Assembly: GCF_964204645.1 (NCBI RefSeq)
Contig: NC_134030.1
Coordinates: 1,347,355 to 1,411,354 of the forward strand
Direction: 5' to 3'
DNA length: 64,000 nucleotides
From: Tubulanus polymorphus
Taxonomy: Eukaryota > Animalia > Nemertea
The number at the start of each line of letters is the position of its first letter. The stretch's first letter is position 1. A program made the position numbers and the translations under genes. Positions 1 to 64,000 of this stretch are shown here, piece by piece. The notes under the pieces were generated by a model, which had not been told where the DNA came from, ran no database searches, and saw only the letters and a program-made list of their open reading frames with translations.

Positions 1-856
1 CAGTTTTTGGGTTAGATCGCTGTTTTTGGGTTAGATCGCTGTTTTTGGGTTAAATTGCTGTTTTTGTGTTGGATCATTGTTTTTTGTGTTAGATCATTGT
101 TTTTGGGTTAGATCGATGTTTTTGTGTTAGATCGCATTTTTGTGTTAGATCACTGGTTTTTTGTTAGATTGCAGTTTTTAGGTTAGATCGCTGTTTTTGA
201 GTTAGATCGCTGTTTTGTGTTAGATCGCCGTTTTGTGTTAGATCGCCGTTTTTAGGTTAGATTGCTGTTTTTAGGTTAGATCGCTGTTTTTAGGTTAGAT
301 CGCTGTTTTTAGGTTATATCGCAGTTTTTGTGTTAGATCACTGTTTTTGTGTTAGATAGCAGTTTTTAGGTTAGATCGCTGTTTTTGAGTTAAATCGCCT
401 TTTTGGGTTAGATCACAGTTTGTGTTAGATCACAGCTTTTAGGTTAGATTGCTGTTTTTAGGTTAGATCCCTTTTTTTCTTAGATCGCAGTATTTAGGTT
501 AGATCGCTTTTTTTGGATTAGATCGCTGTTTTTGGGTTAGATCGCAGTTATTGTGTTAGATCGCAGTTTTTTGTTAGATCGCTGTTTTTGGGTTAGACTG
601 CAGTGTTTAGGTTAGATTGCAGTTTTTGGGTTAGAACACTGTTTTTCTGTTAGATCGCAGTTTTTTGTTAGATCGCTGTTTTAGGTTGGATCGCTGTTTT
701 AGGTTAGATCGCAGTTTTTTGTTAGGTCGCTGTTTTTGGGTTAGAAAGCTGTTTTTGTGTTAGATTGGTGTTTTTAGGTTAGATCGCTATTTTTGTGTAA
801 GATCGCTGTTTTTGGGTTAGATCGCTGTTTTTGGGTTAGATCGCTGTCTTTGTGTT
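1..856. repeat. 18-19 bp minisatellite (GTTAGATCGCTGTTTTTGG), truncated by window edge
   Basis: Degenerate tandem GTTAGATCGC(A/T)GTTTT units; same array is complete at 33700-36220. Confidence 0.95.
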
Positions 857-906
857 TTTGTCAATCATCATATCAAGATTTGCAATCCCAGTTGCCTTCA
901 AGTTTC

Positions 907-2140
907 ATATAGAGAATTAGTGGATGTGGTGTCCCTGGACCCCTACATGCACCATATAGAGAATTAGTGGATGTGGTGTCCCTGGACCCCTACATGCACC
1001 ATATAGAGAATTAGTGGATGTGGTGTCCCTGGACCCCTACATGCATCATATAGAGAATTAGTGGATGTGGTGTCCCTGGACCCCTACATGCACCATATAG
1101 AGAATTAGTGGATGTGGTGTCCCTGGACCCCTACATGCACCATATAGAGAATTAGTGGATGTGGTGTCCCTGGACCCCTACATGCACCATATAGAGAATT
1201 AGTGGATGTGGTGTCCCTGGACCCCTACATGCACCATATAGAGAATTAGTGGATGTGGTGTCCCTGGACCCCTACATGCACCATATAGAGAATTAGTGGA
1301 TGTGGTGTCCCTGGACCCCTACATGCACCATATAGAGAATTAGTGGATGTGGTGTCCCTGGACCCCTACATGCACCATATAGAGAATTAGTGGATGTGGT
1401 GTCCCTGGACCCCTACATGCACCATATAGAGAATTAGTGGATGTGGTGTCCCTGGACCCCTACATGCACCATATAGAGAATTAGTGGATGTGGTGTCCCT
1501 GGACCCCTACATGCACCATATAGAGAATTAGTGGATGTGGTGTCCCTGGACCCCTACATGCATCATATAGAGAATTAGTGGATGTGGTGTCCCTGGACCC
1601 CTACATGCACCATATAGAGAATTAGTGGATGTGGTGTCCCTGGACCCCTACATGCACCATATAGAGAATTAGTGGATGTGGTGTCCCTGGACCCCTACAT
1701 GCACCATATAGAGAATTAGTGGATGTGGTGTCCCTGGACCCCTACATGCACCATATAGAGAATTAGTGGATGTGGTGTCCCTGGACCCCTACATGCACCA
1801 TATAGAGAATTAGTGGATGTGGTGTCCCTGGACCCCTACATGCACCATATAGAGAATTAGTGGATGTGGTGTCCCTGGACCCCTACATGCACCATATAGA
1901 GAATTAGTGGATGTGGTGTCCCTGGACCCCTACATGCACCATATAGAGAATAAGTGGATGTGGTGTCCCTGGACCCCTACATGCACCATATAGAGAATTA
2001 GTGGATGTGGTGTCCCTGGACCCCTACATGCTCCATATAGAGAATAAGTGGATGTGGTGTCCCTGGACCCCTACATGCACCATATAGAGAATTAGTGGAT
2101 GTGGTGTCCCTGGACCCCTACATGCATCATATAGAGAATT
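907..2140 (+). repeat. 47-bp minisatellite, ~26 units
   Basis: Unit ATATAGAGAATTAGTGGATGTGGTGTCCCTGGACCCCTACATGCACC, near-identical copies. Confidence 0.97.
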
Positions 2141-2211
2141 ATTTCAATGAACCAGAATAAGACTGACTGATATATTTTCAAATGATTTAATATTTTTACT
2201 TGTTTTTCTAG

Positions 2212-2274
2212 ATGCCAAAAGCCACTAAGAAAACCCGGGGCGCGGGGCCCTCAACATCTAGCCCCTATAATAAA
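2212..2274 (+). CDS. Copy 1 coding exon 1 (MPKATKKTRGAGPSTSSPYNK)
   Basis: ttctag|ATG ... AAA|gtaagt. Confidence 0.8.
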
Positions 2275-3450
2275 GTAAGTACAAATTCACTGCTTCCATG
2301 CTTATTTATTCATCCCATACTTAGTATTTTGTACCCCTGGGTCCAGTTTCACAAAAAGGATTAACGCCTTAATCGATTTAAGATAAACTGAATTAATGAA
2401 GAAATTAAATCGATTTAAGAGTTAAACCTGTTTGTGAAACTAGGCCCTGAATTGCATCTAGAATGAAAAAAAAGAAAAAAAAATATTGAATATAACGTTG
2501 GTGAAATATTTCTGGATCTTTCTGGATTTCTGCTCAATGCATCGTTTAGTAAAATATCGATATTCTCTAAAAGTAAAGATATAAGAATAAAAATATTGTA
2601 TTGAATCGTGATTAGTTACTGTATGCGCTGCTAGTTGTTGCCCAACCCATAGCCTCATTTCTCTCCATTCTAAATTTGCATTGTTTAACATTGTCTGGTC
2701 GCTATGGAAACTATTTATTTAAGTTTCTTTGTTGTATCCATGGCAACAGTAACGTTTAGGTAGTGGCACCAATTATGGGTCCCAACGTTCCCATGGCGAT
2801 ACATGAGAACATTTATCCTATTTTTGACCTTCATGACGTAAGATGGTAGTGAGTCGATGACGTCATTTTCGTCTCACCACTAATGAAAAAAAAAATGAAA
2901 TGAAAAAAAAGGAAAAAATCGTTAGAATTACGTTTATGAAATTTTTCTGGATCGGCTAAATGTATTGTTCCATTAAATATCGACATTCTCTAAAATTATA
3001 GGCATCAATATCAAAATGATGATACAGCAGACTCCGCTTAACTCTGTTCTATTTGGACCATTAATTAACCGAATACCAACTTTTTAAAATTTTAGGATTT
3101 TAACTTTAAGGATCAGAAAATGTGTATGCAATTTCAACCGGGTACCGAGTAGGGTGGCCGAGTCTACTGTAGTCTGCTGCCCCCTCGAATCCATTACCTT
3201 ATTATCTCTCAATTTGCATTGTTTGACCTCGTCTGGTTGCTATGGAAACTATTTAGTTATATCAGGAACGGTTTTTTCGAGGTAACCAGTGGCAACATTT
3301 AACAGGCGTGTCCGTCCTAGAGATAAACTGTCTGATTTCACAGCCACATCCGTCCTGGAGATAAACTGTTAGATAAACTCTGATTTCGCGTCTGTCCTAT
3401 TTCTTGTCATTGTATGAATATGTTTTCTCTTTTATAGGGTACAGCGCAGC

Positions 3451-3487
<37 letters not shown>

Positions 3488-6400
3488 GCAACAACAACAA
3501 CAAAAATTTGATATTTCTATGTCCGGAATAGACGTAAGTTATCGTAAACGCCTGTTTGAAGTCATCATTCTTGAGCTTGAAACCGAAATTTATATTATAG
3601 AATATTAAACCCTGCTTCTGCTACTGACAGGTAATGTCCGTCATACATTACTGCATCGTCAAATCTATACCAGGGTGCACCCAGGCAGATCGTTCGCATC
3701 ATCACATGCAAAGGGCTGATTATTTTGGAACCCAGTTTTTATCAGCTGGAACATTCTGCACATTCGACCATATTGATTGATAGCCCGTTATAGACGAGTG
3801 GAGAAAAACTGAAAAACCAGTTCGGAAAAACTTCGATTGATTTCACTCACATTTACAGAAATTTGGTCCGACCCCAAAACCATTTACTTACACTATACAA
3901 ATCAGATCAGGTTTTTAACATTGTCTTTGATTGTATTTTCAGTTTTTACCGACAACGCCGCCCAGTGGTGTTTCGACGCCGGTAAGTGATAACTATTTTC
4001 TAATAAATCACGCTTATTTCAATTTGTAATTTGAAAATAGAGGGTAGTAGCTGTTATGTATAAATTATGCTAATTAGGAATAAATTCAAATTCGATTAAG
4101 TCTCATCATCGTAGAAGTCATATATTAATGATGCTATCTCTAAAGTTGTCATTTAAATTAAGTGTTATATTTACTACTTCATTTGCTTCATGACCCAAAA
4201 ACCTCTACTATATAGCTACTGGTTTTGTTCTAATCTTGGAGAATTTGCTGCAAAATTTACTTATCATTTGTTAAACAGTTTTTATTGAAAACCTGAATCA
4301 GTGATACATGCATTCATGAATATCCATCTAATATTTTGTTTTATTTTATCTTTACAGGATTTATCACCGATACAGCACGTGGACGTAAGAGATTAAACAT
4401 TGATCTTGAATTTTAAGTTCAAACTAATTTATTTTTTATCTCACTCGGGACTATAGTTATTGCGTTCACTTTGCGTCCAGTTGTCTCGGGTAGTTTTTGA
4501 TTTATCGTGTTGATAATTGGTTTATATACTCAAACTCAAAATATCGGCGCAATTGGAATTAAGATGGCGCACTTGTATGTCCATTTTTTTCCCCGGCAAA
4601 ATTAGCACTTTAGCAGATTTTAAGGATCAATTCTGTTGTTATATTACATTGAAATCAGAGTTTAATATATATCGGTATAGAGCAGATTTTTGCTCTAGTT
4701 ATAAATAAAGTTATAAATAATCTCATGACATGTTCTGTATATGTGTAGTGAGTTTCAATGTCTTTGGTTCCTTTTAAACCAGGGGGAGTTAAATTTGAAA
4801 ATGTCAGATCGTCGAGCATTTCAGACCGCATCCAAAGTGGGTCCCTGCACCCCTAGTTATACCGTTAATATTTTAATAATACATTAATATTTTTATTTGA
4901 TAGAATATATTGATATACCATACATTGATATCGGTCTTGTAATTGGATCAACAACCATGAGATCAAAACACAGCAAATATGAACCTGCTGTGAATCAATA
5001 GATTTGTGATAAATGTAATGAAATTGTTATTTTTCATATTGACTTTTTGAGTTAAGGGTCTGTTGTATAAGAGTCTTTGGTCTCGCGTGTCAATGTATGA
5101 TATCAATCTGTTGTATTTCCTCGTTCCAATGTTTAAAAGGTGTTCGTCACCTTATATTAATAAACTACTTTAACCGTTAGATGGCGCCATAAGTGTGATA
5201 TTTGATTTATGGGATACCCGCAAAACCAGCTATTCCACCAGATGGCGCAACGAGTAGTAGGTCGTTCGTTGTCAAAATTAGTTCATTTTCGATGAACTTT
5301 GAACTGGTTTGAAGAAGAAATACTTTCATTCTTCTACTCTGATATCGATTTAGTTTTCATTAATAATTGATTCATTTAAGAGAACAATTCATTCAGATTT
5401 AATTGAAATGTACAAGAAAATCGAACGCAGACGACCAACTATTTACTAGCGACACCTGGTGGATCCTCGCCTGCCATAAGTGGAATCCTCGATTGCCACA
5501 GTAAGACTGCGGGTATCCCATTGTTTGGCGTGTGAAGTAAAGTAAAGTTAGAAAACGGATGTTTAACTTTGTTGTGAAACGAAAGCGTTTTGGAGATTTT
5601 TAAACCAATCAAATCAATATTTTGATATTACGCTTGAAACCCTTCTCACTCATATTCTACTTACTAAGTATATATTCTTGTTTCTGTGGAAATCATGGTG
5701 AGTGGCGCCATCTATACAGTGGAGTTAGCTTTATAAATCGAGCTTGCTTCGACAAGTGGCTCCATCTATTCCCTAATACTGAAGCGAGGTAACCAGCAGC
5801 GCCCTCATATACAGGAAATGAACGCCTATCAAGTTTAACAATGCACGGTGTATTGACCACAGCGACCGGTGATAATTATATCAATGTTGATTAGCTATTG
5901 CCATAGACAGGTCCGTAGCGTTTGACTGGACCAGAACGGGGCCCCCTAACCAAAACAAATTTTGAAAACGTGCCCAGATAAATTGCCTCTGGGAGATTGA
6001 TTTAACGAGGTTTTGATTAAATGAACAAATTTTAATATTTGTAAGTTTAACATTTCTGTTTTTAATTTTTCTTTGCGAGGAACTGAATTTTCGAACCCCC
6101 CCGAACCGCCTCAAGCTATGTTCCTGATATAGTGCTAGCTATACCTGAATACTTTTCTCTTATTGAAATTGTCTAAAAAACCAGCACCTTGAACTAATGA
6201 ACGTCATAATGAAAATGTTTAAAAATTCAACCGTTAATGAATTTGACTAATGTATTTTTTTTATTTTCATTTCTAGCGTCAGTTTGCCTCAGAGGCAAGG
6301 TCGCCGTCGCTTAATGTAAGTATCAGTGACGCCCTCAATCTCACATGCCTCACTTCCCTCCTAATGTAACCATTTTTATGAAATTCCTCAAGAAAATATA

Positions 6401-9400
6401 TACTAGTAATCTTAGAATACACGTTTTTGTACCCAGACCCCTTCATTCTACTGAACTACCGTGTAATAAGTGCCTGTTGTGTTCATTTTCTGTTGCATTG
6501 ATTTATATATTATTTCTATTTACAGTTGTCAAACAACAGCAGCAGCAGCAACAGCAGCAGCAGCGCACCCCTCCCGCCGGAGACGCCTCCCGACTTGCAA
6601 GCAAGAAGTAAGTTCAGTCTTCAAATACAATTTCAACGCATTCAATTTTTTGTATGGCGTTAAAACGGTTAAAGTTGTGACTAGTTTTCATAACTCCGTG
6701 ACGTCATATTTCCATCGAGTACCGGACCCTTTCCTATGTTTTTTGCCAATTTGGATTGAATGATCGCCAGCGGTTTTTCTATACGACCCGGCTCTGCTGT
6801 ATTGCATTTAGCCATCCTTTTTCTTGGCGTTTTTTATAAGAAGGTGTTTGATTTTGTCTCTAAGGGATTTAGGAATTTAAGAGACACTTGTACTTTCTAT
6901 GCAGTGAGTTTGTTCTGTTTTTGTTCCCTCGTGAATTTTATTTTTGTTTGAATCAAATCAAATCAGTGCATCTTTCTTGAATTGCGTGTATGTTATAATA
7001 TTATGTAAGTTATAACGTTAAAATATCTGTTATATTTAAACCGAATATTTAATTGTTGTATTTTGAATGCGATAATGCCGCTCCCTGCTAAAGTCCAGCG
7101 TCGTCATCGTGAGGGATGCGGTCATCTGTTCGGGCCCTGATTACGTTCTGTGTTCATCCTGTTGGGCTACATCGGGCGTTATATGAGTTAATCCTTCCTC
7201 GACTTGCGGATTGTGGTCGGAAGATCTATGGGTTCGGGCCGATAAGTCCCGGAAACAGAAAGTACAGTTTCTGCCGATGTGCCCATTGATGTCTCTATTT
7301 CAGAACATCACAGCGGTCGCCGGCTGTACAAGCACGGTCGGCTTCCCAACTCCTTTCTCTGAGGAGGATCGCTGGTTCTCTAGTAACGGTCAGTCACCAG
7401 TCAATCAACGGTTCAGCTGGTTCAGTTTCCCAGGTATCGGCGCGGGACAGTCGGGATACCTGCACAGGAACTCAGGTCCGGTCCGGGCTACTCCGAGCAC
7501 CGGTCCGGTCCAGGCCTCACTGGGTAATGAACATCTGGTCCGGTCCGGGCGGCTTCGAGCACCGGTCCGGTCCAGGCATCACCAGATACTGAACATCCTG
7601 TCCAGTCAGCTCCGTGCACCGGTCCGGTCCAGGCATCACCGGGTACTGAACATCTGGTCCGGTAGCTTCGAGAACTGGTCCGGTCCAGGCATCACCGGAT
7701 ACTGAACATCCTGTCCGGTCAGCTCCGTGCACCGGTCCGGTCCAGGCATCACCGGATACTGAACATCTGGTCCGGTCAGCTTTGAGAACCGGTCCAGGCA
7801 TCACTGGGTACTGAACATCTGGTCCGGTAGCTTCGAGAACTGGTCCGGTCCAGGCATCACTGGGTACTGAACATCTGGTCCGGTAGCTTCGAGAACTGGC
7901 CTGGTCCAGGCATCACCGGGTACTGAACATCTGGTCCGGTCAGCTCTGTGCACCGGTCCGGTCCAGGCATCACCAGTTACTGGTCCGGTCCGGGCAGCTT
8001 TGAGCACCAGTCCATTCCAGGCATCACTGAGTACTGAACATCCAGTCTGGTCCGGTCCAGGCAACACCGGGTACTGATCATCCAGTCCGGTCCGGTCCAG
8101 GCATCACTGGGTACTGAACATCTGCTCCGGTAGCTTCGAGAACTGGTCCGGTCCAGGCATCACCGGGTACTGAACATCTGGTCCGGTAGCTTCGAGAACT
8201 GGTCCGGTCCAGGCATCACCGGGTACTGAACATCTGGTCCGGTAGCTTCGAGAACTGGTCCGGTCCAGGCATCACCGGGTACTGAACATCTGGTCCGGTA
8301 GCTTCGAGAACTGGTCCGGTCCAGGCATCACTGAGTACTGAACATCCAGTCTGGTCCGGTCCAGGCATCACCGGGTACTGATCATCCAGTCCGGTCCGGT
8401 CCAGGCATCACTGGGACTGAACATCCAGTCTGGTCCAGTCCAGGCATCACCGGGTACTGATCATCCAGTCCGGTCCGGTCCAGGCATCACCGGGTACTGA
8501 ACATCCAGTCTGGTCCGGTCCAGGCATCACCGGGTACTGAACATCCAGTCTGGTCCGGTCCAGGCATCACCAGTTACTGAACATCCAGTCCGGTCCGGTC
8601 CAGGCATCACCGGGTTCTGATCATCCAGTCCGGTCCGGTCCAGGCATCACCGGGTACTGAACATCCAGTCCGGTCCGGTCCAGGCATCACTGGGTACTGA
8701 TAATCCAGTCCGGTCCGGTCCAGGCATCACTGGGTACTGAACATCCAGTCTGGTCCGGTCCAGGCATCACCGGGTACTGAACATCCAGTCTGGTCCGGTC
8801 CAGGCATCACTGGGTACTGAACATCCGGTCCGGTCCGGTCCGGTCCAGGCATCACCGGGTACTGAACATCCAGTCCGGTCCAGTCCAGGCATCACCGGGT
8901 ACTGAACAGGGTTCGTCGCGGTGCTTGAAAAGCTTGAAATGGCTTGAATTTGAAAAATACTACTCAAGCGCTTGAAAACAGCTTGAAAATAGATCGAAAG
9001 CTTGAAATAATTATTTTTGACTTGAAATAAAAAGTTATGGCTTGAAATGCTTGATTATCACAAATTTTCTTCTTCACGAATTTTTTTCGATGAAATCGCA
9101 GACAGAATATGTTCTTGAGTTGTTTCTACGCGTGCGTCATGTTTTAGGCATCAATAAAGAAATTAATTGAATTGTATTGAATCGCTATGAGGCTCTTGTG
9201 GTGAAACTCTACGGTGTCTGGAGACATGAACATACGGGGAAATTTCAGTCATGCATGTTATCGAGCATTGATGTAAAATGGCATTGAAATCCCACACCAG
9301 GAGTGAGAGCCATGTTGAAGGCACAGCGACCTAGTCAAAGTCATTGAACATTACAAATTTCGTATTAGGCCATACAAAAATCAAGGTCTGTTTGCCGTCA

Positions 9401-12400
9401 TCCGACCGACCCGACTTCAAAGGTACCCAGTGGAAACTTTTTTCTTGGATTCATTGAAATAAATTGTATTTTTGATACAAATGGCCGACCCACTGCCGAT
9501 GTATGAGCTATGTATGTTTGAAGTTAAGTGTGCATCATGTGAAAACATGCCTCGACTATTTACTTGAAGTTTTCCAGGAAACTGGCAGTGTTCCAATAAG
9601 CTGCCATTCATTCTAAAGCTGGTAATGTTATAGCGTGCATATATTCAATCTACTGTTTCATTTTGAACGCAGATTTCGGATGTTGTTTCCGCTAAAAGTG
9701 GTGATGATAAATTTGTTGTTTTTTTTTGCCCCAAAATTTTGCAAAAAAAATGATGCTACCTTCCTACTGACTTATCCCAAAAATTTTAGTAGGTGTAACG
9801 GCAAAACAGACAATTAATTTGGGATGGCCAAATATCCAAATCTTGATTGATATGAATATTTAAGCTAGGAAATGCTGAAAATCATTGTGATGAACAGGTT
9901 TCATCTCTAACAGAATCGTATCAACTCGGAGGTTCCACTGGAATCAAAATTTTACCTCTTTTTTAACATTTTTATACGAACCTGTTCAAAATAGGCAAAT
10001 TGGCTGCGACTAACGAAAATTGCTTCCAACGTGCCTTAAAAAATAGCTTGAAAATGGTATAAATCTAGCTTGAAATGGCTTGAATTTCACCTGAGCTTGA
10101 GACAATGAACCCTGCTGAACATCTGGTCCGGTCAGCTTCCAGCACCGGTCCGGTCCAGGCATCACCGGTTACTGAACATCCGGTCCGGTCAGCTTCCAGC
10201 ACCGGTCCGGTCCAGGCATCACCGGTTACTGGTCCGGTCCGGGCAGCTTTGAGCACCGGTCCGGTCCAGGCATCACTGAGTACTGAACATCCAGTCCGGT
10301 CCGGTCAGCTCCGAGCACCGGTCCAGGCATCACCAGGTACTGAACATCTGGTCTGGTCCGGGCGGCCTGGCATCAATGTTTCGAATTTAAAACATAGTTA
10401 TCATGGCTCTAGGTTTGGTAGAGGGCGCTCTTCTACCAGATGCAGGAGCGAGGTCACCTTCACGGAGATCGAGATCGAGGGATTATGATTGATTCTGTAG
10501 GAACCATCATCATTCATCAGTTCAGGTCGAGGGACCGCTTAGGAAGTTCACGTCTTTCACGTCGAGGGACCGTTTAGGAAGTTCACATCTTTCACGTCGA
10601 GGGACCGTTTAGGAAGTTCACGTCTTTGACGTCGAGGGACCGTTTAGGAAGTTCACGTCTTTCACGTCGAGGGACCATTTAGGAAGTTCACGTCTTTCAC
10701 GTCGAGGGACCGTTAAGGAAGTCGTCACAATAATCAGGATTTCCGCGATTTCGAAAGTCAGATTTTAAACTTGTTATTGTCATTGTAAGCTACCGCAGTT
10801 ACAGGTAAGCCTATTCTTGATTGCCCGAGACAGGCGTGCAGATATTGTTCCCGACTTAAGTTTTTGGTTGATTTTCTTGTGACTTGTTTGTTTTAGGGGT
10901 GAGATGGATGAGCCTTATTGTTTTTTGACATATATAGGTCATCCAAGATGGCCGCCACAGCCATTACAATGTGTAAAATAGCCATTTTGAAGCTTGTGAC
11001 AACTCTACAATCTACAGTTTCAGACCAATTTGCCAATTACTTATTCTGTGGTTTCATAATGGTAGGAGAATGAGCCTTATTGTTTTTGACATATATAGGT
11101 CATCCAAGATGGCCGCCACAGCCATTTCAATGTGTGAAATAGCCATTTTGAAGCTTGTGACAACTCTACAATCTACAGTTTCAGACCAATTTACCAATTA
11201 CTTATTCTGTGGTTTCATAATGGTAAGAGGATGAGCCTTATTGTTTTTGACATATATAGGTCATCCAAGATGGCCGCCACAGCCATTTCAATGTGTGAAA
11301 TAGCCATTTTGAAGCTTGTTACCGCTCTACGGACTTAAGTTTTAAGCTTAAGACTTAAGATGGCCACCACAGTTATATCAATGTCTTAAATCTTATCCGA
11401 TTTGGAGCTTGTTACTGCTCTAAGATGTAGAGGTTTAGAGGTTTATAATTTCATTCATACTTGTACTGTGGTTTATTTATGGTGGTCAGAGGATGAGACC
11501 TATTACAATTTGCATTCTCTACTTGACTCACTGGTCAAGGGTTAATATCTAGTTTGATAAATGTGATAAGCATGTCGGTGAATCACCCCCCCCCCCGGAC
11601 TCTGATCTCAATGTCTGATGTCAATCGTCAGCAGTTTCAATGGAATGGGCTCGATTAGGTGTGGAACAAGTGGAATCCTCGATTGCCACAGTCGAACCTA
11701 GAGTATTAAGAGCTCAATTAGGTTCTTCTTTGCGTCTCTTCTCCGGTTGGAGTGCTCCAGTTTCCACCGAATGGAGGAAGATTAGAGATGTGCAGATTCA
11801 AGTCCACCATGCGGACTCCGGCTCCGGCTCCGGCAGCTCAAGGTTCAGCCCGAACTCACACAATGCCATCTCAAGCATCCGTACTTTCTCAAGCGGCTAC
11901 TAATGCTGTTTGGAGAACAAGTGCACAGCTCCAACATTCTCGTGCCCCTTCTGGTCAGAATAATTCTAGTTCATATCGGGGAATGCTCCTAAAAGGAGCT
12001 CTTCCTCTCGGAGAAACTCAAAATGAATGCTCGGGGCCAGTGAGAGGTTGTCTATAACGAGCAGCCACCTACTGATCCGGCGTTCCCGGGTCGTATCACG
12101 GCGGCTACTGTCTTCAATTCTGAACACCTCCCGACATGCGCCCGAAAGCAGGTCACGAGACACTAATCTCGTCAGCTCTCAAAGATCTGGCCAAAAAGAG
12201 AGCAATAGAACCAGTACGGGACGAAGCCTCATCCGGCTGGTTTTCATGAATATTTATGCTCCTGAAGACCACAGGGCGTCGATGGACTGTCATTCCTCGA
12301 GCGGCACCTGGATATCCCGAGGCTTCCGATGACTAAAACAGGGAGGTAATTCAAGGTCTCCGCCGAGGTTAATGGGCGGCTTCATTGGACCTGAAAGATG

Positions 12401-15400
12401 TCAGGTTCCTATTCACCCGAAATCTCATCAATAAACCATTTTACAGTTGCTAACCGCCATTTTGTTAGGGTACTTTTGTCCCGTATTGTTGGGTCATTTT
12501 TTTCTATTTTTTAAAAACTATCCGTAATGCGTGTTGTATCATATTTCATCTGTCCATGGATGGATTTTGACAACTTCAGCAACATTCAAACCGCGTGAAT
12601 TTTTAGTTTTCAGTTATGTAAAAATCATTTCTCAAATTTACAACAATGCGACATGAGAGCGATATAAAAATCGGTGGTCAGTTTTTGCCGTGCGCATAGA
12701 AATCAAGGGTACTGAACTTTGAAGTTCGTTATTTTCAGAAATAATTTTCTAAAAAATCCAAGCATTTCAAGAACTGTGCGCATAAATGCCCCCTTTCAGG
12801 TGAACTTTGAAATTTTAAGATATCTTGCCTAGTTTTTTCCTATGGCACTTTAACTGCAGCGCGTGTATTGTCATTCCGAGATTCGGCGCTGTTTTCTTTG
12901 CGTGTATTTCAGTATATGGGTGTTATTTTTTCATTTTTACTACACTTGTCTCTACGGAAAATGGTTTTAATTGTTGGTACGAGTATCAGGTTTTAATATT
13001 ACGTCATTTATGCAATATAATAGATCGAAGACATTAGAGATGTTGGAGTTTAAGGGATTTTTTACCAGTTTTAGCAGCGAGACTGAACGGCATTTTGATC
13101 ACGCATTCGAAGTTGCGCGCGGGAAGAGAATATATGGGCCTATATTGAGATGGAAGAAGAAAAGAAATATAACACTCAAAATCGAGTATGATGACCATTT
13201 AAATCAGTAGTCTATCAATAAATTTACATAAAAATCTACTGAAATTAGATGGATTGAGAAGTGGTCAAAAAGCTGGACAAATGGGTTGGGGCAAATATTC
13301 AGCTACTTTCTATGAATACTTTCTATTAAGTACACACAAGATTGATTAGATTGGGAAGAAAATATAGGAAAACGTTTTCTTGCTTTGGTGGTGAAATATC
13401 AAGTATCATGTCCTAATGTCAGACACAGGTGATAAAAAGTAAAAAGTGACATCTACCATCACAAAATCGCAAGAAGTGTGTGGATTGCATTTACAACAAA
13501 AGAGTGATATTTTGGGTTTTCTTGGGTGCATGTACGTAAGCCTCTGCCTGCTGTAAAAGCGGCTACCAATACAGCCATTACGAACTAGCGCCGGAGAACG
13601 GAATACAGTATTAATGCCGTAATATTAAAACCTGATACTCGTACCAACAATTAAAACCATTTTCCGTAGAGACAAGTGTAGTAAAAATGAAAAAATAACA
13701 CCCATATACTGAATTACACGCAAAGAAAACAGCGCCGAATCTCGGAATGACAATACACGCGCTGCAGTTAAAGTGCCATAGGAAAAAAACTAGGCAAGAT
13801 ATCTTAAAATTTCAAAGTTCACCTGAAAGGGGGCATTTATGCGCACAGTTCTTGAAATGCTTGGATTTTTTAGACAATTATTTCTGAAAATAACGAACTT
13901 CAAAGTTCAGTACCCTTGATTTCTATGCGCACGGCAAAAACTGACCACCGATTTTTATATCGCTCTCATGTCGCATTGTTGTAAATTTGAGAAATGATTT
14001 TTACATAACTGAAAACTAAAAATTCACGCGGTTTGAATGTTGCTGAAGTTGTCAAAATCCATCCATGGACAGATGAAATATGATACAACACGCATCACGG
14101 ATACTTTTTAAAAAATAGAAAAAAATGACCCAACAATACGGGACAAAAGTACCCTAACAAAATGGCGGCTAGCAACTGTAAAATGGTTTATTTCACAGAA
14201 TGAAGTGGAAACGCCGCCAGTTCCAGTTCAGGTCTCTTCCAGTCGGCCTCAGTACAGCCCACGCCCTGGGTATTTACCAGCTTGGGTCAAGTCCAGAAGG
14301 TACACTACACTCCAGGGCTGGGTTTCATAGATATGGAAGAAAAATAATTCCAGGGAACATTTTGAAATTTGTCAGTTATAACCATGGTTTCTCATTGTTA
14401 GTATGGTGGTTGAGGATTTATCCCTTTGGATAACTTTGATACTCAGTCTATGAAACCGGGTCCTGGAGTATTTGTCTGTTGGTTTACCTCGACGACTGGT
14501 TACTAGTACCAAACTCGACTATAGAATGTCAGGAGGCGGTGACCGCTGTCGACCGCTGTCGTAGACTTAGTTCACCAGTTCCGCGTAAACTAAGTAAAAT
14601 CTCACTTGATGCCGTCCCAACAGTTCACATCTCCGGATCAGCACGGTCTTTCCGTCCATGGCTCGAGTAGCCAAACTTCAAGAAGCGTAGTTACCACAAA
14701 CGAGAGGACAGCTAGTTATCGGTGACGCCTGTGGCTAAATGCAATACCGCAGTGCCAGGGGTCGTATCTCTGGCTATCTACACATTCAGAGAATATTAAC
14801 TAAAACCATAGGAAAGGGTCAAGCACTACTCCGAAAAAAAACTAATTTTATTTCCAAAAAATTACGATATTATATGGATTGCATGCTGTGTGGAAGAAGT
14901 TTTCAAAATTATTTAGGAGCTTATTATAATTTGAATACATGAATTGAGAGCAATTTGAAATGTGTTGATATCCGAAAGTGTTTCCATTGACTTCACTCAT
15001 TCACCTGATGAAGCTTCTATACATTAGTACCCAAAGCTTGTGTGTCAAATAAACTAGTTACACGTCCTATAAAGTACTACTTGTCTCGTTATATATTCTA
15101 AACCCCAGTTAACAATTCCAGTAAGTCAGGTTTAGGGAATAGATATTTAAACCTTCAGATGAAACCGATGTGATACAATTCCAGTAAGTCAGGTTTAGGG
15201 AATAGATATTTAAACCTTCAGATGATACCGATGTGATACAATTCCAGTAAGTCAGGTTTAGGGAATAGATATTTAAACCTTGAGATGAAACCGATGTCAT
15301 ACAATTCCAGTAAGTCAGGTTTAGGGAATAGTTATTTAAACATTCAGATGAAACCGATGTAATACAATTCCAGTAAGTCAGGTTTAGGGAATAGATATTT

Positions 15401-18037
15401 AAACCTTCAGATGATACCGATGTCATACAATTCCAGTAAGTCAGGTTTAGGGAATAGATATTTAAACCTTCAGATGATACCGATGAATTTAGCAATTTTG
15501 AATGAATTAAACCAATATGAGATTTCGATCCTAAGAATATTGGAAGCTTGTGTTTAACGTTACTAAATAGTAATATTATATAAAGCTAGAAGGACACGAG
15601 CGTATCCATTTTTTTGCCCGATCGCGACGATTAAATTCGCTGGTGAATTTATACGCCCGATACGAGTGGGTACCGATCTATTTATAAATCGGCCATCACG
15701 GTGATTTCGTCGCCCGCCGACATTAAACATGTTCGATATTTACGCCGGTGTTCAGGTCACTTGTTAATTCGCTCGTCTTGTCGGCAAGCTTAAAAAGATT
15801 TAGAAAAAACTACAAATTCTCATTCCTGAATGAACTGGATTCATCTGGGTTCAGTTTCATGAGACTCAGTTCAAACTGCTCTAGAATTTGAGTTTGTAAT
15901 TAATGTATGTGATTATAATGAATTGTATTTTTTGTTTTACAGCTTTGGCATTTCGGTTAAGTCGTGCGTTCCGGCGGGAGGAGTTTGTACGTTTGTTTCT
16001 CCCGGAGTGTAAGTAGTTTAACTATTTTCATACAATATCATTTAGTGTGACGTATGTCACTGATAATCAAAATCTAATAATAACTGTTGATCCGTAGTAT
16101 TAACATTGTGCAATTGAAATCCTATAGTTGTTTTTAGAAAGGATAAATGGCGCCATCAATGTGACAATCGATTGTAAAGTTTAAGAAATGAATGTTTAAC
16201 CTCGCCGAGTACCAGAATTCTTAACCGTAGCATCGAAACCATTCGACTTGTTGTTTAATGTATTTCTCTCTATTTTTATTTTACAGTGATGATCATTTTA
16301 CAAGACTGCCCGTTTGGGGACTTGGTGGGGGAATTCAAAAGAAACTTGGTTCCCGATAGGATACCACCACCGGTTAATCCTATGTCGCCCGCTGCTGCCC
16401 CTCCCCAAAATCCGATAAATTCGCCTCAGCAGCGGCCTGTCAGACAGCCGCCCCCGGCCGCCACTCGTTCGTCAGACAGAGTCCGGGGACGGCTGTTTGA
16501 AGGAGATCTGACGGAGGTAAGAATCTTTATTTGTTTTCATATTTTATTCAGGATATCAGTTGAAGTTCAGCAAATAAATTACCAGACCTGTAAACAGAAG
16601 AGTAGTCATAAATTTCCATTTGCGGGTAAAACCCCATAGTCGAAAACCTTCGGTTATTGATCTATATCTGCTTAAGACCAATGGTTGTACACACGAGTGC
16701 GAAAACTTATCGCTCAAACTTTGATTGTATCCATGGTAACGCGTACAGTATACTATGCGTGACTTACCGTTTCCTATCACTGGAATACAATACTGTTTTA
16801 GACCATGAGCGCCATCTGCGGCGGTCATAACGGACTGAGTGGTGATTGGCTGAAATGCTCGTCTACCGTGGTGACGATTATTCGGTGTTACACGTGCAGC
16901 AGACACGTCTCTGAATATCTAACATTTGATTGTTGTAACTCATCGGGAAAAATATGTTTATGAGTCGATTTTTTGTCGAAATTTTGTTCGGCAGAAAATT
17001 GGCTGCGTACGTCAAGAAGGCGGCTGATATTTGTATCGTGTGACCCCTCGTCCCGGTAATATGCCGACCCACGTACACCTGAGACCAGTTGCAGAGCTTA
17101 GAATTAAGACCGTTTTAAGACCAACTTAGTTCTATAGCCAATCTAATAACTTAAGACCAGTCTTTAGATTTAAGACCACTTTTGGACTTATGTCTTGACC
17201 ATGGAATCGGCCCCAGATGCTTATTCCGCTGTATTGGATGCTGACGTGCTCGTGTCTTCCAGCAATGTTGTTATTCACCAAAAATATCATGTTTTGTTCG
17301 AATAACACGATTCATCTGAGTCTGGGTTTAACGGATGACACGTTCAAACAGAACTACGAAATCAATATCAGAAGTCCTTTTATATTGAAACGGTCCCAGA
17401 AGTCCCTGTTATAATGGGTACTTTTTCAAAAAAAGTAACGAGAACTCCGATGGCTTTCCGTATCGGTAAAAACTAACTATTTCTATGAGCGTCACTCGTA
17501 GATTTACCGAAACGCCACCTTGTGACACGATATCCTAACTACGTATAGGTGTTTTATTTGCTGAATCGCTGGTTTCTCATTCTCATTTTTTAAACTTGTG
17601 TTTAATTTTATACTAAACAAATTTTTCACTTTTTCTCTTTACAGACACGACCACCGCCAAAAAAAACTAGAACAAAAAGGAAAAGAAAAGTTGCGGTCGT
17701 CGTGGCTCCGCAGGGAGGAGGAGCAAGAGTGGTCCCGGCGGATGGTGCGGCTGACGAAGGTAATCGGGAGGAAGGGGAGGGGATAAATAGGAAGCGGCCG
17801 AGGAGGGATGGTGGTGGGGCTGGGGATGGTGCGGGTCCTGCTCCTCCTGCTCCTCCATCCGTATCTCGGGCGGTCACTCGTTCACTCGCCAAAAAGCTGG
17901 CGAGTGAACGAGTGGCCCGAGAGGTAGAGGTGGTGGCCCGACATACGGATGGAATGTGGGAGGAGCGGCTTCGTTCGGGGACAATTCCGGATTTGTTAAC
18001 TGATTTAAAAAATATTCTTTCAGTGAAGGGATATTAG
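2212..18037 (+). CDS. Spliced gene copy 1, 9 coding exons, 344-aa uncharacterised polyQ/Pro/Ser-rich basic protein, probably nuclear
   Basis: Exons 2212-2274, 3438-3533, 3943-3981, 4358-4384, 6277-6315, 6526-6607, 15943-16008, 16287-16516, 17645-18037. All have polypyrimidine-YAG acceptors; internal donors are GTAAG(T/A). Intron phases 0,0,0,0,0,1,1,0 join into 1035 nt with no internal stop. Differences from copy 2 include many synonymous changes in this frame. Confidence 0.85.
2340..2446. mobile_element. Small MITE, PIF/Harbinger-like
   Basis: TIRs GGTCCAGTTTCACAAA / TTTGTGAAACTAGGCC, flanked by CTG on both sides; also at 37188-37294. Confidence 0.7.
3438..3533 (+). CDS. Copy 1 exon 2 (GTA-Q19-KFDISMSGID)
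   Basis: tttatag acceptor, gtaagt donor, 96 nt, CAA repeat in frame. Confidence 0.85.
3943..3981 (+). CDS. Copy 1 microexon 3 (FLPTTPPSGVSTP)
   Basis: ttttcag / gtaagt, 39 nt. Confidence 0.85.
4358..4384 (+). CDS. Copy 1 microexon 4 (DLSPIQHVD)
   Basis: tttacag / gtaaga, 27 nt. Confidence 0.8.
5908..6126. mobile_element. Probable MITE
   Basis: Imperfect TIRs CAGGTCCGTAGC / GCTA(T/C)GTTCCTG; TSD not clear. Confidence 0.5.
6277..6315 (+). CDS. Copy 1 microexon 5 (RQFASEARSPSLN)
   Basis: tttctag / gtaagt, 39 nt. Confidence 0.8.
6526..6607 (+). CDS. Copy 1 exon 6 (LSNN-polySer-APLPPETPPDLQAR)
   Basis: tttacag / gtaagt, 82 nt, phase 1; the spliced frame reads poly-Ser, not the polyQ or polyA of the ORF track. 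Confidence 0.8.
7475..8906. repeat. Composite 40-56 bp GGTCC-rich tandem array (continues at 10115-10365)
   Basis: Units such as GGTCCGGTCCAGGCATCACCGGGTACTGAACATC... Confidence 0.95.
8907..10114. mobile_element. Non-autonomous DNA transposon, hAT5-like
   Basis: TIR CAGGGTTC...GAACCCTG, 5-bp TSD CTGAA inside a repeat unit, subterminal GCTTGAA repeats. Confidence 0.85.
9368..9829. mobile_element. Nested MITE, Zator-like
   Basis: GGCCAT..TCTGTTTGCCGT / ACGGCAAAACAGA..ATGGCC inverted termini; also at 43733-44192. Confidence 0.6.
10525..10722. repeat. 35-bp tandem repeat, ~5.5 units
   Basis: GTCGAGGGACCGTTTAGGAAGTTCACGTCTTTCAC; ~7.5 units at 44773-45040. Confidence 0.95.
10905..11335. repeat. 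~160-bp tandem repeat, ~2.7 units
   Basis: Units begin ATGAGCCTTATTGTTTTTGAC and contain CAAGATGGCCGCC; one fewer unit in copy 2. Confidence 0.85.
12433..14189. mobile_element. Foldback-type non-autonomous DNA transposon with ~575-bp TIRs (PIF/Harbinger-ISL2EU-like), copy 1 only
   Basis: 12433-13008 is the reverse complement of 13613-14189; empty site TCATCAATTTCACAG at ~46585; consistent with an AT TSD. Confidence 0.92.
15001..15065 (+). other. Degenerate hammerhead-like motif resembling a Penelope-like element terminus
   Basis: CAC-CTGATGA-stem-(C)AAA-GCTTGTG followed by AATAAA; the core GAAA reads CAAA; also at 47401. Confidence 0.4.
15110..15485. repeat. 63-bp minisatellite, ~6 units
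   Basis: ACAATTCCAGTAAGTCAGGTTTAGGGAATAGATATTTAAACCTTCAGATGATACCGATGTGAT. Confidence 0.95.
15582..15792. mobile_element. Probable MITE
   Basis: Imperfect inverted ends AAGCT..GACACGAGCG / CGCTCGTCTTGTC..AAGCTT; CpG-rich interior. Confidence 0.5.
15943..16008 (+). CDS. Copy 1 exon 7 (TLAFRLSRAFRREEFVRLFLPE)
   Basis: ttttacag / gtaagt, 66 nt, phase 1-1; mostly synonymous differences from copy 2. Confidence 0.85.
16287..16516 (+). CDS. Copy 1 exon 8 (LMIILQDCPF...RGRLFEGDLTE)
   Basis: ttttacag / gtaaga, 230 nt, phase 1-0. Confidence 0.88.
17081..17212. mobile_element. Small MITE related to the 2340 element
   Basis: CTGAGACCAGTTGCA...TGGAATCGGCCCCAG termini with internal TTAAGACC repeats. Confidence 0.45.
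17645..18037 (+). CDS. Copy 1 terminal coding exon 9 (NLS-like PPPKKTRTKRKRK ... SVKGY*)
   Basis: tctttacag acceptor, in frame with ORF 17702-18037. Confidence 0.88.
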   Translation, partial: TRPPPKKTRTKRKRKVAVVVAPQGGGARVVPADGAADEGNREEGEGINRKRPRRDGGGAGDGAGPAPPAPPSVSRAVTRSLAKKLASERVAREVEVVARHTDGMWEERLRSGTIPDLLTDLKNILSVKGY

Positions 18038-18089
18038 GTGCCTTGAACGCATGAGTCGTTCATGCGCGCCTAATATGCCTTCACTGAAA
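18018..18089. repeat. 72-nt hairpin spanning the stop codon
   Basis: TTTCAGTGAAGG-G-ATATTAGG..TGAACG / CGTTCA..CCTAATAT-G-CCTTCACTGAAA. Confidence 0.85.
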
Positions 18090-18689
18090 AAAATCAACTA
18101 TAACATGTACCACATATTTTTTGATTTAATTTTAGTCCAATTCCACAATTATTTCGGCTTACAATAGTGTCTTCAATTCTTTAAAGCCCAAAGCACCTTT
18201 TTGACTCAACATCCAGTATGAAGGTGGCCGGGAATCGGGCCTGTTTTCTTCCATTTTTGTATCCCGCCCAGCATACTGGTTGTTGACTCGAAAAGGTGCT
18301 CGCTCTGGGAGCTTATCAAAGGCAGGTGATGGGAAAGGTGCCATCACACACTCTCCTTTGATAAGTTTCCTAGAGTGTCACGGGCTTTAACGGGTTGAAT
18401 TCACTATAATACCAATTTTCCAAAATCAATTTAATTTCTTTCAGGCCATTCTTTTTCCATGTTTTTCTGGTACATGTTATGGTTGATTTCCATTTTCGAA
18501 AATCCGGAATTGAAGCCGTTCGAAGTCGGGGGGATGGTGGTGGGGTTGGGTTAGTTTAGGGTTCCTCTCTGATTACCTTCTTTAGCTCATCATCCGTGCA
18601 GGTGGCGCTTGCTCTTCTAGCCGGTGTTCCCTGGGGTAAACATTTTAAATTTAAAAAATCAAAAATAAAAAAAAATTATAAAATCTTTA

Positions 18690-19140
18690 AAAATCTCATC
18701 TCATTTCATCCAATTTATTTATTTGCGGGTGCGATGCCTATCGCACCCATTCATGTCATCCATCAAAAAAAAAATTAAAACTAAAAACGAAAAAAAATAT
18801 AAAAATTTAAAAAATCTCATCTCATTTCATCCAATTTATTTGCGGGTGCGATTCCTATCGCACCCATTCATGTCATTCATCCAAAAAAAATAAAAAACTA
18901 AAAACGAAAAAAAAATATAAAAATTAAAAAAATCTCATCTCATTTCATCCAATTTATTTATTTGCGGGTGCGATTCCTATCGCACCCATTCATGTCATTC
19001 ATCAAAAAAAAATTAAAACTAAAAACGAAAAAAAATATAAAAATTTAAAAAATCTCATCTCATTTCATCCAATTTATTTATTTGCGGGTGCGATTCCTAT
19101 CGCACCCATTCATGTCATTCATCCAAAAAAAATTTAAAAA
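18690..19140. repeat. ~123-bp tandem repeat, 4 units, each with a GC hairpin
   Basis: GGGTGCGAT(T/G)CCTATCGCACCC palindrome plus A tracts; 5 units at 54855-55430. Confidence 0.92.
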
Positions 19141-19399
19141 CTAGAAATTAAAGTTCTAAGTTTGTTGTTAGATTCTATTGAAAGAACGTTGTAAAGTTCT
19201 TAATTTGTCGTAAAAAACGTTTGAAAAAAAGAACTTCTTAAAGTTCTCAATCTGCCGTAAAATGCAATTGAAAAGATTATAACTCACATGAAAATTAAAA
19301 AGATAAAATAATTGATAAATAATCATTAATAAAAATTGAACTTTGGTCTCGCAATGTTTCCCCGTTATGCATTTTTTACTCGTCGTCAAACATCGGCAG

Positions 19400-20022
19400 C
19401 TCATCGTCGATACTCGCAGCTCGATACACACCAGCAGCTCGTCGTCGATACACACCAGCAGCTCGATACACACCAGCAGCTTGTCGTCGATACTCACCAG
19501 CATCTCGATTCACACCAGCAGTTCGTCGTTGATACACACCAGCAGTTCGTCGTCGATACACACCAGCAGTTCGTCATCGATACACACCAGCAGTTTGTCG
19601 TCGATACACACCAGCAGTTCGTCGTCGATACACACCAGCAGCTCGATACACACCAGCAGTTCGTCATCTATACACACCAGCAGTTTGTCGTAGATACACA
19701 CCAGCAGTTCGTCGTCGATACACACCAGCAGTTCGTCGTCGATACACACCAGCAGTTCGTCGTCGATACACACCAGCAGCTCGATACTCAGCAGCAGTTT
19801 GATACACACCAGCAGCTCGTCGATACACACCAGCAGTTCGTCGTCGATACACACCAGAAGCTCGATACACACCAGCAGCTCGTCGTCGATACACACCAGC
19901 CGCTCGATACTCACAGCTCGATACACACCAGCAGCTCGTCGATACACACCAGCAGCTCGATACTCACCAGCAGCTCGATACACACCAGCAGCTCGTCGTC
20001 GATACACACCAGCAGCTTGATA
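19400..20022. repeat. 15-21 bp minisatellite (GATACACACCAGCAG[C/T]TC[GTC]n)
   Basis: Direct tandem repeats; also at 55690-56372. Confidence 0.95.
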
Positions 20023-20994
20023 CCAAAACAGCTTTTAGCTGGTGAAAACCTACCCCCCATCGGGGTTAAACATGATCAAGCTATTATTCTAGGAATATAA
20101 CTGTTGCAAGGGAAGTTAAGATTCATTATATCCTAAACTTGATACAAAGAGATTATTGCTAATTATGAATTTCAAGGGTTTAAAAACTGATTTAAAAATC
20201 TTGAAAGACGCTCGGTCTCACTAGAGATTTTCATCTTAAAGATTTATTGTCCTCTTACTATTGTTTAGGTGATCTATAATTTGGTAAATGCTGCTGTTGG
20301 AAAGATGCCAGAAGAAAGTTGATTCGTGCACATCTTCACTTCACGTATTTATTGCACAAGGCGCCGACTTGCACCTGCACTACACCATTCACACTTCACC
20401 ACTTCTGCATCTTTATCAATTAATTCTGGCATCTATTTGAAAATTACTTTAAACATCAGATCTCAAACTGAAACATTGAGGTATTGAATTTCAAACTGAA
20501 ATATCGAGCTATCGAATCTCGATCTCAAATGTTTACTGGAAGCCATATTTGATGTTGTATTATTCATCATAGATTGTTTAGTGTTTTCTGGCATATGCGG
20601 GCCATTTAAGATGGTCAGATAAATTCCCCGGTGGAAAATATATCTCGTGGAAGAGTCATGGAAATGAAAAATATCTTATGTAGATGTGAAGTTAGGAACC
20701 TTGCAACAGTTATTCCACCTGAGGATAATTTGATATAAGATGAATCAGTTATTGGATCATTTAACTGAAGCCAAATATAGTGAAAAATCTTAGTAAAAAT
20801 TTGTCTCAAACTACAATTGAAAGGACTTATCACAGTTCTAATTCGACTCTAGGTGCGTTCAGAAGAACTTCTTAACAGTGAAAAAACTTGACTAAAAATC
20901 AGGAATCGACCCTGTTCATTGATAAGATTTGATCTTTATTTGAAGATTAAGAATCAAACTCGCTAATTCACAATTTTTGGTAGTAAATACTGTT

Positions 20995-21472
20995 GATCCA
21001 TCATATTCGCAGCCCCCCGTGGGCTTACCAATCCATCATACGTGCAGCCACCTTGCGCTTACCAGTCTATCATACTCGCAGCCCCAGTGGGCTTACCAAT
21101 CCATCATACGTGCAGCCACCTTGCGCTTACCAGTCTATCATACTCGCGGCCCCAGTGGGCTTATGAATCCATCATACGTGCAGCCCCCGTGGGCTTATCA
21201 ATCCATCATACTCGCAGCCCCAGTGGGCTTATCAATCCATCATACGTGCAGCCACCTTGCGCTTACCAGTCTATCATACTCGCAGCCCCAGTGGGCTTAC
21301 CAATCCATCATACGTGCAGCCACCTTGCGCTTACCAGTCTATCATACTCGCGGCCCCAGTGGGCTTATCAATCCATCATACGTGCAGCCCCCGTGGGCTT
21401 ACCAGTCCATCATACTCGCAGCTCCAGTGGGCTTATCAATCCATCATACGCGCAGCCCCCTTGGGCTTATCA
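20995..21472. repeat. ~34-bp minisatellite
   Basis: TCCATCATAC(G/T)(T/C)GCAGCCCC(C/A)GTGGGCTTA; only ~4 units at 57341-57480. Confidence 0.93.
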
Positions 21473-21657
21473 ATGAGAAACATTCAGACATAGTAACCGT
21501 TTTACTCGTGCTTTTCAACGACACCGTCTTATCACTCTGTAGAACGGCGATCGCAGCGTGAAATTTGTAATCGTATTTCTCCGCTGAATTTGAATATTTG
21601 ATACGCGACGCGCGTGATTGAAGCTTTGTTTATGTTCGTGCTTGCCGCGATGAATTG

Positions 21658-21942
21658 TCATAAATATATCCTCCGTACAGGAGGACCATGAAAAGGTTTG
21701 AAGGGATCCCTAGTTAGCGCTTGTCCAGGTTTGGCTCTGGACCCGCTTGTTCGACTAGGCATCTTGTTGGAAATTTTGTCGACTGAAACTTCCGTAACTT
21801 TCGTTTTAGACCTCGCTGCTCGAAGAGCCGTTGCTGCGTCGGTTACTGTCATGCTTCGGCACAATTTTGAACGATTGTTGGAAACCGCCTTGTTCTTCTG
21901 CTGCAGATGTTGACTGTGTCGTACCCACAGTAAAGTAGCCAT
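21658..21942 (-). CDS. Possible 94-aa small basic protein
   Basis: Non-repetitive GC-richer ORF, AAGATGG start context, intact in both copies (57664-57948); no recognised homology. Confidence 0.3.
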   Translation of the reverse strand: MATLLWVRHSQHLQQKNKAVSNNRSKLCRSMTVTDAATALRAARSKTKVTEVSVDKISNKMPSRTSGSRAKPGQALTRDPFKPFHGPPVRRIYL

Positions 21943-22334
21943 CTTAAATTCAAATAGTTTCGGACATTTGAGGTCCTCATCAACTCCGAGTCTTCATTCA
22001 ACTGCAGTTACTGCCATTTGCCAGTGTCTGATGTAGAAGTTCTGACTTGACATTTTGATTTTCAGAATTAAAACCTTTTTTCTATTAAAGAAATTAGATA
22101 TTGGTTAAAAAACAAGTGAATAATTGTTTGTAAGAAAAAAGAAAATCATGTTAGAAAAAAATATAGATGTAAAAAAATATAGATGTAAGAAAAAAAAAGT
22201 ATATTGTAAATCGACGAGACGACAGAACCAGCATCAGCAACAACAACATCAGAGGAAGCAGTAACCAGTTATTTATCAGCTCCATAAATTACTGAAACGA
22301 AATCCACAACTCGGATACCAACCACACTCAACTC

Positions 22335-23990
22335 TAGAATTGTTCATACAACTGTCAACATGGAGTTCATCTCACAAGCAAATTAGGTAATTATCTTATG
22401 AAATTGTATGAATTGCCAATTTAACATTTTTGCATTTCAAGTAGGTGTAATTGAATGTTTGTCAACCTTACTCTTATAAAACTGTGTTAACCGTTGAACA
22501 GGATTCTAAGACTGTGCAGAAAACCCGTTATCGCTGCTTTGCAGCTATAATTATCTGATAAATTAGTATGGAATGCCAATTTTACATTTTTGCATTTAAG
22601 TTTAAATGAGTTTAAAATCACGTTTCATTTGTTGTTTATTTTGTCTTTTCAGTTTTCAATTTGCCGAGATCAGTCGTCAAAAACTGTTACAACGGAAACT
22701 AAGATAACAAAGACTTGATTTGGCAGATTGAAGAAATCCTGCGAAAAGATTATTCATGATTTGTTCATACAACTGTCAACATGGAGTTCATCTCACAAGC
22801 AAATTAGGTAATTATCTTATGATTTTGTATGAAATGCTAATTTTTACTCATTAATTTTTTACAAATAAGTTGACTTTGAAATCTTTATTAATTTCTTGTT
22901 TATTTTGTTTTTTCAGTTTTCAATTTGCCGAGATCAGTCATCAAAAACTGTTACAACGGAAACTAAGATAACAAAGACTTGATTTGGCAAAGATTGAAGA
23001 AATCCTGCGAAAAGCTTATTCATGAATTGTTCATACAACTGTCAACATGGAGTTCATCTCACAAGCAAATTAGGTAGTTATCTTATGATTTTGTATGAAA
23101 TGCTAATTTTTACTCGTTAATTTTTTACAAATAAGTTGACTTTGAAATCTTTATTAATTTCTTGTTTATTTTGTTTTTTCAGTTTTCAATTTGCCGAGAT
23201 CAGTCATAAAAAAACTGTTACAACGGAAACTGAGATAACAAAGACTTGATTTGGCAAAGATTGAAGAAATCCTGCGAAGAGATTATTCAAGAATTGTTCA
23301 TACAACTGTCAACATGGAGTTCATCTCACAAGCAAATTAGGTAATTATCTTATGATTTTGTATGAAATGCTAATTTTACATTTTTGCATTTAAGTTTAAA
23401 TGAGTTTAAAATCACGTTTCATTTGCTGTTTATTTTGTCTTTTCAGTTTTCAATTTGCCGAGATCAATCGTCAGAAAACTGTTTCAACGGAAACTAAGAT
23501 AAAAAAGACTTGATTTGGCAAAGATTGAAGAAATCCTGCGAAGAGATTATTCAAGAATTGTTCATACAACTGTCAACATGGAGTTCATCTCACAAGCAAA
23601 TTAGGTAATTATCTTATGATTTGTATGAAATGCTAATTTTTACATTTAAGTTTAAATGAGTTTAAAATCACGTTTCATTTGTTGTTTATTTTGTCTTTTC
23701 AGTTTTCAATTTGCCGAGATCAGTCGTCAGAAAACGGTTACAATGGAAACTAAGATAACAAAGACTTGATTTCGGCAAAGATTGAAGAAATCCTGAGAAG
23801 AGATTATTCATGAATTGTTCATACAACTGTCAACATGGAGTTCATCTCACAAGCAAATTAGGTAATTATCTTATGATTTTGTATGAAATGCTAAATTTTA
23901 CTCGTTATTTTTTTAACTAATAAGTTGACTTTGAAATCTTTATTTATTTCTTGTTTATTTTGTCTTTTCAGTTTTGAATTTGCCGAGATT
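22335..23990 (+). repeat. ~260-bp tandem array of exon+intron units, probably a spliced non-coding RNA
   Basis: Each unit: TTTATTTTGTYTTTTCAG acceptor, ~155-nt exon, TAG|GTA(A/G)TT donor; stops in all 3 frames. Confidence 0.8.
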
Positions 23991-24089
23991 CACATGTAGC
24001 AGATATAATGGAATTAAGTATTGAGAACCGCAACTTAACAATAAACCGGATCAACTTAATATAGTGCTGAGGACCAAAAATAAAGGATA

Positions 24090-24860
24090 AACCCGACCAG
24101 TGTAATTCAGTGTCGAGAACCGCAGTTAAACGATGAACCCGACCAGTGTAATTCAGTGTCGAGAACCGCAGTTAAACGATGAACCCGACCAGTGTAATTC
24201 AGTGTCGAGAACCGCAGTTAAACGATGAACCCGACCAGTGTAATTCAGTGTCGAGAACCGCAGTTAAACGATGAACCCGACCAGTGTAATTCAGTGTCGA
24301 GAACCGCAGTTAAACGATGAACCCGACCAGTGTAATTCAGTATTGAGAACCACAATTAAACGATGAACCGGACCAGTGTAATTCAGTGTCGAGAACACAA
24401 TTAAACGATGAACCGGACCAGTGTAATTCAGTGTCCAGAGCTGCAGTTAAACAATGAACCGGACCAGTGTAATTCAGTGTCGAGAACTGCAGTTAAACGA
24501 TGAACCCGACCAGTGTAATTCAGTATTGAGAACCACAATTAAACGATGAACCGGACCAGTGTAATTCAGTGTCCAGAGCCGCAGTTAAACAATGAACCGG
24601 ACCAGTGTAATTCAGTGTCGAGAACCGCAATTAAACGATGAACCGGACCAGTGTAATTCAGTGTCGAGAACCACAATTAAACGATGAACCGGACCAGTGT
24701 AATTCAGTGTCGAGAACCGCAATTAAACGATGAACCGGACCAGTGTAATTAAGTGTCGAGAACCACAATTAAACGATAAACCGGACCAGTGTAATTCAGT
24801 GTCGAGAACTGTAATTAAACGATGAACCGGATCAGTGTAATTCAGTTTCGCAATAACCGC
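24090..24860. repeat. 46-bp minisatellite, ~16 units
   Basis: GAACCGCAGTTAAACGATGAACC(C/G)GACCAGTGTAATTCAGTGTCGA; also at 60660-61420. Confidence 0.95.
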
Positions 24861-25039
24861 AATAAAACGATAATCTGGAGTTGTAATAGTGTTGTGTATT
24901 TGCGTAGTGGATCAAGTGGAAGGATTTTAAGTGTATTTGGTGACTTTAATTCGTTCGCATCCAACAGAATCAACAAAGACATTACAAAAAACGACAAAAA
25001 ATGATTGAATGTAAATGCATTGAATTTAGGTTTGATGAT

Positions 25040-26020
25040 CAAGATAATCACTGATCAAGATTGACAGTTATAATCCATAATTGTTGAACTTGATCAGAGA
25101 TTTTCAAGATCGATTTTAAGGTGATTCAGAAGTTTAAATCTGATGTTTTAATCTCTGGGACTCAGATATTAAATCAATAGATTTTTACTGCTGAATGATC
25201 TTCATGTACAGATGAGCTACAATTGTTCCTAGTGTGTTCTGTTAAGACTGATTAAAGGGTGGAAAAACTTGACTCAAATTCAAATTGAGTCGAGTTTTTC
25301 CAAGATAATCTCTGATCAAGATCAGCAGTTACCGGTATAATCCATAATTGTTGAACTTGATTGGTGATTTTCAAGATCTGTTTTAAGGTGATTCACAAGT
25401 TTAAATCTAATGTTTTAATCTCTGGGTTCCAGATATTAAATCAATAGATTTTTACTGCTGAATGACCTTCGTGTTCAGATAAGCTACAATTGTTCCTAGT
25501 GTGTTCTGTTAAGAAAGGGTGGAAAAACTTGACCCAAATTCAAATTGAGTCGAGTTTTTCAAAGATAATCTCTGATCAAGATCGGCAGTTATAATCCATA
25601 ATTGTTGAACTTGATTGGAGATTTTCGAGAACTGTTTTTAAGGTGATTCAGAAGTGTGAATCTGATGTTTTAATCTCTGGGTTTCAGAGATTAAATCAAT
25701 AGGTTTTAACTTCTGAATCACTTCGGGTTTTGGTAAGTTAAAGTGTTTCCTATTGTAATCTGTTAAACTGATTAAAGGGTGGAAAAACTTGATTCAAATT
25801 AATAATCTGAATCAAGTTTTCCAATGATAATCCGCGATCAAGTTCGGCAGTTATAATTCATAACTGTTGAACTCAATTCACAATTAAATGAACTTTTTTA
25901 AGGTGATTCAGAAGTATAAATCTGATGTTTTAATCTCTGGGTTTCAGAGATTAAATCAATAGGCTTTACTTCTGAATCACTGTTAGGTTTTGATAAGTTG
26001 TAAGTTGTTCCTATTGTTTA
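25040..26020. repeat. ~260-bp degenerate tandem repeat, ~4 units
   Basis: Units start at ~25041, 25302, 25562 and 25826; internal palindrome GGAAAAACTTGACTCAA..TTGAGTCGAGTTTTTCC. Confidence 0.88.
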
Positions 26021-26704
26021 ATGAATTGGTAGAAATTCTATTTTTAGGTGACAGGTCAAATAGATTAGAACAGTAATTTATGCAGAGGTTGAATTAATTT
26101 AATGTTTGATATACCAAAGAATGGTTTATTGTGAAGATTTAATTAAAATCTTAAATAAAGAGTTGTTCAATTTCATAAATGTTTTGTTTTCGATGAAGTT
26201 TTTTCATTTTCTGGATTTGAGGAATTTGACTTTAAACACATCGGTGGATTCAGCACAGTTCTGTGGACACAGTTTTTGGACCGAGACACAGCTCAAGACC
26301 CAGTTACAAGTTCAACTGGACTCCATCCCAAAAAACCCTGGGCCCTTCAAACCTTTAAGTAAGATGCTCACTTACAGATTCATAAAATTGACCCTTATTA
26401 TCTTGTCATCTGCAGCACCATCTCAGAGGCTTAAACCAAGAATTTCTTGTAATGTTCAACAAATGTGAATTACATTAAGTAATTTTTGAGATCGACTTAC
26501 ACTAGTATTGAGTTTTTTCTAAATCACAGTCTACTTATTTTATATTCATCCACGATTTCATAGCTCTTTAACTATTCAACCCTTTCCCTGATGGGCCCTG
26601 GCCCCAATTGCTGAACCCAGTTCTCCAAGTCTAACTTCTGGGTTTAATGGTTTATCAGAGAATTAATGGATTAATTGGAAATAATCTAACAATCAATAAA
26701 GTTG

Positions 26705-26842
26705 TTCTTTTTTGATACGGGCTAGACGTTGAGGGGCCCGCGCCCCGGGTTTTCTTTAAAGCTTTTGGCATTATCTAGAAAAACAAGTAAAAATATTAAA
26801 TCATTTGAAAATATATCAGTCAGTCTTATTCTGGTTCAGTGA
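26705..26842 (-). pseudogene. Inverted paralogous exon 1 fragment (MPKALKKTRGAGPSTSSPYQK) with its upstream acceptor and no splice donor
   Basis: Reverse complement of 2141-2274; ATG at 26771. Confidence 0.85.
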
Positions 26843-28346
26843 ACTAATTCTCTATATGGTGCATGTAGGGGTCCGGGAACACAACATCCACTAATTCTCT
26901 ATATGGTGCATGTAGGGGTCCGGGGACACGACATCCACTAATTCTCTATATGGTGCATGTAGGGGTCCGGGGACACGACATCCACTAATTCTCTATATGG
27001 TGCATGTAGGGGTCCGGGGACACGACATCCACTAATTCTCTATATGGTGCATGTAGGGGTCCGGGGACACCACATCCACTAATTCTCTATATGGTGCATG
27101 TAGGGGTCCAGGGACACCACATCCACTAATTCTCTATATGATGCATGTAGGGGTCCAGGAACACCACATCCACTAATTCTCTATATGGTGCATGTAGGGG
27201 TCCAGGGACACCACATCCACTAATTCTCTATATGGTGCATGTAGGGGTCCAGGGACACCACATCCACTAATTCTCTATATGATGCATGTAGGGGTCCAGG
27301 AACACCACATCCACTAATTCTCTATATGGTGCATGTAGGGGTCCAGGGACACCACATCCACTAATTCTCTATATGGTGCATGTAGGGGTCCAGGGACACC
27401 ACATCCACTAATTCTCTATATGGTGCATGTAGGGGTCCAGGGACACCACATCCACTAATTCTCTATATGGTGCATGTAGGGGTCCAGGGACACCACATCC
27501 ACTAATTCTCTATATGATGCATGTAGGGGTCCAGGGACACCACATCCACTAATTCTCTATATGGTGCCTGTAGGGGTCCAGGGACACCACATCCACTAAT
27601 TCTCTATATGATGCATGTAGGGGTCCAGGAACACCACATCCACTAATTCTCTATATGGTGCATGTAGGGGTCCAGGGACACCACATCCACTAATTCTCTA
27701 TATGGTGCATGTAGGGGTCCAGGGACACCACATCCACTAATTCTCTATATGGTGCATGTAGGGGTCCAGGGACACCACATCCACTAATTCTCTATATGGT
27801 GCATGTAGGGGTCCAGGGACACCACATCCACTAATTCTCTATATGGTGCATGTAGGGGTCCAGGGACACCACATCCACTAATTCTCTATATGATGCATGT
27901 AGGGGTCCAGGAACACCACATCCACTAATTCTCTATATGGTGCATGTAGGGGTCCAGGGACACCACATCCACTAATTCTCTATATGGTGCATGTAGGGGT
28001 CCAGGGACACCACATCCACTAATTCTCTATATGATGCATGTAGGGGTCCAGGAACACCACATCCACTAATTCTCTATATGGTGCATGTAGGGGTCCAGGG
28101 ACACCACATCCACTAATTCTCTATATGGTGCATGTAGGGGTCCAGGGACACCACATCCACTAATTCTCTATATGATGCATGTAGGGGTCCAGGAACACCA
28201 CATCCACTAATTCTCTATATGGTGCATGTAGGGGTCCAGGGACACCACATCCACTAATTCTCTATATGGTGCATGTAGGGGTCCAGGGACACCACATCCA
28301 CTAATTCTCTATATGATGCATGTAGGGGTCCAGGGACACCACATCC
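26843..28346 (-). repeat. 47-bp minisatellite, inverted, ~32 units
   Basis: Reverse complement of the 907-2140 unit. Confidence 0.97.
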
Positions 28347-29109
28347 TATTCTGTTTGGGGCATGGAGATTGCCCAGATTGCCTCTGCTAACAACAGACAC
28401 CCATTCAACATTTCTCTTTATGGTACTTTCTTCTTCCTCTTTTCTCTCATTTTACAAATTGATATTCAACTATGACCTTTTTCATTTTGATATGATGTTT
28501 ATCTTTACATCATGGTTGCTGGAGATTGTACAAGGAATGACACAAGAAATAATATCCTTAGTTTTAAACTCACAGCTGTTTGCAATTCTTTCATTTAAGC
28601 ACAGGTTCAATTGAAACGATGCATTCCTATACATATACGCAATCATATCTTTTTTCGAGTCATCATTCTCAGGGAAATTTGATCTCCACTCAGGTACAGT
28701 CTACTGGCTTGCCAGTTATCCTTTAACTTTTTTACAAAATTATCTTTTCAAAATGAATTACCATGAAAGCAGTAAATTTGAACTTGCCTTATCATAAGGG
28801 CTTTTTCTTTTACTCTTTGTTTTAGCTTTAGCTATCTTTGATTTGCTGGTGGTTTTAACATGCATGTCGAGGGAGCTCTATCAATCAAGGAACAGTCGGC
28901 TCACAAGCAGCCCCTGCCCAAAAGGTTTTGACATTATATTTTCAAAAGCTCTAGTTGTTCTGTAGAACCGAGAGCGGAGCTCTGACTTGTTCCCCTCACT
29001 GCTGAGGTCTACTTTCTCTGATTCGCTGATTGGCTTCTCTTTTGTACATTTTAGATGATCAAAAACTAGAAACTGTCATGCGTTTATTCATTTTGGTATA
29101 TGTTAAAAT

Positions 29110-29471
29110 TCTTTTACAGTAATGGCATATTAGGCACATCAAAACAAATCCGGAATTGTCCCCGAACGAAGTGGCTCCCTCCACTCTCCATCAGTATGCC
29201 GGGCCACCACCTCTACCTCTCGGGCAACTCGATCACTCGCCAGCTTTTTGGCGAGTGAACGAGTGACCGCCCGAGATACGGATGGAGGAGCAGGAGGAGC
29301 AGGACCCGCACCTGCCCCAGCCCCACCACCATCCCTCTTCGGCCTCTTCCTATTTATCCCCTCCCCTTCCTCCCGATTACCTTCGTCAGCCGCACCATCC
29401 GCCGGGACCACTCTTGCTCCTCCTCCCTGCGGAGCCACGACAACCGCAACTGGTACTTTTCGGTTTCTCAT
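29110..29471 (-). pseudogene. Inverted paralogous terminal exon 9
   Basis: ORF 29139-29471 VAVVVAPQGGG...LRSGTIPDLF* is near-identical to exon 9; a more decayed piece lies at 29641-29700. Confidence 0.85.
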
Positions 29472-30374
29472 GGTTTCCCACCATCTTTCAAAAGAGAACT
29501 ATCGATATATCATTAGCTACAAGGAAACTTTTCAGAAACTTTTTCTGGTCATTCTTTCTTGTATTATTAGCATTTGATTCTCTATATATCGTCAGAACAT
29601 GGACTCAGAGTGTTTCTTTAATGGTTAAGAATGTCTCTTTAACCAACATCCCCCTAGCCTGCTTCCTACATATCCCTTCCCTTTCCTCCTGATTACCTTT
29701 GATCCCCACTGCCTAGCAGCTAACAGCTGCTGCTATTTTATCTGGTTTACATGTTTTGCAGATAGTGTCTGTTATGCTATAGTTGTTCTTTTAATCGTTT
29801 AACTTCTTCATCTGAAATTTCATTATTCTAATTTCAGTTTCACGCAGGAAATGGTTCATGAAAATCTGCATTGAGACTGGGACGAAATGTGCATTGAGAC
29901 GGATGAAATCTGCATGAACAGAGATATACTTTAAGATCCCCATTTTATCCATCGGAGTGAATGTACATCCACTACTCACAGGTAGCAAACCTACAAACGC
30001 TAAACACTCATCCCTGGGCCCTGATTCAAAAATAAAAATAAAAGATTAAATTAAGAATTAACATTTTTATGAATCAGTGATCAGTTTCATAAAATAATTC
30101 CTAAATTAATTTTAGGGGTTTATTATTTCATATTGAAATGAATTCTTCATGTTTATGCAATTCTCATTATCTTTCATTGCAGCATTTATATATTCAATTT
30201 TAATCATACATGTGAAATATATAATGTATTTTCAGGGAAACGTAAACAAGAAAGGAAGGGAAGAAAGAGAAGGGAAGAAAGAGTTGGATGATTAATGCGC
30301 ACTTATTCTCCATTCCGAATTCCTGTATTCGACTCTAGGTGATCATCATACGAACGAGATATAGAAAAAAAAAC

Positions 30375-30600
30375 ATTACTGAAGTCATCTCTATTTTTTA
30401 GTCTCAATTTGTATTTCTAATTCAATTTACTAAGTGTGTAAGTCATCATTTGGATAAATCGTCACATTACTGAAGTCATCTCTATTTTTTAGTCTCAATT
30501 TGTATTTCTAATTCAATTCACTAAGTGTGTAAGTCATCATTTGGATAAGTCGTCACATTATTGAAGTCATCTCTTTTGAAGTCTCAATTAGTATTCAGTT
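30375..30600. repeat. ~91-bp tandem repeat, ~2.5 units
   Basis: ACATTACTGAAGTCATCTCTATTTTTTAGTCTCAATT... Confidence 0.85.
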
Positions 30601-32914
30601 TACTTCAGATAACGTAATTTGGTTTAATCACAAGTCGTCAACATTATAATCAATGTAACTACAGTGACTACATTATTGTCCTTTTATTGAGAAATTTATG
30701 TTAAATTTTGATTTCTGGGATAAATCAAAATTCAAATGTTATCATTTTTTGTATCAAAAATTGTAAAAAATTGAATAACTTGTGTGCTATTGAAACATTC
30801 AGTTATGGGGAGTTTTTAGCTCAGAAAACTTTGAGCCTGTTTATACAAGTGTTGTAACAAGTGTTGAACAATTCAAATATCATGTTTTTTATACTTTGTC
30901 ATGTTAGAAAAAATGTTTTCTAGTATATTGATGTTTCTAAAAAAACATATGATTCAACTTCAAACGGCCAACAAGCCTTCTAATAAAACTAGTTTGTCAT
31001 ATATATATATATATTACTTGGTCATTGTCAAGTTTTTAAAAAAATATTTTGGTTTTCTCAGCTTTCTCTGGTGGAAATTTCTTCGTGGAATTCCTCTTCT
31101 ATACAAGTTCCTCCTCAGACTGTTTTTATGCGAGAGTTTATAACAACCGGATCCTCAGAAAATGGTCGGAGTGCCAAGTCTTCGATTTAAGATCACCAGT
31201 CTTATCTGAGACCATAAGTTCACTAGCAAGTTTCACTAGCGATTCCAACAGCTATAGGATGGAACAGTATTATTATATAGGTCACCACTGTGCAATTGAG
31301 CCCAGATCATCAGAAAAAGATAAAAGTGAAGATATGTGATGGGATTCATTGAAAATTTTGCATATATAATTAATTCATTGAACTACTTAATTTGTATGAT
31401 TTATTTTTTGGGAATTTTCGAATTTGTCATCAATAACTAGTATATATTTCTTTTCAAGTTGTGAGCGATCTAGTTCTCTGTCGACCCATTGAAAATGAAT
31501 CGACTCTGAACTGTAGAACTGGACCCAGGGAGCTGAATCTCGCGTGCCACAGCAAGATACAGAGCTCTTCAATGTCTTAACCGTCAGGTGCTGCCCCTAA
31601 ACAAATCAATAGCGGTAAATCTGTGAACTAACTTATAGCTCGCTTGCCAGAGTAGAATCATAGCGAGCTGTCTAAAATCTTGAACCGTCTAGTGCTGCCC
31701 CTTAATCGATATGTATCGGAAAAGTGAATTTATTACTCGCATGCCACAGTAGTTGAGTAGTTGGAACATCATGATAGACTCGTTTTTCTGTGCAGCTATA
31801 ACGGGAACTATTTCAGATCTGATAATGAATATAAACTCAGTCACAGTTCGATAACAAACGCCGCTGGGTGAAATTGATGTAAACAAATAATCGTGTTGAA
31901 ATTGAATTTAGTTTAAGATATATTTTCGTGGTAGTTTTTATTTTCAAGCTGTTTACGTTCACTTCAAATGATGAAACGATGAAACCATATTAAATACATC
32001 CCTGTTTTAGTGGGGATTTTGAGTTTTGGTCCTTTCCGTATCTTCTAGAAACATCAAGTAGAAAGGCATTAACTGAACCCTATGTCTTTAACTTCAGGAG
32101 TCTATATGGAGTTTTCGGATGCCTCTTTTCCTCACTTCTTGCATTCGTCACTATTAGAAATCTGGACAAACTGAATTCAGTTCGACGAGGCCGAAGAACA
32201 GAAGACCAAAGAGTGATCTGCACTAGCCGCAGGGTTCGTGTTGGCTTGGATCGGTGGGAGGCAATCAAACCCCGACACGTGAAGATGTATCCTCAAAAAT
32301 GGATACCGGAACGCTTCTCTGGTTTACGATGATTAGTCTGCAGGGATAACGTGCCCTGGCAATCGAACGCCGGAGTGGAGGTATTCCATACACTGGTAGG
32401 TGAGTCGGAGTAGACTGGTTGCTTGTCCCATAGAGACCGGTAACCAGTCTAGCCACCTCACGATCAGTCTACATTGAAAAACCATTACTGAAATATGGTT
32501 GACGGAAATATTCATTTTATATCAGATTCTAAAATATTTTCTCGTATTGAATACAAAATTTTTATTATCTTGATAAGATAAATCTGCCAAAGCTCAACAA
32601 TTTAAATTAGTGAAAACCGATGTGCGAAGTCGTCAATTCAGTAGCCCGATAGAGCCCGGTAACCAGTCTAACTGACAATGTTCATTGCGCGGGAATGAAC
32701 GGGCAACTAGTCTACGATGAAAAATCATTTCTGAAAAATTATGAACGGAGATATTCATTTTACTTTGAATTTTGAATTATCTTATAAAACTGACAGCCAT
32801 ATTAACCAAAGTATTAATAGTAAATCTGATAAAATCTAATACCGGTTTTAGAATAGGTGAAAACTGATTTATGTGAAGCCGTCGGTTCAGAAGACTGATC
32901 CGTAGAATCGTTCG

Positions 32915-33084
32915 CCACTTTCTTCCGGTCCACTTACTTCCGCGTTTGTGATTTGCATACAAGTAGTTTGAATGTTAAATGTATTAAGCCGCGTGTTGAT
33001 TGGTTGAGGTCAGTGCGGTTTACTGAACGATGACCAGCTGTCAGCTGATCGAATCATTCGTTTCACAGACATTACGACGTAAGT
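32915..33084 (+). promoter_or_regulatory. Candidate promoter and short non-coding first exon for gene copy 2
   Basis: CTTCCGG, ATTTGCAT, ATTGG (~32998), CAGCTGTCAGCTG, Inr-like TCATTC at 33054, donor GAC|GTAAGT at 33079; the ATG exon has an acceptor that needs an upstream donor. Confidence 0.5.
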
Positions 33085-33699
33085 ATATTTTACATCTTTG
33101 ATCAAAAATTGTAGTGTAAAAAAACTCAAAACTAAGGCCTCTATAAATGATCGATTGACTTTAAATGATTACTTTAGCACAGCTCTTGTAGACAATGATT
33201 AGGTGTCATAGTAGTTTAGCTCGAAAGTGCACATATAAGGTTAATTTTCATCCCTTATTTAGAGACCGAGGTATTGAGCGTCCATTTCAGCCCTTAAAAC
33301 ATCATCAACCTACCTCAAACTGACTGTTTTTAAATCCAGCAATAGTTACCTAACTATTGACTCATCATGGATTCGATTCAAAAACAATTTTTGATGATCA
33401 TAGTGATTCGAAACGTTTGAATTTTTGAAAAACACGAATGCTAAACGACGGATCCGGACTTCGATTGCGGCCCAATGGCAGAGTTGATTTTCTTATTTGG
33501 AATTTGAAGATATAAATCACTGAAATCAATTGGTTTTCTCAACCAAAATTAAAATTAAGAAGAATTTAGGATGGAGATGTTTGATTTTCATTTTGTCTAA
33601 AATGCCGACTTAAAAATTAATTCAATTGAATCAAATTAATGAATTCATCATTTCACGATATTATAGATAATCAAAATGTGAATATGAAATCACCTTTTC

Positions 33700-36220
33700 A
33701 ATCGCTGTTTTTGGGTAAGATCGCAGTTTTTAGGTAAGATCGCAGTTTTTAGGTTAGATCGCTGTTTTGAGGTTAGATCACCGTTTTTGGTTAGATTGCT
33801 GTTTTGTGTTAGATCACTTTTTGTGTTAGATCACAGTTTTTGTGTTAGATCGCTGTTTTTGGGTTAGATCGCTGTTTTGTGTTAGATCGCTGTTTTAGGT
33901 TACATTGCAGTATTTTGGTTAGACCGCAGTTTTTTGTTAGATCGCAGTTTTTAAGTTAGATCGCTGTTTTGGGTTAGATCACAGTTTTTGTGTTAGATCG
34001 CTGTTTTAGGTTAGATCGCAGTTTTTAAGTTAGATCGCTGTTTTGGGTTAGATCACAGTTTTTGTGTTAGATCGCAGTTTTAGGTTAGATCGCAGTTTTT
34101 AAGTTAGATCGCAGTTTTTGTGTTAGATCGCAGTTTTTAGGTTAGATCGCTGTTTTGAGGTTAGATCACTGTTTTTGGTTAGATTGCTGTTTTGTGTTAG
34201 ATCACTTTTTGTGTTAGATCACAGTTTTTGTGTTAGATCGCTGTTTTTGGGTTAGATCGCTGTTTTGTGTTAGATCGCTGTTTTAGGTTAGATCGCAGTT
34301 TTTAGGTTACATTGCAGTATTTTGGTTAGACCGCAGTTTTTTGTTAGATCGCAGTTTTTAAGTTAGATCGCTGTTTTGGGTTAGATCACAGTTTTTGTGT
34401 TAGATCGCTGTTTTAGGTTAGATCGCAGTTTTTAAGTTAGATCGCTGTTTTGGGTTAGATCACAGTTTTTGTGTTAGATCGCTGTTTTAGGTTAGATCGC
34501 AGTTTTTAAGTTAGATCGCAGTTTTTGTGTTAGATCGCTGTTTTAGGTTAGATCGCAGTTTTTAAGTTAGATCACTGTTTTGGGTTAGATCACAGTTTTT
34601 GTGTTAGATCGCTGTTTTTAGGTTAGATCGCAGTTTTTAGGTTACATTGCAGTATTTGGGTTAGACCGCAGTTTTTTGTTAGATCGCAGTTTTTAAGTTA
34701 GATCGCTGTTTTGGGTTAGATCACAGCTTTTGTGTTAGATCACAGTTTTTGGGTTAGACCACAGTTTTTTTGTTAGATCGCAGTTTTTAAGTTAGATCGC
34801 TGTTTTGGGTTAGATCACAGTTTTTGTGTTAGATCGCTGTTTTTAGGTTAGATCGCAGTTTTTAGGTTACATTGCAGTATTTAGGTTAGACCGCAGTTTT
34901 TTTGTTAGATCGCAGTTTTTAAGTTAGATCGCTGTTTTGGGTTAGATCACAGTTTTTGTGTTAGATCGCTGTTTTGGGTTAGATCACAGTTTTTGTGTTA
35001 GATAGCTTTTTTAGGTTAGATTGCTGTTTTTGGGTTAGATCGCTGTTTTAGGTTAGATCACAGTTTTTGGGTTAGATCGCTGTTTTGGGTTAGATCACAG
35101 TTTTTGTGTTAGATCGCTGTTTTTGTGTTAGATCGCTGTTTTGGGTTAGATCACAGTTTTTGGGTTAGATCGCTGTTTTTGGGTTTGATCGCTGTTTTGG
35201 GTTAGATCACAGTTTTTGGGTTAGATCGCTGTTTTTGGGTTAGATCGCTGTTTTGGGTTAGATCACAGTTTTTGGGTTAGATCGCTGTTTTTGGGTTAGA
35301 TCGCTGTTTTTGGGTTAAATTGCTGTTTTTGTGTTGGATCATTGTTTTTTGTGTTAGATCATTTTTTTTCGGTTAGATCGCTGTTTTTGGGTTAGATCGC
35401 TGTTTTTGGGTTAAATTGCTGTTTTTGTGTTGGATCATTGTTTTTTGTGTTAGATCATTGTTTTTGGGTTAGATCGATGTTTTTGTGTTAGATCGCATTT
35501 TTGTGTTAGATCACTGGTTTTTTGTTAGATTGCAGTTTTTAGGTTAGATCGCTGTTTTTGAGTTAGATCGCTGTTTTGTGTTAGATCGCCGTTTTGTGTT
35601 AGATCGCCGTTTTTAGGTTAGATTGCTGTTTTTAGGTTAGATCGCTGTTTTTAGGTTAGATCGCTGTTTTTAGGTTATATCGCAGTTTTTGTGTTAGATC
35701 ACTGTTATTGTGTTAGATAGCAGTTTTTAGGTTAGATCGCTGTTTTTGAGTTAAATCGCCTTTTTGGGTTAGATCACAGTTTTTGTGTTAGATCACAGCT
35801 TTTAGGTTAGATTGCTGTTTTTAGGTTAGATCCCTTTTTTTTCTTAGATCGCAGTATTTAGGTTAGATCGCTTTTTTTGGATTAGATCGCTGTTTTTGGG
35901 TTAGATCGCAGTTATTGTGTTAGATCGCAGTTTTTTGTTAGATCGCTGTTTTTGGGTTAGACCGCAGTGTTTAGGTTAGATTGCAGTTTTTGGGTTAGAA
36001 CACTGTTTTTCTGTTAGATCGCATTTTTTGTTAGATCGCTGTTTTAGGTTGGATCGCTGTTTTAGGTTAGATCGAAGTTTTTTGTTAGGTCGCTGTTTTT
36101 GGGTTAGAAAGCTGTTTTTGTGTTAGATTGGTGTTTTTAGGTTAGATCGCTATTTTTGTGTAAGATCGCTGTTTTTGGGTTAGATCGCTGTTTTTGGGTT
36201 AGATCGCTGTCTTTGTGTTT
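33700..36220. repeat. 18-19 bp minisatellite, ~2.5 kb, with higher-order duplications
   Basis: GTTAGATCGCTGTTTT units; its 3' part aligns to 1-856. Confidence 0.97.
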
Positions 36221-36269
36221 TTGTCAATCATCATATCAAGATTTGCAATCCCAGTTGCCTTCAAGTTTC

Positions 36270-36988
36270 ATATAGAGAATTAGTGGATGTGGTGTCCCTG
36301 GACCCCTACATGCATCATATAGAGAATTAGTGGATGTGGTGTCCCTGGACCCCTACATGCACCATATAGAGAATTAGTGGATGTGGTGTCCCTGGACCCC
36401 TACATGCACCATATAGAGAATTAGTGGATGTGGTGTCCCTGGACCCCTACATGCAACATATAGAGAATTAGTGGATGTGGTGTCCCTGGACCCCTACATG
36501 CACCATATAGAGAATTAGTGGATGTGGTGTCCCTGGACCCCTACATGCACCATATAGAGAATTAGTGGATGTGGTGTCCCTGGACCCCTACATGCACCAT
36601 ATAGAGAATTAGTGGATGTGGTGTCCCTGGACCCCTACATGCACCATATAGAGAATTAGTGGATGTGGTGTCCCTGGACCCCTACATGTACCATATAGAG
36701 AATTAGTGGATGTGGTGTCCCTGGACCCCTACATGCACCATATAGAGAATTAGTGGATGTGGTGTCCCTGGACCCCTACATGCACCATATAGAGAATTAG
36801 TGGATGTGGTGTCCCTGGACCCCTACATGCATCATATAGAGAATTAGTGGATGTGGTGTCCCTGGACCCCTACATGTACCATATAGAGAATTAGTGGATG
36901 TGGTGTCCCTGGACCCCTACATGCACCATATAGAGAATTAGTGGATGTGGTGTCCCTGGACCCCTACATGCACCATATAGAGAATTAG
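36270..36988 (+). repeat. 47-bp minisatellite, ~15 units
   Basis: Same unit as 907-2140. Confidence 0.97.
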
Positions 36989-37060
36989 TTCACTGAACCA
37001 GAATAAGACTGACTGATATATTTTCAAATGATTTAATATTTTTACTTGTTTTTCTAGAAG

Positions 37061-38301
37061 ATGCCAAAAGCTGTAAAAAAAACCCGGGCGTGGGGCCCTC
37101 AACATCTAGCCCCTATAATAAAGTAAGTACAAATTTACTGCTTCCATGCTTATTTATTCATCCCATACTTAGTATTTTGTACCCCTGGGTCCAGTTTCAC
37201 AAAAAGGATAAACGCCTTAATCGATTTAAGATAAACTGAATTAATGAAGAAATTAAATCGATTTAAGAGTTAAACCTGTTTGTGAAACTAGGCCCTGAAT
37301 TGCATCTAGAATGAAAAAAAAGAAAAAAAAATATTGAAAATAACGTTGGTGAAATATTTCTGGATCTTTCTGGATTTCTGCTCAATGCATCGTTTAGTAA
37401 AATATCGATATTCTCTAAAAGTAAAGATATAAGAATAAAAATATTGTATTGAATCGTGATTAGTTACTGTATGCGCTGCTAGTTGTTGCCCAACCCATAG
37501 CCTCATTTCTCTCCATTCTAAATTTGCATTGTTTAACATTGTCTGGTCGCTATGGAAACTATTTATTTAAGTTTCTTTGTGGTATCCATGGCAACAGTAA
37601 CGTTTAGGTAGTGGCACCAATTATGGGTCCCAACGTTCCCATGGCGATACATGAGAACATTTATCCTATTTTTGACCTTCATGACGTAAGATGGTAGTGA
37701 GTCGATGACGTCATTTTCGTCTCACCACTAATGAAAAAAAAAATGAAATGAAAAAAAAGGAAAAAATCGTTAGAATTACGTTTATGAAATTTTTCTGGAT
37801 CGGCTAAATGTATTGTTCCATTAAATATCGACATTCTCTAAAATTATAGGCATCAATATCAAAATGATGATACAGCAGACTCCGCTTAACTCTGTTCTAT
37901 TTGGACCATTAATTAACCGAATACCAACTTTTTAAAATTTTAGGATTTTTACTTTAAGGATCAGAAAATGTGTATGCAATTTCAACCGGGTACCGAGTAG
38001 GGTGGCCGAGTCTACTGTAGTCTGCTGCCCCCTCGAATCCATTACCTTATTATCTCTCAATTTGCATTGTTTGACCTCGTCTGGTTGCTATGGAAACTAT
38101 TTAGTTATATCAGGATCAACGGTTTTTTCGAGGTAACCAGTGGCAACAGTTAACAGACGTGTCCATCCTAGAGATAAACTGTCTGATTTCACAGCCACAT
38201 CCGTCCTGGAGATAAACTGTTAGATAAACTCTGATTTCGCGTCCGTCCTATTTCTTGTCATTGTATGAATATGTTTTCTCTTTTATAGGGTACAGCACAG
38301 C

Positions 38302-38335
<34 letters not shown>

Positions 38336-41300
38336 GCAACAACAACAACAAAAATTTGATATTTCTATGTCCGGAATAGACGTAAGTTATCGTAAACGCC
38401 TGTTTGAAGTCATCATTCTTGAGCTTGAAACCGAAATTTATATTATAGAATATTAAACCCTGCTTCTGCTACTGACAGGTAATGTCCGTCATACATTACT
38501 GCATCGTCAAATCTATACCAGGGTGCACCCAGGCAGATCGTTCGCATCATCACATGCAAAGGGCTGATTATTTTGGAACCCAGTTTTTATCAGCTGGAAC
38601 ATTCTGCACATTCGACCATATTGATTGATAGCCCGTTATAGACGAGTGGAGAAAAACTGAAAAACCAGTTCGGAAAAACTTCGATTGATTTCACTCACAT
38701 TTACAGAAATTTGGTCCGACCCCAAAACCATTTACTTACACTATACAAATCAGATCAGGTTTTTAACATTGTCCTTGATTGTATTTTCAGTTTTTGCCGT
38801 CAACGCCGCCGAGCGGTTCTTCTACGCCGGTAAGTGATAACTATTTTCTAATAAATCACGCTTATTTCAATCTGTAATTTGAAAATAGAGGGTAGTAGCT
38901 GTTATGTATAAATTATGCTAATTAGGAATAAATTCAAATTCGATTAAGTCTCATCATCGTAGAAGTCATATATTAATGATGCTAAAGTTGTCATTTAAAT
39001 TAAGTGTTATATTTACTACTTCATTTGCTTCATGACCCAAAAACCTCTACTATATAACTACTGGTTTTGTTCTAATCTTGGAGAATTTGCTGCAAAATTT
39101 ACTTATCATTTGTTAAACAGTTTTTATTGAAAATCTGAATCAGTGATACATGCATTCATGAATATCCATCTAATATTTTGTTTTATTTTATCTTTACAGG
39201 ATTTATCACCGATACAGCACGTGGACGTAAGAGATTAAACATTGATCTTGAATTTTAAGTTCAAACTAATTTATTTTTTATCTCACTCGGGACTATAGTT
39301 ATTGCGTTCACTTTGCGTCCAGTTGTCTCGGCTAGTTTTTGATTTATCGTGTTGATAATTGGTTTATATACTCAAACTCAAAATATCGGCGCAATTGGAA
39401 TTAAGATGGCGCACTTGTATGTCCATTTTTTTCCCCGGCAAAATTAGCACTTTAGCAGATTTTAAGGATCAATTCTGTTGTTATATTACATTGAAATCAG
39501 AGTTTAATATATATCGGTATAGAGCAGGTTTTTGCTCTAGTTATAAATAAAGTTATAAATAATCTCATGACATGTTCTGTATATGTGTAGTGAGTTTCAA
39601 TGTCTTTGGTTCCTTTTAAACCAGGGGGAGTTGAATTTGAAAATGTCAGATCGTCGAGCATTTCAGACCGCTTCCAAAGTGGGTCCCTGCACCCCTAGTT
39701 ATACCGTTAATATTTTAATAATATATTGATATACCATACATTGATATCGGTCTTGTAATTGGATCAACAACCATGAGATCAAAACACAGCAAATATGAAC
39801 CTGCTGTGAATCTATAGATTTGTGATAAATGTAATGAAATTGTTATTTTTCATATTGACTTTTTGAGTTAAGGGTCTGTTGTATAAGAGTCTTTGGTCTC
39901 GCGTGTCAATGTATGATATCAATCTGTTGTATTTCCTCGTTCCAATGTTTAAAAGGTGTTCGTCACCTTATATTAATAAACTACTTTTACCGTTAGATGG
40001 CGCCATAAGTGTGATATTTGATTTATGGGATACCCGCAAAACCAGCTATTCCACCAGATGGCGCAACGAGTAGTAGGTCGTTCGTTGTCAAAATTAGTTC
40101 ATTTTCGATGAACTTTGAACTGGTTTGAAGAAGAAATACTTTCATTCTTCTACTCTGATATCGATTTAGTTTTCATTAATAATTGATTCATTTAAGAGAA
40201 CAATTCATTCAGATTTAATTGAAATGTACAAGAAAATCGAACGCAGACGACCAACTATTTACTAGCGACACCTGGTGGATCCTCGCCTGCCATAAGTGGA
40301 ATCCTCGATTGCCACAGTAAGACTGCGGGTATCCCATTGTTTGGCGTGTGAATTAAAGTAAAGTTAGAAAACGGATGTTTAACTTTGTTGTGAAACGAAA
40401 GCGTTTTGGAGATTTTTAAACCAATCAAATCAATATTTTGATATTACGCTTGAAACCCTTCCCACTCATATTCTACTTACTAAGTATATATTCTTGTTTC
40501 CGTGGAAATCATGGTGAGTGGCGCCATCTATACAGTGGAGTTAGCTTTATAAATCGAGCATGATTCGACAAGTGGCTCCATCTATTCCCTAATACTGAAG
40601 CGAGGTAACCAGCAGCGCCCTCATATACAGGAAATGAACGCCTATCAAGTTTAACAATGCACGGTGTATTGACCACAGCGACCGGTGATAATTATATCAA
40701 TGTTGATTAGCTATTGCCATAGACAGGTCCGTAGCGTTTGACTGGACCAGAACGGGGCCCCCTAACCAAAACAAATTTTGAAAACGTGCCCAGATAAATT
40801 GCCTCTGGGAGATTGATTTAACGAGGTTTTGATTAAATGAACAAATTTTAATATTTGTAAGTTTAGCATTTCTGTTTTTAATTTTTCTTTGCGAGGAACT
40901 GAATTTTCAACCCCCCCGAACCGCCTCAAGCTACGTTCCTGATATAGTGCTAGCTATACCTGAATACTTTTCTCTTATTGAAATTTTCTAAAAAACCAGC
41001 ACCTTGAACTAATGAACGTCATAATGAAAATGTTTAAAAATTCAACCGTTAATGAATTTGACTAATGTATTTTTTTTATTTTCATTTCTAGCGTCAGTTT
41101 GCCTCACAGCGAAGGTCGCCGTCGCTTAATGTAAGTATCAGTGACGCCCTCAATCTCACATGCCTCACTTCCCTCCTAATGTAACCATTTTTATGAAATT
41201 CCTCAAGAAAATATATACTAGTAATCTTAGAATACACGTTTTTGTACCCAGACCCCTTCATTCTACTGAACTACCGTGTAATAAGTGCCTGTTGTGTTCA

Positions 41301-41348
41301 TTTTCTGTTGCATTGATTTATATATTATTTCTATTTACAGTTGTCAAA

Positions 41349-41383
<35 letters not shown>

Positions 41384-44300
41384 CACCCCTCCCGCCGGAG
41401 ACGCCTCCCGACTTGCAAGCAAGAAGTAAGTTCAGTCTTCAAATACAATTTCAATGCATTCAATTTTGTGTATGGCATTAAAACGGTTAAAGTTGTGACT
41501 AGTTTTCATAACTCCGTGACGTCATATTTCCATCGAGTACCGGACCCTTTCCTATGTTTTTTGCCAATTTGGATTGAATGATCGCCAGCGGTTTTTCTAT
41601 ACGACCCGGCTCTGCTGTATTGCATTTAGCCATCCTTTTTCTTGGCGTTTTTTATAAGGTGTTTGATTTTGTCTCTAAGGGATTTAGGAATTTAAGAGAC
41701 ACTTGTACTCTCTATACAGTGAGTTTGTTCTGTTTTTGTTCCCTCGTGAATTTTATTTTTGTTTGGTATAATTTGATTTATCATAATCAAATCAAATCAG
41801 TGCATATTTCTTGAATTGCGTGTAAGTTATAATGTTATCAAATATCTGTTATATTTAAACCGAATATTTAATTGTTGTATTTTGAATGCGATAATGCCGC
41901 TCCCTGCTAAAGTCGAGCGTCGTCATCGTGAGGGATGCGGTCATCTGTTCGGGCCCTGATTACGTTCTGTGTTCATCCTGTTGGGCTACATCGGGCGTTA
42001 TATGAGTTAATCCTTCCTCGACTTGCGGATTGTGGTCGGAAGATCTATGGGTTCGGGCCGATAAGTCCCGGAAACAGAAAGTACAGTTTCTGCCTATGTG
42101 CCCATTGATGTCTCTATTTCAGAACATCACAGCGGTCGCCGGCTGTACAAGCACGGTCGGCTTCCCAACTCCTTTCTCTGAGGAGGATCGCTGGTTCTCT
42201 AGTAACGGTCAGTCACCAGTCAATCAACAGTTCAGCTGGTTCAGTTTCCCAGGTATCGGCGCGCGACAGTCGGGATACCTGCACAGGAACTCAGGTCCGG
42301 TCCGGGCTACTCCGAGCACCAGTCCGGTCCAGGCCTCACTGGGTAATGAACATCTGGTCCGGTCCGGGCGGCTTCGAGCACCGGTCCGGTCCAGGCATCA
42401 CCAGATACTGAACATCCTGTCCAGTCAGCTCCGTGCACCGGTCCGGTCCAGGCATCACCGGGTACTGAACATCTGGTCCGGTAGCTTCGAGAACTGGTCC
42501 GGTCCAGGCATCACCGGGTACTGAACATCTGGTCCGGTAGCTTCGAGAACTGGTCCGGTCCAGGCATCACCGGGTACTGAACATCTGGTCAGGTAGCTTC
42601 GAGAACTGGTCCGGTCCAGGCATCACCGGGTACTGAACATCTGGTCCGGTAGCTTCGAGAACTGGTCCGGTCCAGGCATCACCGGGTACTGAACATCTGG
42701 TCCGGTAGCTTCGAGAACTGGTCCGGTCCAGGCATCACTGAGTACTGAACATCCAGTCTGGTCCGGTCCAGGCATCACCGGGTACTGATCATCCAGTCCG
42801 GTCCGGTCCAGGCATCACTGGGACTGAACATCCAGTCTGGTCCGGTCCAGGCATCACCGGGTACTGAACATCCAGTCTGGTCCGGTCCAGGCATCACCAG
42901 TTACTGAACATCCAGTCCGGTCCGGTCCAGGCATCACTGGGTACTGAACATCCAGTCCGGTCCGGTCCAGGCATCACCGGGTTCTGATCATCCAGTCCGG
43001 TCCGGTCCAGGCATCACCGGGTACTGAACATCCAGTCCGGTCCGGTCCAGGCATCACTGGGTACTGAACATCCAGTCCGGTCCGGTCCAGGCATCACTGG
43101 GTACTGAACATCCAGTCTGGTCCGGTCCAGGCATCACCGGGTACTGAACATCCAGTCTGGTCCGGTCCAGGCATCACTGGGTACTGAACATCCGGTCCGG
43201 TCCGGTCCAGGCATCACCGGGTACTGAACATCCACTCTGGTCCGGTCCAGGCATCACCGGGTACTGAACAGGGTTCGTCGCGGTGCTTGAAAAGCTTGAA
43301 ATGGCTTGAATTTGAAAAATACTACTCAAGCGCTTGAAAACAGCTTGAAAATAGATCGAAAGCTTGAAATAATTATTTTTGACTTGAAATAAAAAGTTAT
43401 GGCTTGAAATGCTTGATTATCACAAATTTTCTTCTTCGCGAATTTTTTTCGATGAAATCGCAGACAGAATAATATGTTCTTGAGTTGTTTCTACGCGTGC
43501 GTCATGTTTTAGGCATCAATAAAGAAATTAATTGAATTGTATTGAATCGCTATGAGACTCTTGTGGTGAAACTCTACGGTGTCTGGAGACATGAACATAC
43601 GGGGAAATTTCAGTCATGCATGTTATCGAGCATTGATGTAAAATGGCATTGAAATCCCACACCAGGAGTGAGAGCCATGTTGAAGGCACCGCGACCTAGT
43701 CAAAGTCATTGAACATTACAAATTTCGTATTAGGCCATCCAAAAATCAAGGTCTGTTTGCCGTCATCCGACCGACCCGACTTCAAAGGTACCCAGTGGAA
43801 ACTTTTTTCTTGGATTCATTGAAATAAATTGTATTTTTGATACAAATGGCCGACCCACTGCCGATGTATGAGCTATGTATGTTTGAAGTTAAGTGTGCAT
43901 CATGTGAAAACATGCCTCGACTATTTACTTGAAGTTTTCCAGGAAACTGGCAGTGTTCCAATAAGCTGCCATTCATTCTAAAGCTGGTAATGTTATAGCG
44001 TGCATATATTCAATCTACTGTTTCATTTTGAACGCAGATTTCGGATGTTGTTTCCGCTAAAAGTGGTGATGATAAATTTGTTGTTTTTTTTGCCCCAAAA
44101 TTTTGCAAAAAAAAAATGATGCTACCTTCCTACTGACTTATCCCAAAAATAGTAGGTGTGACGGCAAAACAGACAATTAATTTGGGATGGCCAAATATCC
44201 AAATCTTGATTGATATGAATATTTAAGCTAGGAAATGCTGAAAATCATTGTGATGAACAGGTTTCATCTCTAACAGAATCGTATCAACTCGGAGGTTCCA

Positions 44301-47300
44301 CTGGAATCAAAATTTTACCTCTTTTTTAACATTTTTATACGAACCTGTTCAAAATAGGCAAATTGGCTGCGACTAACGAAAATTGCTTCCAACGTGCCTT
44401 AAAAAATAGCTTGAAAATGGTATAAATCTAGCTTGAAATGGCTTGAATTTCACCTGAGCTTGAGACAATGAACCCTGCTGAACATCTGGTCCGGTCAGCT
44501 TCCAGCACCGGTCCGGTCCAGGCATCACCGGTTACTGAACATCCGGTCCGGTCAGCTTCCAGCACCGGTCCAGGCATCACCAGGTACTGAACATCTGGTC
44601 TGGTCCGGGCGGCCTGGCATCAATGTTTCGAATTTAAAACATAGTTATCATGGTTCTAGGTTTGGTAGAGGGCGCTCTTCTACCAGATGCAGGAGCGAGG
44701 TCACCTTCACGGAGATCGAGATCGAGGGATTATGATTGATTCTGTAGGAACCATCATCATTCATCAGTTTAGGTCGAGGGACCGTTTAGGAAGTTCACGT
44801 CTTTCACGTCGAGGGACCGTTTAGGAAGTTCACATCTTTCACGTCGAGGGACCGTTTAGGAAGTTCACGTCTTTCACGTCGAGGGACCGTTTAGGAAGTT
44901 CACGTCTTTCACGTCGAGGGACCGTTTAGGAAGTTCACGTCTTTCACGTCGAGGGACCGTTTAGGAAGTTCACGTCTTTCACGTCGAGGGACCGTTTAGG
45001 AAGTTCAAGTCTTTCACGTCGAGGGACCGTTAAGGAAGTCGTCACAATAATCAGGATTTCCGCGATTTCGAAAGTCAGATTTTAAACTTGTTATTGTCAT
45101 TGTAAGCTACCGCAGTTACAGGTAAGCCTATTCTTGATTGCCCGAGACAGGCGTGCAGATATTGTTCCCGACTTAAGTTTTTGGTTGATTTTCTTGTGAC
45201 TTGTTTGTTTTAGGGGTGAGATGGATGAGCCTTATTGTTTTTTGACATATATAGGTCATCCAAGATGGCCGCCACAGCCATTTCAATGTGTGAAATAGCC
45301 ATTTTGAAGCTTGTGACAACTCTACAATCTACAGTTTCAGACCAATTTACCAATTACTTATTCTGTGGTTTCATAATGGTAAGAGGATGAGCCTTATTGT
45401 TTTTGACATATATAAGTCATCCAAGATGGCCGCCACAGCCATTTCAATGTGTGAAATAGCCATTTTGAAGCTTGTTACCGCTCTACGGACTTAAGTTTTA
45501 AGCTTAAGACTTAAGATGGCCACCACAGTTATATCAATGTCTTAAATCTTATCCGATTTGGAGCTTGTTACTGCTCTAAGATGTAGAGGTTTAGAGGTTT
45601 ATAATTTCATTCATACTTGTACTGTGGTTTATTTATGGTGGTCAGAGGATGAGACCTATTACAATTTGCATTCTCTACTTGACTCACTGGTCAAGGGTTA
45701 ATATCTAGTTTGATAAATGTGGAGCATGTCGGTGAATCATCCCCCCCCCTCCCCCGGACTCTGATCTCAATGTCTGATGTCAATCGTCAGCAGTTTCAAT
45801 GGAATAGGCTCGATTAGGTGTGGAACAAGTGGAATCCTCGATTGCCACAGTCGAACCTAGAGTATTAAGAGCTCAATTAGGTTCTTCTTTGCGTCTCTTT
45901 TCCAGTTGGAGTGCTCCAGTTTCCACCGAATGGAGGAAGATTCGAGATGTGCAGATTCAAGTCCACCATGCGGACTCCGGCTCCGGCTCCGGCAGCTCAA
46001 GGTTCAGCCCGAACTCACACAATGCCATCTCAAGCATCCGTACTTTCTCAAGCGGCTACTAATGCTGTTTGGAGAACAAGTGCACAGCTCCAACATTCTC
46101 GTGCCCCTTCTGGTCAGAATAATTCTAGTTCATATCGGGGAATGCTCCTAAAAGGAGCTCTTCCTCTTGGAGAAACTCAAAATGAATGCTCGGGGCCAGT
46201 GAGAGGTTGTCTATAACGAGCAGCCACCTACTGATCCGGCGTTCCCGGGTCGTATCACGGCGGCTACTGTCTTCAATTCTGAACACCTCCCGACATGCGC
46301 CCGAAAGCAGGTCACGAGACACTAATCTCGTTAGCTCTCAAAGATCTGGCCAAAAAGAGAGCAATAGAACCAGTACGGGACGAAGCCACATCCGGCTGGT
46401 TTTCATGAATATTTATGCTCCTGAAGACCACAGGGCGTCGATGGACTGTCATTCCTCGAGTGGCACCTGGATATCCCGAGGCTTCCGATGACTAAAACAG
46501 GGAGGTAATTCAAGGTCTCCGTCGAGGTTAATGGGCGGCTTCATTGGACCTGAAAGATGTCAGGTTCCTATTCACCCGAAATCTCATCAATTTCACAGAA
46601 TGAAGTGGAAACGCTGCCAGTTCCAGTTCAGGTCTCTTCCAGTCGGCCTCAGTACAGCCCACGCCCTGGGTATTTACCAGCTTGGGTCAAGTCCAGAAGG
46701 TACACTACACTCCAGGGCTGGGTTTCATAGATATGGAAGAAAAATAATTCCAGGGAACATTTTGAAATTTGTCAGTTATAACCATGGTTTCTCATTGTTA
46801 GTATGGTGGTTGAGGATTTATCCCTTTGGATAACTTTGATACTCAGTCTATGAAACCGGGTCCTGGAGTATTTGTCTGTTGGTTTACCTCGACGACTGGT
46901 TACTAGTACCAAACTAGACTATAGAATGTCAGGAGGCGGTGACCGCTGTCGACCGCTGTCGTAGACTTAGTTCACCAGTTCCGCGTAAACTAAGTAAAAT
47001 CTCACTTGATGCCGTCCCAACAGTTCACATCTCCGGATCAGCACGGTCTTTCCGTCCATGGCTCGAGTAGCCAAACTTCAAGAAGCGTAGTTACCACAAA
47101 CGAGAGGACAGCTAGTTATCGGTGACGCCTGTGGCTAAATGCAATACCGCACTGCCAGGGGTCGTATCTCTGGCTATCTACACATTCAGAGAATATTAAC
47201 TAAAACCATAGGAAAGGGTCAAGCACTACTCCGAAAAAAACTAATTTTATTTCCAAAAAATTATGATATTATATGGATTGCATGCTGTGTGGAAGAAGTT

Positions 47301-50300
47301 TTCAAAATTATTTAGGAGCTTATTATAATTTGAATGCATGAATTGAGAGCAATTTGAAATGTGTTGATATCCGAAAGTGTCTCCATTGACTTCACTCATT
47401 CACCTGATGAAGCTTCTATACATTAGTACCCAAAGCTTGTGTGTCAAATAAACTAGTTACACGTCCTATAAAGTACTACTTGTCTCGTTATATATTCTAA
47501 ACCCCAGTTAACAATTCCAGTAAGTCAGGTTTAGGGAATAGATATTTAAACCTTGAGATGATACCGATGTGATACAATTCCAGTAACTCAGGTTTAGGGA
47601 ATAGATATTTAACTCTTTGCATGCAACTTTGTTAAATTTTCAGATCTCAGAATTCTCTGATTTGTTCTTAACTACTTTCAGTACATGATAATAAAGCAAT
47701 TATGAGGGCTTTATACTAACAGGGACATAGTAAAACTATATATTTTCTGTTTCAGAACAACCTATTCTATCTAAAAATCTATACTTTTCAAAAATTTTGC
47801 TGTCTGGGGTAAGATGAGGGACCCCAGAAGGCCCCACCCAGGGTGTGGTTGTACTAAATAAGCCTGTTTTTTTTACAGTAATTAGCCAAGGAAAAAAAGA
47901 GATCAGAGAGAAACTGATTATAATTCTCCATTTTATCCAAGCTAGGGCCGTTGTTGATCACTGGGAAAAGTTTTGGGGTCCTTGGGTCATTATGATGGTC
48001 AATATCTCAAGGTCAACGAAAGGTCAAAAAATCAAATTTTAAAAAATTATTTTTTAATTTCAGTCAATATGTCTTCTCTAGTATCCTCTATTGCTGAGTA
48101 TCCTCTCATGAGCTGAAATAAAGTATTCCTCGAGGTGTCTCCGAATATTAGGGGGTCTTTGTGACCCCCTAAATTCCCAGAGGGGTCACCCTAAATTCCC
48201 AGAGGGGTCAAAATGACAGAAAATCTACAAAAAGTCAGTGTAATTTGAATGACATACTTCACTGATGCGACTACGCCGGCCAAAAATAAACACTGATAAG
48301 AGTTAGAATGATACAGTGTATGTAGTGCTACTGTGAAAATCTATCTATGTCAGGTATGCGCCGTGTCTAAACGCTCTGTCATAGGCCTATGTGCTGTATA
48401 CACAGCTGGTGCTTGTATGGATATAGGAACAGCTTCAGTGTGTTGCCAAGGCCTCCGCGTGATAACAGACATAACATGAAGTACAGAGCTCGATGTATAT
48501 TCCATCTATAGGGCCATAGCAACACTACCCGTTATATGATGTAACGTCACGCACATTTCAAAGGTTTGACGACCGTTACTTCCGGTCACCCCCAGCATGC
48601 ATAGAGTTAAACCTTGAGATGATACCGATGTGATACAATTCCAGTAAGTCAGGTTTAGGGAATAGATATTTAAACCTTGAGATGATACCGATGTTATACA
48701 ATTCCAGTAAGTCAGGTTTAGGGAATAGATATTTAAACCTTGAGATGATACCGATGTTATACAATTCCAGTAAGTCAGGTTTAGGGAATAGATATTTAAA
48801 CCTTGAGATGAAACCGATGTGATACAATTCCAGTAAGTCAGGTTTAGGGAATAGATATTTAAACCTTCAGATGATACCGATGTGATACAATTCCAGTAAG
48901 TCAGGTTTAGGGAATAGATATTTAAACCTTCAGATGATACCGATGTAATACAATTCCAGTAAGTCAGGTTTAGGGAATAGATATTTAAACCTTGAGATGA
49001 TACCGATGTTATACAATTCCAGTAAGTCAGGTTTAGGGAATAGATATTTAAACCTTCAGATGATACCGATGTTATACAATTCCAGTAAGTCAGGTTTAGG
49101 GAATAGATATTTAAACCTTCAGATGATACCGATGTGATACAATTCCAGTAAGTCAGGTTTAGGGAATAGATATTTAAACCTTCAGATGATACCGATGTGA
49201 TACAATTCCAGTAAGTCAGGTTTAGGGAATAGATATTTAAACCTTGAGATGATACCGATGTAATACAATTCCAGTAAGTCAGGTTTAGGGAATAGATATT
49301 TAAACCTTGAGATGATACCGATGTTATACAATTCCAGTAAGTCAGGTTTAGGGAATAGATATTTAAACCTTGAGATTAAACCGATGTAATACAATTCCAG
49401 TAAGTCAGGTTTAGGGAATAGATATTTAAACCTTCAGATGATACCGATGTAATACAATTCCAGTAAGTCAGGTTTAGGGAATAGATATTTAAACCTTGAG
49501 ATGATACCGATGTTATACAATTCCAGTAAGTCAGGTTTAGGGAATAGATATTTAAACCTTCAGATGAAACCGATGTGATACAATCCCAGTAAGTCAGGTT
49601 TAGGGAATAGATATTTAAACCTTGAGATGAAACCGATGTGATACAATTCCAGTAAGTCAGGTTTAGGGAATAGATATTTAAACCTTCAGATGAAACCGAT
49701 GTGATACAATCCCAGTAAGTCAGGTTTAGGGAATAGATATTTAAACCTTGAGATGAAACCGATGTGATACAATTCCAGTAAGTCAGGTTTAGGGAATAGA
49801 TATTTAAACCTTCAGATGATACCGATGTGATACAATTCCAGTAAGTCAGGTTTAGGGAATAGATATTTAAACCTTCAGATGATACCGATGTAATACAATT
49901 CCAGTAAGTCAGGTTTAGGGAATAGATATTTAAACCTTCAGATGATACCGATGTTATACAATTCCAGTAAGTCAGGTTTAGGGAATAGATATTTAAACCT
50001 TGAGATGATACCGATGTAATACAATTCCAGTAAGTCAGGTTTAGGGAATAGATATTTAAACCTTCAGATGAAACCGATGTGATACAATTCCAGTAAGTCA
50101 GGTTTAGGGAATAGATATTTAAACCTTCAGATGATACCGATGAATTTAGCAATTTTGAATGAATTAAACCAATATGAGATTTCGATCCTAAGAATATTGG
50201 AAGCTTGTGTTTAACGTTACTAAATATTAATATTATATAAAGCTAGAAGGACACGAGCGTATCCATTTTTCGCCCGATCGCGACGATTAAATTCGCCGGT

Positions 50301-53300
50301 GAATTTATACGCCCGATACGAGCGGGTACCGATCTATCTATAAATCGGCCATCACGGTGATTTCGTCGCCCGCCGACATTAAACATGTTCGATATTTACG
50401 CCGGTGTTCGGGTCACTTGTTAATTCGCCCGTCTTGTCGGCAAGCTTAAAAAGATTTAGAAAAAACTAGAAATTCTCATTCCTGAATGAACTGGATTCAT
50501 CTGGGTTCAGTTTCATGAGACACAGTTCAAACTGCTCTTGAATTTGAGTTTGTAATTAATGTATGTGATTATAATGAATTGTATTTTTGTTTTACAGCTT
50601 TGGCATTTCGGTTAAGTCGTGCGTTCCGGCGGGAGGAGTTCGTCAGAATATTTCTACCGGAGTGTAAGTAGTTTAACTATTTTCATACAATATCATTTAG
50701 TATGACGTGTGTTACTGATTCAGGCACGGATCCAGGAATGTTTCCAAGACGGGGTTCATAAAAATGCTGACTAAAATCTCTAATAATAGCCGGGGCCTAT
50801 ACGGCATATTTTTTGGCCAAACATAAGGCCTTTTTTTAATAGCATGGTTTGGTTGCTCCCAAAATTTGAAGAAACATAAAATAAAAAAGAATTAGAAAAA
50901 AAATTTTTTATTCCTGTCTGTGAAACAAATTCAGTGAAAAACCGAGCAAAAAAGATTTTTCACCTCGGCCGAATGAGAATCCTGGATTGAACGATGAAAC
51001 AATTGAAAAACGCGAGGTTCTTTTTTGATCGCAGTGTGCAGAATTCAAACTTTCCAAGAATCATTTGTTCGGACATATGTATATTGCCCTATTGACAGTT
51101 CCCTCTTCCTTCTAAAAGTGATTTTATCTCACTGAGGGAATTTTAAAAAAATTTTCTCTGAAATGATATGGTAGCGTTTTTTTTTTTGCTTTAAAAATTT
51201 TTTGGTAGCCGATCAGCGGGGTCACGACCCCTGAAACCCTCCCTGGATCCGCGCCTATGATATCTCCTCAAAATCTAATAAAAACTTTCAATGAATTAAT
51301 GCTGTAATGACGATATGTAGCCATCTGTCTATTTGAATGCATTTGCAAAAAGACAAAAAGAAATAGTAGCAGAATTTTGGCTAAAAGTTTAGAATACCCA
51401 AATTCAACATTGCTTGCAGCAGACGGAATTTCCGCCATTTTGGTTAACAGGGGATTCCCCCCTCCGGTACTTCCCATGATCAATAGTGTCTATGACGCGT
51501 TGCGTACGGAATGCCATGGAATTCCCTCACATGATTTATGATAATAATGTTTACTTGCATTCTGATTGGTTAAAATCGCGTGTAGTTTGAACGTAGGCAA
51601 TGTTTACATTTGTAACGTCACCGGCGAGTCGCTGACATTAACGTAGTCATTGAGTTAACATTATCTTGCACTGAATGGTGATATCAATCGCATTCATTTT
51701 ATAAATATTTTGACTATAAATTTGTTTTTATATATCAACTGCGAGTAACAGTGTTACGCTATTGAGTCTTAAGAGACAGCCTTTATGGACCTTATTGGTT
51801 GTTATAACTCACAAGCTGACTGAGTTAGCATTCTGGATCCGTCAGATTAGTTACTTCTAGAAAATATGTTAGTCACATTTTCTGACTATATTCTGGAAAA
51901 CAGTGAAAGCTTGTATCCACCCTAGATTAGAACCAATCAGAATAGAACCAATCAGAATACACTATTTTACAGAAAATATATTTATGACAATTGCGTAAGG
52001 TTTTAGTAAAATAGTGTTTTTTCTCGAGTAGTTGCCGAAGAAGCATAAAAATTTGATTCAATTTCATTCAGATTTAAACAAACAAATCGAATTTCATTTC
52101 ATTCAGCGCAAACTTCAAATCTAATTAAAATTTTGTTCAGTATGAATAAGTTGCAAATCATTGAGAGGAAAAAATAATTAATTGTGTTACTTAAAAAAAT
52201 CACAATTGTACTGTGTTTATCAAAACAGGAGACCACAGGACCTTTGGTCCTCTAGTATTCTTTTCCTAGTTATTCCAAAAACACTAAAACAGTCCAATCA
52301 GCGATCGCTGCCAGACCAACACGATTACATTGAAATCAAACTTAAGTAACATCAGGCGCCCCCTGTTGGAATAATATTCATAGCCGTAGCATCGAAACCA
52401 TTCGACTTGTTGTTTAATGTATTTCTCTCTATTTTTATTTTACAGTGATGAACATTTTACAAGACTGTCCGTTTGGGGACTTGGTGGGGGAATTCAAAAG
52501 AAACTTGGTTCCCGATAGGATACCACCACCGGTTAATCCTATGTCGCCCGCTGCTGCCCCTCCCCCACGTCCATTAAATTCGCCTCAGCAGCGGCCTGTC
52601 AGACAGCCGCCCCCGGCCGCCACTCGTTCGTCAGACAGAGTCCGGGGACGGCTGTTTGAAGGAGATCTGACGGAGGTAAGAATCTTTATTTGTTTTCATA
52701 TTTTATTCAGGATATCAGTTGAAGTTCAGCAAATAAATTACCAGACCTGTAAACAGAAGAGTAGTCATAAATTTCCATTTGCGGGTAAAACCCCATAGTC
52801 GAAAACCTTCGGTTATTGATCTATATCTGCTTAAGACCAATGGTTGTACACACGAGTGCGAAAACTTATCGCTCAAACTTTGATTGTATCCATGGTAACG
52901 CGTACAGTATACTATGCGTGACTTACCGTTTCCTATCACTGGAATACAATACTGTTTTTGACCATGAGCGCCATCTGCGGCGGTCATAACGGACTGACTG
53001 GTGATTGGCTGAAATGCTCGTCTACCGTGGTGACGATTATTCGGTGTTACACGTGCAGCAGACACGTCTCTGAATATCTAACATTTGATTTTTGTAACTC
53101 ATCGGGAAAAATATGTTTATGAGTCGATTTTTTGTCGAAATTTTGTTCGGCAGAAAATTGGCTGCGTACGTCAAGAAGGCGGCTGATATTTGTATCGTGT
53201 GACCCCTCGTCCCGGTAATATGCCGACCCACGTACACCTGAGACCAGTTGCATAGTCAGAGCTTAGAATTAAGACCGTTCTAAGACCAACTTAGTTCTAT

Positions 53301-54202
53301 AGCCAATCTAATAACTTAAGACCAGTCTTTAGATTTAAGACCACTTTTGGACTTAAGTCTTGACCATGGAATCGGCCCCAGATGCTTATTCCGCTGTATT
53401 GGATGCTGACGTGCTCGTGTCTTCCAGCAATGTTGTTATTCACCAAAAATATCATGTTTTGTTCGAATAACACAATTCATCTGAGTCTGGGTTTAACGGA
53501 TGACACGTTCAAACAGAACTACGAAATCAATATCAGAAGTCCTTTTATATTGAAACGGTCCCAGAAGTCCCTGTTATAATGGGTACTTTTTCAAAAAAAG
53601 TAACGAGAACTCCGATGGCTTTCCGTATCGGTAAAAACTAACTATTTCTATGAGCGTCACTTGTAGATTTACCGAAACGCCACCTTGTGACACGATATCC
53701 TAACTACGTATAGGTGTTTTATTTGCTGAATCGCTGGTTTCTCATTCTCATTTTTTATACTTGTGTTTAATTTTATACTAAACAAATTTTTCACTTTTTC
53801 TCTTTACAGACACGACCACCGCCAAAAAAAACTAGAACAAAAAGGAAAAGAAAAGTTGCGGTCGTCGTGGCTCCGCAGGGAGGAGGAGCAAGAGTGGTCC
53901 CGGCGGATGGTGCGGCTGAAGAAGGTAATCGGGAGGAAGGGGAGGGGATAAATAGGAAGCGGCCGAGGAGGGATGGTGGTGGGGCTGGGGATGGTGCGGG
54001 TCCTGCTCCTCCTGCTCCTCCATCCGTATCTCGGGCGGTCACTCGTTCACTCGCCAAAAAGCTGGCGAGTGAACGAGTGGCCCGAGAGGTAGAGGTGGTG
54101 GCCCGACATACGGATGGAATGTGGGAGGAGCGGCTTCGTTCGGGGACAATTCCGGATTTGTTAACTGATTTAAAAAATATTCTTTCAGTGAAGGGATATT
54201 AG
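37061..54202 (+). CDS. Spliced gene copy 2, with an apparent 1-nt frameshift in exon 1
   Basis: Exons 37061-37122 (62 nt), 38289-38381, 38791-38829, 39200-39226, 41092-41130, 41341-41425, 50598-50663, 52446-52675, 53810-54202; all splice sites kept; exons 2-9 open in frame. Confidence 0.75.
41890..47140 (+). mobile_element. Decayed DIRS-type retrotransposon, copy 2
   Basis: Uninterrupted RT stretch LDLKD..QVPIHPKSHQFHRMKWKRCQFQFRSLPVGLSTA at 46535-46660; VYLDDWLL at ~46881. Confidence 0.75.
43269..44477. mobile_element. hAT5-like non-autonomous element, copy 2
   Basis: CAGGGTTC/GAACCCTG TIR, CTGAA TSD. Confidence 0.85.
47510..50142. repeat. 63-bp minisatellite, ~26 units, interrupted by a transposon
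   Basis: Same unit as 15110-15485. Confidence 0.95.
47613..48606. mobile_element. piggyBac-like non-autonomous element, copy 2 only
   Basis: TTAA TSD at the TTAA of a 63-bp unit; TIR CTCTTTGCATGC / GCATGCATAGAG. Confidence 0.88.
50721..51259. mobile_element. MITE in intron 7, copy 2 only
   Basis: TIR AGGCACGGATCCAGG / CCTGGATCCGCGCCT; absent at ~16063. Confidence 0.75.
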
Positions 54203-57200
54203 GTGCCTTGAACGCATGAGTCGTTCATGCGCGCCTAATATGCCTTCACTGAAAAAAATCAACTATAACATGTACCACATATTTTTTGATTTAATTTTAG
54301 TCCAATTCCACAATTATTTCGGCTTACAATAGTGTCTTCAATTCTTTAAAGCCCAAAGCACCTTTTTGACTCAACATCCAGTATGAAGGTGGCCGGGAAT
54401 CGGGCCTGTTTTCTTCCATTTTTGTATCCCGCCCAGCATACTGGTTGTTGACTCGAAAAGGTGCTCGCTCTGGGAGCTTATCAAAGGCAGGTGATGGGAA
54501 AGGTGCCATCACACACTCTCCTTTGATAAGTTTCCTAGAGTGTCACGGGCTTTAACGGGTTGAATTCACTATAATACCAATTTTCCAAAATCAATTTAAT
54601 TTCTTTCAGGCCATTCTTTTTCCATGTTTTTCTGGTACATGTTATGGTTGATTTCCATTTTCGAAAATCCGGAATTGAAGCCGTTCGAAGTCGGGGGGAT
54701 GGTGGTGGGGTTGGGTTAGTTTAGGGTTCCTCTCTGATTACCTTCTTTAGCTCATCATCCGTGCAGGTGGCGCTTGCTCTTCTAGCCGGTGTTCCCTGGG
54801 GTAAACATTTTAAATTTAAAAAATCAAAAATAAAAAAAAATTATAAAATCTTTAAAAATCTCATCTCATTTCATCCAATTTATTTATTTGCGGGTGCGAT
54901 GCCTATCGCACCCATTCATGTCATCCATCAAAAAAAAAATTAAAACTAAAAACGAAAAAAAATATAAAAATTTAAAAAATCTCATCTCATTTCATCCAAT
55001 TTATTTGCGGGTGCGATTCCTATCGCACCCATTCATGTCATTCATCCAAAAAAAATAAAAAACTAAAAACGAAAAAAAAATATAAAAATTAAAAAAATCT
55101 CATCTCATTTCATCCAATTTATTTATTTGCGGGTGCGATTCCTATCGCACCCATTCAGTTCATTCATCCAAAAAAAAATAAAATACTAAAAACGAAAAAA
55201 AAATATTAAAATTAAAAAATCTCATCTCATTTCATCCAATTTATTTATTTGCGGGTGCGATTCCTATCGCACCCATTCATGTCATTCATCAAAAAAAAAT
55301 TAAAACTAAAAACGAAAAAAAATATAAAAATTTAAAAAATCTCATCTCATTTCATCCAATTTATTTATTTGCGGGTGCGATTCCTATCGCACCCATTCAT
55401 GTCATTCATCCAAAAAAAATTTAAAAACTAGAAATTAAAGTTCTAAGTTTGTTGTTAGATTCTATTCAAAGAACGTTGTAAAGTTCTTAATTTGTCGTAA
55501 AAAACGTTAGAAAAAAAAGAACTTCTTAAAGTTCTCAATCTGCCGTAAAATGCAATTGAAAAGATTATAACTCACATGAAAATTAAAAAGATAAAATAAT
55601 TGATAAATAATCATTAATAAAAATTGAACTTTGGTCTCGCAATGTTTCCCCGTTATGCATTTTTTACTCGTCGTCAAACATCGGCAGCTCATCGTCGATA
55701 CTCGCAGCTCGATACACACCAGCAGCTTGTCGTCGATACACACCAGCAGCTCGATACACACCAGCAGCTTGTCGTCGATACTCACCAGCAGCTCGATTCA
55801 CACCAGCAGTTCGTCGTTGATACACACCAGCAGTTCGTCGTCGATACACACCAGCAGCTCGATACACACCAGCAGTTCGTCATCTATACACACCAGCAGT
55901 TTGTCGTCGATACACACCAGCAGTTCGTCGTCGATACACACCAGCAGTTCGTCGTCGATACACACCAGCAGTTCGTCGTCGATACACACCAGCAGCTCGA
56001 TACTCAGCAGCAGTTTGATACACACCAGCAGCTCGTCGATACACACCAGCAGTTCGTCGTCGATACACACCAGAAGCTCGATACACACCAGCAGCTCGTC
56101 GTCGATACACACCAGCCGCTCGATACTCACAGCTCGATACACACCAGCAGCTCGTCGATACACACCAGCAGCTCGATACTCACCAGCAGCTCGATACACA
56201 CCAGCAGCTCGTCGTCGATACACACCAGCAGCTTGATATTCACAGCTCGATACACACCAGCAGCTCGTTGATACACACCAGCAGCTCGTTGATACACACC
56301 AGCAGCTCGATACACACCAGCAGCTCGATACACACCAGCAGCTCGTCGTCGATACACACCAGCAGCTTGATACCAAAACAGCTTTTAGCTGGTGAAAACC
56401 TACCCCCCATCGGGGTTAAACATGATCAAGCTATTATTCTAGGAATATAACTGTTGCAAGGGAAGTTAAGATTCATTAACCTAAACTTGATACAAAGAGA
56501 TTATTGCTAATTATGAATTTCAAGGGTTTAAAAACTGATTTAAAAATCTTGAAAGACGCTCGGTCTCACTAGAGATTTTCATCTTAAAGATTTATTGTCC
56601 TCTTACTATTGTTTAGGTGATCTATAATTTGGTAAATGCTGCTGTTGGAAAGATGCCAGAAGAAAGTTGATTCGTGCACATCTTCACTTCACGTATTTAT
56701 TGCACAAGGCGCCGACTTGCACCTGCACTACACCATTCACACTTCACCACTTCTGCATCTTTATCAATTAATTCTGGCATCTATTTGAAAATTACTTTAA
56801 ACATCAGATCTCAAACTGAAACATTGAGGTATTGAATTTCAAACTGAAATATCGAGCTATCGAATCTCGATCTCAAATGTTTACTGGAAGCCATATTTGA
56901 TGTTGTATTATTCATCATAGATTGTTTAGTGTTTTCTGGCATATGCGGGCCATTTAAGATGGTCAGATAAATTCCCCGGTGGAAAATATATCTCGTGGAA
57001 GAGTCATGGAAATGAAAAATATCTTATGTAGATGTGAAGTTAGGAACCTTGCAACAGTTATTCCACCTGAGGATAATTTGATATAAGATGAATCAGTTAT
57101 TGGATCATTTAACTGAAGCCAAATATAGTGAAAATCTTAGTAAAAATTTGTCTCAAACTACAATTGAAAGGACTTATCACAGTTCTAATTCGACTCTAGG

Positions 57201-58364
57201 TGCGTTCAGAAGAACTTCTTAACAGTGAAAAAACTTGACTAAAAATCAGGAATCGACCCTGTTCATTGATAAGATTTGATCTTTATTTGAAGATTAAGAA
57301 TCAAACTCGCTAATTCACAATTTTTGGTAGTAAATACTGTTGATCCATCATATTCGCAGCCCCCGTGGGCTTATCGATCCATCATACGTGCAGCCCCCGT
57401 GGGCTTACCAGTCCATCATACTCACAGCCCCAGTGGGCTTATCAATCCATCATACGCGCAGCCCCCTTGGGCTTATCAATGAGAAACATTCAGACATAGT
57501 AACCGTTTTACTCGTGCTTTTCAACGACACCGTCTTATCACTCTGTAGAACGGCGATCGCAGCGTGAAATTTGTAATCGTATTTCTCCGCTGAATTTGAA
57601 TATTTGATACGCGACGCGCGTGATTGAAGCTTTGTTTATGTTCGTGCTTGCCGCGATTAATTGTCATAAATATATCCTCCGTACAGGAGGACCATGAAAA
57701 GGTTTGAAGGGATCCCTAGTTAGCGCTTGTCCAGGTTTGGCTCTGGACCCGCTTGTTCGACTAGGCATCTTGTTGGAAATTTTGTCGACTGAAACTTCCG
57801 TAACTTTCGTTTTAGACCTCGCTGCTCGAAGAGCCGTTGCTGCGTCGGTTACTGTCATGCTTCGGCACAATTTTGAACGATTGTTGGAAACCGCCTTGTT
57901 CTTCTGCTGCAGATGTTGACTGTGTCGTACCCACAGTAAAGTAGCCATCTTAAATTCAAATAGTTTCGGACATTTGAGGTCCTCATCAACTCCGAGTCTT
58001 CATTCAACTGCAGTTACTGCCATTTGCCAGTGTCTGATGTAGAAGTTCTGACTTGACATTTTGATTTTCAGAATTAAAACCTTTTTTCTATTAAAGAAAT
58101 TAGATATTGGTCAAAAAGAAATTAGATATTGGTTAAAAAACAAGTGAATAATTGTTTGTATGAAAAAAGAAAATCATGTTAGAAAAAAATATAGATGTGA
58201 AAAAATATAGATGTAAGAAAAAAAAAGTATATTGTAAATCGACGAGACGACAGAACCAGCATCAGCAACAACAACATCAGAGGAAGCAGTAACCAGTTAT
58301 TTATCAGCTCCATAAATTACTGAAACGAAATCCACAACTCGGAAACCAACCACACTCAACTCTA

Positions 58365-60560
58365 GAATTGTTCATACAACTGTCAACATGGAGTTCATCT
58401 CACAAGCAAATTAGGTAATTATCTTATGAAATTGTATGAATTGCCAATTTAACATTTTTGCATTTCAAGTAGGTGTAATTGAATGTTTGTCAACCTTACT
58501 CTTATAAAACTGTGTTAACCGTTGAACAGGATTCTAAGACTGTGCAGAAAACCCGTTATCGCTGCTTTGCAGCTATAATTATCTGATAAATTAGTATGGA
58601 ATGCCAATTTTACATTTTTGCATTTAAGTTTAAGTGAGTTTAAAATCACGTTTCATTTGTTGTTTATTTTGTCTTTTCAGTTTTCAATTTGCCGAGGTCA
58701 GTCGTCAAAAACTGTTACAACGGAAACTAAGATAACAAAGACTTGATTTGGCAAAGATTGAAGAAATCCTGCGAAAAGATTATTCATGAATTGTTCATAC
58801 AACTGTCAACATGGAGTTCATCTCACAAGCAAATTAGGTAATTATCTTATGATTTTGTATGAAATGCTAATTTTTACTCGTTAATTTTTTACAAATAAGT
58901 TGACTTTGAAATCTTTATTAATTTCTTGTTTATTTTGTTTTTTCAGTTTTCAATTTGCCGAGATCAGTCATCAAAAACTGTTACAACGCAAACTAAGATA
59001 ACAAAGACTTGATTTGGCAAAGATTGAAGAAATCCTGCGAAAAGCTTATTCATGAATTGTTCATACAACTGTCAACATGGAGTTCATCTCACAAGCAAAT
59101 TAGGTAGTTATCTTATGATTTTGTATGAAATGCTAATTTTTACTCGTTAATTTTTTACAAATAAGTTGACTTTGAAATCTTTATTAATTTCTTGTTTATT
59201 TTGTTTTTTCAGTTTTCAATTTGCCGAGATCAGTCATCAAAAACTGTTACAACGGAAACTAAGATAACAAAGACTTGATTTGGCAAAGATTGAAGAAATC
59301 CTGCGAAAAGCTTATTCATGAATTGTTCATACAACTGTCAACATGGAGTTCATCTCACAAGCAAATTAGGTAGTTATCTTAGGATTTTGTATGAAATGCT
59401 AATTTTTACTCGTTAATTTTTTACAAATAAGTTGACTTTGAAATCTTTATTAATTTCTTGTTTATTTTGTTTTTTCAGTTTTCAATTTGCCGAGATCAGT
59501 CATAAAAAAACTGTTACAACGGAAACTAAGATAACAAAGACTTGATTTGGCAAAGATTGAAGAAATCCTGCGAAGAGATTATTCAAGAATTGTTCATACA
59601 ACTGTCAACATGGAGTTCATCTCACAAGCAAATTAGGTAATTATCTTATGGTTTTGTATGAAATGCTAATTTTACATTTTTGCATTTAAGTTTAAATGAG
59701 TTTAAAATCACGTTTCATTTGCTGTTTATTTTGTCTTTTCAGTTTTCAATTTGCCGAGATCAATCGTCAGAAAACTGTTTCAACGGAAACTAAGATAACA
59801 AAGACTTGATTTGGCAAAGATTGAAGAAATCCTGCGAAAAGCTTATTCATGAATTGTTCATACAACTGTCAACATGGAGTTCATCTCACAAGCAAATTAG
59901 GTAGTTATCTTAGGATTTTGTATGAAATGCTAATTTTTACTCGTTAATTTTTTACAAATAAGTTGACTTTGAAATCTTTATTAATTTCTTGTTTATTTTG
60001 TTTTTTCAGTTTTCAATTTGCCGAGATCAGTCATAAAAAAACTGTTACAACGGAAACTAAGATAACAAAGACTTGATTTGGCAAAGATTGAAGAAATCCT
60101 GCGAAGAGATTATTCAAGAATTGTTCATACAACTGTCAACATGGAGTTCATCTCACAAGCAAATTAGGTAATTATCTTATGGTTTTGTATGAAATGCTAA
60201 TTTTACATTTTTGCATTTAAGTTTAAATGAGTTTAAAATCACGTTTCATTTGCTGTTTATTTTGTCTTTTCAGTTTTCAATTTGCCGAGATCAATCGTCA
60301 GAAAACTGTTTCAACGGAAACTAAGATAACAAAGACTTGATTTGGCAAAGATTGAAGAAATCCTGCGAAGAGATTATTCAAGAATTGTTCATACAACTGT
60401 CAACATGGAGTTCATCTCACAAGCAAATTAGGTAATTATCTTATGATTTTGTATGAAATGCTAAATTTTACTCGTTATTTTTTTACTAATAAGTTGACTT
60501 TGAAATCTTTATTTATTTCTTGTTTATTTTGTCTTTTCAGTTTTGAATTTGCCGAGATTC
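58365..60560 (+). repeat. Exon+intron tandem array, copy 2 (7 internal exons vs 5)
   Basis: Same unit as 22335-23990. Confidence 0.8.
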
Positions 60561-63214
60561 ACATGTAGCAGATATAATGGAATTTAGTATTGAGAACCGC
60601 AACTTAACAATAAACCGGATCAACTTAATATAGTGCTGAGGACCAAAAATAAAGGATAAACCCGACCAGTGTAATTCAGTGTCGAGAACCGCAGTTAAAC
60701 GATGAACCCGACCAGTGTAATTCAGTGTCGAGAACCGCAGTTAAACGATGAACCCGACCAGTGTAATTCAGTGTCGAGAACCGCAGTTAAACGATGAACC
60801 CGACCAGTGTAATTCAGTGTCGAGAACCGCAGTTAAACGATGAACCCGACCAGTGTAATTCAGTGTCGAGAACCGCAGTTAAACGATGAACCCGACCAGT
60901 GTAATTCAGTATTGAGAACCACAATTAAACGATGAACCGGACCAGTGTAATTCAGTGTCGAGAACCACAATTAAACGATGAACCGGACCAGTGTAATTCA
61001 GTGTCCAGAGCTGCAGTTAAACAATGAACCGGACCAGTGTAATTCAGTGTCGAGAACTGCAGTTAAACGATGAACCCGACCAGTGTAATTCAGTATTGAG
61101 AACCACAATTAAACGATGAACCGGACCAGTGTAATTCAGTGTCCAGAGCCGCAGTTAAACAATGAACCGGACCAGTGTAATTCAGTGTCGAGAACCGCAA
61201 TTAAACGATGAACCGGACCAGTGTAATTCAGTGTCGAGAACCACAATTAAACGATGAACCGGACCAGTGTAATTCAGTGTCGAGAACCGCAATTAAACGA
61301 TGAATCGGACCAGTGTAATTAAGTGTCGAGAACCACAATTAAACGATAAACCGGACCAGTGTAATTCAGTGTCGAGAACTGTAATTAAACGATGAACCGG
61401 ATCAGTGTAATTCAGTTTCGCAATAACCGCAATAAAACGATAATCTGGAGTTGTAATAGTGTTGTGTATTTGCGTAGTGGATCAAGTGGAAGGATTTTAA
61501 GTGTATTTGGTGACTTTAATTCGTTCGCATCCAACAGAATCAACAAAGACATTACAAAAAACGACAAAAAATGATTGAATGTAAATGCATTGAATTTAGG
61601 TTTGATGATCAAGATAATCACTGATCAAGATTGACAGTTATAATCCATAATTGTTGAACTTGATCAGAGATTTTCAAGATCGATTTTAAGGTGATTCAGA
61701 AGTTTAAATCTGATGTTTTAATCTCTGGGACTCAGATATTAAATCAATAGATTTTTACTGCTGAATGATCTTCATGTACAGATGAGCTACAATTGTTCCT
61801 AGTGTGTTCTGTTAAGACTGATTAAAGGGTGGAAAAACTTGACTCAAATTCAAATTGAGTCGAGTTTTTCCAAGATAATCTCTGATCAAGATCAGCAGTT
61901 ACCGGTATAATCCATAATTGTTGAACTTGATTGGTGATTTTCAAGATCTGTTTTAAGGTGATTCACAAGTTTAAATCTAATGTTTTAATCTCTGGGTTCC
62001 AGATATTAAATCAATAGATTTTTACAGCTGAATGACCTTCGTGTTCAGATAAGCTACAATTGTTCCTAGTGTGTTCTGTTAAGAAAGGGTGGAAAAACTT
62101 GACCCAAATTCAAATTGAGTCGAGTTTTTCAAAGATAATCTCTGATCAAGATCGGCAGTTATAATCCATAATTGTTGAACTTGATTGGAGATTTTCGAGA
62201 ACTGTTTTTAAGGTGATTCAGAAGTGTGAATCTGATGTTTTAATCTCTGGGTTTCAGAGATTAAATCAATAGGTTTTAACTTCTGAATCACTTCGGGTTT
62301 TGGTAAGTTAAAGTGTTTCCTATTGTAATCTGTTAAACTGATTAAAGGGTGGAAAAAATTGATTCAAATTAATAATCTGAATCACAATTCACAATTAAAT
62401 GAACTTTTTTAAGGTGATTCAGAAGTATAAATCTGATGTTTTAATCTCTGGGTTTCAGAGATTAAATCAATAGGCTTTACTTCTGAATCACTGTTAGGTT
62501 TTGATAAGTTGTAAGTTGTTCCTATTGTTTAATGAATTGGTAGAAATTCTATTTTTAGGTGACAGGTCAAATAGATTAGAACAGTAATTTATGCAGAGGT
62601 TGAATTAATTTAATGTTTGATATACCAAAGAATGGTTTATTGTGAAGATTTAATTAAAATCTTAAATAAAGAGTTGTTCAATTTCATAAATGTTTTGTTT
62701 TCGATGAAGTTTTTTCATTTTCTGGATTTGAGGAATTTGACTTTAAACACATCGGTGGATTCAGCACAGTTCTGTGGACACAGTTTTGGGACCGAGACAC
62801 AGCTCAAGACCCAGTTACAAGTTCAACTGGACTCCATCCCAAAAAACCCTGGGCCCTTCAAACCTTTAAGTAAGATGCTCACTTACAGATTCATAAAATT
62901 GACCCTTATTATCTTGTCATCTGCAGAACCATCTCAAGAGGCTTAAACCAAGAATTTCTTGTAATGTTCAACAAATGTGAATTACATTAAGTAATTTTTG
63001 AGATCGACTAACACCAGTATTGAGTTTTTTCTAAATCACAGTCTACTTATTTTATATTCATCCACGATTTCATAGCTCTTTAACTATTCAACCCTTTCCC
63101 TGATGGGCCCTGGCCCCAATTGCTGAACCCAGTTCTCCAAGTCTAACTTCTGGGTTTAATGGTTTATCAGAGAATTAATGGATTAATTGGAAATAATCTA
63201 ACAATCAATAAAGT

Positions 63215-63840
63215 TGTTCTTTTTTGATACGGGCTAGAAGTTGAGGGGCCCGCGCCCCGGGTTTTCTTTAAAGCTTTTGGCATTATCTAGAAAAACAAGT
63301 AAAAATATTAAATCATTTGAAAATATATCAGTCAGTCTTATTCTGGTTCAGTGAACTAATTCTCTATATGGTGCATGTAGGGGTCCGGGGACACGACATC
63401 CACTAATTCTCTATATGGTGCATGTAGGGGTCCGGGGACACGACATCCACTAATTCTCTATATGGTGCATGTAGGGGTCCAGGGACACGACATCCACTAA
63501 TTCTCTATATGGTGCATGTAGGGGTCCAGGGACACCACATCCACTAATTCTCTATATGGTGCATGTAGGGGTCCAGGGACACCACATCCACTAATTCTCT
63601 ATACGATGCATGTAGGGGTCCAGGGACACCACATCCACTAATTCTCTATATGGTACGTGTAGGGGTCCAGGAACACCACATCCACTAATTCTCTATACGA
63701 TGCATGTAGGGGTCCAGGGACACCACATCCACTAATTCTCTATATGGTGCGTGTAGGGGTCCAGGAACACCACATCCACTAATTCTCTATACGATGCGTG
63801 TAGGGGTCCAGGGACACCACATCCACTAATTCTCTATATG
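63215..63840 (-). pseudogene. Inverted exon 1 fragment plus inverted 47-bp array (~10 units), copy 2
   Basis: ATG at 63283 on the minus strand; array at 63355-63840. Confidence 0.85.
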
Positions 63841-64000
63841 TCGAGGGAGCTCTATCAATCAAGGAACAGTCGGCTCACAAGCAGCCCCTGCCCAAAAGGT
63901 TTTGACATTATATTTTCAAAAGCTCTAGTTGTTCTGTAGAACCGAGAGCGGAGCTCTGACTTGTTCCCCTCACTGCTGAGGTCTACTTTCTCTGATTCGC

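Follow-up and report, generated by a model that had tools for sequence, protein, structure and literature searches.

Mostly silent recoding confined to exons in a nemertean gene array interleaved with inverted gene pieces: a possible escape from antisense small RNAs

Introduction

Selfish genes are expected to escape RNA silencing by silent recoding; in the limited library of literature searched, we found no documented case of it in an endogenous animal gene family. The Dox family of Drosophila simulans, with its hairpin-RNA suppressors Nmy and Tmy, is amplified, lineage-restricted, satellite-embedded and accompanied by recurrent inverted copies, all of which holds for the locus described here; synonymous change or escape is not mentioned in that work (bioRxiv 10.1101/2021.08.05.454923; PMC10292708). 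Stellate/Su(Ste) and co-amplified X/Y genes likewise combine a tandem array with a homologous antisense source, and for the X/Y genes antisense read-through transcription was proposed as the trigger (PMC6486647; bioRxiv 10.1101/324368). Inverted duplication of the target genes, also seen here, is known from plant NBS-LRR genes and their miRNAs, where third-position diversity at target sites was tied to small-RNA diversity (PMC5026261). In the red/green opsins the introns of tandem copies are, as here, more alike than the exons (PMC3924837).

Results

The analysed window, a stretch of 64,000 nucleotides from Tubulanus polymorphus, contains two copies, A and B, of one gene.

2212..18037, + strand: copy A, whole gene; nine coding exons, 344 aa, open frame, all introns GT-AG
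2212..2274, +: copy A exon 1; hypervariable segment 2223-2229
3438..3533, +: copy A exon 2
3943..3981, +: copy A exon 3; varies at 3948-3952 and 3963-3975
4358..4384, +: copy A exon 4; 17/18 C6 copies identical, no close antisense piece
6277..6315, +: copy A exon 5; patch 6292-6296
6526..6607, +: copy A exon 6
15943..16008, +: copy A exon 7; 3' segment 15984-16001, 5' segment 15944-15959
16287..16516, +: copy A exon 8; patch 16407-16415, 5' end variable
17645..18037, +: copy A exon 9; includes the stop codon
32900..33120, +: upstream element; donor site near 33080, conserved, one per gene
37061..54202, +: copy B, whole gene
37061-37122, +: copy B exon 1; 1-nt deletion, frameshift
38289-38381, +: copy B exon 2
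38791-38829, +: copy B exon 3
39200-39226, +: copy B exon 4
41092-41130, +: copy B exon 5
41341-41425, +: copy B exon 6
50598-50663, +: copy B exon 7
52446-52675, +: copy B exon 8
53810-54202, +: copy B exon 9

The product of copy A is low-complexity and basic, with no recognised domain in Pfam; Rfam gave no match, and neither a search of 1.84 billion proteins with exon 9 nor one of the ESM Atlas with exons 8 and 9 found an outside homologue. In copy B the deletion, near 37085, had escaped the original prediction; it is private to this copy and, unlike the patches, could be a sequence error. Both copies belong to a family whose close members, about 29 and near-identical, are spread over three contigs; older members exist as well. 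On contigs C6 and C3 28 close gene copies were counted, 18 C6 copies being genotyped at exons 4 and 7; of the older paralogs, on contig C8, the one sampled is ~11% divergent in its intron sequence and ~5% divergent over exon 9. Searches for the family were run exon by exon rather than with the joined spliced model, and alleles were typed family-wide from match tables of short degenerate patterns. This array of orphan genes is young-looking and evolves in concert; amplification and restriction to one lineage are shared with small-RNA-suppressed families of the Dox/hpRNA and Stellate/Su(Ste) type.

The original prediction, that exons differ between A and B more than introns do, is borne out: 33 of 1031 exonic sites differ (3.2%) against 98 of 14231 non-exonic ones (0.69%), counted after masking of tandem repeats (Fisher p=2.4e-11). 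Intron 2 is near-identical (1/409), and the exonic changes gather where they had been described: 7/39 sites in exon 3, with four synonymous codons; 7/66 in exon 7, all inside 15986-16001; 7/230 in exon 8, five of them in 16407-16415; 3/39 in exon 5 (6292-6296); and 6/62 in exon 1, five in 2223-2229. Exons 2, 6 and 9 differ at one site each and exon 4 at none. No cluster of equal density was found in introns, where at most three substitutions come together, those of at least four being all exonic; of the 33 changes in exons, 26 lie no more than 5 nt from another, against a mean of 8.9 and a maximum of 23 in 20000 random draws. The synonymous excess is also real, pS being 5.7%, with 14.5 changes where the intron rate predicts 1.7 (p=5e-9); pN (2.4%) exceeds the intron rate too (p=1e-5) and stays below pS, and each patch contains at least one amino-acid change. 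Besides the deletion in copy B, a second feature had been missed: intron 7 differs in structure (278 vs 1782 nt), and the DNA surrounding exon 7 diverges by 3%, not 0.7%. Against this local rate the excess of exon 7 is still significant (p=1e-5).

Throughout the family, separate lineages recode identical segments with differing, mostly synonymous codons. The 18-nt 3' segment of exon 7 has ten alleles genome-wide, recoded independently; they follow one another step by step, unlike blocks imported whole, and 11 of the 13 steps are synonymous (counted by hand). In four C3 genes it is changed silently only, and one C3 copy compared with the others reaches in exon 7 a pS of 0.52-0.67 for flanking introns 3.7-6.9% divergent (p about 1e-7); exon 7 of copy A is the same as that of C3:1278k. 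The 5' segment is recoded in C3 genes only (seven changes in four copies) and unchanged in 17 of 18 C6 genes. Exon 1 is both the most variable exon and the richest in antisense pieces (36), and several copies carry in-frame insertions in exon 3. The divergent islands are just 5-18 nt wide, and the synonymous sites adjoining them are unchanged.

Between the genes lie cassettes made of inverted, promoter-less and scrambled gene pieces; inverted pieces in the window include:

26703..26843, - strand: end of the upstream intron and an exon-1 variant; 9/62 exonic and 2/77 intronic mismatches to copy A
29143..29461, -: exon-9 piece, 94% identical to A, with uninterrupted matches of 96 and 80 nt
63215..63355, -: exon-1 piece, downstream of copy B

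Such homologous, antisense-oriented non-coding copies are a further feature shared with Dox/hpRNA and Stellate/Su(Ste) type families. The cassettes retain exons, with 10-36 pieces for most of them (about 20 for exon 8, 36 for exon 9), and have nearly lost intron interiors (0/31 and 2/30 matches). The upstream element, 97-100% identical across 28 copies, is complete in no cassette; it is a likely promoter with a non-coding first exon. All related pieces examined keep intron flanks, which rules out an origin as processed pseudogenes, and they diverge from copy A by 10.0% in their exonic and by 4.4% in their intronic parts. For the 3' segment of exon 7 the cassette alleles are intermediate: they occupy inner nodes of the network and match none of the 28 C6/C3 genes.

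Discussion

We give about an even chance to the reading that the mRNA sequence, and not the protein alone, is under selection to escape antisense small RNAs, short-tract conversion shuffling the variants; the process would resemble the Dox/hairpin-RNA or Stellate conflicts. Escape had been among the original proposals and is supported, if indirectly, by the inverted exon-rich cassettes and the intermediate alleles; at RNA level it stays a proposal. More specifically, an intron-bearing animal family might repeatedly recode its exons silently against cassette small RNAs, the cassettes being a record of past rounds; this is a tentative view, to which we allow somewhat less than an even chance.

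In such a course of events, inverted duplications of gene pieces settle between the copies, keeping exons and losing intron interiors and promoter, as the cassettes show. Read-through in the direction of the array might then yield cassette antisense RNA or fold-backs, and from these siRNAs or piRNAs directed at the spliced mRNA. Gene copies mismatching such RNAs in short segments would be favoured, with protein constraint steering change to synonymous and conservative codons, as in the pattern observed. Variants may arise stepwise or by short-tract borrowing from older paralogs, and they are shuffled among copies, as the mosaics show; conversion and unequal exchange would hold the introns alike. 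Fresh captures would renew the cassettes, which would thus hold past alleles, as found for exon 7.

In favour of escape, the 5' segment of exon 7 is recoded only on C3, the one contig whose cassettes cover it, and C3 pieces bear 4/7 and 6/7 of its changes; exon 4, with no close antisense piece, is unchanged in 17 of 18 C6 genes, exon 1 being the opposite on both counts. Against it, long perfect antisense matches of 80-210 nt remain, the longest joining a cassette piece to exon 8 of copy B, and exons 6 and 9 have ample cassette coverage yet hardly vary among genes. Some gene sequences even equal an antisense allele: 7 of 23 exon-1 5' halves, about ten 3' halves, exon 6 (two C3 pieces 100% identical) and copy B exon 3. 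One exon-9 piece bears derived rather than ancestral changes, and the exon-7 network cannot be polarised with confidence, older C8 paralogs adjoining the copy B allele. Escape at few segments would pay only if few small RNAs dominate or if the effect is graded.

Conversion tracts might instead copy old exon variants from a library of cassettes or older paralogs, as do the pseudogene donors of chicken immunoglobulin or of antigenic-variation loci (VSG, vls type), synonymous changes riding along. Short-tract conversion among family members, as originally proposed, is indeed shown by fine mosaic haplotypes inside exons of 39-63 nt; the patch of copy B exon 7 is one base from the older paralog C8:16315k, with different flanks, copy B exon 3 is identical to two C3 cassette pieces, and the core of its exon 5 is common to a cassette piece. 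On this view the tracts keep to exons, which alone are still homologous or retained; a library would also be as rich in exons as the cassettes are. Exact matches to a donor are mixed, being present for exon 3 of copy B and for part of the exon-1 halves and absent for the segments of exons 7, 5 and 2. Against a library, the copy B exon-7 patch has no exact match outside gene copies, none of the 28 C6/C3 genes carries a cassette allele there, and the alleles are stepwise. The source of 5-6 synonymous changes in six codons is left unexplained, the sampled older paralog being so little diverged, as are the unchanged adjoining sites; mostly silent change, with pN below pS, offers little to select for protein diversification, and nothing marks the product as a surface molecule. 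We consider a donor library fairly unlikely as the main cause.

Old paralogs may also have been homogenised except around selected amino-acid differences, keeping the linked synonymous ones, as in the red/green opsins, whose introns are homogenised and exon 5 diverged (PMC3924837). The replacement present in every A/B patch, the raised pN and the higher local divergence around exon 7 fit such islands. But the silent-only exon-7 alleles of four C3 genes have no replacement at their centre, the islands are narrow, beside unchanged synonymous sites, non-coding pieces show the same excess of exon over intron change, and the exon-only inverted cassettes are not accounted for; this makes the explanation decidedly unlikely.

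Rewriting of exons from RNA or cDNA, or an exon-targeted mutator (e.g. error-prone break repair at small-RNA-bound loci) filtered by protein selection, seems to us very unlikely. Changes are confined to exons, whose outermost 4 nt are free of them, and the in-frame exon-3 insertions would also suit it. Nevertheless the cDNA/RNA route of the original prediction finds no support, every related piece examined keeping its intron flanks and the exon-by-exon searches showing no processed, intron-less donor or exon-junction tract; transitions and transversions are 15:18 in exons and 52:46 in introns, so alike in spectrum, and the hot segments are fixed, next to unchanged codons whose synonymous sites are free to vary. 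Local template switching is ruled out as well: one 9-mer apart, no copy of a patch core lies close by in either orientation. Lastly, an assembly or polishing artefact is extremely improbable, since the pair belongs to so many near-identical copies: unchanged in sequence, each patch allele is found again in several separate ones, spread over as many as three contigs and linked to the structural differences of their introns.

The locus would make escape directly testable, with its named segments, matched and mismatched alleles and intermediate series; the 5' segment of exon 7, cassette-covered on one contig only, offers an internal control. If synonymous sites are not neutral here, a dN/dS below 1 would hide strong positive selection, which calls for caution.

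Compared with the known systems, the opsins show a whole-exon island around selected amino acids, with neither silent-only patches nor antisense cassettes (PMC3924837). The suppressors of Dox are compact hairpin loci with demonstrated siRNAs and drive phenotypes (bioRxiv 10.1101/2021.08.05.454923; PMC10292708), whereas here the putative silencers are interspersed, multi-exon cassettes. Stellate and the X/Y systems involve pairs of sex chromosomes and whole-gene repeats (PMC6486647; bioRxiv 10.1101/324368); here the silencer-like pieces, which hold many alleles, are interleaved with the genes of a single array. In NBS-LRR genes the miRNAs follow the ordinary wobble diversity of old genes (PMC5026261), while in this family the synonymous divergence of the recoded segments is many-fold above the intron rate, between near-identical copies.

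Exon divergence between the two copies

Two units, each about 35 kb long and carrying one nine-exon gene, follow one another in tandem in the window:

2212-18037 (+): copy A, frame open throughout, 344 amino acids
37061-54202 (+): copy B, frame of exon 1 shifted by a 1-nt deletion

The original prediction held that exons of these copies diverge while introns do not, and all its exon and intron difference counts were reproduced. Exonic differences amount to 33/1031, versus 98/14231 outside exons (p=2.4e-11), and 26 of the 33 are clustered; synonymous (5.7%) and replacement (2.4%) divergence each exceed the intron rate. The sequence around exon 7 is older, with 3% divergence in the flanking intron and an unlike intron-7 structure, and exon 7 itself has six synonymous changes (p=1e-5 against the local intron rate of about 3%). 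The deletion of copy B, at 37085 in a G run and private to this copy, marks a recent pseudogene or an assembly error. Other structural features are:

2339-2447: palindrome in intron 1 (z -8), most likely a small element with inverted repeats
12430-14192: 1.76-kb insertion in copy A intron 6, 583-nt terminal inverted repeats (98.6%), missing in copy B
16063-16226: copy A intron 7, 160-nt replacement
50720-51260: copy B intron 7, insertions including a short inverted-end element

Among the copies on contig C6, intron-7 type and exon-7 allele show perfect linkage. Tandem arrays of a dozen kinds occur in each unit as well (periods 19, 47, 57/40, 35, 161, 63, 120, 24/42, 34, 264, 46, 260), unequal in length between units.

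A family of mosaic genes

Close gene copies in the genome (268 Mb, 77 contigs) number 18 on C6, 10 on C3 and one on C8. Contig C8 also carries older paralogs, and a remote subfamily, at 45–51% identity, is spread over C8, C9 and C11. Pfam, Rfam, a 1.84-billion-protein search with exon 9 and the ESM Atlas with exons 8 and 9 gave no homologue outside this family. Beside older paralogs, fragments of exons 9 and 8 form tandem runs (C8:15158-15172k, C8:15074-15076k).

The gene copies are mosaics: alleles of exon 7, exon 8 5' and exon 8 middle recombine among them, the two halves of exon 1 are shuffled, and exon 3 has 9 haplotypes in 15 C6 copies. Over the 29 copies, exons beyond the hot windows vary less than introns, diversity being 0.0007 over the final 96 nt of exon 8, 0.004 across most of exon 9, 0.02–0.03 in intron 8 and 0.06–0.08 in both exon-8 windows.

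Recoding recurs in the same windows, two of them in exon 7:

15984-16001: 3' window (18 nt, copy A coordinates), 10 alleles
15944-15959: 5' window (copy A coordinates)

Counted by hand from match tables of short pattern searches, the minimum network joining the 3' alleles requires 13 changes, 11 of them synonymous. In four C3 genes the 3' allele differs from the A-like one at silent sites only, and 16 nt of the 5' window contain 7 changes. The pS (synonymous divergence) of exon 7 between these genes and other copies is 0.52–0.67, with 4–7% divergence in flanking introns. Conversely, copy A and the gene at C3:1278k are identical in exon 7 despite 3.5% intron divergence. Since silent-only patches cannot be held by selection on the protein, some force must target the nucleotide sequence itself, or be its source.

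Two hairpins and a set of stems lie at the 3' end of copy A:

17850-17940 (+): coding exon 9, hairpin with a near-perfect stem of about 22 bp and an extension, pre-miRNA size, z -8.5, almost invariant among copies
18018-18090 (+): stop-codon hairpin, about 31 bp, z -8.7
to about 18520: nested long stems (z -11.7 for 18000-18620)

Every pair of the stop-codon hairpin is kept in 10 copies, one an older C8 paralog, and no compensatory change occurs among them.

Inverted cassettes between genes

Gene pieces sit between the genes, opposite to the array direction. In the window, an inverted exon-1 piece lies behind each gene copy, with one inverted exon-9 piece in addition; elsewhere cassettes extend over 10–20 kb. 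One sampled stretch of 3.2 kb contains two pieces each of exons 1 and 3 and one each of exons 2, 4 and 8, all keeping short intron flanks, so that they are genomic and a cDNA origin is ruled out.

Inverted pieces genome-wide (all lower bounds, searched exon by exon)
Exon 1: at least 36
Exon 2: about 10
Exon 3: about 10
Exon 7: at least 13
Exon 8: about 20
Exon 9: about 36

Of 31 matches to the interior of intron 8 none lay in a cassette, and the interior of intron 4 yielded two pieces. A conserved upstream element, found once per gene, was never complete in cassettes:

32900-33120 (+): conserved upstream element

Exon retention, single orientation and lack of promoter are what would be expected of an antisense source against spliced mRNA, were the cassettes transcribed. 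Inverted exon-8-like pieces also lie 6–8 kb downstream of remote-subfamily genes (C11:380-388k, C11:458-466k, C9:950-957k, C9:1580-1588k, C8:13953-13962k), so this layout may be old or recurrent.

Origin of the patches

We lean, with belief and doubt about evenly balanced, to selection of exon windows to mismatch antisense small RNAs. In the exon-7 3' window, three alleles at inner nodes of the network are found in pieces on C6 and C3 and in none of the 28 genes on these contigs. The 5' window, present in C3 cassettes and missing from those of C6, is recoded in C3 genes only and unchanged in 17/18 C6 genes; C3 pieces bear 4/7 and 6/7 of its changes. Exon 4, without close antisense piece, is likewise unchanged in 17/18 C6 genes. 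No gene is identical to a piece in the exon-2 window, the exon-5 window or entire exon 1. Several matches count against simple escape: one recent piece has the majority exon-8 allele and a 210-nt perfect run to copy B, the window's exon-9 piece retains perfect runs of 96 and 80 nt, two C3 pieces are identical to exon 6 and two to copy B exon 3, and exons 6 and 9 are nearly uniform among genes though covered by pieces.

That the pieces serve as a donor library seems rather unlikely to us. The short-tract conversion originally proposed does supply and shuffle some variants, but leaves unexplained the abundance of silent ones in narrow windows. No sequence other than gene copies matches the copy B exon-7 patch exactly; closest to it, at a distance of one base, are an older C8 paralog and the inverted piece of that paralog, in which the flanking codons differ. 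This suggests either that a conversion tract shorter than about 27 nt was involved or that an old allele was retained, and it allows more than one root for the exon-7 network. Opsin-type islands (PMC3924837) appear slightly less plausible still; they, the donor library and antisense-escape selection can act jointly. RNA-templated or targeted mutation we regard as improbable. Artefact is scarcely credible: the same patch alleles recur across several copies and are thus real, that of copy B exon 1 occurring without the deletion at C6:1735k.

Comparison with known systems

The novelty lies in a synonymous excess that greatly surpasses the intron rate among near-identical copies, alongside putative silencers storing intermediate alleles. 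There is a resemblance to the NBS-LRR genes of plants, for which miRNAs originate through inverted duplication and follow the diversity at third positions. Compared on genomic sequence alone, the locus is likened to, and not classed with, systems of the Dox or Stellate type: its mode of action would resemble that of Dox and its hairpin RNAs, of Stellate and Su(Ste), and of the co-amplified X/Y genes of Drosophila, with small RNAs, expression in the germline and drive all putative here.
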